DNA of 64,000 nucleotides from positions 26,164,001 through 26,228,000 of the forward strand of contig CM069159.1 in the NCBI GenBank assembly GCA_035221665.1, given 5' to 3'. The notes beneath the pieces were generated by a model. That model had not been told where the DNA came from and searched no databases. It saw only the letters and a program-made list of their open reading frames with translations. Each line of letters begins with the position of its first letter. Position 1 is the first letter of the stretch. A program made the position numbers and the translations under genes. Below are positions 1 to 64,000 of this stretch, piece by piece. Source of the stretch: Okamejei kenojei. Lineage: Eukaryota.

Positions 1-262
1 ACTTTATCCCTTAGAGTGAAGGGGACTGTAATAATCTTATATAGATGTAAAGAAAAGGATTGTAAAGCTCAGGAACTATATGGGTGATGAGATTTGTTGT
101 AAATATAGTAAAACATATGTAAGGTAAAATATTGAACAGGGCCCTTGAGGAATATGGGAAGCAGGAGGGAATTGTAACAAGGAATCAGTTGGGCTAAAAT
201 AAGCAATAAAATGTCCTAAGCGCATAGAGCTAAGAAAATTTCCAAAGTGTTTTATCTGTATA

Positions 263-971
263 TTAGACCAAGTGGGACCTGTTGGGCCCCGTCCCCTAGT
301 GCAATAAACCACCACTCACCCATAGCCCCCACGGGAGGCCTGGTCCCTCAACGCAACCTGTTCCCCAATGTAAGATTCCAAAACTAATCCATTGGGTCCC
401 TGTCACACGGGAGGCCTGGTCCCCCAACGCAACCCGTTCCCCAACCCAATATTGCACCACTAACCCATAGCCCCCATGGGAAGCATGGTCCCCCAACTGA
501 AGCCGTTCCTGAACTAAAGATTCCAGCACTCCCCTGCCTGCTGCAGCAGTTCCAATTGCAATACCAATTCACCCTCTCCCTCGTGTTGAAGCACTTGCTG
601 TGATATCCCATTGAAGTGAAAAGTTCACAGTGTTTCTGTATTGCAACTTTGTATTGAAGTGTGTTGGAAGCTGGCAGGAAGAATTTTAAGGGTAAAAATC
701 TTAATAAAGTTGGCATTTTCAAAGCTTTAATTATCAATGACTTGTAAAATATAGCATCATCACTGGAAGCTCCTGGAAAAAGGCTCTCTGTGAGAAGCTG
801 CTGTTACCGTTGGCAACATCCCATTGTGATGTCATTGTGGCACGCGGCAGCTTGAGGAAAAATGTGAGTTAGAATATGTAAGATTTTAAGCGCTAGCGCT
901 TAGCATTTTGAGGAAGATACAAAACATACATGCACACACAAGCAGACAAGATGAGACCTTTGGTATATAGA
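263..971 (-). mobile_element. Non-autonomous Helitron (complete ends)
   Basis: On the minus strand it starts A|TCTATATACC at 971 and ends ...GGTCTAA|T at 263 (CTRR). A GC-rich subterminal hairpin lies at 274-289. It is inserted in an A|T dinucleotide with no TSD, and has internal tandem repeats (308-510) and a simple-repeat stretch near the 5' end. Confidence 0.7.
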
Positions 972-1039
972 TTGATAGTTAGAGGGTTGCTAGGTAAAGG
1001 GTAGGACTACAAAGAGAAAACAAGGTCATTTATATCTGG

Positions 1040-1226
1040 AACCAGAGGAAGTGAGCGAGATACGAAACAAGTAGATATTAATACAACATATAAGACATTT
1101 GGACAATACATGGTTTACAAAGGCTTAGAGGGATATTGGCCAAACCCAGGCAAATGGGACTGCCATAGATTGTGCATCTTGGTCGGTATGAACAAGTTGG
1201 ACTGTTCCTGTGCTGTATGACTCAAT
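1040..1226 (+). mobile_element. CR1/HER1-like LINE 3' end fragment
   Basis: Degenerate match to the CR1 3' end seen many times in this window (gacatttggaca...tagagggata.gggccaaa...ggcaaatgggact...gtgctgtatgactc). Confidence 0.6.
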
Positions 1227-1227
1227 T

Positions 1228-1825
1228 ACTGTCCTCTCCCCTTTATTTCCTTATCCCACTCTCTTCTTCTTACCCCAATAATTCCTTTCCCTCCTATTCC
1301 TCTCTGCCTCTATTCCTCCCCCCTCTCATCTATCCTCTCCTTCCTTCCCCATTCCCACCTCACCCCTCCTCTGTCTCGCCACTTCCATTTCCCTTTCTGC
1401 TGCTCTTATTTCTCGCAATCTCCCACATTCGTTAATTCTCCGTTCCTTCCTCACTCCTCACCATCCCCTCAAAGCTTTTCTCCTCCCTACCTCCTTCCAT
1501 TCAATTTCCTGCCTTTCCCTCTCCCCTTCATTTCCTCTTCCTTCTACCATGCTTTCTCTCTCGCTCTTTCTCCCTCTAAGCTTCCACCTCTGTTAATTTA
1601 TTTCTCCCTCCTCCTCTTCACGCTCTTTTCTAAACCCCTTTAGCTTCCTCTCCCTCATAATAGCCTCTGTTTCCATCCTTCCTCTCCCCTCCTCCCGAGG
1701 CTGCTACTGCCACATTCTCAGAACTACTAACCCAGGGGCAGTGCACAAATTCCTCTTCTGTGCTTCCAGCCTTGACCCTTCTTGCAACCCTCCCCCATTC
1801 CTTCTTCCTCTCTCCTCTTCTCAAC
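1228..1825. repeat. Polypyrimidine (CT-rich) low-complexity tract
   Basis: About 600 bp made almost entirely of C/T on the + strand. Confidence 0.85.
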
Positions 1826-3680
1826 ATACGAGGACAGAGGAGGGGGGATAAGGGGGGGGGGGGACACACATTTGTAGTCTCATTTGAAAATTGTCAGTAT
1901 CGGTAATCTCAGTATCGGGGAATAAAATAAAGCATAAAGCGCCACTGCCCCCCACCCCCAAAAAAATTCTGGACTGCATATAGCCTCTTCAACAATAAAA
2001 CAGTGAAATTGTTGGCTTTTAATATTTTTTGTTGAAAAGACACGGATAATTTTAGCTATAAAACTGTAATTTAGCATGACTTTGAGAGCTTATTTGCATG
2101 AATCCAAGTGTTTTATATATTTTTTGTATTTAAATATTTTTGACTTCTGGTGATTTATTTTTGTAAATATGACCTTAAATATCGCGCTAAATGACTGCGG
2201 GGCTGTTGGACCTTGGAATAAGGGAGCGCCCCTCACTCCACGCCACTAAAGTGTATCAGCTGGTGAGTGGAGATCGGAAACAGGACACTGCACGTTTGTG
2301 TAGAGGCTGATCTTTTATACACAGTCCCTTATTGTCCAAGTTCTTTGTTCCTTTCTGTATCTTCTCAACGACAATACTGAATGCTCCTTCCCGCAGACTC
2401 TCATATTCAAACGCTGCCCAAGTCCCCGCTGTGAAAAGTGGCTGGAGGTGGGAGTGAAGGCACTCAAAAGATTCTTCCATTGATTACGTTTTTTGTTGTG
2501 TTGCCCCGGGGGGGGGGGGGGGCAGCCCCAGGATTAGAGGCAAATTCAACCGTACACATCCGTCTGCCCCAAGGTCCAACCGCCGGATGTCCCGGCTGGT
2601 TATATAGTCAGTTGAAACTATTTGTAGAGTTAAAAGCGAAATAATTGCTTATTGTCGTCGTCATAACCCAGTAGAAACAAATGTGCCTATAATTTTAGAA
2701 CATGGTACTTTAAAATTCTGTTAGGATGTTTTGTAGAACCAATGGAAGGTACATTATTAACTGAAGACATTTACACCGTCATTTTGCAAATTCATGGAAT
2801 TATAGATGCGTAGTGCTGTGTCTCTATGTCTATGAAGCTCTTTGAAATATTTCCAAAATATTACCCTGCTGCTACATTGAAATGTATATCAATCAGACGG
2901 TGCCATTGAATCTTTGCTACAAAGTCTGTTACGAATCCCGCGTCCTGCGCGCAATTCGCCAGTCGGCACAGGGGAGGAATATGCTTCTGTTCCAATAAGG
3001 CTCTTGTTTTTCATCATTTTATGTTTACACGGGTTAAAAGTTCAAGTAAAAAAGTCAGTTCCGTCACGTGGCGAACTCATGACAGAGGATGACAAATTGT
3101 TTAAAATGTGTCCGCTAACAACCCAAGTTTGCAGCGCACCAGGATCAAGCAGACGGCAGGATCGACTTAGAATATAGTTTTATGCATTAACAAATAGGCC
3201 GTTTGAAAAATAACGTGTTACTGAATTAAATGTCGCTCTCAGTACTGATTAGTGAGCGTTGTGCCTGGAACAGTGATTTAGAGATTAGGCAGTTTGTTCA
3301 TCGTCCATTGATTTCGTTTATATATTGATTTAGTTACGTGTTTCAGCTGGTGCTTAATCTGATTTGAAATATGCACATATACTTTAACATCATACAAAAT
3401 AGGACAGGCTGGAAGAATGGGCAAAGAAGTTGCAATGGAATACAGGGTAGGATAGTGTGCTGTCATGTAAACCACCTCTTAATTTTTCAGAAGCCATCTG
3501 CCAATTTCTTTTTAAAAATACATTTAATTAGAACTAGTCTTTCGATGTTCTTCTAAAAACTGAGTAAACTGAGAAAAAAATGAAGGGATATGTGGGATGG
3601 GATGGTCAGCATCAGTGAAAGACCTCAGGCTTAAACCAATATGGTATTTTGTAAGTTCTTACTAATCAAGAATCTGTCAA

Positions 3681-3843
3681 GGAAGGAACTCTGCAGATGT
3701 GTAAGAAGTAACTGTAGATGCTGGTTTAAATGGGTGACGTTTCCGATTGAGACCTAATAAGGGTCTCGACCTGAAACGTCACCCAATCCTCTCCAGAGAT
3801 GCTGTCTGTCCCGCTGAGTTATTCCAGCATTTTGTGTCTATCT
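3681..3843. mobile_element. Penelope-like pLTR-derived short insert, head-to-head inverted
   Basis: tgggtgacgtttc...gagacct followed by its inverse agggtctcgacctgaaacgtcaccca. Flanked by a 13-bp TSD, aagaatctgtcaa (3668-3680) and aagaatcagtcaa (3844-3856). Confidence 0.75.
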
Positions 3844-3856
3844 AAGAATCAGTCAA

Positions 3857-5190
3857 TCTCCACTTTATAAAATGTCCAATGACGACCTCCACAGCTACCT
3901 AGCAATATATTCCACATTCTCTCACTAAAGAAATTCCTCATCATCTCCTTTCTAAAGATATGTCCATTGATTCTGAGGCTGTGCCTTCTGATCCTACACT
4001 CTCGCATTACTGGAAATATTCACTATTCAGTAATGTTTATAAAGTTCCCACTCATCCTTCTAAACTCCAGCAAGTACAGGCCTAGGACCATCATACGCTC
4101 ATCATACATTAACCTGATAATTCCTGTAAACCACCTCTGGCCCCTCTCCAGCACTAACTCATCCCTCCTCATAAATAGGACCCAAAACTGCTCGCAATAC
4201 TCCAAACATGGTCTGACCAGTGCCTTATCAATACTACATCCCTGCTTTTATATTCTAGTCCACTGAAAATGAATGCTAACATTGCATTTGCCTTCCTTAC
4301 AATTGATTCAAGTTACAAAGTAACCGTTTGCCATTTTGGAATCCTCTTAATATTTAGAAAATAGTTTATGCCTTTATTCCTACTACCAAAGTACATGACC
4401 GCACACTATCCTATCCTGTATTCCATTGCAACCTCTTTGCCCATTCTTCTAGCCTGTCCAAGTCCTTCTTTGGATTCCCTGCTTCCTCTACACTACCTGC
4501 CCCTCCAATTATCTATGTATCATCCACAAACTTGGCCACAAAGCCATCAATTCCAAATCATTAATATACAATGTGAAAAGTTGCAGTCTCAACACCGACG
4601 TGTGCAGAACACCATTAGTCTCTGGCAGCCAACCAGAAAAAAAACCCTTTATTCCCACTCCTTGCCTTCTGCCATTCAGCCAATCTTCTATCCATGCTAG
4701 TACCTTCCTTATAATACCATGGGCTTTCATCCCTGTTTACCAGCCTTTTGTGTGGAACCTTATCAAAGGTCTGCTGAAAATTCAAGTAAACAAGGGCCCC
4801 AACCTGAAACATGACCCATCCTTTTTCTCCAGAGATGCTACCTGCTGAGTTACTCCAGCACTTTGTGTCTATCTTTGGTAACATTCACTGACTCTCTTTT
4901 GTCTATCCTGCTATTTTCTCCATCAAGAGTTCCAACAAATTTGTCAGGCAAGATCTCCCCTTCATAAAAGGACGTTGACTTTGGCCTATTTTATCATCTG
5001 CTTCTAAGTACTCAGAAACTTCATCCTTAATAATGAACTCTAATATCTGACCCACTGAAGTTCCCCTCTTTTGCCCTGTTCCCTTTTTGAACAGTGGAGT
5101 AACATTTGTAATTTTCCAGTTCTCTGGGACCACACCTGATTCTAGTGAATCTCAAAAGTTCACTATTAATGCCAGCATCGTTATCTTCAT
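3857..5190 (-). mobile_element. CR1-type LINE ORF2 (RT) remnant, fragmented, with a nested PLE pLTR at about 4792-4876
   Basis: Minus-strand ORF pieces: VPENWKITNVTPLFKKG, FMKGRSCLTNLLE, VYLNFQQTFDKVPHKRL, KAHGIIRKVLAWIEDWLNGRRQGVGIKGFFSGW, LFTLYINDLE, EYCEQFW...LERGQRWFT. Confidence 0.9.
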
Positions 5191-5529
5191 AATCTTCCTC
5201 TTCACTTCCAGATACCACACCAATTTGGCCATCACTACCTGTGCCATGTCCAAGATCAGCTACATTGGTACAAACTAGGAATCAGTTCTGGTCTATAGCT
5301 CAGTTGCCTTCTGTGTTCACATGGCTGCTGGAATAAAATGCAGCACCTCGTCCTGAGATAAACTAATACTGGCTGCATTGCTTTACTGAACAATACTGTT
5401 GGCTTTGTTGCAAAGCGTGGTGAATGGGCAGGAATAAGTTACAAAAGTAACACTATGGTAACCCTATCCTGTTTTGAAATCTGAAGATATCATTTGCATT
5501 AAGGACTATGCCTTTGAACAATATGTCTT

Positions 5530-6780
5530 GGTATTGGGTAATTATTGTCACGTGTATTGAGATACAGTGAAAAACATTGTTTGGCATCTATCCAGGCAGA
5601 TCATAGCATACACCAGTACATCAAGGTAACGTTGAAAAGAAAAAGAAACAGTGCAGAATATAGTATTACAACTGCAGAGAAAGTGCAGTTAAAACATGTG
5701 CAAGGGCCACAATGAGATAGTGAAGATATGAGACGTCCATTCAAGAGTCTATTAACAGTGAGGAGAAGGTGTTCTCGAATCTGGTGGTACCTGCTTTTAA
5801 CCTTTTGTATATTCTGACTGGGAGAGAAGAGAAAGTGACCAGGATGGGAGTGGTCCTTGATTATCTTGGCTACTTTCCCAAGGCAGCATGAAGTGTAGAT
5901 GGAGTCCAGTGAATGCAGCAGAAGAACTTAGAACATGAAACAGTACGGCACAAAAATGGGCTCTTTGGTCTACTATATTTGTGCCAAACATGATGCCAAG
6001 ACCAACCCATATCTGCCTGCACATAATCCATACCCCTCCATTCACTGCATACACATGCGTCTATCCAAAAGTCTCCTAAATGCCACTTTTGTACCCGCTT
6101 CTACCTTCGGCAGCCTTTCCAGGCAACCGCCATTCACTGTGCAAAAATAACTCGTGCCGCACATCTCCATTAAACTTACCCCCTCTCACCTTTTAGTCGG
6201 AAATTGGGAGTTATGTGGTATTCTGGGCTGTATACACAACTCTCTGCAATTTCTTACGATCGTGGGCATACAGCTGCCATACCAAGCTACGATGCACCCT
6301 GATAGGATACGTTCCAAGGTGCCTCTGTAGAAACTGGTAAGAGTCGGTGCCAACACGCCCACGTTTTTTTTAGACTTCTGAGGAGGTGGAGGTGTGCTTT
6401 CTTGACCGTGGCATCAATGAGGTGGGACCAAGAGAAATTGTTGGTAATGTTTACACCTAGGAACTTGAAGTTTGACCGTATTCACTACAACACCATTCAT
6501 ACAGACTGTGTGGGGTATGTACTCCATCCCACTTCCTGAAGTCAAGACCAGCTCCTTCATTTTGCTGACATTGAGGGAGAGTTTGGCAGCTATGAAAACA
6601 AAGCTCTCTATCACTTTCCTGTACTCCGTTTTGTCATTATTCAAGATTTAGCCTACTATGGTGGTGTCCTCAGCAAACCTGTACGTGGAATTAGAGTAGA
6701 ATTTATAGGCAGTATAGTACTGGGATGAAAACTGCACCGGTTTTGTGAATTATCTGGGAGGATGTTTTGTCATCTATCTT
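5530..6780 (-). mobile_element. Rex1/Babar-like LINE remnant interrupted by a CR1 3' fragment (about 5925-6192)
   Basis: The 3' tail attattgtcacgtgtattgagatacagtgaaa is at 5540. ORF 6414-6644 NNDKTEYRKVIESF...LSLNVSKMKELV resembles the Rex1 RT C-terminal region. Confidence 0.7.
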
Positions 6781-6879
6781 CATTGCCTGTGGTTTTGGGG
6801 TCCGGAAGTCAAGGATACAGTTGCAGAGAGTAGTGCTGAGTCCTAGTTCCAGGGGTTTGCAGATACGTTTGGCTGGAAT

Positions 6880-8700
6880 TATTGAAAGATTTCATAGGAA
6901 CTTGTGGTGCAACCCTTTCCACACAGAGCATGTTAAGCATCTGGAATAAGCTGCCAGAAGTGTAGTGGTTGGTGCAGGTAGAATAACATTTAAAATACAT
7001 TTGGACAGGTACAAGGATACAAAGGACATGAGCAATATGGGTCAACCACAGACAAATGGAACTCGTTCAGATGGGCACATAGTTAACATGGACAAATGAT
7101 CTGAAGGGTGTGTTTCCATGCTACTAATTGTATGGTCTTACTTGTATGTTCTCCAGCATTTGGCATTTCACCCTGAGAAAATGATTCAGTCTGTGACCCT
7201 ATCTATGTCTCTCATAACTTTATGAACTTCCATCAGCTCTCCTCTCAGCCTTTCACGATCAAGCACAAGCAATCCAAGTTTTTCCATCTTTTCCTTATAG
7301 TTAATATAATCTAATTATGCAGCACACTTGTAAAACTCTTTTATACCCTCTTCATAGTCTCTATATCCTTCCTGTAATGGGGCAACCAAAATTGCACACA
7401 GTGATTAAAATGCAGTCTAACCAAAGTTTTATACAGCTGGAACATTACTTTTTCAATCTTATACTCANNNNNNNNNNNNNNNNNNNNNNNNNNNNNNNNN
7501 NNNNNNNNNNNNNNNNNNNNNNNNNNNNNNNNNNNNNNNNNNNNNNNNNNNNNNNNNNNNNNNNNNNNNNNNNNNNNNNNNNNNNNNNNNNNNNNNNNNN
7601 NNNNNNNNNNNNNNNNNNTGTAGCTACTTGTGTTGCTACTTTCAAGGAGCTAATGTTCAATGGTTCTTTATTGTCAGATGTATCGAAGGCACTGTCATTT
7701 TTTTGCATACAGTTCAGTAAAGTATTACTTTAAATAAGCACAATTTTAGATTAAGTACAAAGTGTAGGGAAATAGTCCACTGAAATAATGTCCGAATCAC
7801 CAGGTTTTGGCACCATTATCATAGTCCAAATTGCTTTGGATGCAGCTGGCCATAAAGGCCCGTTGACCTGACAGCGTTGCTGGGTTGGACTTGGCCTCCA
7901 GAATCTCTCTGTGCATCAATGTTATTGAGGCACCTGCAATTAACTGTTTACTTTCTCCTTGTATCTGATCTCCCAAAATGCAATACCTTACCAGATTAAA
8001 CTCCACAGGCCAATTCTCTTCAAATATCTGTTGCTGATCTATATCCTGCTGAATCATTTGGCAGATTTCCTTATTGTCTGCAATTCCACCTATGTTTGTG
8101 TCATCTGCATAATTAATAACCAAACCATATACATTTATGTCCAAGTCATATGACAACCACAGAGGTCCCAGCATAGATCCTTATGGAACTCCACTGGTCA
8201 TGGAACTCCACCCAGAATGCCACCCTTCCACACACGCTCTGTCTTTCTTGAGTAAACCAGTTCTGAATCGAAATGACCAACAGTGCAGAGAAGATTTACA
8301 AGGATGTTATCAGGACGTGAGGGCCTGAGCTATCAGGGGAGGATGGGCAGGCTATGGATGAGGGATAATCTTATAGAGGTGTATAAGATCATGAAAGGAA
8401 TAAATAAGGTAAATGCCCATCTTTTACCAAGGATAAATGTATCAAGAACCAGGGGACATAGGTTTAAGGTGAGGGGAAAGATTTAATAGGAACCCGAGGG
8501 GCAACATTTTCACACAGAGGTTGGTGAGTGTATGGAACGAGCTGCCAGAGGAGGTAGTTGAGGCAGGTACTATAACAGCATTTAAAGGGTATTCAAACGA
8601 GTACATGGACAGAAAAGGTTGAGTGGGATATGGGCCAAACGCGGGCAAGTGGGAGTAATGTAGGGTATCTTGGCCAAAGGGCCCATTTCTGTGCGAACAT
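6880..8700. mobile_element. Cluster of CR1 fragments in both orientations
   Basis: Minus strand: NYADDTNIGG...QQDID (7797-8174). Plus strand: QRRFTRMLSG.EGLSY..R...LIEVYKIMKG...RTRGHRFKVRG and the 3'UTR (8283-8690). Confidence 0.85.
7468..7618. other. Assembly gap (151 N)
   Basis: Run of N. Confidence 1.
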
Positions 8701-9754
8701 AGCACGTAGCGAACATCCCCTATGCTACCCTAATCAATCATTTTTGTCACCTCCTCAAAATACCCATTCAAGTTTGTAAGATATGATTTGTCCCACATAT
8801 AGGTGACTGTCCCCAAGTACCCCATTCTCTACCCAGTGTGAGTAATTGACATTTGGATCTTGCTGCTGGATGAGCTGGTGAAAGCATATACAATCACAAA
8901 ACTAAGAAGAACTTGGACAAGCACGTGACTAGTCAAGACATAGAAGTGGGCAAATGGGATTTCTGTTGATGTGCCTAAGGGCCCATTTCTGTGCTGTACA
9001 CCTCAATGACTATTCAATTCCACGGCTTTGATTGGTCTAGACTGTTGCAGATACCCTGATTGGCCGCATTTGGTTGTCTTCACTAAGGACTCACAGAGTA
9101 TAATGCACCAATGGTGCAGGCAGCCGATGTGACAAATGTCTTTTTTTGCAAGAACATAAATGTAGCATAGTATTTCAAAACTGCCTGGGGCAGAGAGGGA
9201 AGCTAGTTTCAGTATTATCTATAATTCACACAGTTCATTCTCTTTTATGGTCCATGCACTTATCTTACTGAAGGATCTTTTTGAGGTCTCCGCTTGCTCT
9301 CCCTCCTTTAGAACCTCAGTATGTTATCTTAAGTAAAGATTAAGAAAGGCTCATAAAGTATTGGAATAAAGTTGCAGAGTTGGTATGTGTTCAACAAAAT
9401 AGTCTTGTTTTTTTTATATAGTTGAAGGTCACAATGTATTCCCAAATCTTGATTTCAGAAGTAGGTATTTTAATAAAGTTTTGAAGCTGGTGAATATATG
9501 GTGCCACAGAATAGAACTTATTGGCTTTTATAATAATGTCTTTGTACAGACTGGAACCAAAATAAATAATATGCCAGGTTTGATTACTGCACCCAAAGGT
9601 GGAATAGAACATTATTTTCTATCAAACAAAACTAAATTTTGTTTTATATTTTAATGTGTGGACAGAGCAATATGTTGAGTACCTCCACAATAGTTGGACT
9701 GTAAAGATAAAAACACCTTGTGTATGAATTGTAAAATTCAAGTTTTATATTTCA

Positions 9755-11020
9755 ATGTCATTAAACTGGAAAGAGTGCAGAAAACATTTAAGAGGAAGAT
9801 GCCAGGGCTCGAGGGCCTGAGCTATAAGGAGAAGTTGGTGAGGCTAGAACTTTATTACTTGGAGTGCTGGGTGCTGAGGGGTGATCTTATAGGGGTGTAT
9901 AAAATCATGATGGGAATAGATAGGGTGAATAAAGAGTCTTTTACCCAGGGTAAGGGAATGAAGAACCAGAGAGAGAGAGATGAAAGATTTAATAGGAATC
10001 TGAGGGGCAGGTTTTTCACTCAGATGCTGGTGGAATGAGCTGCTAGAGGAGGTAGTTGAGGCAGGTACAACATTTAAAAGATACTTGTGCAGGTAGATTG
10101 ATTGAAACGGTTTAAAGGAATATGGACCAAATGCGGGCAAGTGGGACTTGCTTAGATGGGGCATCTTGGTCGGCATGGATGAGTTGGGCCGAAGACCTGT
10201 TTTCATGCCAAATGACTCTAATTAAATTTAGGCAAGAATGCTTTTGGTACCAAGTGCAATATGATGTCAAGCTCGAAGATGTTTACAATATTTTTTAATG
10301 GCCCGTCCCTCTTTGTTAAAGTAGAGGCGTTGAGTTTAGGTAAGTAAAACCAGGGCAGGACTTGCACCAAAAGTGGTTGGGCCCCATGGAGTATTGTAAA
10401 ATAGAGAGACCATGAGGTGAATGTGCATACATCCATGAGAATGATGACGGGTGGGCATGCTCGCCTTCAATAGTCAGGGTATTGAATGCAGGAGTCAAGG
10501 TGTCATGCTACAATTGTACAAATGTTAGTAAGGAGGCCCATTTGGAGTATTGTGTAGTTCTGGTTGCCCTGCTGAAGGAAGGATATTAAATTGGAAAGGG
10601 TGCAGAAACGATCTATATGGATGTTATCAGAAAGATTTGAGCTATACGGAAAAGCCAGATAGGCTGGGCCTTTCTTCGCTGGAGCGATGGAGGCTGAAGG
10701 GAGACCTTATAAAAGTTTATAAAATCATGAGAAGCTTAAACAAGGTGAATAGCCACAGTATTTTCCCCAGGGTATGTGAATCTAAAACTAGATGGCGTAT
10801 GTTTAAGGTGAGAGGGGGAAAATGAAAGGAGGAGTTGAAGGGCAATTATTTCACAAAGAGGAGGTAGAACAAGCTGCCAGAGGAAATGGTAGAGGCAGGA
10901 ACAATAACATTCATTTAAAAGACAATTGAACAGGCACATGGTTTGAAGGGATGTATATCTGGTGTATATCTAGCTTGATGTAATCTGAAGTTGGGCTGAA
11001 GGGCCTGTTTACAAGCTGTA
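9755..11020 (+). mobile_element. Two CR1 LINE 3' fragments in tandem
   Basis: LERVQKTFKRKMPGLEGLSYKEKL...RGDLIGVYKIM (9694 ORF) and LERWRLKGDLIKVYKIMR...TR..FKVRG (10550 ORF), each followed by a CR1 3'UTR. Confidence 0.85.
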
Positions 11021-12521
11021 TAGTTAGGTAGGTTTTTAAGAAGGTTCAGACGTGCATTGGACTTAATGTGACAGAGGAGGTGAGATTTAAGAAAGGCTCC
11101 ATTTCTGAATTCTTCCACCAGTTGTTACACTGGTAAATGTACATGACCCAGAGCATTGTAAAGTGGGAGTGTGCCATCTGGCTGGGAACTGCCCCAAGGA
11201 AACTTTGCAAACTACCACCACCCTTACACCTGTTCCAACCTCTTGCCTGCCCGGAAGCCAAGGAGAGGCAAAAATAAAGGAATTTTCATTGTATAATTGT
11301 TCATGTTTCTCCTGTAGGTGTGGGAAAGAAATTAGAAACCCACAATTTTTACCATAAAGTTTGTTAATTCAGTACTATTATCCTTTCAATTTTGTTCAAA
11401 AATCAGTTTAGTGGTTGCTGGTTGTCTTCCGATTTTGTATCCTCAATAAACGTTGACTTGCAATTCAGACTTAGGAGCCTTTATGGCCAAGCCTTGCCTT
11501 GCCACTTGCATCATTGCATCACAATCTGCTTGTACTAGCAATTGCTTACGGCTCTTTGACCTAATGAACAGAATTGTTATGGTTAGCTAGGGTTTACTTT
11601 AGTATACCGACCAAGAACCGACTTGAGGGATCTTGCTTTATGTCCTCAGTGAGTGATTGTGCAGTTGCCCAAGAATTGTGAGATTAGTTTCCAAATGAGC
11701 CTGTACACTCATCTCCCATTTCTGACTCGCCCAATTCCCATTAATCCCCCTTATTTTCCCTCCCCCCTGTTCACTTCCACCCATATCCCACCCTCCGGCT
11801 TTATATTTCATACCTCCTCTTCTCTCCTTTTCTTACAACCTTTTGTCTCCTTTTCACCTCTCGCCTTTGTCACTTACTCCCCCCAAATGCCAGTGAAACC
11901 CTCCCCTACCTACCTCTACCCATGTGCCAGTAAAATGCTCCCCTACCTCTCACTTGCCAAACTTTGTCCACTCGCCACCTCCCTGGAGGGTTCATCAATA
12001 AGCCTCTGTGTGAGGATGAAGTCACACAAAATGATCAGCATGTCTCCGAGTTGGCAATTAACTGCGGGAATTGACCAGACTATTAGAAACATGATATGCA
12101 TTTTATGGCATAATGCTCTCCAAGCTATGGAGTAGAATACTGATGTATTTCCGTGGCTAATGCCACAAACACTTGGTAATATATTAAATTCACCCAATAG
12201 TTTAGCATCTGATATGACCAACTGAACTAATGATTGACTTGGTAAAGAGCATACCCATTTGTATGTTAGTCAGTAGGCTGATTCCTGGACTTGTATTGCA
12301 CAATCATGACCTTCTATTTGCATCACCGTCACTCTATCTAAATGAGTACCGTCTGCGTAAAAGGAGACTCGAGATGATCATTAACCAATGTGGTTTTCCA
12401 TTTCAAAAACAATCAACTACTATCAAAAATAATGTTTGTCACTTCTGCAACACACCCAAGAGTGCATTGTTCTCCGAAAACATTTTGAACTCAATGGTAG
12501 AAACCTAAATTGGAGACGCAT

Positions 12522-12645
12522 GTAAACTGCAGGTGCCGGATTACAAAAGAGACACAAAGTGTTGGAGTAACGCAGTGGGTCAGGTAGCAACGACAAAAGA
12601 CATGGATAGGTGACGTTTCAGGTCAAGACCCTTCTTCAGACAGAT
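12522..12645 (-). mobile_element. PLE pLTR fragment with hammerhead-like core (12612-12639)
   Basis: The reverse complement reads CTGAAGAAGGGTCTTGACCTGAAACGTCACC...gttactccaacactttgtgtc. Confidence 0.75.
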
Positions 12646-13289
12646 TGTAGTAGAAAACACAGTCCCTTTGGTCCAACTTGGCCATGCCAACCACGATGCC
12701 CCATCCATGTTAGCCCTACCTGCCAACTTTTGACCCATATCCCTCTAAACCTTTCCTATCCATAAGTAGGGGGGGAAAGTTTAGTTTACAGATAAGCATG
12801 GAAACAGGCCTTTTGGCCCACCGAGTCCATGCCCACCATAGATAACCCGTCCATACTAGTCCTATGTTCTTCGACTTTCGCATATGTTCCAAGTAGACTA
12901 AGGGCAATTTACAGAGGCCACGTTCGGGTAAGAACACATGGGCAAAGAAAGCAGGAAAATAAATAACAGTATAACTAAAGGGAAGGGACGTTCTATTGAA
13001 CTTGAAGGGGCATGTTTAGATGTAATGAGAAAGGAGTGAAGTGTGCAGAAACACATTGCTAGATGGAACATTGAGGCAGGATAGCACAATCTCATGGAGA
13101 AATTTAAGATGGAAACAAGATATTCAAAATAGTGTCATGGGGTCTTCTACTTCCACCCGACACATGGGGGACGTTCAAACCTCTCTAGAATTAGATTCAA
13201 GCCCACAACCGAGATGTAGGCAACACTCTCCTCATTGCATTAAAGGTTGTCATTATGTTGTCAAACATTTCTCCCTGAACCCATGCAAA

Positions 13290-13690
13290 TGGAGAGCCGC
13301 GAGCGCTGCGGGAGTATTCAGGGGAGCTGCACGCACGGCGGGAGTATCGCAGGGAGCCACGCAAGCCCGACTCGCCCTCCAAACCACCGCACCGTGGACC
13401 GGAACCCGCCCAGTTGGCCCGACTCATCGCCACAGGCCTCCCAGCAGGCTGCGGTGTTGGAGAGGCCTCGCGGGTCGACCAGAGGTCGGCGGTCAATGAG
13501 AGCGTGGGGGAACCACCGTGGGGGGGGGGGAGAACAATGGAGGACCCCGCGTTGGGGGGGGGGGAGAGGAGGAGATTCCGTACTTTGTAACTTTGTCAGC
13601 GCAGAAGGTGGCTGCTATTTACATACCTTGGGTATGCAAGCAAAGAATTTCACTGTGCCTTGTAACATGTGACAATAAAGTACTCCATTC
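13290..13690 (+). mobile_element. GC/CpG-rich non-autonomous repeat ending in a Rex1-like 3' tail
   Basis: Abrupt GC-rich block ending aagaatttcactgtgccttgtaacatgtgacaataaag, the tail shared with Rex1-like fragments elsewhere in the window. Confidence 0.5.
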
Positions 13691-13887
13691 TACATTATCT
13701 AATGACTCATCCCTTTGTGGGATCTTGTGTTACTAACTAACTGGCAGCTTTATCATTGACAACACTTAAAAGTTGGTAATTTTTACGATACATTGGGATA
13801 CCTGACACAATCAATGCAAATTAAATACTCTTTCTATCTTGTTTTTGTGAACAATGTAACCATTCACAGGGAACAAGCTAAGAATAG

Positions 13888-14058
13888 AAAGGAACCGTAG
13901 ATGCTGGAATCGTGAGGAAAACACAAAGTGCTGGAGGAATTCAACCGGTCAGGCAGCATCTGTGAAGGGAATGGACAGGTGGCGTTTCTGGCGGGAGCCT
14001 TCTTTTGTGTAAAGTCTGAAATGTCGCCTGTCTATTCCCTCCACAAATGCTGCTTGAC
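13888..14058. mobile_element. PLE pLTR-derived insert, inverted pair, degenerate
   Basis: gtcaggcagcatctgtgaagggaatggacaggtggcg and its inverse tgtcgcctgtctattccctccacaaatgctgcttgac. Confidence 0.65.
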
Positions 14059-14348
14059 ATTGTGTTAAGCTAAAATAAATATACTCTGACCACAAAGCTA
14101 AGTGTAAAGTGTAACAAACTGCATAAATAAATTTCTTATTGATGCCTGTGAATGCAGTAGTAATGCGCTTATTACAGAACATTTTATTATTAAATATTTT
14201 TCAATACGGCTTAACAGGCCCATAAAAATATGTCGATGACTAAGAGGGTGGTGGGAATATTGGATGAGCTGCCAGAGGAGGTAATTGAGGCAGGCATTAT
14301 AACAGCATTTAAAAGATACTTGGAACAGGTACATGGCTAGGAAAGTCA

Positions 14349-15280
14349 TGTGCTGGAGTAATTCAGTGGGTCAGGCAGCATTTCTGGAGATAAAGAATGG
14401 GTGACGTTTCGGGTGGGGACTCTTCTTCCGAAGGTGAAGAGCAGAAGGTGAGAAACCTATCAGGGCCTCAGGCAGGGCGGTGCCTGGTAGGTCCATTGTT
14501 GGCTCGGGAAGGTGTGATCTCAAGAGAAACAATGAGGAGAATTATGGAACTGGTAAAACAACTAGGGAGGAGAAATGGGGCAAGGAGAGAGGGGGAGGGG
14601 AAGGGAGTATGAGATGAAGTGACTTAAAATTAGATAATTCAATGTTCAATTGAGTTGTAAGCTACCCAAACAAAATATGTGGTGCTGTTCCTCCAATTTG
14701 CTTGTGGCCTCACTCTGGCAATAGAGGAAGCCAAGGACAGAAAGGTCAGTATGGGAATTGGAAGAGGAGTTGAAGTGGCTGGCAACCGGGAGATCTAGGC
14801 GGACCGAGCACAGGTGTTCAGTGAAATGGTCACCAAATCTGTTTGGTCTCGTCCATGTACAGGAGCCCACATCAGGAACACCGGATGCAGTAGATGAGGT
14901 TAGAGGAGATAAATTTGAACCTCGGTCTAACAGGAAAGGATTGTTGGGGTCACTGGATGGAGTGAGTGAGGAAGTATAAGGACAGGTGTTACATCTCCAA
15001 GATGTGTTTAGTGGTGTTTGGATTGTGTAGTTTGGAGTTGATGGGAATGTCGGGGGATAAGGTGTTGGAAGCAAAACAACGAACATCTCCTATGGTTGCA
15101 GGAGAACGTACCTGGGTGGGAAGGGATGAGTGAACCAAGGAATTGCGAATAGAGCGGTCCCTGCGGGAGGTGAAAAGGGGTGTAGAGGGGAAGATGTGTT
15201 TAGTGGTGTTTAGATGTGTTTAGTTTGTTGACGGGAATGTCGGGGGATAATGTGTTGGATGTGGAAGCTGCTGGGGTGAG
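14349..15280 (-). mobile_element. Penelope-like element remnant: GIY-YIG endonuclease C-terminus plus pLTR
   Basis: ORF 14646-15086 reads RCNTCPY...RFGDHFTEHLCSVRLDLPVASHFNS.SHTDLSVLGF.YCQSEA..KLEEQHHIFCLGSLQ. A pLTR with a decayed hammerhead-like motif follows at about 14400-14430. Confidence 0.85.
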
Positions 15281-15399
15281 AGAATGTAGAGTGTTGAGAG
15301 AATTCCCTGAGCAACCACTCTATCTGTCAGGCCTTTTGCATAGAAATAAGTTCAATATAAATTGGGGTTAGACACAAAAAGCTGGAGTAATTGAGCGGG

Positions 15400-15960
15400 A
15401 AGGATGTTGTTAAGCTGGAAAGAGTGCAGAAAAGATTTTTGGGGATGTTGCCAGGACTCATGCTTGAGTTGAAGGCAGAGGCTGAGCATGCTCGGACTTT
15501 TTTCCTTGCTGCGCATGAGCCTGAGAGGTGTATAAGATCTTGATGAAAATTGATCGGGTAAATGCAGTTTTTTACCCAGAGCAGGGGAAGCAAGAACCAT
15601 AGGACATTTGGCAGAGTGGAAAGATCTAATAGGAACCTGAGGGGCAACTTTTTCCACACAGAGAGTGGTGGGTATATGGAACGAGCTGCCAGAGGAGGTA
15701 GTTGAGGCAGGTGGTATAACAACATTTGGAAGACATTTGAACAGGTGCATGGATAGGAAAGGAAAAGAGTGATATGGGCCAAGCCCTCAAGTCCTGGCAA
15801 TATCCTCGTAATTCCCCTCTGCACTCTTTCCAGTTTAATGGCATCTTTCCTATTTCAAGGTGATCGGAACTGAACACAATACTCCCAAGTGCGATCTTAA
15901 GATCTTGTATATCTGTATCAAAACATCCCAACTTCTATACTCAATTACCTGACTGATGTA
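15400..15960. mobile_element. CR1 3' fragments (+ 15400-15780; - 15790-15960)
   Basis: aagctggaaagagtgcag...acgagctgccagaggaggtagttgaggcagg, followed by an inverted partial copy. Confidence 0.8.
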
Positions 15961-16394
15961 TTGATGACAGCACCAGTGGGTAGGCATGGTGAATTGAACG
16001 TGTTTAGAAGTAAAACTTTTTTTTTAAGTGGTGTGCAATTTAAAACAATACTGGATGCATTCTTTAAAAGTGATATGAAATGGTTGTTTGTGCTAATCAG
16101 TGGCATTTGGCATATCTTCCTTCTCCCTGGAAACCTCATAACACTCATGAAGCATTCATTTTGCAATACAATTTAATTGAAAAATCGCTCTAGGTTCTAT
16201 TCCAACAAGAAGCCAACATGATAATGTTAAGGGTATTTGAGAGAAAAGGTATTTGCAAGACTGGAGAATGGAACTGACAGGATTCCTCTGCGAGATGCCA
16301 GCATTGCATCGATGGTTGCGCACATAGCCCCTTAGAATATTTCCTTTATCCACACATCTGTGCGGCCAAATGCTGTAATTCCATTTACACATTT

Positions 16395-16840
16395 GCAGAT
16401 ACCACTACAATAATGGGCTGGATCTTGAACAATAACAAGACAGAGTACAGGAATGGGAGAGAGAGCTTAGTGATGTGATGCCAAGACAGTAACCTCCCCC
16501 TCAATGTCAGCAAAATGAAGTAGCTGGTCATTGATTTCGGGAAGTGGGTAACATATGCACTCCAATCTGTATGAATGCTGTTGAAGCGGAGATGGTCGAG
16601 AGCTTCAAGTTCCTAGATGTAAATGTCAACAACAATTTGATGTGTTCTAACCACATTGACAATAGAGCCAAGAATGCACATCAAAACATCTACTTCCTCA
16701 GATGACTATGGAAATTTGGCATGTCCCCAATGACTCGTACTAATTTCTACATGCAGTATAAAAAGCATCCAGGTTTGACAATTGCTCTGCTCAAGACCAT
16801 GAAAAACTGAGGAGAGTTTGGACTCTGCCCAGTCCCTTGT
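16395..16840 (+). mobile_element. Rex1-like RT C-terminal remnant
   Basis: Degenerate DTTT..G.I.NNNKTEYR...NL.LNVSKMK..VIDF...VESFKFL motifs. Confidence 0.65.
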
Positions 16841-17200
16841 ACCACAAAGTCTCTGTTTAACAAATCACTCCAGGGCCCTGCTAAAGGCTCTACTTCATCT
16901 AATCCTATTTAGTTCATAATGGAAAACTTCCTGTACAGGGTATTGAAGTAACACCATGAAATATTTCTGATGAATAAGTTGAACGATGTACCTGACTACA
17001 GGTTTAGCAAAAGTATCACCGGCAAAGAAGCAATACAATGCAAATTACTTTAATTTATTTATTGCAACACAATTACAACAAGATTTCAATGCTCTGGAAT
17101 TGATGCAGTTAAGCTAAGTTGGATAAACATACGAGGGAGAAAGAATGGAAATTTATGGATGGGAGGTGGTTTGTATGAAGCATAATATGACACGATAGAA

Positions 17201-17411
17201 CATGGGTTCCCAACCTGGGGTAAATTTATCTCCACGCAGGGGTAATCTGTTGATTCTGGATTTGTTAAAAAACAGTATTTAAAAATGGTTCCTTTGTCAT
17301 TTGCTTTATTATGGGAGAAGTGTAAACTCAAATTACTGAATAAAACAGGGTGGGGGTAAATTTACTTTTAGAAAAGTTACCAGGGATAAAAAAAAAAGTT
17401 GGGAACCCCTG
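17201..17411. mobile_element. hAT (Charlie-like) MITE
   Basis: Terminal inverted repeats catgggttcccaac and gttgggaacccctg. The 8-bp flanks cgatagaa and cgatcaaa form a degenerate TSD. Confidence 0.7.
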
Positions 17412-17418
17412 CGATCAA

Positions 17419-17935
17419 ACTTTATTTATCCCAGGAGGGAAATTGATCTGCCAGCAGTCTTAAAACACAAGATACACGAAACATGAAGTTAAGGTGATGA
17501 GTAGAAAGAATTGAGGATGTGCAAAGATTGGGGGAGGGGGGGGTGGCGGAAATCAGTCTACCCTACAATAGAAGGGGCAAATGTTGCATAGTTTGATAGC
17601 CACTGGGAAAAGGGATCTCCTGTGGCGTTCTGTACTGCATCTTGGTGGAACTAGTCTGTTGCTGAACGTACTCCTCGGGTCGACCAGTGTGTCTGGGAGG
17701 GGGTGAGCTGTATTGTCTGAGATGCTTCGCAGTTTGAGGAGCATCCTCCCTTTCAAGACCACCTCCCATGAATCCAACTCTGCTTCCAGAACAGATCCAG
17801 CCTTCCTGAAGTGCTTGTTAATCCTGTTGCATTCGTGGTCTTCGCCATGCTGCCTCAACACATAACAGCAAAGAAGATGGGACTGGCTGCCACCGATTAG
17901 TAGAGCATCTGCAGCATCTTACTGCAGATGTTAAA
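17419..17935 (-). mobile_element. Rex1-like LINE 3' fragment
   Basis: ORF 17553-17861 reads RINKHFRKAGSVL...RML.KL.SI.DN.AHPL...STFSNRL..PRCSTERHRRS.FP.AIKL.N. Confidence 0.8.
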
Positions 17936-17944
17936 GGCGTTAAC

Positions 17945-19470
17945 ATAATGGATGAGCCTTTAGCTGAATATGAACACACATGGTTCATTTTCAGCACATT
18001 GACCTTCATCAGTCATAGTATTGAGTATAACAGTTGGGAGGTCTTGTTACAGTTGTGCAAGACATTGGCGTTCAGATTTGGTCACCCTGTTATAGGAAAG
18101 ATGTTGTTCATCTGGGGAAAGTGTGCAGAGAAGATTTATGAGGATGTTGCCAGGACTCGGCGGCCTGCGCTTCAGGGAGAGGTTGAGCAGGCTAGGACTT
18201 TATTATTTGGAGCAAAGGAAGACGAGGGCTGATATTATTGAGGTGTACAAATCATGGGACGAATAGATTGGGTAAATACAGTCTTTTTCCTGCTTCCATC
18301 TCTATGACTGCAACATAACTAGTGTGGTATGCAGACTGCATATTTACATTCATAGGTCAGGTGTGGACTATAAAAGTTGGGATGTCATGTTCCTGTTGCA
18401 TAAAACTTTTATCCCAGGAGGGAAATTGGTTAGACCACATTTGACATTTTGTGTATAATTAAATTCCCCCCCCCCCCCCCCCCCCCCCCCCCATTGCAGG
18501 AAGGATGTAGAGGCTTGCGAGAGGGTGTAGAAGTGGTTTACCAGAATGCGGCCTGGAATATAGGATATTAACTATAAGGAGATTTGGATTGGATTGCAGT
18601 GGATGTCAGTCACACATACCAGACTCCCCACCATTGACTCAATCTACATTTGCCTCGGAAAAGCAGCCAACATAATCAAAACAACGGTCTACCCTGGTCT
18701 TTCCTTCTTCTCACTCCCATCCAGCAGAAGGTAAAAAAGCTTGAAAGCATGCACCACCAGACTCAGGAACAGCTTCTTCCCCTCTGTAATCAGGTTTCTG
18801 AAGCTAGGGTAGTTTGATTCACCTCTACCCCATTGAGGACATTGGATTTGGTTTATGAAACTGGTGTACTGCAACACTGAGAACTATATTCTGCACTCTG
18901 TATCTCCCCCTTTGCCCTATCTATTGTACTTGAGTTTAGTTTAATTTATTATTGTCACGTGTATTGAGTTACAATAAAAGCTTTTGTTTGACTTGATTGT
19001 ATTTATGTATAGTATTGTATGATCAGATTGAAAGGCACGCAAAACAAAGCTTTTCACTGTACATCAATACACGTGACAAAAATAAACCAAAACGGAGAGC
19101 GTCAGAGTGACTTGATAGAAGTATATAAACTGATGAGAGGCATAGATAAGATAGATAATCAGAGCCTCTCGCCCAGGATGAAAATGTTAAATACTAATGG
19201 ACATAGCTTTGAGGTGAGAGGGGAAAGAATTACAAGACAAGTTTTATTTTTACACGGAGTAGTGTGTTCCTGGAACACATTGCCACATAGCAAGCTGAAA
19301 GCAGATACAATAATAATGTTTAAGAGGCATTTACACAGACATGAATATGAAGGGAGTGGCGGAATATAAACTGAATGCAGGCAGATGTACAGTTTAAATT
19401 GGCTTCTGGTTGATACGAACGTCATAAGCTTGAGGGCCTGTTTGTGTGCTGTACTGTTCTATGTTCAGAG
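17945..19470 (+). mobile_element. Nested CR1 and Rex1-like 3' fragments
   Basis: CR1 motifs (IEYNSWEVLLQL.KTL; DLIEVYKLMRGIDKID...TNGHSFEVRG...WNTLP) interleaved with a Rex1-like tail (HTTRLRNSFFP, 18750-18790). Confidence 0.75.
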
Positions 19471-20272
19471 AAGGAGACCTTCCCTGTCCTTATCCTGCCT
19501 AACTATTCCAGACCACCAACGTGGTTCACTGTGAATTTCTTGAGATACCACCCTTCTGTAAATGAAAATATGTTTAATGGAATCACTTTACATCAGTAAA
19601 ACTTGAGTACATCTGGCAGTGAACCTCAGCAACTGTGGGAAATAATAATGAACAGAAAGAGGCATGAGTTACTGCTTGGGTTAATCCCAAGGCCTCAGCT
19701 GAAAGCCTGATCTACTACAACCAGTTCTAACCAAAACCACAAGAATCCACTCAAAGCAGTTACTCAATTCATTCAAATGAACATTTTGCCTCATTCTTAG
19801 ATAAATTGTGGTACACTTTAGTTATTCACATATACCAGTACATTAATTCTGGAAAAGCTGCCCTCACTGCCCTAACATTTCTATTGTCCAGCTACTTTAA
19901 AAAAAAACACCACACTCGGGTCATATATTCAAAGCACAAGGCTTCACTAAAAATCCGAACTACTGTGATTTTCCCAGTGAAAAGTTGTGAAAACAGTGTT
20001 TTTTAAAACTTCTACAACACAGGATTCTAAAAAAATGTTTCATAAATATCCAAAAAGGTATGTTCACTGGTGGAGATTGTATATGATTGCAAGATCTGTT
20101 GAATTAAATTAGCTCCAATTTAAATGGACTGTACTAAAATATGAGAATGTTACCTCATTTTTACTTATAAACACACAAAGTTGGATTGGAATGAGACTCT
20201 GGTTTGGCCTTGCGATGTGCTTTCAACAATGCATCACCTTCTTTGCTGGAAAGCACACACCCAAAAAAACCT

Positions 20273-20484
20273 CTGTGTAGGAAGAAACTGCAGATGTTGG
20301 TTTACACAAAATGCTGGAGCAACTCAGCGGGATATGCAGCACCTCTGGATAGAAGGAATGAGTGATGTTTTGGGATGAGACCAGACTTCTTCAGGAGAAG
20401 GGTCTCGACCCGAAACATCACCCATTCCTTCTATAGAGGCACTGCCTGTCCCGCTGAGTTACTCCAGCATTTTGTGTCGATCTT
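20273..20484. mobile_element. PLE pLTR-derived insert, long inverted repeat
   Basis: Arms acacaaaatgctggag..ctcagcggga...gaaggaatgagtgatgttttggg and cccgaaacatcacccattccttc...cccgctgagttactccagcattttgtgt. 11-bp TSD caaaaaaacct at 20262-20272 and 20485-20495. Confidence 0.8.
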
Positions 20485-20559
20485 CAAAAAAACCTTCAGA
20501 GGCAATGGTTTCAGGACCAATTCCCACATCGACATCTCAGCTAAGATGTTTTATTAGCT

Positions 20560-20890
20560 CCAGCACCGTAAAAATATTGAACGATTGGAAGTGCCGTTAT
20601 TTGAATCAGTTGTAGAATGAAAGTCTACTTCTCTACACTGGGCATGTGGTGCTATCCTGAGGAAGAGCATGGGACAAGGACTTATGCCTAGTGTCTCACG
20701 GACAATATTTATCTTTAACCAACAGATTACGTGATCATTATCACACTGTCGGCTGGAAGAGTTTGCTATTAACAAATTGGCTGTCTGGTTCCTATATTGC
20801 AATTATTGCATTTCAAAAGTACTTCATTATCTTAAAGTGCTTTCAGACATCATGGGTTCATGAAAGGCTCTATATAAATGTAAGTCTTTG
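20560..20890 (+). mobile_element. DeuSINE (SacSINE1/AmnSINE-like) remnant
   Basis: caatatttatct..aaccaacagatta..tgatcattatcacac...aaattggctg...caaaagtacttcatt...gaaaggctctatataaatgtaagtcttt resembles the Deu-domain plus an L2-type tail. Confidence 0.65.
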
Positions 20891-21224
20891 TTTTCACTTT
20901 GACAATGAAGCTTCTATACAGAATGTATTTAACTTATTTAAGTAGCACCACTGACGTATGAAGTGACTATTAAACCAGAAAGAGTTCTCCTAAACACATT
21001 AATCTTTCTGCTCCCATTCATATGTCTTCTTTCAAGCTTAGGATCACCTGCCCTAATATCTGATCTGGCTAGGTATCGAATTTTCATCGATAGCACCTTA
21101 GAATGTTCTGCTACACAGATCTGTGGTGCGCTCATGGGAATTTTGTACGCTGGCTCAACCTCTGCAATCCACATGCCCTTTGTGGTTTTGTTACAGCAGC
21201 CCATGCACTGAAGAGATCACTGAG

Positions 21225-21570
21225 GCTTGGCTAGAGTGGATGTGGAGAGGATGTTTCCACTAGTCGGAGAGTCTAGGATCAGAGGTCATAGCCTCAGAAT
21301 TAAAGGACGCTCCGTTAGGAAATAGATGAGGAGGAATTTATTTCATCAGAGAGTGGTGAATCTGTGGAATTCATTGCCATAGAAGGCCGTGGAGGCCGAC
21401 AATGGATATTTTTAAGGCACAAAGATAGATTTTTTATTTAGTACAGGTGTCAGGGTTATGGGGAGAAGGCAGGACAATGGGGTTAAGAGTGAAAGATAGA
21501 TCTGCCATGATAGAATGGTGGATTTGATGGGCCGAATGGCCTAATTCTACTCCTATCTCTTATGAACTGA
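21225..21570 (+). mobile_element. CR1/HER1-like 3' end
   Basis: RVDVERMFPLVGESRIRGHSLRIKGR...QRVVNLWNSLP, then the 3'UTR atgggccgaatggcctaattct. Confidence 0.85.
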
Positions 21571-21879
21571 TCTGATATTTCCTTGAGCACAGAAGATTTA
21601 ATGAGGATCTGATTGAGATGATAAAGCATTCAATGGGTAATTTCAGATAAACTGTGCCTCACAGCATTTGGACAGGTACATAGATAGGATTAGAGGGACA
21701 TGTGCCAAAAGCAGATGGGTGGGACTAGAGTAGAAGGGCCTGTTTCCATGCTGTATGACTCTGACCCTCCAGTAACTTGCCTCCCACAGATGCTAGGCTC
21801 ACTGGTCTATAGTTCCCTGGCTTTTCCTTGCAACCCTTCTTACCAAGAGTCACAACATTAGCCACCCTCCACTCTTCCA

Positions 21880-22790
21880 ACATTTCATTTCAATGTGTGT
21901 ATGTATACATGTGTCGTATAGTGCAGTCTGTTGTCGTGTTTAATAACCTGATGGCTGAAGGGAAGAAGCTGTTCATGAACCTGGACGTTACAGTTTTCAG
22001 GCTCCTGTACCTTCTTCCCGATTGCAGTAGTGAAATGAGTGTGTGGCCAGGTGGTGTGGGCCTCTGATGATGTTAGCTGCCTTTTTGAGGCAGCGACTCC
22101 AATAAATCTCTGATGGTGGGGAGGTCAGAGCCGGTGATGGACTGGGCAGTGGTCACAACTTTTTGCAGTCTATTCCGCTCCTGGACGTTGATTGCTTCAA
22201 GTTCCTGGGTGCAAATAATACCAACAATATGTCATGAACCAACCATGTTGAAGTGTAAGCTAAGAGGGAACACCAACACCTCTATTTCCGCAGGAGACTG
22301 AGGAATTTCAGCATATCTCCAATGATTCTTACAAACCTCTATAGATACATCATCGAAAGCATACTGTTAGGTTGTGACTCCGTCAACCATTGATCCCATC
22401 TACACTTCACGCTGCTTCAGGAAAGCAGCCAACACAATCAGTCTTTTCCCACCCTAGTCATTTCTCCTACTCCTTGCTCTCGTCGGGCAGGAGACATGGA
22501 TGCTCAAAAGCGCACACCACCAGATGCAGGAACAGTTTCTTCGCCTTTGCTATCAGGCTTCTGAACAGTCCTACGATAAGCTAGTCTACAGTCCCAATTC
22601 TCCAACTTGCCTCGTTGCAGACATTGGACACTTTGCTGAGATCAATATTTGTACACTGTATCTTCTATTCGCTCTACCTATTGAACTTGAGATTGGCTTG
22701 ATTGTATTTATGTGTGGTATTATTTGATTGGACAGCATTTAATTAACAGCTTTTCACTGTACTTTGGTACATATGCCAGTAACAAATCTA
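21880..22790. mobile_element. Two Rex1-like 3' fragments in opposite orientation
   Basis: Minus strand: gggaagaagctgttcatgaacctgga...ctcctgtaccttcttcc. Plus strand: HPSH...LLSSGRR....AHTTRCRNSFF..AIRLLN, with a tail at about 22750-22790. Confidence 0.7.
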
Positions 22791-23971
22791 AACCTCTGTG
22801 ACAGTCTATATCCGAGAGTGGGCCGAAGAATCTTCGGGGGTCTGTGGGATGATGTTAGAGGAGTCCTAAATCCTGAGGGTCATAGACAAGGTGAATGCAC
22901 AATCTTCGTCCCAGGCAATGTGAACCAAAAACTAGAAGGCATAGGCTTAAGGTGAGAGGGGAAAATTTAAAAGGGGCCCAAGGAACAATTTTTTCACACA
23001 GAGGGAGGTAGGTATATAGAACGCGTTGCCTGAGAAAGTGATTGAGGCAGGTACATAGAGAGTAAATTGGGTGCAGTTGTTATTGCGCAAATCTACATCT
23101 GACATGTTGGTGACATTTATAGGCCAGGTGGCCAAAGTTCAGGACAGGCTGTAAGGAGGAGGAAGAGGTAGGAGCAAGGTAAATGCACAAAATAGAGGGA
23201 TATGGGTTATGTGCAGGTAGATAAAGTCTTGGCATCATATTCAGCACACACATTGTGGGCCAGAGGGCCCGTTCTTGTGCTGTACTGTTCTATGTTCTAT
23301 ATAAAGGAACCTTGGATGATTAGTGTTTGTAAATTTGGTCCCAAAAAAAAGCAAGTGTATGTAAGTTTTAAAATATGAAATCAGACAGAGCCTTAGAGGA
23401 ATATAAAGCAAATAAGAAAGAACTTATGTGAGCCATTAGAAGGCCCAAAAGGGACCATGAAATGTCTTTGAGTTGGATTAAAGAAAGTCCCATGTAGAAT
23501 AATGTATGTATATTCTACATACATTAAAAAAAAACAAGAGGGTAAGCAGAGAGAAGGTGGCATTGCTAAAGGTTCACAAGTAATAGGAGTAGAAATAGGC
23601 CATTCAGCCCATTACTCCGCCATTCAATCGTTGCTGATCTCTGCCTCCTAATCCCATTTCCTGCCTTCTCCCTTTACACCCGTTCTAATCAAAGATAAAG
23701 ACTTTGTGCTTGGTGTCAGAGGATGTAGGCTAGGTACAATATTAGTTCTTTGCCTCTGTATTCGCCAAGGAGAAGGAAATGGGGAATAACAAGATCAGTG
23801 TGGAGAATACTAGTGTACAAGAGCAGTGTGAGATTAAGATGAGGTGGTGTGTTGGAGCTCTTGAAGAGCATTAAAGTCAGAAAGTGAAAGCAATGGTTTG
23901 ACAACTAGAAAAGCAGTTCAGAGTGATCAGGACATTTCATTTATATATTTCATATTTTTCTTTCTTTCTAA

Positions 23972-24136
<165 letters not shown>

Positions 24137-24202
24137 TAAAAGATCTTTGTTTCAACTGAAATATCATTAACACTTCATGAAAAGGATGTCATTGATTGGA
24201 AT

Positions 24203-24296
24203 TGGTAGGCAAAAATACTGGAGAAACACAGCGGGTGCAGCAGCATCTGTGGAGTGAAGGAAATAGGCAACGTTTCAGGCCAAAACCCTTCTTCTG
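24203..24296 (-). mobile_element. PLE pLTR insert (second subfamily) in SIK2 intron 2
   Basis: The reverse complement is gaagaagggttttggcctgaaacgttgcctatttcc...gatgctgctgcacccgctg. Perfect 10-bp TSD tgattggaat at 24193-24202 and 24297-24306. Confidence 0.75.
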
Positions 24297-24885
24297 TGAT
24301 TGGAATGCTAGTTGGAGGTAGTTTCTTCCTGCACTGACTCAAGATCCGGCTGACACATTTAGAGGGCCATACTGTTCCTTCGCTTGCTTGGCCGTTCCAT
24401 CAGATTAGGGCTGATTTGGCAACATGAGATCATAGAAAGATGCAGCAGAGACTTTGCCTCTACCTGCTGAGTTCCTCCAGAGTTTTTTTTCTGCTCCAGA
24501 TAGTCCAGCATCTGCAGTCTCTTGTGTCTCCATGAGATTGCAGCTCTTTGTTCTCATAATTTCACCTTTCTCTCCACCAGTCTCCACTTCCATCCCACAC
24601 TGCATTAGTGATTAATTCTCTTTACTCCTGCAAAGATGCTGCCGAGTAGATTTGGGGAGTGGTAAAAATGCAGCTGAATTTTTTTGAACAAAAGCAATAC
24701 TTGCAATTTGGCATGTAGCTTGGGATTCAGTTTGCAAAGGGAACACGACAGATAACTAATACTCAGATTTTTATTACAACTATGAAATGTTTAATGTTGC
24801 TTAATGTCTCATAACTAAAAGCTTTTAGTCCTTTAAAGGATAACAGCAGGAAATATTTGGGGTGTGGATTTTAGGTGTAAGGTGG

Positions 24886-24977
24886 GAAGAGGTGTCTCGA
24901 CCTGAAACGTCACCTATTCCCTTTCTCCAGACATGCTGTCTGGCCTGCTGAGTTATTCCATCTTTTTTTTGTCTATC
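24886..24977 (+). mobile_element. PLE pLTR insert
   Basis: tctcgacctgaaacgtcacctattcc...ctgagttattcca. 15-bp TSD ttaggtgtaaggtgg (24871-24885) and ttaagtgtaaggtgg (24978-24992). Confidence 0.75.
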
Positions 24978-25125
24978 TTAAGTGTAAGGTGGATTTTGCT
25001 GGCCCTCTGTGTACCTTCATTTTTCTGGTTCATTCGTACCGCAAGCCTGTGGGTATTTTTCAATATATAAATTTTGATGGTCTCAGTTGAGGTAGGTGTT
25101 GACTTGCTCTTTCTTGTGTTCGCAG

Positions 25126-25189
25126 GTCATGGAAACCAAAAATATGCTGTATCTTGTAACTGAGTATGCCAAAAATGGAGAGATCTTTG
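25126..25189 (+). CDS. SIK2: SIK2 internal coding exon (exon 3 equivalent; gatekeeper/hinge)
   Basis: Junctions are ttcttgtgttcgcAG|GTCATG and TTTG|GTAAGT. 64 bp. Translates [21 protein letters not shown](D), in frame with the previous exon. Confidence 0.95.
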
Positions 25190-27437
25190 GTAAGTGTTCT
25201 CACAACTCTACATGTGTGAAGACATCTGGTATATATGTTCAGGTTAAAATGGGTTTACAAAATGAGAGGGGATAGCCGCACCATTTGTTTTTTGTAAGAG
25301 AGCGAACTGAACTTCAGTAATGAAGTGGCACTCAGTAATTCGACCACAGGCACAAATTCTGGCACATATATTTGGTGTGTGGCTGAGTGCCAGCTCTGGC
25401 TCTTTTTTTCTGAGACACAAGTTGGGCATTCATGTCTCTCTCAGGTGTGTCTCCCATCCAAGGAGATTTCCACACATTGATATCTCTGCTATAACCTGAT
25501 AATGACTAGATAATTTATTTATCATCAATGTTGTCAGGACACTGGACATACTAAACACCAACATGGGCTGATGTTCCTTTGCAGCCATGAAGGAGCATGT
25601 TTTATAGTATTATGGTACTGTTTCTCAGATGATACATTGAGCTAAGGCCTGCATTTATTAATTATTCGTCTTGCGTAAGACAACTTGTTCTGTTTGATCT
25701 TCTGTGCACGCCAGGTTGATTGCATTAGTCAAAACAGGGTGGACCACGTGAAGGTTGCAATCTCCCACCCCCATTTATTAATTGAACCATCAAGAGCCAA
25801 TGGCATCCTTTTGAGGAAGAATAGAGGATGCTGTCTCCAGTGTCCTGGTCACTATTTATTCCAAAGACAACGTAATTGATAAATAAATTATCTAGGCATT
25901 ATCATGTTATTGCAATGGGAGATCAGTAAGTGTAAATTCAAAAGTACCTCTTGGCTAATAGATACTTCGAGCAACTTGGATTACATAAATTAAAGTTTTT
26001 TTTTTAAAGATGGGTTTCACTGATACCATGGAATCTTTACTGTCTAGGATCTCTGAATGATTTGAGAGTGGATTTTTGTTTGCAAGGAAATTTTGTTTGA
26101 GCTCCTTGCAGGATCTAGCCTATACACTTTGTGTTGCACTGAAGGACTGTTGCATTGTCATTGGTGCCTTTTTTTATCTGTGCAGGAGCATAAGCGTTTT
26201 TGTTTTAATTCAGCCTTGAAGGATACAAGATTTCACCTAAAACATAGCAACTCTTGTGTGGTCAACTATCATAAATTCTTATAATTAGTGTGATTGTGCC
26301 GGATTAGCAGGATTGTCACTGAACTGTAGGCAAATAAAATAATTTCACTGTACACAGGTACACATGACAATCACGTACCATTGTACATTTGAACCAGTGA
26401 TCACAGCATCCTTCACCTAGCCATTTGGACATTGAGATTATGAGGAGTTCTTACGCCCAACGCACTCTGTCAACTTAAGTCTTTTATCCATTGTGCTTTT
26501 GGAGCCATTACTGAATGCAGGATTTCACTGTAGTATTTCCTGGCTGTAATGTGAAGGTGGTGGAAAGTTGGAGGAGGGGGAGGAATGGTTTTGGATCACG
26601 TTTTTTAACCTGGAACCTGTTGTATTTAATTCATTTTGGGGGCCATGCGCATCACGGGCAAGGTCAACATTTGTTATCCATTCTGCATTGCTTTGGAGAA
26701 GATGGTTGTGAGCTGCATACATTAACCTTGCAATCATTTTCATGAATGCTAGAGGGAGGAGTTGTAATTTCAGTACAGTTTGTGGATGATATACACTGTA
26801 GTCACAGTGCACAGAGGGGGGGTGTAAATTACTGTTTAGTATGACTTGGAGGTAAGAGAGCAATCCATTGATACCCAGCTGACAAACTTCCAGAAATGTG
26901 GTTCAGAAACACACTTGTGAGGTCTTTGTCAATGGGAAACAATTTAGATATTCTCTGTCAAATGGACAACTCAAGAATTTCTTGTCAGTGCGAACACACT
27001 CAAGCGATACCATCTCAATGGGAACACGTTCCAGAGATGCCATCTCAATGGGAACACACTCCTTCACAGCCTATACATTACTTCCACTTCATCAGAAAGT
27101 GTCAACTAAACCCAAAGAGAAAAACTATGATCATCAGAAAAAAATGTTTATTATTCATATGCACAGTAGAAATAATCAATACATCTAACAAATATAGACA
27201 ATGAAGGGCTATGCCTAGCTTAATAGACTGCACAGGAAGCTTTCTCAATACACACCTGGTCACCTCATAGGCCCCAGCAATACTGACTTGCTTGGCAACC
27301 TAGCCTTAGATGATACAAAATCTAATAATGTGTGATAAGCTCTTCTAATTGAGCTGCTTTGATGTAGAATTCTGTTAAGAACATGAAAGAGTTGACTGTT
27401 CTGCATCAGCATTTAAGTAGTTTTATGATCTTTCTTG

Positions 27438-27529
27438 GGTACACAAAAGGCTGGAGAAACTCAGCGGGTGCAGCAGCATCTAAGGAGCGAAGGAGATAAG
27501 GCGACGTTTTGGGTCGAGACCCTTCTTCA
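27438..27529 (-). mobile_element. PLE pLTR insert with hammerhead-like core (27503-27530)
   Basis: The reverse complement is CTGAAGAAGGGTCTCGACCCAAAACGTC. Perfect 11-bp TSD gatctttcttg at 27427-27437 and 27530-27540. Confidence 0.8.
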
Positions 27530-27639
27530 GATCTTTCTTGTTACCCCACTGACTGATGTATGCTTGGTACATTATAAGCTCTGTTATATTATGCCATGTC
27601 TCTCCTGTGAATGTTTGATTCATTGATTGAATTGATTTG

Positions 27640-27825
27640 AGTTGAAATATACAGCATGGAAACAGGCCTTTTAGCTCACCAAGTCCACACTATCCATTGA
27701 TCACACATTCACATTAGTTCTATGTTATCCCTCTGCCTACCCACTAGGGCCAACTAACCTCCAAACCCGCACGTCTTTGGGATCTAGGAGGAAACTGGAG
27801 CTTCCAGAGGAAACCAAAGCAGATG
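27640..27825 (-). mobile_element. V-SINE (HE1-like) fragment
   Basis: gttctatgttatccc...caactaacctccaaacccgcacgtctttgggat.taggaggaaactggagc..ccagaggaaacc, the same family as 54185-54481. Confidence 0.7.
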
Positions 27826-28059
27826 CTAAACACTCTTTAAAATAAGTTTGTTCTTTAAGGAAACAATGAATTGCAGATGCTGGTTTACAAATCATGACAC
27901 AAAGTGCTGGAGTAACTCAGCATCTCAGGCAGCACTTCTGGAGAACATGGCTAGGTGAAGCTTCGGATTGGGATCTTTCTTCAATGTCACCCATGCCACA
28001 TGACTCGCTGAGTTACTACAGCTCTGTGTCTATCTTTGTTCTTGAGTTCACTTGGGTTC

Positions 28060-28325
28060 TCATGCTCTTTCTCAATCTCATTGTTCATGCCTCCTCTCTT
28101 TCTCAAAGGGATGGCTTTTCTTGTTCTCTTTTTTGTATGTGTTAGGGTTTACTCACTCTCTCATATTACCTCGTGCTTTCTTCCTTTTCTGTTTTTTCCT
28201 ACCTCACATTTTTTTCCCTCATATGTTCTCCCTTTTTTCTCATTCTTTTTCGTTCTTGTGTTTGCTTTTCCTTGCTCCTTTCTTCCCTTTTTATTATTCT
28301 CTCTTTCTCTTCATTTCACATATCA
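28060..28325. repeat. T/C-rich low-complexity tract
   Basis: Strongly pyrimidine-biased. It gives F/L/S-rich spurious ORFs. Confidence 0.75.
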
Positions 28326-31300
28326 CAGTCAACTGCCTTGATTATCATGATTTATTACTTGGGTACAATGTTTTCTGCTGTGGAGTGAAACCTATGCTCT
28401 GAGAATCTGCCGCAGCATCAGGCATGCACTGATGACAGTTTCATCCCACGTGACCACCCTTGTGGTTTCCCTACTGACTCAATTCTGGGCAACTCTCTGC
28501 CACAACTACGCGTTTCTGTAAAAGCTTTCCTGGAAAGTTCACTGACTTGACTGGAGTCTGTTTCCCTTTTCCTGTTGAAATTTACTTTCATCCTCCTCTG
28601 AAACTATTTGTGAACCCTGTTCTCTTTTCATCATTAACTGCACAAATTTTCCCTAATTTTTGCCCCTGGTACGTTCTCAGATCATTGGTTGGTGGTGGGA
28701 TGCAGGGATGAATGGGAAACGGCCTAGCAAGGACACATAAGTGTTCAGATAAGTGAGGGTGCAACTGTGTGACGTTGGTAGTTCTCTTGGCGAATGGGAG
28801 GCTTGAGTAATCCATGCTTCCTGCTGACAGTTTTAATTGCTTGTTGTGTATTTTTGTAAATTGGTTGTTTCCTGCCAATTGTACGGCACTGGCTAAAATG
28901 TGTAGAGGAAGTGTGTTCATCGTTGATGAGCTGAGAGGAGGCCTGCATAGAGAAAGCCAGCATGAAGCTCAGTCCGTCAAAGGAAGGCCTTTGTTGCAAA
29001 GTCTCTAGGCTACATGCTGTACCACTAGTTGCTTTTTATCCTAGCTATTTCTGCATTTCTTAAATTAGTAGAAATCCTACGTAGGGAATCCTAATCCTTC
29101 AGTCTGAAGACTGGTCCCGATCCGAACTACTGTCTGTCCATTTCCCTCCACAGATGCTGCCTGACTCGCTGAGTTCCTCCTGCTCTTTGTTTTTTTGTTC
29201 AGGTTTCCAGCACCTGCAGTCTTGTGACTCCTGGGGAGGAAGCTGTTCACTTGATAATTTTATTAATTAAATCTGCAAACACCCCACCTACCCTACTTTT
29301 TGATGCGATTGTAAGAAATCAGAGAAATAGGTCAAACTCTGCCTGGAGCTTGCTCTGCCAATCAATAAGGTCTACTGCAAAAAGTAAACAGCTGGTGAAC
29401 TCGGCAGGTCAGGCAGCATCTGTGCAGGCAGAGGGATGTTTGACATTTTGGGCTGAAACCCTGCATCAGGACTCCACAGTTTGGTGAGAGGTGGGATGCA
29501 AGGATGTCCTTTTGCTTCATGTTCGAGCACCTGCAGTCTTATGCATCCAATGATTTTGGACTGTTGACTTCAAGTGCATCTCTTGCGCCGACCCCATACC
29601 CTTGGTTTCCAGCAGTTTAAAAATCTACCTCACCCATGAATGATAATAACTCAGCATTCAATTTTCTAAGGCTGAGGATTCCAAAGATTCTCAACCTGTT
29701 GAAATAATTTTATCCCATGCCCCCTCTCCAGATTCTAGATTCCCTCATCAGGGAAAATATTCTTACAACTTTTGACTTACCAAGCCCCCTTAAAATGTGT
29801 GTTTTAATAAGATCACCCCTCATCCTAAACCCCAGTGTATGGTAGCCTATCCACTTAATCTAGCAATGTCCATAGTGCCATACACACTCCCAGCTATGGA
29901 GATTGAAGGTGCCATACACACTCCCAGCTATGGAGATTTAATCCTTTTCTGTAATTAGATAGTTTGTTACCTTGCAGTGACACACTGATTACAATTATTC
30001 TTGTTAAAGTATGCATAGCAATCAGTGGGAAAATAAGTGTATTTGTGTGGAAAGTGTAGTGTGATTGTAAAAGTTTAATAAAGAACTCGATCATGCTGAG
30101 CATACTCAGCTGCTCTCATGCCACCTCTCATCTGTCACCTCCAACCTTCATTTGATTAGAATTGGGTTCATATTTGGGGTGATAATGCAGTTTTCTGTGA
30201 AGCCAAAATGTCAAACAATTTTTCCAACTGATTATGTTTCAAACCTTCAATTTCTTTAGGGCATGTTCTAATTAAAACAGGCAGATTTCCATCCCTAAAG
30301 AACATTAGTAAATCTTATGGGTATTTTCAGCAACTCAGCACTTTTAGGGTCACCATTATAAATGCTAGCATTTTATTTCCAGATTTATTAAAATGGAATT
30401 AATTGTTCTCCAGCCTCTGGACTATACAACCATACCCTGATACTGATGAATGAAATACTGGCAAGAGTGTTGGCTCCTGGAAAGTCACTCCTCTGCGTGA
30501 ATCATCGCCTGCAGAGGGGCAAAGCAGCAACGTTTGAAGAGGGGAGGTGGGAGTTGGAGGGGAAGTATTGGAATGAGACTACCTCTTGTCATTTCAACCA
30601 TTTGCTTATCATCCTCGTAAACCTCTCTTCGTTCAACCTTTTTGTTTGTCAAAACGAGGGTCATTGTCTACGGCCTTGACAAGTCGTGAACACATCTCCT
30701 TCTGCATCAACTAGTGGCAGTGGACGGTGAGATTTGCTTTAGGAATGGAGTACAAAACTCTCCATTAAAAATGACTAAAATTAACATTAAAGAGGTTGAT
30801 TAAAAATGACCTCTTTAATGTTATCTGCTGAACAAAGTCTGTCCACATAAGTGCAGATATGTCACACATGTACAATAGCAGCAAATGTAATTGCCCATCA
30901 TTAGATCACTTCAGCTGGAGCAGCTGAGAGCTGTAAATCAATGCATGTCTCTGCTCAACGTGTGGTGTTTACTGCGCAAAATTCTCTGTGGCAGTTGTCA
31001 AAGGCCGAGAGAAGCTGAGTTTTGATGGCCTGATGTTAAAGTAAATTAGTAAGGAGGTGACAACGGATAAAATGCTGCAGTTTCAGCTTCGGAGCATTTG
31101 AAATATGCTAAAATGTTGGAGCAGCTGTAAATACAGGAAGTGTGTTTTCTCCTTGGCTCCATTGGACGCCTGTGGTCTAAACTGCAAATCTGGCACTAAC
31201 CCAACAGGTGGATTTGGACTCTGGGGCGGTCTCACCAAGGAAACCAGAGTGAAAACTTTTGCCAGATTATTATCAAAGCTTTTTTGTTCCAAAGTACTAA

Positions 31301-31499
31301 ATGAGTATAATTATACAAATTAATTCAAAACTGAATTGAGGAAAAATATGTATAGTAGTTAAAGCGTGGACCAGATTCTTAATTGAGGTAATTAGTATAG
31401 AGGGCATTTAAAATAAAGGAAATGTGTTTCTGTGCTGCAAAATTCCTCATGCAGAAATTTGTTCTTGGCTTTTATGTGGATTTGAGTAATTAACCGTGC

Positions 31500-32290
31500 T
31501 GATCTTTAAGCAGACCTAATCCCTCCCCAGCCATCGCTTCACTCTTAATATACCTGTTGAATCTCTTGTGATTTTCATTTATCTTGCCCACTAGATCCAT
31601 CTCTTGCCCACTTTTCCTCTCCTGATTTCCCTCTTAAGTGTATACTGGTCAAGGGATTTACTTGATCCTGACTGGTTTATTCTGATGAATGCCTCATTTT
31701 TCTTGACTAGGGCCTCAGTATCTCTTTTCTACCAGGGTTCACTAAACAGTCTGGGTGTCCCAGTTAATATTAGAGAAGCTAAAATCTCCCACTAATACTA
31801 TCCTATTATTCTTGCATCTATCTGCGACCTCCCTATATATCTGCTCTTCTAATTCCCGCTGACAGATAGAGTTTTTTGAAGAAGGGTCTTGACCCGAAAC
31901 GTGGCCTATTCCTTTGCTCCATAGATGCTGCCTCACCCATTGAGTTACTCCAGCTTTTTTGTCTGACTTGGAGTTTTCTGAAAAGGTCACCAAGAGGATT
32001 CATGAGGGCAGGGCCATGGCCATTGTCTACATGGACTTCAACAAGGTCAAGAATCTGAATTCCTGCCCGCTGCAACATCTCCTTAGCCATGTATTCATCT
32101 TGCCTGTGCCTCTGTTTCTACCCCAACTAGCATGACACCAGTACTAATTCAGAGGTTACTACCCTTGAGGTTCTTGCGTTTTAACTTATTTCCTAACTCC
32201 CTATATTCTCTCGCAGGACCTCAAATATTTTCCATTGGCATGATCTCCACAATGACTCTGGCTGCCCACCTTTCTTACAATCTGCTCAAA
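31500..32290 (-). mobile_element. CR1 remnant including an APE endonuclease motif, with a nested PLE pLTR (about 31877-31970)
   Basis: RELEEQIYREVADRCKNNRIVLVGDFSFSNINWD in ORF 31742-31993. Confidence 0.75.
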
Positions 32291-32359
32291 TGTAAAAGTA
32301 AAACATGAACCAGTATCACAACTCTGCTTTTTATGATAGCCATGAATAGAAATAAGTCT

Positions 32360-33510
32360 GACCTTAGGGAAGGGGACTAAATTGGAATAAGACACTTATC
32401 AGCATTATTAGTCAGGTAAATTGGGAGCGATTGGTGTTGGGGAAAGGCCACATCTGACAGGCAGTTGTCGTTTAATGGCCAGCTGATCAGATTTCAGGAC
32501 CGCCATGTTACAGTAAGGGTGAGGGATAACGATGGCAAAGTAAGGTAACTAAGAGGTTGTAAATTTAGTCCAAAAAAAGGAAGTATCCATAAGGTTTAAA
32601 CAAAATGAAATCATACAGGGCCCTTGAGGAATATAAAGCAAGCAAGAAAGAACTCAAGCAGGCAATTAGAAGGGCCATATGGGGCCAGCAAGTGGAGTTT
32701 GAGATTATGCTAGAGGATGTGTTGGGGCTCTTGAAGAACATTAAGCTGGAAGTATCCTCAGGGCCTAATGGGATCTATTCCCGGTTAATGAAAGAGGCAA
32801 GAGAGGAGATTGCAAGGGCCTCGATGAAAATCTTTGCACCATCCATAGCAACAGGCGAGGTCTCGGAGGACTCGAAAGTAGCTAATGTTGTATAGCAAGG
32901 GAGGTAGAGATAATTCAGGACATTATAGACGGGTGAACGTCACAAGAGTGGTGGGGAAACCTTTGGAGAGGATTCTCCGAGATAATATTTACTTCCATTT
33001 AGAATAGAATGGGTTAGTGAGGGACATTCAGCATGGCAGGCCATGTCTTACAAACTAGATTGAGTTTTTTGAGGTGGGGACAAAGGTGGCCGATGAGGTT
33101 AGGGCAGTGGATGTTGTCCACACAGATTTTAGTAACGCATTTGATAAAGTCCCTCATTATAGGCTGATCCAGAAAATTAAGATGCACGGATCCACAGTGA
33201 TTTGGGCATTTGGATTCAGAGGTCTGCAAGGATCTGTGCTGGGATCCTGGGATCTCTGTTGTTTCTGATACATATAAATGACTTGTTGATTTAGATGGTT
33301 GGTTAGTAAATTTGCAGACGACTCCAATTGATGGAGTTGCAGACAGTGAGGATGGCTGTCAAAGTTTACAGCGCAATATACAGTAGATCAGCTACAGAAA
33401 TGGGCGGAGAAACGGCAGGTGGAGTTTATTCCGAGCAAGTGAGGTGTTACACATTGGGAGATCGAATGGTGGAGAGAGTATATAGTTAATGGCATGACCC
33501 AGGTCGATGA
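32360..33510 (+). mobile_element. CR1 ORF2 RT remnant
   Basis: SSGPNGIYSRLMKEAREEIA...GEVSEDSKVANVV, RAVDVVHTDFSNAFDKVPHYRLIQKIKMHG, and SKFADD at about 33306. Confidence 0.88.
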
Positions 33511-34029
33511 TACATTCCAATAAAACATTCATCTTGGGTCATATTGCTCCAGTGCAGTGCGTTATCCAGGGCAGAGTGATTTGCTTATATTACCACATAC
33601 GTCATGAGCTTTTAATTGATGGCAATATACGAGTCTTTTCTTCTGCTTATCAGCAAATGTCTCCAGGTTTGGTTGACTTGGATCCAAACAGAATATTTCC
33701 CAGGGCTGGGATTAGGTCTAGGTCGGCTATGATTGGGTTAGGTTCTATGAATTTTTAGATTTGGATTGTATTTCAACAGGACCCTGTGGAATTATGTACA
33801 CAAACCTCCAGCCAGAATAAACCCTTCCACCACAACCATCTGTCTTATATGAGTAAACTAATTCTGAATCTAAAACAGCCAAATTATTGTGGATCCCATG
33901 CATCTTAATCTTAGTTGAACCAATGTAGGCCAGTGTCCTGTTGGACTCTTGCAAATATTGCAATGTTTTTTGAAGAAGTGTTTGACATTCTGAATTAATT
34001 TAACACTTTTTCCCAGTAATAATATCATA

Positions 34030-34330
34030 GAGAGATGGAGCATAGAAACAGGCTCTTGAGTCCACCATCAACCCATTACACTAATCTAACATTAATCCTA
34101 TTCTTCCTACATTCTATCAATTCCTTATAGTTTCTGCAACTCACCTACTACTATGGTAATTTGGAGTGGCCACTTGACCGACTGAACTGCATATCTTTGG
34201 GATGTGGAGGAAACCCCCGTGATCATGGGGAGATTGTTTAATTTCCACACAGACAGCATCCAATATCAGGATTGAACCCAGCTCGCTGGTGCAGTGAGGC
34301 AGGGGCTCTACTTGGTGCGCACTATGCTGG
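34030..34330 (-). mobile_element. V-SINE (HE1-like)
   Basis: tctttgggatgtggaggaaacc...ccacacagacagc...caggattgaacccag.tcgctggtgcagtgaggcag; the tRNA-like head is in reverse. Confidence 0.7.
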
Positions 34331-36417
34331 ACATTGCGTAGGGCCCTATGCATTGTAATTGAACCAGAGGTGTCTAAACTTTGCAAGAAAATCCGGTTCT
34401 GTGTGGTTGTAAATGGGCAAGGCAGGCTCACGTGTTCCTGCAGATGGATTTATCAATTATCAACTGGCATTTCCATCGTAATCCAGAGTTGTGAGCATCA
34501 AACTGTTAAGATAATGCGAGGTACAAATTTGAATAAATGCTGCACTGTCCGAGAGATTATGTTTTATGGATGAGACCATAAGCATCGACTGTGTCGTCAG
34601 GTGGATGTCGGACCCGAAGTTACTATTTTGAAGAAAAGTGCTGGAATCTCCAGAATGTTGGCCAGTTATTATGCACACTCATCATTACTTAGAAAACAGT
34701 AATGTTTTCCCGATGGCAATGGACTTGAATTGGCTATCTGCTTACACATTACATGTTGAGTGCCATAACCAAGCATTACTTGTACACCACATGAATTGTT
34801 TGTTGTAACATTTGCTTTTCACACATTGGCTGCCCTGTTTCCTATGTTTCAATAATGCCTATATTTCTAAAGAACTGCATTAGATGAAAACACATTGGTA
34901 AGATCTGAAAGGCATCACAGAAACGAAAGCTTTGCGTTTCTTCCACATTCATGCGTCAAAGCAATTAATAGCAGTATTTTGCGGTTCCTGTTTTCCACTG
35001 CTCAGGCTGTGGCATTAAACATGTCACATGCATCTCGATCCAAGATATCAGCTGATTCCCTGTGTGAGTCAGCAGTAGGTGGAGTCCAGTTAAAATTAGC
35101 TGTGAGATAGTTGGGAGCAGAGACTGTGACTCAGTAACCTGTTTGACATTCCACCACCACCTCTTTTAATTAAACCAATATGCATTATGTCTTAACTGTA
35201 TTATGGCCTTCAGCAAAATGTCAGGCATACCAATGTGGAGCACAATACAAACCAAGACAAAGGTGCGATTTACACAGATTTATATTTAAGCATACAGGAG
35301 CTATGAGGTTGAGCTGACAAGCCCCTGCAGCACAGGTAGGACATGTCCTGTGGCTGGGTTGTCCAGAGAAAAGATATAATGCCGTGATGTAAGAGGCACT
35401 AGTTCACGACAGAGATGAGAAGACGATTCTTGACACAGAATGTGGTGAATGCTTGACTTTCTTTGTCCACCAATGGAGCCTCAGTCAGTGGAGGCTCAGT
35501 CATTGAACACATTCAAGGCAGAAATGAATAGATATTTTTATTGTTCATTGCAAGGATGTGGGCTTCACAAGCTGAGTCAGTATTTAATTGCCCATCCTTA
35601 ATTGCCGTTGAGAAGATGGTGGTGAACTCCTTCTTGATCTGCCACAGTCCTGGAGGTGTGTGTATTCCCACAATGCTGTTATGGAGGGAGTTCCTAGATT
35701 TTGACATGGCGATAGTGAAACTTAAAAAATAATTCCAAGTCAGGACAGTGTGCCCACTGTCGACAACCTCCCGATGGTGGTGTCCACGTGCTGTTGCAGC
35801 ACAGACATAGTGGGCCGAAGAGCCTGTTCCTGTGCTGTACTTCTCTATGTTCTTCTGACCTGATGATTGAAGGAAGGTAATTCATTGATGAAGCAGCTGA
35901 AGATGGTTGGGCCTAGGACAACTGAGGAATCCTGCAGAGATGTCCTGTGGCTGCCTTGATATATATCCAACCACCACAACCATTTTTGTTTGTTCTTGGT
36001 AATATTCCAACCGGCGAAGGGTTTTCTGAATTTTTTGGATGTGAAGGAAATCAGGGATATACAGTTAGTGCAAAAATGTGGTGCAGAGGAAAAGATTAAT
36101 ATGATTTTATTAAATGTCAGAGCAGTCAATTGGGGCTAGCTGCTTCTTATTGATGACATGTATCTGGTGGCAACTTCCGTCCTCCTACCTACAAAGATAT
36201 GTTATTTGGTTATGGTTTGAAGAAGTTCACGAAATTCACGTTGAATCTTTCTCCTCTCACTTTAAACCTCACACTGCTTGGATTAAACTCCATCTCATAT
36301 TTCTCTGCTTATTTCTATAGTTGATCATTATCCAAATCCCACTGTATATTTTAAAAATCTTCCTCACTGTCCACAACTCCAGCTATTTTGGCGTCATATG
36401 CAAAATTACTAACCAAC

Positions 36418-36421
<4 letters not shown>

Positions 36422-36484
<63 letters not shown>

Positions 36485-36485
36485 T
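36422..36485. repeat. (AT)n microsatellite
   Basis: About 30 AT units with one interruption. Confidence 0.97.
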
Positions 36486-38434
36486 ATCAAAGCCCAATAC
36501 ACAGTGTAAAAATGTGAGGATATTGGAGCCTGCAAAAATTTGTTGTATTACAGGTAGTCTTGTATTTCAATGTGCACACAGTACTACTTCACACATTTGG
36601 CATACACGGCCGACAATTTTCACCTGATATTTTTGAAAATTCATAGTTTTGCTTTATTTTAGAAATCATGATCTCTTTTGTATTGCCAGGAATTAAAGTT
36701 TTAAGGCCTGTTGACCCCAGTCAGAGAAACAAAGGAAATAAAATCCTCTGCCATTTCAATATATTGATTTTGTTCACGTGCCAATCCTCAAATCTGAAGG
36801 GAAGAGCGATGCTGAGATTTCCATCTGTTTGCTGACAATAGCAGGGGAAGAGAAGTAGGCAAGGCGCACACTGAAGGCCCATGATATATAGATCAGCACT
36901 TAAATACACCAAGGTCTGCAAACAGATTAACTTTGACCCTTTTGAAACAACTTTGGAACAAGCTGTTGTGTTACTTCACTTTAGGAAAGTGATGCACTGA
37001 GACAATATATTTCACTCTGCAGTTGCGGATTTTTGTATTTGTAAAAATTAACACTTGTTTATATGTTTCAAAGGATGGAGTGTTAAGCTGTAATGTGCTT
37101 CAAAACAATGTTTGTTTACAATGAGAGTCTGGAGTCAGAGCAGAGGAATAAACAGTGCCTACATAGAGGAGAAAGGGGCGTAGATAATACAGTATAGAGC
37201 AAAAGGGGAAAAGGGCGTTTTAATTTTCTTTTGTTTTCCTTCATTTTCGGAAACTTCGTGCTGTAGACGCTTTCTGCTTCACTGTGCAATTCAGTTGCAA
37301 ACGGAAGGCAACGTTGTTCAATCATAGAGTCATTCGGCATAGAAACAAGCCCTGAGTAGCACCCACTTTATTGTCATCTGCAAACTTACTAATCATACCT
37401 TGCACATTCTCACATTCCAGACATCCCTTTACCTGCAAACAACTTGCTCCAATCAACCTTTGCAAATTCCTGTCCAATACCATCAAAGCCGGTCTTGCAC
37501 CAATTCAGAATTTTAACTTTTAGACCATCCCTGTCCTTATCTATAACTATTTAAAAGTTAATAAAATTGTAATTGCTGGTCGCAAAATGCTTACCCACAG
37601 ACACTTCAGTCACATGCTCTTCCCAATTTTCTAAAAGTAGATCAAGATTTGCCCTCATCCTAGTTGTGTCAATTACATATTGCCTGAGGAAAATTTCCTG
37701 AACACATTTGACAAATTCCACCCTGTCTGAGCCCTTGGCACTATGGCAGTCTCAATCTCTATCTGAAAAGTTAAAGTCCCCTACTGACAACTCTCTTATT
37801 CTTACAGCTGCCTACAATCTCCCAATACATTTGATTTTTTTCATTCCCATTGACTATTTGGGGGTTTGTAGGACGCTCCCAACATGGTGATCGTCCACTT
37901 TTTATTTCTCAACTCCACCCACATAGCCTCACTGGATAAATCGTTGGTGAATATTCCCACTTTAGACTTCTGAAAGCTCTGGATGAAGTAGTTGAAAGTG
38001 TTTCGACCTGGGCCATTGCCCAGAGGAAGTAATTAATGTCCTAGATTGAGGTGATTCAGCACAGCAACAACAAACATCATTTCTGTGCTGGGGGGAATTC
38101 CTCTCATTGGGATGTTTTCCTTTAGATTCCTTTCTCCTTGATCCCTGTATTTCAATTTTCCTGGAGTTCCTCAATGCCACCCTCAGCCAAATGTTACCCT
38201 GACATCAGTTGCAGCCACCTTCACCTCAACTCTGGAAATCAGCTCTTTGGACCCAGATCATAATGAAGACAAATGGTCCCAGCAAAAAGCCACTATTGAT
38301 GATCAGTTCTTGGTGAGTTAGACCACTCACTAGAACCGTCTTTGACACCCTCATTCTGTTGCTGACAATTCAGATTAAACCAAACCAAATTGGCTGAAAT
38401 GAATAATTTTGAATAGAGATACTTATGCAAGTTT

Positions 38435-38568
38435 TGTGTAGGAAGGAACTGGAGATGTTGGTTTTAACTGAAAATCGACCCAAAAATTTGGAGTAACTCA
38501 GCAGATCAGGCAACATCTTGGGAGAAAAGGAATAGGTGACATTTCAGGTCGAGACCCTTCTTCAGACC
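38435..38568 (-). mobile_element. PLE pLTR fragment with hammerhead-like core (38538-38565)
   Basis: The reverse complement is CTGAAGAAGGGTCTCGACCTGAAATGTCACC. Confidence 0.75.
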
Positions 38569-41500
38569 AAGGCAAGGCAACGTCTAGTGCAGCGGTAGCA
38601 TAACACCCCAACTTTGATAGTCACTTGCCGAATTGATGAAGGCTAATGTACGAAAAGCCTACTTGACCACCGTATCTACCTGTGGCACCACTTTTGAGGA
38701 ACGTATGTACCTGCACTCCTGGATCTTTAGGCAAGTTTTGTTGGGCGATGCCAGTGTAATAATTAGACTGACTGGAGACACTACCAGTACTGGAATGCAA
38801 GTTCTCAGCACCCTAGCCAGCATGTTGTAAGGATTTATAGCTTTTCCAATATTCAATGCGCATAGATACTTGATAGCATGTAGATCAACTTGCTTTAAAC
38901 TGGCTTCCGTGAGCTTGGAGATCACAAAGGATCATCCATGTGTCTGTTTGCGAATGTTTCAGACATGTTTTGGGAGACTTGCGTGCTGGGTCCTGCCATT
39001 ATTGCACATGGGAATGTTTTCGGAGCCACCTCCCACTGTTACTACTTAATTATCCACCACGAGACACTATCGTGGTGTCAAGATTGCAGGCAGTGGATTG
39101 GGTCTGTTACTTATGGGATCACTTTGCTCTGTTGAAAGAATGCTGCTTCTACTTGTGGTTCAGTGGGAGGACATTATTTCTAATTATGTTTAGGGCTGTT
39201 TCTGGCATTCTCTTCTGCACTCCTCGCAGATCAGTTAGTTTGATGGTGACAGTGGAGTGAGGGATGTGCCAGCATATGAAATAGATCATGGAATCTAATC
39301 TGCTGTCATAGCGTCGTTGCACTCTGAGATGCCTCGAGTAATTAAGTCAGATCTGAATCTACATCATTTAGAACAATGATAATGGTGGACAATATAAGGA
39401 TGGTATCCTCCATGTGAAGGCAGAACTTGTCCCTGTAAAAACCGTGGTAGTCATTTCTATCACTCCCATAATTGTCAGATGCAGATATATCAGTGAACAT
39501 GAGTTTAGATAGACCTTTCCCTTGTGTTTATTCAATTGCCGGCAACTGCAGATCCAGTTTATTGACCATGCCTTTTAGAACTTGTTTATCTTGGTGGGTA
39601 TATTTGCTGTCGAGCCATTTTACGACAGGTTGGGACATCACCTAGCTAGAACACTTCAGGTTCTCCTGCTTTCACCATTGCTTCTTCCAAGTGTTGCTTA
39701 AAATGGAGGTGTAACAGTAGATTTTTATCAGGAGGACGATTTATTACCCATGTTTGCTCTGAGCAACCATGGAGGATTAATTTGTAATGGTTGCTCTAAT
39801 ATGTAATGTCTAGAGTTCATGTTGAGGATCTTCCAATCCACTCGATCCAATTTATAAACCAGTTTGCTCCCATTCTAGGAGACTGTGTCTCTCCCTGTAT
39901 TGGCACAGATGTTAACGAGAAGATGGTGTCATAAATTTTCAGCAACAATACTGGCACGGTTTCTTTCAAATTTCTAAGATTCTTCTGCTAAAGATTTTTT
40001 TTTTAAATTATTTTTTGATTATATACTATTCCATTTTGAATAGGCTTAATTGGGAGGTTAATAACATTGCAACTGAGTAGTAATGGAGCATGTTTAACAT
40101 CCCAGGCTACATCACATGATTGTTAACAAACAGACTTTGACATTGAATCAAGATACAAATATTGAACATGTGATTTGGCCAATGATGACAATGGTTTGAT
40201 CACTAAAGAGAGGGAGGGCAGTTAACAAGGCAATTCCAGAGCTTGGGCTCTTGGCATCTGGACACAGAGCTGGCAATGGTGAACAAAGAGAATCCAGATG
40301 TGCAAGATGCCAGAATTAGAAGATTACAGAAATGCAGTTGTAGGGCTGGAGGAGTTTCAGGATGGGGAGGCCGAGGCCAAGAAGTGATTCAATGCCAGAA
40401 GAAGAATTGTCAGAGTTGTTAGTCGGGGATCCAAGGTAGGATGAAAGATGGGAGACCAGAACTCTGAAATAGCCACCTCTGGAGGTGACAAAGACTTAAA
40501 TGAGGGTTTCAGGAGCTGATAAGATTCAATGTGAATTAACCTGTATGCAGTAAATTCCATTCAGTTCATTACATCCCCCAGCATCGTATCCTAATGATGT
40601 CATTAGTTGTTTGAGGCAGTTATGGGCTCATGTGCTCATAAGGTAAATGGTTGACCTTATTGCAACCATTGTTCCAGCATGCTTCCAGCACTCTCATTAC
40701 CTCCAGTAGGTAGTCTTACAATCTGCAATTCACTTCCTTTAAAAGTGCTACGATTGGAATTACTCAGTTCCCTCAGAAGGAAATGGAACGGACAACAAAG
40801 AGATAAACTCCAGGTTCAAGGAGAAAGAAGCTAATTAACCTACAAACCTGAATGTCTTTGGAGTGTAGGAGGAAACCGGAGAAACCGGGAGAAAACCCAC
40901 GTGATCACAGGGAGCCTGTGTTGGCCAAAACTGGCTTCTCCTCGATTGCAGAGCCGACTCTTCCTGCGTATGTCAGGGAGAAAGTGATTTATTGTAGACT
41001 AGAATATCTCTTCCCGCAGGGCCAAAGTGAACATCGAGGAAATAACTTGCTGGTTTCCTCAGCAAAGATTGGGGTATTACCAGTCATGGAGATAAAAAAT
41101 TAAATTGTGAAATACATCCTTGAGTGGGTCACGATAACATTGGTTATCTTGTGCCTTATCTCTCTCTGGAACGATGGTCCATCAGCTGGGCTGGTGGAAT
41201 TGATGCTCACTCATAATTACTCAGCCGCTGCTCTGGGTCTGATGCTGTGACTTGAGGTTTCAGTCCCTGGATATTAACGCAGCCATTTGACTGAGGCCAG
41301 CATGTTGTCACTGTGACCTCACAGTTTTATACACATCTGGAGTTATACCAAGCTCTAATTTATTATCTGAAGACAACTTGGAATGTCCTTAACCCCACAC
41401 CAGCTGTTGCTTGTTGACACTATTTACAGGAGGTTTTTCTTTCCCATCTTCAGCAATATGAGGAGGAAATATTGATATTGAAGTCAGTTGAATGAGGTTT

Positions 41501-43971
41501 TATTCCAGCGAGATGCATTGGATCTAATGTTAATGCTACGAGTGATTTAGAGCACCATGGTGCTAAAACCAACTCTTTCATGTGATGGTGTGGTGTGAAA
41601 TTAGGATGGTTGTGCCAGCTGCAAATTGACTACATGACAGTAAGGGGAATTACGTCAAACCGTGGGAGAGCAGGGCTTCAGATCGGCTACACCGTTGACC
41701 ACAGGTAGCACCAATGCTGCCTGTCCAGTTTGTCTAGTCACAGGTTAAATGGCTCACTGCAATTACTAAGGTGGGCCTGAGCGATTATATGATTTAAAAA
41801 CTCCACCTTGCCATCTATTCCTTCATACTGCAAAGTCTGGGACCAGAGGAACAGGAGCCATTGAGTCATAGACTCATATAGCATGGAAACGGACCCTTCG
41901 GCCCAACGCGTCCATGCCGTCCAAGATGCCCCATGTAAGCTAGTCCCATTGGCCTACATTTGGCCCATATCCCTCTAAAACTCTCCTGTACCTGTTTGTG
42001 TCCCTTAAATGTTGTTATTGGACTTGCCTCAATACCTCCACTTATTTATCTTCGTACGTCTTAGGGTGTCCAGCACCTCCTTGACCGTAATAAGGAATCT
42101 CCATTGACTGTTGCAAATTCCCTCATCTTCATGTCTTTCTCCACAGTAAAAACAGAGGGCAAATACTCATTGCTCATATCCCGTAACCATAGATGACTGC
42201 TTTGGCTTCTGAGGGGCCCTATTCTCTCTCTACCCTCTTACCCTTAATGTACATAATATATTTTGGATTCTCCTTAATCTTAACAGCCAGAGCTGTCTCT
42301 TGCTCTCTTTTTCTGGAGGACCCTTTGTCTGCAAAAAAACTCACTCCAATCAACTTTGCTCATTCATGTTTAATACTATCAAAGTTGGCCTTTTAGATCC
42401 CAATTAGATCATTGCTTAATTGTTCACACTCGTGGGAGAACATGACTAATCCACTCAACCACTCCTTTTGGCCTTGGCGTTAGGGATGTGTGATGAATGG
42501 CAACCTTGCCAATGATGTCCACATTCTGTAAAGAAATGAAATAAAAGCCATCCTCGTCAATCTGCGATCAGTGGTTTCAAGGCGAACATCCTTCCTGTGT
42601 CTGTATAGGGTTGGGTGGTATTTCAACATGTTACATATTTCTTTTGAGTTCCACTCTGACCCTTCTATTTGACTCTGAATGCTAGGATGTTTCCTTGCTC
42701 TCATTGTGTGTCCATGCCTAGGTGCCCCCTTTCGCAGTCCCTCCAGTTTCTGACCTGTACTGAGATCTTAGTTGTTAAAGGTATTGGCTCTCGATGTGTC
42801 AGCTAGTCCTTCTCTTCATTTTCTAGTCTCTCCATTCAGTGTAATTGTGACAGCCATCTCAGGCACACATCCTGCCTAGTCATATTGTGATTCTGAGTTA
42901 CCTGAATGCCGGCACCTTTCCCTACCTTCACCACTATCAACCAATTGTAGCGCTGTTCTCTGAAACTCCTTTCATTAAACCCCTTGCCTCACTGCACCCT
43001 CTACTTTCAAAAATCACTCCTGTATGTTTTCTCTATTTTTCCCAAATGCTGTTGATTTCTGCTCAAAGTCCATCCTTCCTACCTGGTGTTTTGGGACAAT
43101 ATCATGTCAATAGCATAATATTAAGCCAGTTGTTACATTGTTTCCCAGTCTTGAATATGGTGACCTTATGTTCATGAGAACTTTCACGCTAGCTTGCTAA
43201 ATATCACGAGAGGATATAATTTCGCTCTTGGTGATGTTTGTGTGCCTCTGTCCTCATTTCATATCCACCTCTGTTAATTTCCCTTTTATGCCATTTGTAC
43301 TGAATTATGTTGTACTCGGGAATATTCTGCATAAATTACTATAAACTAGCTGCATCTGAAAGGAGGAATAATGTTTCAGTGCAATTATTTGGACACTGTG
43401 TTGAGGAATTCCTTTGAAGTACCCGGTGGGCCCACAGAGACCGCAGAATTAATATCCGTTCCACTTTCTCTTCTTGTACGGCATCTCTTGTGGCGGAGAT
43501 GTCCTCCATTGATCATTGAACTGACAGGGATGCACAAGCTAGTTATTCAAATGCAAGTTCACCTCCGTTACTCTACATTTTACCTCTGCGCTGAGCTTTC
43601 CTCAAACATTGCTGCCAAAATCAAGTACGTTCTGGCAGGGAGGCTGTACTAATTGACTCCACATCTGCTCCTCAGTGACCATCATCTCAGGGGCTCCTCA
43701 GGGGCTGCGTGCTTAATCTACTGCTCTACTCTCTTTACAACCACGACTGTGTGGCTGAGCACAGCGTCAATGCCATCTATAAGTATGCTGATGACACAAC
43801 TGTTGTTGGCTGAATCATGGATGGTGATGAGTCAGCATGCAGGAGAGAGATTAAACACGTGGTTGTGTGATGCCACAACAATAATCTCTTGTTCAACATC
43901 AACAAAACCAAGGAAATAGTCAGAAAGGGAAGTCGGGAGACAACACGGCAGTTTTTATTGAAGACGCAATA

Positions 43972-44570
43972 GTGCAGATGCTGGTATCTTGAACAGAAAC
44001 ACAAACTGGAATCTTGAGCAAAAAACAAACTGCTGGTCAGGCAGGATCTTGGAGGGAAATGGACAGACAACACTTCAGGTCAAGACCCTTCTTCAGACAT
44101 GGAGCAAAGTGGAGATAACTGGTAGAGAGAGGTGAGGGGAAGGAGTGGGTAAGAGCTGGCTAATGACAGGTGGATCCAGGTAAGGATGGTTGATTGGCAG
44201 ATGAGGCCGATGGTGGAGAGAAAGGTGGAGATAGTGACCTCTGCTGGAGATGATAATGTGGAAGATGAGAGGATGCAAATGGTGGAACCTGATAAGAAAG
44301 GAAGGTGGGAAGTGATATGTAATACCAGAGGGAGGGATTGTAGGAAAAAGGGAGTGGAGGAGGGAAACATGGGGATTGTGGAGTAGGGAGGTGTGGTTGA
44401 TGAGCAGAGGTGGAGGAGAGGGAAAGGAACTGAGTAATGGAGGCATGGGGAGCAGAAAAAAATGGATGCATGGAGGGAAGACATTTTACATGAAATTAGA
44501 GCATTTAATGTTCAAATCGTTTGGGATGGAGGCTACCCAAACAGAGATGAGGTGGCATTCTTCCAGTTGC
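43972..44570 (-). mobile_element. Penelope-like element 3' remnant (end of GIY-YIG ORF, UTR, pLTR)
   Basis: The reverse complement of 44490-44570 resembles KLEE.HLIF.LG.L.P...N..SNF. The pLTR contains caggtcaagacccttcttcagac at about 44076-44098. Confidence 0.7.
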
Positions 44571-44764
44571 ATTTTACACTTTCCATTTATGCTTCCCTTT
44601 TTTGTCATTTTTCATTGTCGGCTCAGTAATGACTAGAGTTCAGTTGAGTTTAGTGATACAGTGCGGAGAGAGAAAGAGAGAAGATTGGAGGGTAGGAAAG
44701 TAATAAACCCGTGAAGCGTTCCTTTCTGCTTTCACCCGTTACATGGATGGCATTTCAACTGTCA

Positions 44765-45480
44765 GAATCAAGAGTGTTTTATTGTCAAATGTCCCAAAAC
44801 AGAGCAATGAAATTCTTACATCCAGCAGCATAACATTCACAACAGGTAAACATAGCACTCTGTAAACAGCATAATGAACAACATAAAAATGCAGTATATT
44901 TAAAAAAAAAACAATATTAATACAAAGACGAAAATAATGCCCCAAGTCTATGTAGTTCCTAATTTGGTTGGAGGTTGTGGTATTTATAACCTGATGTTTA
45001 TTGGGAAGAAGCAGTTCTTGGACCTGGATGTTACTGGTTTCAGGCTGCTATATCTTCTTCCCAATGGCAGGAGGTGAAATGAGAGCATGGCCAGGGTGTG
45101 GATCTCTGATGATGCTGGCTGCCTTTTTGAGGCAGCAGCTTCTGTAGATTATTTCCATGGTGAGAAGGTCAGTAGCTATGATGGACTGGGCACGTTTTGC
45201 AATCTTCTTAATTCTTGGCTGTTTGACTTGCCAAACGAGGCCATAATGCAACTGCTCAATATGCTCTCTACCGTATACCTATAGATGTTTAGGAGAGTAT
45301 TCATCGCTGGGTCCAGGCAAGTTTGTTATTCTGGCACCATTCGGTCAGTCAATTGAACTCCCTCATATACTCTGACTCGTTATCATCCGTAATTTGTCCA
45401 ACAGCAGTGATGAACTGAGCACACTGCCTTGAGGTGTTCCTGTGCTGATGGTTATCGAGCAGGAAATGTTGCTGCCTCTA
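44765..45480 (-). mobile_element. Rex1-like LINE 3' remnant
   Basis: AQSII.TDL...IYRSCCLKKAASIIRDPHPGHALIS, and the tail tttattgtcaaatgtccc. Confidence 0.75.
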
Positions 45481-47204
45481 ATCAACGCATTGTCTTTGCT
45501 GGGTTTTTTTTAAAGCTCAGTCTGTCATTTCCTGATATAGGTAATACCACCTCTGATAAACCTACGCTCGTACGCCTCAGAAGGACATAAAGTACTAGAG
45601 TAACTCAGCAGGTTAGGCAGCATCTCGACCTGAGACGTCACCTATCAATGTTCTCCAGACATGCTGCCAATACCCGCTGAGTTACTCCAGCACCGTTCCT
45701 TTTGTGTATTAACCAGCAACTGCAGCTCTTTGTTTCTACTATCATGCCTCAGATCATCTGGCGCTGATACCTTCATCCACGTCTTTGTTAACATTATAGC
45801 TGACAAGCTTTGTCTGTGTTCTAACATGCATTTTCATGCCTTGCTCTTTGCTACATGGTTCTTGGTGAAGTACCTCTTCATTTTTAATTTATTTCTCACC
45901 CTTATTTACAAACTCAATCTTGTCAATATGATGTACTCTAGCCCCAAAGTCTGATGAAATGTCTGTTCTTTAATTTTCCTCATCCCTAAATGTAATCACA
46001 GTATTTGTGGCTGGACCTTTGGGTGGCAAACTCACAAATTATAAAATTCTTTCCCTCTTTGCTTCTCATTTTAAGATGTTTGTTAAAAATATTCTTTCTG
46101 ACCAAGCCTATGACAATCTAATGCAGTTCAGCATCAATTTATAGCTTAACAATGCTGCAAGGCTTCTCTCTAAGTAAAAGCTGATGTTAGAATTTCAACT
46201 ATAACACATTAGACAAAGAACACAAATGTACTCCGCTTTTATCTCAACTAACATAACACATGCACACCTCTGTGTACATGTAGAAATATACATAATGTAG
46301 AGCAATCTGCCTTGAATTTTGTTCCATTTTCAGACTAAATGTGGATGGCTATTACTTTAAATCTTCCACCATGGTGACACTGCAGAGCACTGGCTTCCTG
46401 CAGCTCTCTAAAGTTGTGTTATGCAGACAGCAGGGTGTAAATGGTTCCATCTGCCACAGACCAGCCCCCTGGCCATGAGAAGGCAATCACACTGCAGCGT
46501 TGACAGCTTGTGTGCGTCATCAGCACTGCTTTGAAAATTTTCTACTTCAGATAGCGGCTAACAAGCTTTTAGTTCTCACCTGTTGAAGGCAACATCAGAC
46601 AAAAGCTTTCCAGTGAGAGGGGCAAAGGCCATTAAAGCTGTCATTTTATTACTTTCCTGCATTCAAGAGGAATTCTTCCAATTTACAATAAATATATCTT
46701 CAGTTCAGCAGGGAGTTGGACAGATTTCACCCCCATACATCTATGGTCTTTTGAAATTGCACAATCATAATAGCTACCGAGTACACTTCATCACTTTAGG
46801 AGCTAACGAGGCATTTCAATGCACATATATTTGCATCCCAAGGAGCCAGATCACATTTTAAATGAGAATCTCTCTGATTAAAATGATGGAAATCAAAGTA
46901 AATTGACAAAAGACACAATTATAAATCAGCAACCATCTCATTTTTCAAGCCTGTTGTGAAATTTGAAATCATGGATGTGACATTGAACATCTACAGATTC
47001 CACCTCAAACGGGCTGAGTTCTGAAACAATCTGATTTTTTAAAATAAGATTTATTTCAGCACCATTGTACTGACATTTGTGTGCAATGTAACACTGGTTG
47101 ATTAATGTTGTGTTCTCGATGTTAGCTGCAGATGTTGACCTGGATTTTGCCATTTACTAAAGTACTGTTTATTTGGTGTGACATTGTGATATAATAGCAG
47201 CTGG

Positions 47205-47535
47205 TTATATAGTTATACAGCACGGAAACAGGTTCTTTGACCCATCTTATATAGCAACCAAGATGTCCCATCCATGCTAATCCCACCTGAACATGTTTAG
47301 TCCATATTTCTCTTAACTTTTCCAATCCATGTACCTTTCCAAATGTTTTTTTTAATATTGCTATAGTACCTGCCTCAACTACCTCCTCTGGCAGCTCATT
47401 TAATATACCCCACCACACTCTCTGTGAAAAAGTTGTCTCTCGGGTTCCTATTAAATCTTTCCCCTTTCACCTTAAGCCTATGTCCTCTGGGTCTTGATTC
47501 CACTCCTCTGGGCAAAAGACTCTGTGCATTCACCC
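47205..47535 (-). mobile_element. CR1 3' fragment
   Basis: NELPEEVVEAGTIA..K in ORF 47122-47418. Confidence 0.8.
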
Positions 47536-49969
47536 ATCACTATTCCCCTCGTGTTGTTATACACCTCATGCCTGAATGTTGTCTAGACACTCTGCATCAC
47601 AGCTACAGAGACCTGGTTTCGATCGTGACCTCCATTGTTGACTGTGTGGAGTCTGCATGTTCTCCTGCATGGGTTTCCCTGCATACCCTGGTGTACTCCT
47701 ACATCCCATATGCAAGTTGGTACATTAATTATTCACTTCCCCTGTGTGTGTAGATGGTGCTTGGTTAATTAGGGGAATTGATGGGCATGTCACTGAGGAA
47801 TGAGTTACCGGAAATAAGTTGGGGAATGGATTGAAGGGTTGCTTTAAGAACCAGCAATGTGGTTGGGAAGTGTTATAACACTTGCAATTTTCCACTTTCC
47901 CCTCGATGTATTTTCAGGCTGATAATCTGTTTCCTGCTTTTCTGCTACGTATTCCTCGACACTGAGACCAAGCCACAGGCAAATTGTTCTACTTTGTTGA
48001 TTCATGGCCGAGTTGAGTGCTACTCACACTTGACACGCATGTCCAATGCACAGGAGCACACATTCTGAGTTGATCTACTTTCCTTCCTGTAAAATGTCTC
48101 AATGCTCTCTGGTATTAAACTGTTCAATTGGTACAGGCAAGCTTTAGGATCTAGGATATTTCTATTGCATCAAGCATTCATTCCAACAAGGTATCCTCAG
48201 GGCTAATCCAGTTTTGGCTTGGTTCTGTTCTGCTAAATTCTGTAGGACACCATGTAATAATAAATCAAGATGACACATTAATCCCCAATGCAGGTCAGGA
48301 AGCTCAGGAGCTGAGCTGAGCAGGTTCTGGCCTGGCCAGCAGAAATTTGGATCTGTTCATGTTTACAGAGAGTTCCCCAAATAAAATCTACCTTAAGTAA
48401 TCTTTTTTTTTAAAAATAAATCATTATTACTTTGTGAAAATGTATTTGAAATTGAAACCACATTCTAATATAGAGGGGTAGCAATCAATTAAATCTGACA
48501 TTGCGTTCTAATTGTGCAGGAAGGAACAGCAGATGCTGGTTTACATCAAAGATAAACACAAAATGCTGGAGTAACTTAGCGGGACAGGCAGCATCTTTGG
48601 ATAGGGTAGTGGTAAAAATATATTTTCAGGCAATCTTACAAAAGGCATGGTGTTCTCATTCTCCCCAAAGTTATCCCAGTGTAGAATTTATATTGCAATT
48701 TCCCTGTCTTCCAATATCCACTGATGTATGATCTGTGGTCTGTAAAACACCCATATGAAGGAGGAAGAATTGTCTGAGGTATACTAATCATTCCAAGTTT
48801 AAATGAAGAATTTCAAGGACCATGGTATGAAAGTGCCCAGTAAAAATGCAGGGGGATGTGGGGAAAGATTTCTCGTGCAAAGAGTGGTATTGATCAGTGC
48901 GTGGGTGGAGTCAAACAAGGCTTCTATGGGAGTAGAGTACAGAGTTTGTATGTTTTCCGCGTGGGTTTTCTCTGGATGCTCCGGTCTACTGCCACACTTC
49001 AAAAACGTACAGGTTTGTAGGTTAATTGACTTTGGTAAAAAGTGTAAGTTGTGCCTCCTGTGCTGAATAGTGCTAGTGTATGCGGATCTCTGTTTCTGCG
49101 CTGTATCTCTAAACTAAACCAAACCAAACCTTGACAGGGGGCTTGGCAGCACGGGAGCTGAGGCAAAAGCAAAATTAAAAGCTCTCTTAGCAACTCTTAG
49201 CAACCTTATGAACACATTTCACTGTCTCAGTTAATACAGAGTGAGCAGTTAGTGCCATGACCACGGGGAAACTTTGTTTGCACAAATAATAAAGAACCTA
49301 AGCAGATTAAATTCAAATGGAACTAAAAGGGTCATCAGGTAAGCTCTCGCTGGGAAGGTGCATAATGTAAACTGCCTGCTTGCGAATCTGGTGTCAGAAT
49401 GAGAACAATGGCATTGGAACCCACTGAGTGTAAACAGAGACTCAATGATGGGGACGTGGGCCTGGAGAGGAAATTCCTGTGGATTTGCGCATTGCATTTG
49501 AGAAAAGAAGAAAATATTATACCGTAAAATGAAACCAACAGATCAGGTGTTAATGACGATAAAACAATTTAATCCTTGTATGTGTTTGTTTTTTTCTGGA
49601 CCCTTTTAAACTGGTGTTAATGCAGCTCAAACAACTGTAAGCTGCTTTTTTTTTTAACTCATCTGGCAGTTTATGCAATCCATGCCTCCAGCATGTGTCA
49701 GCTAGATAAAATAAACTGCCATTTGTTTAGCAACTCTTACATCCACAGAACTTCCCAAAGTTATTTTAAGTGCATTGAATTACTTTTTGAAATGTAGACA
49801 GAAATAGTTGCTTAGTTGTATACATCAATGCAAGTTTTAAAAAACTGCAGATGCTGGAAATCTGGAAATAAAAGCAGAACGTGTATGAGTTTGTATGTAA
49901 TCGTTGTAAACAATCAGCAGAACAGGCAGGTTCATGGAGATTTAGACAGCCTCATTTCCCCTCCATTCA

Positions 49970-50950
49970 CAGCTCGTACTTTTCCCTCTCTGTAAACTCC
50001 AGCGAGTACAGGCCCAGTATCGTCAAACGCACAATCATCACCAGATCATTCTCGTATACCTCCTCTGGACTCTCCAATGCCAGCACATCCTTCCTCAGAT
50101 ACGGGGCCCAAAACTGCTTACATCGAAACATAGAAATTAGGTGCAGGAGTAGGCCATTCGGCCCTTCGAGCCTGCACCGCCATTCAATATGATCATGGCT
50201 GATCATCCAACTCAGTATCCCGTACCTGCCTTCTCTCCATATCCCCTGATACCCCTTAGCCACAAGGGCCACTTACAATACTCTAAATGCAGTCTGACCA
50301 GTGCCTTATAAAGCCTCAGCATTACATCCCTGTTTTTATATTATAGTCCTCTCAAAATAAATTATAACATTGCATTTGCCTTCCTAACTACTGATTCAAC
50401 TTGCAAATTAACTTTTTGGGGAATCCTGCACCAGTACTCCCAAGTTCCTTTGCACCTCCGATTCCTGAATCCTCTCTCCATTTAGAAAATAGTCAACACC
50501 TTTATTCCTTCCACCAAATTGTGTGACTCCACACTATTTCATCTGCCACTTCTTTGCCCACTCTTCCAATCTGTCCAAGTCCTTCTGCAAAGTACCTGCT
50601 TTCTCTGCACTAAGTGCCCCTCCATCTATCTTCTGCAAAATTGGCCACAAAGCCTTCAATTCCTTCATTCAAATCATTGATATACAACATGAAGAGTTGT
50701 GGCCCCAGCACCGACCCTTGTGGAACATCACTAGTCACTGGCAGCCAACCAGTAAAAGCCCCCTTTATTCACACACTTTGCCTTCTGCCATGCAGTCAAT
50801 CTTCTATGCATGCTAGTATCTTCCCCTTAATTCCATGTGATCTCATCATCTTTAGCAGCCTTATCAAAGGCCTTATATGGCAGATCCTTATCAAAGGCCT
50901 TCTGAAAATCCAGGTAAACAACATCCTGTTGTCTATCCTATTTATTTCCT
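49970..50950 (-). mobile_element. CR1 RT remnant with a nested younger CR1 3' end (50123-50271)
   Basis: The host reads QFWAPYLRKDVLALE. The nested aaacatagaaattaggtgcaggagtaggccattcggcccttcg... is flanked by the 6-bp repeat cttaca (50117-50122, 50272-50277). Confidence 0.85.
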
Positions 50951-51548
50951 CAGTGTAAATGATCAAATGAGGTTCCTTCCGTCCATTGTAAGCAAAACCA
51001 TGTCATGATACTGAGGAGCAGTTAATTTTTTGAGTATTTTTTGTTTTTATTTGTGATTTCCAGCATCTGCAGTTTTCTTGGGATTTTTTTTTTAATGAAT
51101 TAATCCTCTTGTTCTAACCAAAAGTAATTGTAAATCAATATCAAACATGGTCATTATGACATTGTTTATTTGTGGACGCTTGCTGTAAGCATATTGACTA
51201 CCTCATTCCCTGCATTAGAAACCTTTGAAAGTATCACATGAACAGTCCACCACCACTTGGGTACGTCCAGAGGTGGTGACACTATGAAAATGCAAGTTCA
51301 GTTCATTTGACGAACCAGGGAGTTCCGTGCATGTCCTTACTCTGTTTTATGTAAGTGCTTATCCATTTAAAATAAGCACATCAATGCTTGGATAAAATAG
51401 GGAGATAAAGGATTTGCACATGAGAGCATTAACTGCTCACATGCTAAATGTTTGCTGTGTCGTTTCAAGGCCATAGTGAAGTGATTTCATGTTTGTGCAT
51501 TTGTTCATTTCTTAATCTATCTGATAAACCTTTCACTATTTATTGTTG

Positions 51549-51686
51549 GTACACAAAAAGCTGGAGAAACTCAGCGGGTGCAGCAGCATCTAAGGAGCGA
51601 AGGAGATAGGCGACGTTTCGGGTTGAGACCCTTCTTCAGCTTTTTGTGTACCCTCGATTCTCCAGCATCTGCAGTTCCTTCTTTAA
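51549..51686. mobile_element. PLE pLTR insert, partly inverted, with an intact hammerhead-like core on the minus strand
   Basis: Perfect 15-bp TSD cactatttattgttg at 51534-51548 and 51687-51701. Confidence 0.85.
51612..51639 (-). ncRNA. Putative minimal hammerhead ribozyme motif (PLE-associated)
   Basis: CUGAAGA-A-GGGU-CUCA-ACCC-GAAA-C-GUC: both conserved core boxes, helix II and the GUC triplet are present. Activity is not shown. Confidence 0.55.
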
Positions 51687-52073
51687 CACTATTTATTGTT
51701 GCTGTGTAACATACAGGAGTTTAGATTGATTTAAAATCTTTCCAACAAATGACTTTGTACCATTTATTCCTCATTGTTGATATTTAGTCTTGTCCGAGGA
51801 ATGCTGGGTGTTGTACTCGGGAATATCCTGCTTGCATTAATGTCACCCAGCTGTGTGTGGAATGAGTAATGACTCTTCACTGCAATTAACCAGGCCGCAT
51901 GTTGAGACCCTTAAAGCAGAGGTGCCTCACAATGGTTCCAGCATTGCTGTTTTGCTGCTTTACCCTCGTGTTCGCTGACCATTCTGAGCCAGAGCTGTGG
52001 AGCTGACTGGCATTAACTTTTCACACTACCAGTAGATTATTTAGAAGGTGAAACTGTCCTTAAAAGTTTATTT

Positions 52074-52304
52074 NNNNNNNNNNNNNNNNNNNNNNNNNNN
52101 NNNNNNNNNNNNNNNNNNNNNNNNNNNNNNNNNNNNNNNNNNNNNNNNNNNNNNNNNNNNNNNNNNNNNNNNNNNNNNNNNNNNNNNNNNNNNNNNNNNN
52201 NNNNNNNNNNNNNNNNNNNNNNNNNNNNNNNNNNNNNNNNNNNNNNNNNNNNNNNNNNNNNNNNNNNNNNNNNNNNNNNNNNNNNNNNNNNNNNNNNNNN
52301 NNNN
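52074..52304. other. Assembly gap (231 N)
   Basis: Run of N, next to CT-rich low-complexity sequence (52305-52490). Confidence 1.
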
Positions 52305-53745
52305 TGTTTGCCTCCCTCCCTCTCTGTGTTATCTCTTTTGGGTTTACCTCACTTTCCCTTTTCGTTCATAATTTCTGTGTCACTTTCTCTCTGTTCATTT
52401 TTTCCCTCAAATTTCTCTCATCACTTTCTTCCTCTTCCTCTTTTTTCTCTCTTACTCACACTCTACCCATCTGTCCCCTCCTCTTACATTGCAGTAACTT
52501 CAGATGTTATTCTCGCTTAATTCCAAAAGATGACATGGAGTTTAGCAGAGGTATTTACACTTGTGGCATAAAGGGTAATTCAAACAAGAAAAATTGGTGT
52601 GGGCAGAGAGAGCAAAGTGGAACGAATGGGATGGCTCCTTTCTGAGAGACAGTACACAGTGCTTGATCGCTCTCTTGCATTTCTACATTCCATGATCCTC
52701 CTCGTAGGTCACGGAGAGGGGATTATCCATCAATTAGAGATTGTTGGGCTGATGGACGGGGGAAATTATTTGTTAATCAATTCTTTGTTTCCTCATTGTG
52801 GTTCACTTCCGGACCTTTTCCACTAGCAGATTTTGAACCCTGACATTCTCCCTGAAACAAGCAGGGCACCTGTCCTGTCCTTCCATGGGAAAACACCAGG
52901 GTTACTGGGGTAACTCAGACATTCCTCCTCCAGATTTCTGCAGAGCAAATGCTCCATTCTCAACGACGGATGTATTTGGAGAGTTTGTATTTCCCTCATC
53001 ATTTTAACAACATTCAGTGGGTGTTTCTGGAATCTGAAAGATAATTCTAGAATGTGGTATGCAACTGCTAAATATTTAGAAATAATTATCATGTCAATGA
53101 GATTTTTATTTTCTCAAGTGTTAATTATTAAAACTACTCGACACAAAACCTCACACTCTATTTGGATATCAAAGCATCAAATCTATTTTCAACTTTTCCA
53201 CGATTCACGATGTTTACAAGTATATTACCTGTGGAAGGGCATCCCCCTTCTACACATCTGTTCCTCACCTTTCTCCATTTCTATTTCTTTTTCCCCCATC
53301 TCTCGTCCATTTGTTTTTACTCTTTCTCTTATCCTGATTTTTTTTTTTTCACTCCCTCTCTTCCACTTTTTCAATTTCTCTTTCTGCACCCGTCTCTCTT
53401 TTGGACAAAGTTTAGTTTAGGTTATTGTCACGTGCACTGAGGTATAGTGAAAAACTTTTGTTGCGTGCTAACCAGTCAGTGGAATGTACTATTTCACATG
53501 TTTGAGAGCACCAGTCGCTGTTTATCCTCACCTCGTGTTATCTTTGGAGTGCGTATAGGGAACATGGGTTGATAATCTCACGCATCTTTAGCATATCAAC
53601 CGTCTTCCTCTTTTTATTTTAGTATATTGGCACGTGTACCCATATACAGTGAACCGTCCGTTTCAATTGCCTATATATCGAGTCCACCAATCTAGATTTC
53701 CCAGCGTTTTTTTTAAGGAGTCGTATCACAGTTTTCTTTCTTTGA

Positions 53746-53964
<219 letters not shown>

Positions 53965-54184
53965 TGAGCATTAGCATGTTCCTCACCAAGTACTGCTTCC
54001 ACCTGGAGTGAGCCAGTCACCAGTATTTCCTTCGGACATCTCGCTGTACTGGAGACAAACATGTCTAGCAGTCCAAAGTGCATCTTACACTGAAATACTG
54101 ATCGTCCAGCAGCACTTTGACATTGGTCTGATTACACATCGCTGACATCAGCCCAGAGATCAGAGAGCCTCTTTTACTAAATGT

Positions 54185-54481
54185 TTAGTTTAGAGATTCC
54201 CACCAAGTCTATGCCAACCATCCATCATCCCTTCACACTAGTTCTATGTTATCCCATTTTCACATACACTCCCTACACACTAGGAGCCATTTATAGAGGC
54301 CAATTAACCTATAAAACCACCCATCTTTAGGATGTGGAGGAAACCAGAGCATCCGGAGAAAACCCATGCGGTCGCAGGGAGAACATGCAAACTCCACACA
54401 GATAGGACTCGAGGTTAGGATCAAACCCAGCTACCTGACACTGTGAGGCAGCAGCTTTAACAGCTCCACTGCAGTGCCACC
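54185..54481 (-). mobile_element. V-SINE (HE1-like), near full length
   Basis: The reverse strand begins ggtggcac.gcagtggagctg..aagctgctgcctcacagtgtcagg.agctgggtttgatcc (tRNA-like A/B boxes). It continues with the V-domain tgtgtggagtttgcatgttctccctgcgaccgcatgggttttctccggatgctctggtttcctcc and ends in a CR1-like tail. Confidence 0.8.
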
Positions 54482-55019
54482 CAACTAGTTGCCTGGGACA
54501 AAATGCAATAAGGATCCTTGCATCGTCTGGGACCAGACCTCCTCTGCAAACACATAGTATATAAAGTGTTGGACAATTATTGCATTCTCATAAAAAACGT
54601 TTTGAGGGTAGCGTGCTTTGAGAGTGAGACTCTGAACATGCAGGAAGGATCTAAAGAATATTCCATTAACACACATATTTTCAGAGAGTGTGTTCAACTG
54701 AGACACCCCTGGCCCCACTTCCCTCCCACACATTACATTCAATGCAATTTTAAAAATATTTGCTCACAGGATCTGGCCATTGTTGGCAAGGCAGATATTT
54801 ATTGTTCATCCTTAATTGTTGTTGAAAGAGTGGGGCTTGCTGAACTGTTTCCAAATTAACCCTGTTGCTCAGTTGACAGTTACATGCAGATTGGATTGAA
54901 TGATGAAAGCAGATTTCCTTCCCTGGTGAACATGGGTGATCCAGATTTGCTAGATGTCCATTATAGTCATGATATTCATTGCAGAGACAAACTCCTTAAA
55001 AATCACAGATTTATTCAAT

Positions 55020-55940
55020 TGAGTCCTCGTAAATCCTCTCTGCACTCTTGCCAGCTTACCAACTTCTTTCCTATATCAGCATGACCAAAACTGAACACAA
55101 TACTCCAAATGCAGCCTCACTATCATCTTGTACAACTGTAACACAACATCCCAACTTCTATACTCAGTACCCTGAATGATAAAGGCCAATGTACTGAAAG
55201 CCTTCTTGACCACTCTATCTATCCGTGACGCCACTTTCGTTGAACTATGTACCTGCACTCCTAGATCCCTCTGCTCTACAACATCCCCCAGGGTACTGCC
55301 AAACACTTGCAGCACCTCGCAGTAATCTGCATTAAACTCCATTAACCATTCCTCCGCCCATTTGCCCAACTGATCAAGGTTCTGCTATATTTTTTGATAA
55401 CCATTTGCGCTATTTACAATACCAGCCACTTTAGTGTCATCTGCAAACATACTGATCATGTTTTCTGCATTCTCATCCAAATCATTGATATAACAAACAC
55501 ACAGCATTGGCCTAGCACATCACTAGTTACCTTTACCATCCTATCTCCGTATTCTGCCACCTTCAGGAATCCGTGGATTTGTACATAAGGTATTTCTGTC
55601 CCTCAATATTTCCTTGGGCTCTACCATTCGATGTGTATATCCTAATTTTCTTTGACCTCCCATAATAAATCACTTTGCATTTGGCAGGATTAAAGTCCAT
55701 CTGCCATTTGTCCAATTTGGCATTCGATCAGCACCTTTCTGTAGCCAGAGATTATCCTCCTCATTATCCACCACTGATATTTTGTGCCATCAACAGATTT
55801 AGTAATCATTTATATATAAATGGTTGTGATAAATAGCAAGACACCAACATCTACGTACACCCCTGGTCAGAACTTCAAATCACAAATGCAACCCTTTGCT
55901 ATTACCAATTTTGGATCCAATTGCCTTGGATTCCTTGTGC
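55020..55940 (-). mobile_element. CR1 RT remnants
   Basis: KWAEEWLMEFNA..CEVL...EQRDLGVQVHSS.KVA..DRVVKKAF..LAFI..G.EYRSWDV.LQLYK..VR.HLEYCVQFWS. Confidence 0.88.
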
Positions 55941-55946
55941 TTCAAT

Positions 55947-56492
55947 CAGGCACGGAAATCGCTATCAAAACATGGGGGGAGGACACAATTTCTTGGCGGC
56001 CGCGCGCGCATGCTCACACACGCCATGGGCCCTGTGAATGGTAACATCGGGAGCTGACCTGGTTGGTGACCGACTCCAGCAACAGCAGCTCTGTCCGCAC
56101 CGAATCGTGGGGCTTCAATCGGCCCGTTCGGGGGGGGGCTTCGGGAGTCTCGATCGCCTCGACGCAGCAATTTGACCGCGGGGCGGTGGAAGATCCCGCG
56201 GCTGGCCGCGTTGGGCGATGAAAAGCCCCGCGAACGGGCCGATGAAAAGCTCTGCTCAATGATCTTTGCTCCACGGACGTCTCCCCCCCTCCAATCTCCA
56301 CGCTCTATCCTCAGTCCCACCCCCAACGTACGCCTCTGACCGGCACTTCCCTCCTCCAATGATCGCCCTGAATCTTCATGGTCCCCCCCCCCCACTGTCT
56401 CGCGAAAAACGGAGATTTATAATAGCTTTTTTTTTACCCAGTTTTAAAATATGGATTACAAAACATGGGGGGGGGGGGAACGTGTGTGCCTT
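55947..56492. mobile_element. GC/CpG-rich young repeat, possibly a non-autonomous DNA transposon
   Basis: Abrupt CpG-rich block starting caggcacggaaatc and ending ...gtgcct. The subterminal direct repeat aaaacatggggg occurs near both ends. Confidence 0.45.
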
Positions 56493-57411
56493 ATTGAGGT
56501 GCCTTATTCACTCTTTAGTGTCCATTTTTCCCTTATTATGCATCACATTTATGTTTATTCTCCTTAACCTTATCTGCCAGAGCTCACTCATGCCGCCTTC
56601 TTGCCCTGCTGATTTCCTTCTTGAGTATGCACCTCAATCCCCTTCACTCACCAGGGGCACATATGATCCCAGCTGCCTATGTTTAAGTCTTGCCTCCCTT
56701 CTTTTTTTCCTGACCAGAACCTCAATTTCTCCTGTCATTCAAGACGCCTTACTCCCGCACTCTGACAGGAACATGCAGACCGTGAACTCTGACTACTCAC
56801 TTTGAAAACCCTCCCACTTGCTGGACTTCAATTTGCCTGCAAACAACCTGTTCCAATCAACTTGTGCAAACTCTCTCTAATACCGTTAAGATTTGCCATG
56901 CCCCAATTTAGAACTTTAACTTGTGGATCAGTACTGTCCTTTACCATAACTATTTAAAAATTAATAGAACACATAGGAGACTGAGGGGTGACCATGTAAA
57001 GGTATATAAAATTATGCGTATAGATGAGGTGAACACACATAGGTATTTTCCCAAGGAAGGGGATTCAAAAAGTAGAGGGCACAAGTTTAAGGTGAGAGAC
57101 TCCTGAAGCTACATGATTCTCCTTCGTGAGTCAGAGATTCCCAGGAGTCTGTTGCAAAATGTCTTCGATAACATCCTTGAATCATTTCATACGTCTGCTA
57201 CAAAACTGGTTACCAAAGGCCAACAGTTTAAGACAAAAGAAGAAGAAAAGTGTTATTTTGGGTACAGCTGATGTGGTCACTGCCTGAGAAGATGGCAGAA
57301 GTTAATTCAATAATAACTTTCAAATGGATTGAAGTCAAATATTGCCAAGGATAAAACGGAGGGCTGTCTGCAGAGAGTGGACGATTTGGAGTGTTGTACC
57401 AGTAACTGGCA

Positions 57412-59429
57412 ATTCAATTCAATTCAATTCAATTCAACTTTAATGTTGTTGCACAGATACAAGTATGGGTACAACGAAATGCAGTTTAGCGTCAGTTCGT
57501 AGTAATAGCAATATATAAATAGATACAGAATGCAGACAATGTGGACGGAGAGACTGGAGAAATCTATCGGTGGGACTCTGAGTTCAGCAGTGTGATGGTG
57601 TTGTTATAGAAGTGGTTCCTCATCCTACTAGTGCGGGACCTGAGGCTCCTGTACCGCTTCCCTGATGGTAGGAGGGCAAACAGTCCATGGTTAGGGTGGG
57701 AGGGGTCTTTGATGATCTTCCCGGCCCGTCTCAGACACCGTTTTCGGTGAAGGGCATCCATGGCAGGGAGCGGGGCACCGATGATGTACTGGGCGGTTTT
57801 CACCACCCGTTGTAGTGCCTTCCTGTCTGCTACGGTGCAACTGCTGTACCGTACCGTAAAGCAGGTGGTCAGGATGCTTTCGATGGTACAGCGGTAAAAG
57901 TTGGTTCAGGATCTGGGGGAACAGGTGGGCTTTTTTGAGCATCCTCAGGAAGTAAAGGCGCTGCTGCACCTTTTTGATCAGCTTGAACACCTCCGTGTTG
58001 AGGGACCAGAACAGATCCTCCGAGATGTGTACCCCGAGGAATTTGTAGTTGGAGACCCGCTCTACCTCAGCCCCTGTTTATGTGGATGGGGGTAGTGTCT
58101 GCCCCCTCTGTTCTTTCTAAAGTCAACAATGATTTCCTTCATCTTCTGGGAGTTGAGGACGAGGTTATTGTTGGCACACCAGGTTGTCAGGTGCTGGACC
58201 TCCTCCCTGTAGGCTGACTCGTCGTTGTCACTGATCAGTCCTACCACCGTGGTGTCGTCGGCAAATTTTATGATGGCGTTGGAGCCATGCTTGGGGATGC
58301 AGTCATGGGTGAAGAGGGAGGAGAGGAGAGGGCTGAGCACACAGCCCTGTGGCACGCCGGTGTTCAGTGTTATAGTGGAGGAGGTGAGGTTGTTGACCCT
58401 AACAGACTGTGGTCTGTTAGAGAGGAAATCCAGTGTCCATTTGCAGAGGGAAGTGGAGATGCCAAGACCGCTGAGTTTGGTGATCGAGCTAGAGGGTATG
58501 ACAGTGTTAAAGGCGGAGCTGAAGTCGATGAACAGCAACCTGATGTAGGTGTTATTGCTGTCCAGGTGGGTCAGGGCAGAGTGTAGGGCCGCCGATATGG
58601 CATCCTCTGTAGACCTGTTGGTCCGGTAGGCAAACTGATGGGGGTCCAGTGTGGGGGGAGGCTGGCTTTGAGGTGAGCCAAGATCAGCCGCTCGAAGCAC
58701 TTGGCGATGACAGGGGTGAGTGCCACTGGCCGGAAATCGTTGAGACTCCCTGTCGCTGATTGTTTGGGCACTGGCACAATGGTAGATGTCTTGAGGCAAG
58801 TGGGAACGACACCCTGGGCCAGTGACAGATTGAAAATGTCAGTGACGACCAGGGATAGTTGTCCAGCACATGCCCTGAGCACCCGCCCGGGGATGCCATC
58901 GGGGCCTGCAGCTTTGTTCTCATTCACCTTGCTCAGTGCATCTTGTTCAGCAGAGATGGAGAGACTGAGGGGTCGTTCATTCGGGGGTGGAGCAACTTTG
59001 ACGGCTGGAGTTTTGTTGTCCCGGTCAAAGCGAGCATAGAAATGGATTAGCTCGTCAGGAAGGGAGGCGTTGTCTGGGGGGGGGGGGGGGGATTTCAGAT
59101 TGGCCCTTTTTCAGATTGGCCCTGGATGAGCTGTATCCCTCAGCGTCGCCATATTTAAAAGCAGCGTCGCGAGCCTTCAGCAGGAGCCTGACCTCCCTGC
59201 TCATCCACGGCTTCTGGTTAGGGAAGGTCTTTATCTCTTTGTGGGTAGTGACGTTGTCCATGCAGAATTTTATATAGTCAATGGGTTGAGGTGTATGAGT
59301 TGATGTCTACTTGGGAGTTGAAGGTGGCCTGAGTGGCAAACAGACTCCAGTCTGTTTGCTGAAACTGTTCCTGCAAAACAGAGACAGCCCCCTCAGGCCA
59401 GACCTTCACAGTCCTCGTGGTAGGTTTCG
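57412..59429 (-). mobile_element. Rex1/Babar non-LTR retrotransposon, 5'-truncated, young
   Basis: RT motifs: [97 protein letters not shown]. The C-terminus is DPSHPNHGLFALLPSGKRYRS. The (TTGAA)n tail is at 57412-57437. 5-bp TSD TGGCA at 57407-57411 and 59430-59434. Confidence 0.93.
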
Positions 59430-59944
59430 TGGCACAGAGACAATGGGCCAAGTGGCATCTCATAATCAGTGTTTTGTTTCCCAAGAGGAATTTCCTCCTT
59501 GGCCAACTTTTCTGATCACATACTGCACATCTTTTCTCAGTCAAACTGTGAAGCTTACACTCATGCTCAGTTTGACAGTTGAAAGGCATTTACCAACACC
59601 GTAGCCTGTGACCTTTACGCAGTGAAAGGTCACTGATGTGGATTGTGCTTTGATTCAGCACTTCAAAGCATCTCCATTTACAGCACTAAACGGCCTTCCA
59701 CGGCCAGGGGCTGTAAAACTTGATCATTTCCCTTTGATTTCAACACCGGGGCCAAATGTTAAAAGCTGAAGAAATAATCTGGAACGATTTAAATCTCTTG
59801 AAGATATCATATAGTTTGTGAATGTTGAATGCTGGGCCACCACTTGTACGGAGGATAAGGGGATGCTGTTAGAGTCGGAGGGGGTGGAGAGTACAGTCTT
59901 GACGTGCAGCTTGATTTAAAGGAAATTCCCTTTTTTGTCTTTAA

Positions 59945-60148
59945 CCCCCCCCCCCACATACACCCGCACACACACCCACATACATACATACGCAGAACAC
60001 ACGCACATGGCCCCAACACACACTCACCCACACCTCCCCTTCACACATGCACAGAACACACCCTCACCCGCATGCCGCACACAGAAACACCCCTCTCACA
60101 CACCCCACCACCCACACCCCTACCCCCCCCCCCCCCCCCCAAAACACT

Positions 60149-60218
<70 letters not shown>
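59945..60218. repeat. Degenerate CA-rich tract, poly-C and perfect (CA)n microsatellite
   Basis: About 34 perfect CA units at 60150-60218, preceded by cryptic CA/C repeats. Confidence 0.95.
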
Positions 60219-60220
<2 letters not shown>

Positions 60221-60714
60221 ACGTTGCAGTGTTTGGCTGGCAGGTGGAATTAATGTGTTTTCCACAAAATTTGTTTCTAATTTCCTGACTGTGGAGCTGT
60301 GGAGGCCGTAGCAAGGGTCAGGGTTAGCTAGTACAGGAGCACGATCAAAGAAAGCGTTGTACTCACACTTGTATGAAAGTTAGAATAGCACATGAACCGG
60401 TCTCTCAGCCCCAATATCTCTGCCAATCATAGTGTCAAATTAAACGAACCCCATCTGCCTGCACGTGATCACACATTCCTACATCCTGTGGCTGCTTATG
60501 TGTCCGTCTAAAGGCCACTTGAACATCATAATCATGTCTGTCTCCACGGCCACCTGGCAGCCGGTTCCAGGCAGCCACCACTCTCTCTGTGTATAAAATC
60601 ATTTGCCTTGCACATACACAATAACCTAGAGCCTTCTCGCTTTTGACGTTTCCACACTGGGGAAAATATTCTGCCTATTGTCTAAAACGAGATGTACAAA
60701 CGTTCGGTTGAAGG

Positions 60715-60831
60715 TGCCTGAAGAAGGATCTCGATCCAAAACGTCACCCACTCCTTCTCTCCAGAGTTGCTGCCTATCCAGCATTTTGTGTCTATCTTTG
60801 GTTTAAACCAGCATCTGCAGTTCCTTCCGAC
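60715..60831 (+). mobile_element. PLE pLTR insert with a covariant hammerhead-like stem
   Basis: CTGAAGAAGGATCTCGATCCAAAACGTC at 60718-60745. TSD acgttcggttgaagg (60700-60714) and acgtttgtttgaagg (60832-60846). Confidence 0.78.
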
Positions 60832-61409
60832 ACGTTTGTTTGAAGGGATGGGTTTAAATAAAATAAAATTATTCTGTTGATTAATGATGAACATTTGTAT
60901 TCAAGGATAGTGAGAGTAAAAGGACTCTCACATCAAGTCGCCACACCAAGGCATTGGTGTACTATTAAGTGTTGCCACTGTGCTAACATGGGAAACACAC
61001 ACTCTGAGGGCATCAAACTCCCACAAGCAAGGTAATTCCAACCAGATTATCCATGAGAGTGAGGTTAGCTGCAGAGTAAATATTCACCCCAAGGCACCAG
61101 AAATAACGTTCCTGCTCCTCTTTGAAAGGATGGCATGTGGTGTTTTTCTTGAACTGGGAGATGGGGACTTGATTTTGGATCTTTCCCAAAAGACAGCAAA
61201 TGGGTCAGTGCAGCACACCCTTTAGGGTGACACTGCAGTTCAAATTAGATTATTATTCTCAAACCTCTGGAAATTGCCGACGCCTGGACAATATCCCTCT
61301 GATGCTTTCCTATCCATGTTCCTGCCCAAATGTCTTTTCAATGCTGGAATTTTACCTGCCCCTAATACTTCCCTCAGCAGCTCCACGCTCCGTGTGAAAA
61401 AAGATCCGT

Positions 61410-61685
61410 GCCTTTCGGATGAGCCATTAAACCGCGAGCATTAGTCTTAAGAGATCCATGGCACTATTTCGAACAGGGCAGATAAATAATTCTGGGCCAA
61501 TGCTCACCTATGATTCAACAGCATAAAACAAGACAATCTGTTGCTGTTGTGGGACCTTGCTCTGCCCAAATTAGCTGCCATTTTTCCTACATTATAACAA
61601 TTGCCAGATCTTAAAATAAATATTTAATTGGCTCTGAGTGTTTGGCATGTTCTGAAAGGCTCTGTCTGAATGTGAGTTTCTTTCT
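61410..61685 (+). mobile_element. DeuSINE (SacSINE1-like) remnant
   Basis: tttcggatgag.cattaaacc...gatccatggcactatttcgaa...gtgggaccttgct.tgcccaaattagctgcc...cctacatt.taaca...gaaaggctctg. Confidence 0.7.
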
Positions 61686-62406
61686 CCTGCACAGCAGTAA
61701 CAGCTTACCAGCCCAGTGGGGTTTTTGACTGCAACAGAGATTTAACTATTATTCTGAGAATCTCTCATTGAGAGCTTGGGGCAGGGTTTACTCTGCACTA
61801 TTTCCCCATTTTTTGACGGATGAGCCGCCGTTTGCAAGATGGAAGGAATTATTTCTGGGAGTCATCTTCACATTTGGAAGTGGAACCCAGGTCAGGTTAT
61901 TCCAGGGAGCCACCAGCTCAACCCCCTTCATATGGGGATTAATGGTAAAAAGTACAGGGAGGGGGAGGAAGAGAGCGAAAGCAGCTTGACGCGGTGACAG
62001 GAGTGCCTCTCATTGTGAAGCAGTCCCTGTGATATATCCTTTAACTGCTGGAGAGCAGAGGATTGACGTCAAACACTGCTGATCAGTATGCTGTTCGTTA
62101 AATGAGACCGCTCAGGAAACGAGTTCATAACCATGAGCTCCTATCTGATTCTTTTGTCAGCAGATTAGCTGAATACATTCTCTTGCTAAACTGAAGCCCT
62201 GCTATTGGGCTGTGGATTGGGGAGGGTGGGGAGAGGAGAGTCGATAACATTTTCACGACAGAAGAGTCAAGGTCATTAAAAAGGAGAGGCAAACTTGCTT
62301 TGTTCTCTGATGGATTTATTTTTTAAAGAATTTTCACCACAATTTCAAGGGATGGTTGGTCAGAATGTCAAAGGTCAGCTGCTGTTATGCTCCAGCACTT
62401 TAATCT

Positions 62407-62962
62407 GGACGATTGTTTCGCGGAACACCTTCGCTCAGCCCGCGTGAACTAAGCTGATCTCCCGGTTGCTGGACACTTTAATTCTCCTTCCCATTCCTAC
62501 ACAGACCTTTCTGTCCTTGGTCTCCTCCATTGTCAGAGTGAGGCTAAACGCAAATTGGAGGAACAACAACTCATATTTTGCTTGGGCAGCTTACAGCCCA
62601 GTGGAATGAATATTGATTTATCTCACTTCCTTCAGGTAGCCCCGGCATTTCTTCCCTCCTTCTCTATCCCTACCCCACCAAAGTCGCACCAGCTTCTCAT
62701 TTTCACCCTACAAACAGCTTACAATGGCCTGTTTCCTTTATCATCGTTACTTTTTTGCATAACTTTCATTCATTGTTCTTTTATCGCTCCACATCACTTT
62801 CTATATATCTCCTGTCCCTTATTCCTAATCAGTCTGAAGAAGGGTCTTGACCCGAAACGTCACCCATTCCTTCTCTCCAGAGATACTGCCTGTCCCGCTG
62901 AGTTACTCCAGCTTTTTGTGTCTATCTTCAGTTTAAACCAGCATCTGCAGTTCCTTCTTACA
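62407..62962 (+). mobile_element. 5'-truncated Penelope-like element: GIY-YIG C-terminus plus complete pLTR
   Basis: Translates FAEHLRSAR..DLPVAGHFNSPSHSYTDLSVLGLLHCQSEAKRKLEEQQLIFCLGSLQPSGMNIDLSHF, followed by the pLTR. TSD cactttaatct (62396-62406) and cacttgaatct (62963-62973). Confidence 0.9.
62834..62861 (+). ncRNA. Putative minimal hammerhead ribozyme motif, sense to the SIK2 pre-mRNA
   Basis: CUGAAGA-A-GGGUC-UU-GACCC-GAAA-C-GUC with all core nucleotides intact, located in the PLE terminal repeat. Confidence 0.6.
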
Positions 62963-63189
62963 CACTTGAATCTTTTAGTTGTCTAGGTGATCATTGATCA
63001 GCATGGACTCGGTGGGCCGAAAGGCCTGTTTCCACACTGTAGCTCTTAAACTAAACTGACTATTCTCGCTGATGTCAGTCTTTTCCGAAAGTTTTCCAGA
63101 TGAGAGAATGGAATTTCTCTTTGTTCTCTTACATATAATTAGCCAGTTTTGGCCTTTGAAAAAAGATGTGCAATTATGTAGCACTCTGA

Positions 63190-64000
63190 ACATAGAACAG
63201 TACTGCACAGGAACCACAATGTTTGTGTTGAACATGATACCAAGTTAAACTGATCTCATCTGTCTGTACATGATCCATATCCCTCTATTCCTTGTACTTC
63301 TACGTACCTATCTAAAAGCCTCTCAAATGCCATAATCTTATCTGTCTCCACCCCAGGCCTCCGCTACTATTCTGTGTAAAAAAAACTTGCGCCGCTCATC
63401 TCCATCAAACTTCCCCTTCTCACCTTATAGTTATGCCCTCCAGTGTTGGACATTTTCACCCTGGGAAATTGGTTCGGACCGTATACCCTATCTAGACCTC
63501 TCCTAATTTTATATACTTCTATCAAGTCTCCCTCAACCTCTGACGTTCCAGAGAAAATAATCCAAGTCTGTCCACTTGTCATGTCCTTTTTGAGATGTTC
63601 AGTTTTGGTCACCCTCCTATAAGAAAGATGTTGTTAAGCTGGAAAGAGTGTCAAGAAGATTTTTGAGAATGTTGCCAGGACTTCAGCTATAGGGGAAGGT
63701 TAAGCAGGCTAGGACTTTATTCCTTGGATCGCAGGAGACCGAGGGGTGATTTTATAAAGCCGTATAAAATCAGGATTCTCAGAATTCTCAGACTTTTTTT
63801 ACCCAAAGTAGGGGAATCAAGAACCAGAGAGCATAGGTTTAAAGTGAGATGGGAAAGATTTAATAAGATCCTGAGGGGCAACATTTTCATTTGGAGGGTG
63901 GTGGGTATATGGAACGAGCTGCCAGAGGAGTTATTTCAGGCAGGTACTATAACAGCATTTAAAAGACGCTTGGACATGGATAGGAAAGGGTTGGAGGTAT
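63190..64000. mobile_element. CR1 3' fragments (- 63190-63580; + 63595-64000)
   Basis: GDLIEVYKIRRGLDRV on the minus strand. On the plus strand, gttcagttttggtcaccctcctataagaaagatg...acgagctgccagagga. Confidence 0.85.

Follow-up and report, generated by a model that had tools for sequence, protein, structure and literature searches.

Repeat family and its link to Penelope-like elements

The window, a 64-kb stretch of skate (Okamejei kenojei) DNA, holds 29 segments of one short repeat, 24 in sense orientation and 5 as inverted partner pieces, spread over 23 insertions. A sequence-only reading had listed about 20 copies or fragments on both strands; all 20 sites are genuine and were recovered, and further fragments lie at 15.4, 24.45, and 49.9 kb. 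Allowing ≤3 mismatches, the window contains 8 matches to the 28-nt core, and 100 shuffles contain none. A profile search gave 35 matches, 29 with E<0.01, some of them by construction since the profile was seeded with 21 window copies; the reversed window gave a best match of only E=1.1. Most copies are decayed stubs of ~95 or ~135 bp. Density in the window is about one copy per ~3 kb, and ~338,000 contigs of one DNA run touch 62560-63020.

Three of the 23 insertions extend upstream into the end of a Penelope-like element (PLE) GIY-YIG ORF:

62402..62629, + strand: C-terminal remnant of a PLE GIY-YIG endonuclease ORF, interrupted by one stop codon in frame (shark PLE protein P0008, tblastn E 1e-23)
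14352..15278, − strand: 5'-truncated PLE with post-RT region, Cys linker pieces, GIY-YIG end (14632-15278), UTR, and unit (14352-14431)
43961..44568, − strand: 5'-truncated PLE with the last ~25 ORF codons, UTR, and unit with a partly duplicated tail

These are the places where the unit had been said to follow a GIY-YIG ORF end, and the ORF match is strong at two and weak at the third. With RT-bearing PLE proteins (P0008-P0012) as tblastn queries, 14632-15278 matched at E 2e-14 and 8e-11; the remnant at 62402..62629 also matches skate proteins. The link at 44493-44568 is weak, with ~25 codons and a blastn E of 3e-5 to the 14.6-kb remnant. The GIY-YIG piece of the window alone has no Pfam match, and its homologues match Pfam GIY-YIG at E 1e-3 to 7e-5. 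No PLE RT is left in the window; the homologues have an RT upstream of the same EN. The CX2-5CxxC linker between RT and EN, which the literature treats as a defining trait of the Neptune/Nematis PLE clades, is present as degenerate pieces at 15080-15121 and near 14996 and is intact in skate protein P0003. No full-length skate element was recovered. The relative L003 is complete: it has two pLTRs (910-1110 and 3976-4176), and its ORF of 920-964 aa is preceded by a hammerhead (HHR) and ~80 nt. A minimal hammerhead match is present in 32 of 80 related loci, a pLTR with the HHR follows the ORF in the three window insertions above, and at least two of the window's unit subfamilies also have long copies. 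The proposed Penelope origin is supported: the repeats are the pLTR ends of several subfamilies of a PLE with a Neptune/Nematis-type linker, and they carry a known minimal hammerhead.

The hammerhead motif

The copy near 62.8 kb serves as the reference. Positions are scaled so that C3, the first C of the CUGA core, is +1. All of its parts are on the + strand:

62630..62830: pyrimidine-rich 3' UTR and upstream pLTR part, between the ORF end and the HHR, in many contigs genome-wide
62802..62807: TATA-like hexamer, putative core promoter, 29 nt upstream of A62831
62829..62833: initiator-like TCAGT; genome-wide 5' ends accumulate at 62831-62833
62832..62863: minimal type I hammerhead, from sequence and fold model
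62832-62833/62862-62863: helix I
62834-62840: CUGAAGA, followed by an extra A at 62841
62842-62845/62850-62853: helix II
62854-62857: GAAA; 62857-62860: ACGU palindrome; 62861: C17
62861/62862: predicted cut, with 62862 at +29
62864..62928: leader body, ending at the first of two frequent 3' ends (likely RT start site 1), with loose ends behind 62928
62929..62964: optional 36-bp tail, ending at the second frequent 3' end (likely RT start site 2), with loose ends behind 62964 and inverted joints from 62923-31 to 62964

The motif is the published minimal hammerhead (min-HHR) of type I, described by Cervera and de la Peña in 2014 (PMC4209133) as lacking loop III, with a 15.2-16.2 pair that is palindromic and one additional base following A9. 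The skate unit resembles it in having the core nucleotides without a helix III loop, the palindrome, an extra nucleotide between 9 and 10.1, a G10.1-C11.1 pair, mostly single dispersed copies, and a predicted need for a dimer. It differs in a helix II of 4 bp and in a helix I of 2 bp, compared with 4-5 bp in the schistosome form, although 2 bp is reported for D. virilis (PMC4209133). Min-HHRs were reported in fish Xena, Poseidon, and Neptune elements; chondrichthyans are not among the hosts named in the available text of that paper. Novelty of the ultra-minimal form is not supported: the same form is published and common in related elements, with the ACGU version in 21 of 38 matches in related marine elements. 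The description itself was sound, as the type I features occur in the reference copy and two more of the 19 window copies, helix I has 2 bp in the reference copy, and helix III is cut down to ACGU, which is unable to close within one copy.

The core is broken in the other 16 of these 19 copies, and an Rfam search gave no hammerhead match at E≤1. In genome-wide contigs, weighted by depth, G12>A stands at 16% compared with 9-15% at the other CpG bases listed, so the catalytic G12 decays at the CpG rate, like a neutral CpG. Individual copies lose CpGs at 9-16% while the unit consensus retains them, as would result from a few protected sources feeding dead copies. Covariation gave a divided answer. 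None was seen in the helices of the 19 window copies, where 66-232 of 500 shuffles reach the observed values; in a set of 12 skate and marine sequences selected by hand, both partners vary in 6 of 7 pairs, with relatedness inflating the control.

Insertions and their ends

The other 20 insertions are short:

3681..3843, +: sense unit from +4, preceded by inverted pieces of the tail and of the HHR; 13-bp TSD
4789..4878, +: sense unit from ~+4; TSD search negative
12525..12641, −: unit from −1, core intact; TSD search negative
13886..14059, −: unit from +4, inverted 5' partner at 14015-14059
15358..15403, −: fragment +56..+102, on the strand of the ORF remnant and immediately upstream of it; perhaps a partial tandem
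20274..20484, both strands: head-to-head double insertion, 11-bp TSD
24203..24296, −: unit from +1..+3, 10-bp TSD
24446..24523, +: fragment from +45
24885..24980, +: unit from +3, 15-bp TSD
27438..27531, −: unit from 0/+1, 11-bp TSD, G12 mutated
27856..28034, −: unit from +2, inverted partner, 9-bp TSD
29100..29224, +: unit from −3 or an earlier position (censored); no TSD
29382..29473, −: diverged unit with CUGAUG-type core, from −2
31876..31970, +: unit inside a fragment that we take to be CR1-like, 12-bp TSD with 5' microhomology
38435..38567, −: unit spanning −1 to +131, the tail end
45582..45745, +: unit from +12, inverted partner, 8-bp TSD
48513..48604, −: unit from +40 to the tail end
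49843..49940, −: weak fragment from +41
51549..51686, −: unit from +1, inverted tail on the 5' side, core intact, 15-bp TSD
60718..60833, +: unit from +1 to the tail end, G12 mutated, possible degenerate TSD

TSDs of 8-15 bp abut both ends in 9 of the 18 short insertions tested (p≤0.004, an optimistic value because the boundaries were set by eye after a first inspection), and two more have weaker TSDs. Most copies had been said to have their own TSDs; the share is about half. An inverted partner accompanies 6 of the 20.

The 5' ends are far from random. Several copies had been noted to begin at CTGAAGA, which understates the pattern: 16 of 21 short segments begin within −3..+4 (p ~1e-11 against uniform truncation over 69 nt), and the other five at +12, +40, +41, +45, and +56. 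Genome-wide, contig 5' ends accumulate at −2..0. In DNA run X2, loose ends with heterogeneous flanks number at least 1488 at 62831, 1472 at 62832, and 918 at 62833, the smallest count among the six positions listed, taken as the top six, being 485; in run X6, too, 62831 and 62832 stand out as peaks. The four simple TSD-defined junctions of the window (24296, 24885, 27531, and 31876) start at 0..+3, slightly inside this peak. No segment of the 21 starts at the cleavage site (+29, 62862), which is also absent from the top genome-wide loose ends listed, and this contradicts the idea of ribozyme-linked truncation by cleavage. In one family of relatives, where loci were chosen for having the ORF, 3 of 23 partial segments start at −8..−1 and one at +29. 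At the 3' side, ends fall at the two sites 36 bp apart, 62928 and 62964, plus the inverted tail joints; this is the known PLE tail. The repeat family itself is ordinary, since both the hammerhead motif and the insertion shapes are known.

A putative promoter at the hammerhead edge

TCAGT is called initiator-like by the Inr consensus. The TATA-like hexamer 29 nt before A62831 has counterparts in one family of relatives at −36/−37, 30 nt before an initiator-like A, and in a second at −36. It is missing in four other families of relatives and in the two other long skate copies, the family majority letter at 62807 is C, and a hexamer of this kind also occurs by chance upstream of 31876. Its chance occurrence is ~2.3% per 11-nt window, for a pattern picked after viewing the data. 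The letter before 62831 and 62832 is by plurality G in both DNA runs, amid flanks whose consensus is otherwise A/T; a single G precedes 62828 or 62831 in 3 of the 12 junctions listed, and the four simple window junctions include no clear case of an extra G (0/4). Together, the hexamer, the initiator-like A, and the frequent G suggest a transcription start at the 5' pile-up, read here from genomic contigs and thus from DNA rather than RNA. The G may instead be subfamily sequence (a longer helix I) and not a cap. In other PLEs, the transcription start lies in the pLTR in D. virilis and Chlamys, and the A. vaga pLTR has a putative TATA and Inr. The D. virilis HHR is not at the start site, because the intron that ends at helix I begins 46 nt after it and is 75 nt long (sources including PMC4209133).

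Origin of the stubs

The best explanation overall, which we place a little above an even chance, is that the stubs are decayed pLTR ends made by RT priming internally on an uncut transcript and running off at the likely transcription start. The PLE RT would prime at an internal start close to the 5' end of the uncut RNA of its own element, and the cDNA would run off 1-3 nt before the CUGA core, leaving a stub of either length. The 5' pile-up would then mark a capped Pol II start, and the unit would also stand at the 5' end of the full-length skate element, as in L003. The stubs, lacking the upstream TATA, would be mostly dead on arrival, and the ribozyme would be selected only in active source elements, there needing protein and a second copy. 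Besides the 5' ends, the promoter-like features, L003, and the decay and covariation of the core, this explanation is favored by the head-to-head insertion at 20274-20484, where one arm reaches the tail end (+131) and the other ~+95 and both halt at the HHR 5' edge, and by the two 3' ends with their inverted tail joints. That the stubs are run-off cDNAs primed at a 5'-proximal internal RT start, rather than ribozyme-cut RNAs, is likely, at close to an even balance.

This reading has a precedent in the Anolis Poseidon element PAc, for which in vitro work (Frangieh 2024, PMC11167929) found that RT starts internally at two sites bounding the tail, that both DNA strands are extended, that uncut RNA is the main template, and that the HHR cleaves only with protein. 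As in the skate, the two starts lie downstream of the HHR and no reads fall at the cut site; PAc belongs to the Poseidon clade and its HHR overlaps the start codon, whereas the skate element has the Cys linker. Insertions of EN+ PLEs (PMC8557442, PMC3846280) share 5' truncation, head-to-head inverted arms, TSDs (8-15 bp here), an optional tail of 30-40 bp (36 bp here), and promoter motifs in the pLTR. Unlike in the skate, the accessible text of these papers describes no sharp 5' pile-up at the hammerhead edge, and it ascribes solo pLTRs of A. vaga to recombination or deletion. The record of ends is the useful part here: a fixed 5' point before the ribozyme and two RT start sites point to an in vivo template that is uncut and probably capped there. 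If true, internal RT initiation, so far seen in vitro for one lizard element, would explain a very abundant chondrichthyan repeat and offer a simple genomic test for other PLEs.

Alternatively, the units could be self-propagating, non-autonomous SINE-like partners, whose master stubs gain transcripts through an internal promoter or host read-through and rely on the PLE protein for copying in trans; we regard this as unlikely. X2 depth over the unit is ~10x that of the best UTR bin and ~20x that of the ORF end, although depth does not equal copy number and overlooks diverged UTRs. D. virilis Penelope possesses an internal promoter, pLTR sequences are enough for mobilization in trans, and non-autonomous PLE derivatives are known (MRC1; retrozymes). 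However, long copies exist for at least two unit subfamilies, CpG loss is as few protected sources predict, the core is mostly broken with G12 decaying neutrally, and no Pol III head (tRNA/7SL/5S) was found, the unit having no tRNA gene and no Rfam match and being wholly pLTR-derived. Slightly less probable still, the unit of 95-135 nt could be an independent Pol II mini-retroelement, born as run-off leader cDNA and recopied by PLE protein to very high numbers across skates and sharks. Such a SINE equivalent without a Pol III head would retain its initiator, the two RT start sites, and the folded hammerhead, the last serving as a protein-recognition tag and not a cutter.

To the same low degree, a folded, protein-bound hammerhead (helix I) could end the cDNA on a longer RNA or direct target joining. 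The 5' peak coincides exactly with the helix I 5' strand (62832-33), several junctions (27531, 31876, and 51639) show 1-5 nt of microhomology with the target or inverted arm, and the Anolis HHR is protein-assisted. However, RT would already have unwound the fold on reaching its 5' edge, core mutants of the Anolis HHR leave the insertion product size unchanged (PMC11167929), and the TATA and Inr spacing and preceding G are left unexplained.

It is quite improbable that the 5' edge is a splice acceptor and the stubs come from spliced RNA. The pyrimidine fraction is 0.72-0.78 across the last 100 nt upstream of the HHR, followed by CAG (62830-32), and the D. virilis intron offers a parallel (PMC4209133), but a spliced template should bring an exon from upstream, the loose flanks at 62831-33 share no consensus (agreement 0.31-0.33), and TSDs directly abut the unit in four copies.

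Of the suggested SINE- or retrozyme-like mobile RNA, the retrozyme part, in which tandem units self-cleave as dimers, circularize, and are reverse-transcribed, is the least credible reading. None of the 21 window segments begins at +29, which is also not among the top genome-wide loose ends listed, and the window has no tandem units, its 20 HHR-bearing starts being at least 423 bp apart on the same strand. Energy models place the double-hammerhead fold 17-21 kcal/mol above the dimer MFE in skate (7-16 in relatives), and only one of nine Xenopus dimers cleaved. Contigs do run from 62964 back to 62829-32 (30-46 per junction in X2 and X6, a few with short spacers), but two same-strand copies per contig are expected by chance at this density. 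Vertebrate retrozymes derive from pLTRs, and non-LTR retrozymes (PMC7229834; bioRxiv 10.64898/2026.07.22.740005) are likewise short and non-coding, with a type I HHR and a relation to pLTRs; they are tandem repeats yielding cleaved and circular monomers, whereas the skate copies stand alone and have their ends elsewhere than at the cut site.

Identity and Penelope Origin of the Repeat

The window is AT-rich animal DNA with a dense family of short repeats. The 28-nt core proposed by the sequence-only reading matched eight times with no more than three mismatches, against none in 100 shuffles. A profile built from 21 copies returned 35 rows, of which 29 had E<0.01, and recovered all 20 sites on which the claim of a dense family had rested; the reversed window gave none below E=1.1. 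These matches resolve into 24 sense segments and five inverted partner pieces forming 23 insertions, of which 20 are short and three extend upstream through a pyrimidine-rich UTR to an ORF end. Abutting 8–15 bp target-site duplications (TSDs) flank 9 of the 18 short insertions tested by a position-constrained search, an unconstrained version having been too weak and superseded; the proposal that most copies carry their own TSDs thus holds for about half. An inverted partner accompanies 6 of the 20 short insertions. The features discussed here are as follows.

62832–62964 (+), reference copy of the unit (a short Penelope-like element [PLE] pLTR piece)
62402–62629, ORF end ahead of the reference copy
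14632–15278, ORF remnant of the second linked insertion
44493–44568, third ORF link, only about 25 codons
20274–20484, insertion with one arm reaching the tail end and the other the first 3' site, both ending at the ribozyme 5' edge

Shark and marine-assembly proteins that carry both RT and GIY-YIG domains match the first ORF end at E 1e-23 and the second at E 2e-14. The proposed GIY-YIG ties are thus good at these two sites and weak at 44 kb. Among named proteins, those nearest to the endonuclease remnant are from skates (Leucoraja, Rhinoraja, Amblyraja); protein searches with named matches found no full-length protein labelled as skate, and no RT survives within the window. We consider it nearly certain that the units are PLE ends carrying a minimal hammerhead (min-HHR). 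The remnant at 14.6–15.3 kb retains parts of a CX2-5CxxC linker, a hallmark of the Neptune and Nematis clades (PMC8557442, partial text); Neptune is the likely assignment.

Within this remnant, a 70-bp internal duplication (89%; 14999–15069 and 15191–15259) splits the Cys linker. PLE endonuclease ends have also been absorbed into predicted shark and skate gene models (P0003, P0004, P0006, P0007, and P0008), probably as annotation artefacts. The C-terminus of P0008 (Stegostoma) reads on into a hammerhead region, and its translation implies a CUGAUGA core.

The Hammerhead Motif and Its Decay

In the reference copy, CUGAAGA occupies 62834–62840; after it come one additional A, helix II (4 bp, capped by a 4-nt loop), GAAA, and C-G-U-C, with a predicted cut at 62861|62862. 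Helix I is 2 bp, as weak as had been described. This is the published min-HHR, which is limited to the conserved nucleotides and has one additional base between 9 and 10.1, G10.1-C11.1, and a palindromic 15.2-16.2 (PMC4209133, partial text); the “ultra-minimal hammerhead” is hence already known. According to the same source, the monomer is inactive, dimer activity is low, and most copies are single, dispersed, and tied to truncated PLEs. An Rfam search returned no hammerhead and only four chance miRNA matches. A strict motif scan of 80 metagenome loci with related ORFs gave 38 hits in 32 loci; 21 of the 38 share the ACGU-C ending, one of them together with CUGAAGA. Exact DNA patterns had no match in metagenome or prokaryote genome contigs. 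One hammerhead in a related marine element (L001:1169) has a 6-nt palindrome in helix III and is annotated inside the tblastn match range, not in the flank.

Core, palindrome, and helix II are all intact in only 3 of 19 window copies. Covariation among these copies does not exceed shuffles, while two-sided changes occur in six of seven pairs across 12 equal-length motifs from skate and metagenome loci, a set that was hand-picked and in which relatedness inflates the count. One row of the window-copy alignment (c20394m) is misregistered at the core, with a slight effect on the covariation, core, and energy results. In sequencing run X2, the catalytic G12, one base of a CpG, is replaced by A at 16% of depth, other listed CpG bases vary by 9–15%, and neighbouring non-CpG bases by about 2–3%. 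Since G12 varies about like other CpG bases, the dispersed copies decay neutrally; that the consensus keeps its CpGs would fit selection in source elements only. Missing X2 substitution rows at 62834–62841 are unusable as conservation evidence, since known differences further upstream were likewise lost to clipping at edges and to incomplete counting.

By nearest-neighbour energies, a double hammerhead lies 17–21 kcal/mol above the dimer MFE in the skate and 7–16 above it in four relatives. In the reference monomer MFE, the purine-rich core pairs with a downstream pyrimidine run and no hammerhead forms. Folding five unit sequences gave no advantage over shuffled versions (z −0.58 to +0.68), and we do not claim a conserved downstream structure. 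Hammerhead activity would, on these models, need help; the Anolis element's HHR cuts only with its own protein (PMC11167929, partial text).

Ends of the Unit Cluster at Few Sites

Counting the first C of the core as +1, the 5' starts of 21 short segments fall at −3..+4 in 16 cases, at +12 to +56 in five, and never at the cut site (+29, 62862). This clustering is non-random, as proposed (p ~1e-11; 5e-10 without two doubtful copies). For the genome as a whole, the evidence is contigs from public sequencing runs. In X2, contigs pass from the unit into unrelated flanks at 62831 (1488), 62832 (1472), and 62833 (918), and run X6 has the same 62831/62832 peaks. The smallest of the six X2 rows is 485, which bounds the cut site at ≤485 only if these are the top six, counting being incomplete. 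Ribozyme cleavage does not set the 5' ends, which contradicts the suggested ribozyme-linked truncation in the sense of cleavage. Loose ends at 62829 and 62874 were rejected as subfamily divergence (agreement 0.39–0.59); in X2 the 62829 row (1980) is the family's own UTR continuing.

Both DNA runs show peaks of loose ends behind 62928 and 62964, and many inverted joints connect 62923–62931 to 62964. The interval between these two sites corresponds to the 30–40 bp tail known as a PLE feature, and TSDs and inverted partners are likewise known PLE traits (PMC8557442, partial text). In Anolis, the tail lies between two internal RT start sites (PMC11167929, partial text). In run X15, a minority of contigs at the loose end behind 62957 continue beyond the tail into sequence that they share in part (agreement 0.41). 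In X17, individual deep contigs return from the tail end to the HHR start across spacers of 14–31 nt; both kinds may represent full-element leaders or rare tandem units.

How the Stubs May Arise

Our preferred reading, held with about even confidence, is that the stubs are run-off cDNAs of an uncut leader transcript. L003, a full element among the relatives, has the unit twice, after the ORF and as a leader upstream of its 920–964-aa ORF (pLTRs 910–1110 and 3976–4176). Because the unit precedes the ORF there, a transcript started in the upstream pLTR would carry an RT start site about 80–130 nt downstream of its 5' end. PLE RT initiates internally regardless of what follows 3' of the site; it extends the two target strands and works on uncut RNA (PMC11167929, partial text), so priming at the proximal site would give a short cDNA ending at the RNA's first base, putatively A62831 or its neighbours. 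That pLTRs can contain promoters and start sites is documented (PMC2377424; PMC3846280 and PMC8557442, partial texts).

A TATA-like hexamer begins 29 nt ahead of A62831, and two relative families have one at −36/−37, 30–32 nt from an A that just precedes helix I; this pattern was chosen post hoc and is missing in four other relative families and two long skate copies. A62831 lies within an initiator-like TCAGT. In both DNA runs, the commonest base preceding 62831 and 62832 is G, and in 3 of 12 listed rows a single G stands between inverted arm and unit. Such a G could be a copied cap, as expected from other retroelements; it may also be subfamily sequence, and four simple TSD junctions in the window have no clear extra G. 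Two further observations count against run-off: in one relative family, only 3 of 23 partial segments start at −8..−1, and in D. virilis, a 75-nt intron beginning 46 nt after the TSS lies between start and ribozyme (PMC4209133, partial text).

A SINE-like, self-propagating unit is unlikely; in its favour are the unit's X2 depth, some 10–20 times that of the UTR and ORF end, and an internal promoter in D. virilis. We also think it unlikely that the 5' ends reflect a stop at helix I imposed by structure or protein, for which the exact coincidence of the 5' peak with helix I and the junction microhomologies would argue. Splicing at the CAG is very improbable, as it predicts an upstream exon and none was seen. 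The retrozyme-like mobile RNA of the sequence-only reading fares worst: retrozymes are by definition tandem repeats (PMC7229834 and bioRxiv 10.64898/2026.07.22.740005, partial texts) and would end at +29, whereas the window holds no tandem units and its nearest same-strand copies are 423 bp apart.

Relation to Published Work and Neighbouring Repeats

Motif, tail, inversions, and TSDs are all already in print. Our literature search, with subscription papers mostly outside it, found neither a chondrichthyan PLE-stub family nor 5' ends at a hammerhead edge (Lunse et al., RNA Biol 14:1499, may cover this variant). The main text of PMC4209133, as partially available, does not name chondrichthyans; its supplementary figures S3–S4 may list such motifs. 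The fixed 5' start point is one testable mechanistic lead in an otherwise ordinary stub family.

A second abundant repeat, in 200–400 bp pieces that we take, by translation, to be CR1-like 3' fragments, occurs at many window sites with 65–78% identity (e.g., 8279–8654, 9755–10208, 10556–10947, 15399–15782, 47220–47567, and 63601–63989). Several PLE stubs lie within or beside such pieces. The TATA-like run that precedes 31876 is not counted as pLTR because that copy sits, with a TSD, in a CR1-like fragment. Another non-LTR family has left a fairly well preserved RT remnant at 57564–59600 (−) (Pfam RVT_1, E 9e-23 at 58062–58835), presumably resembling a Rex1/Babar-type LINE; a related fragment lies near 17550–17920. 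Two assembly gaps (7468–7618 and 52074–52304) account for 382 bases of N.
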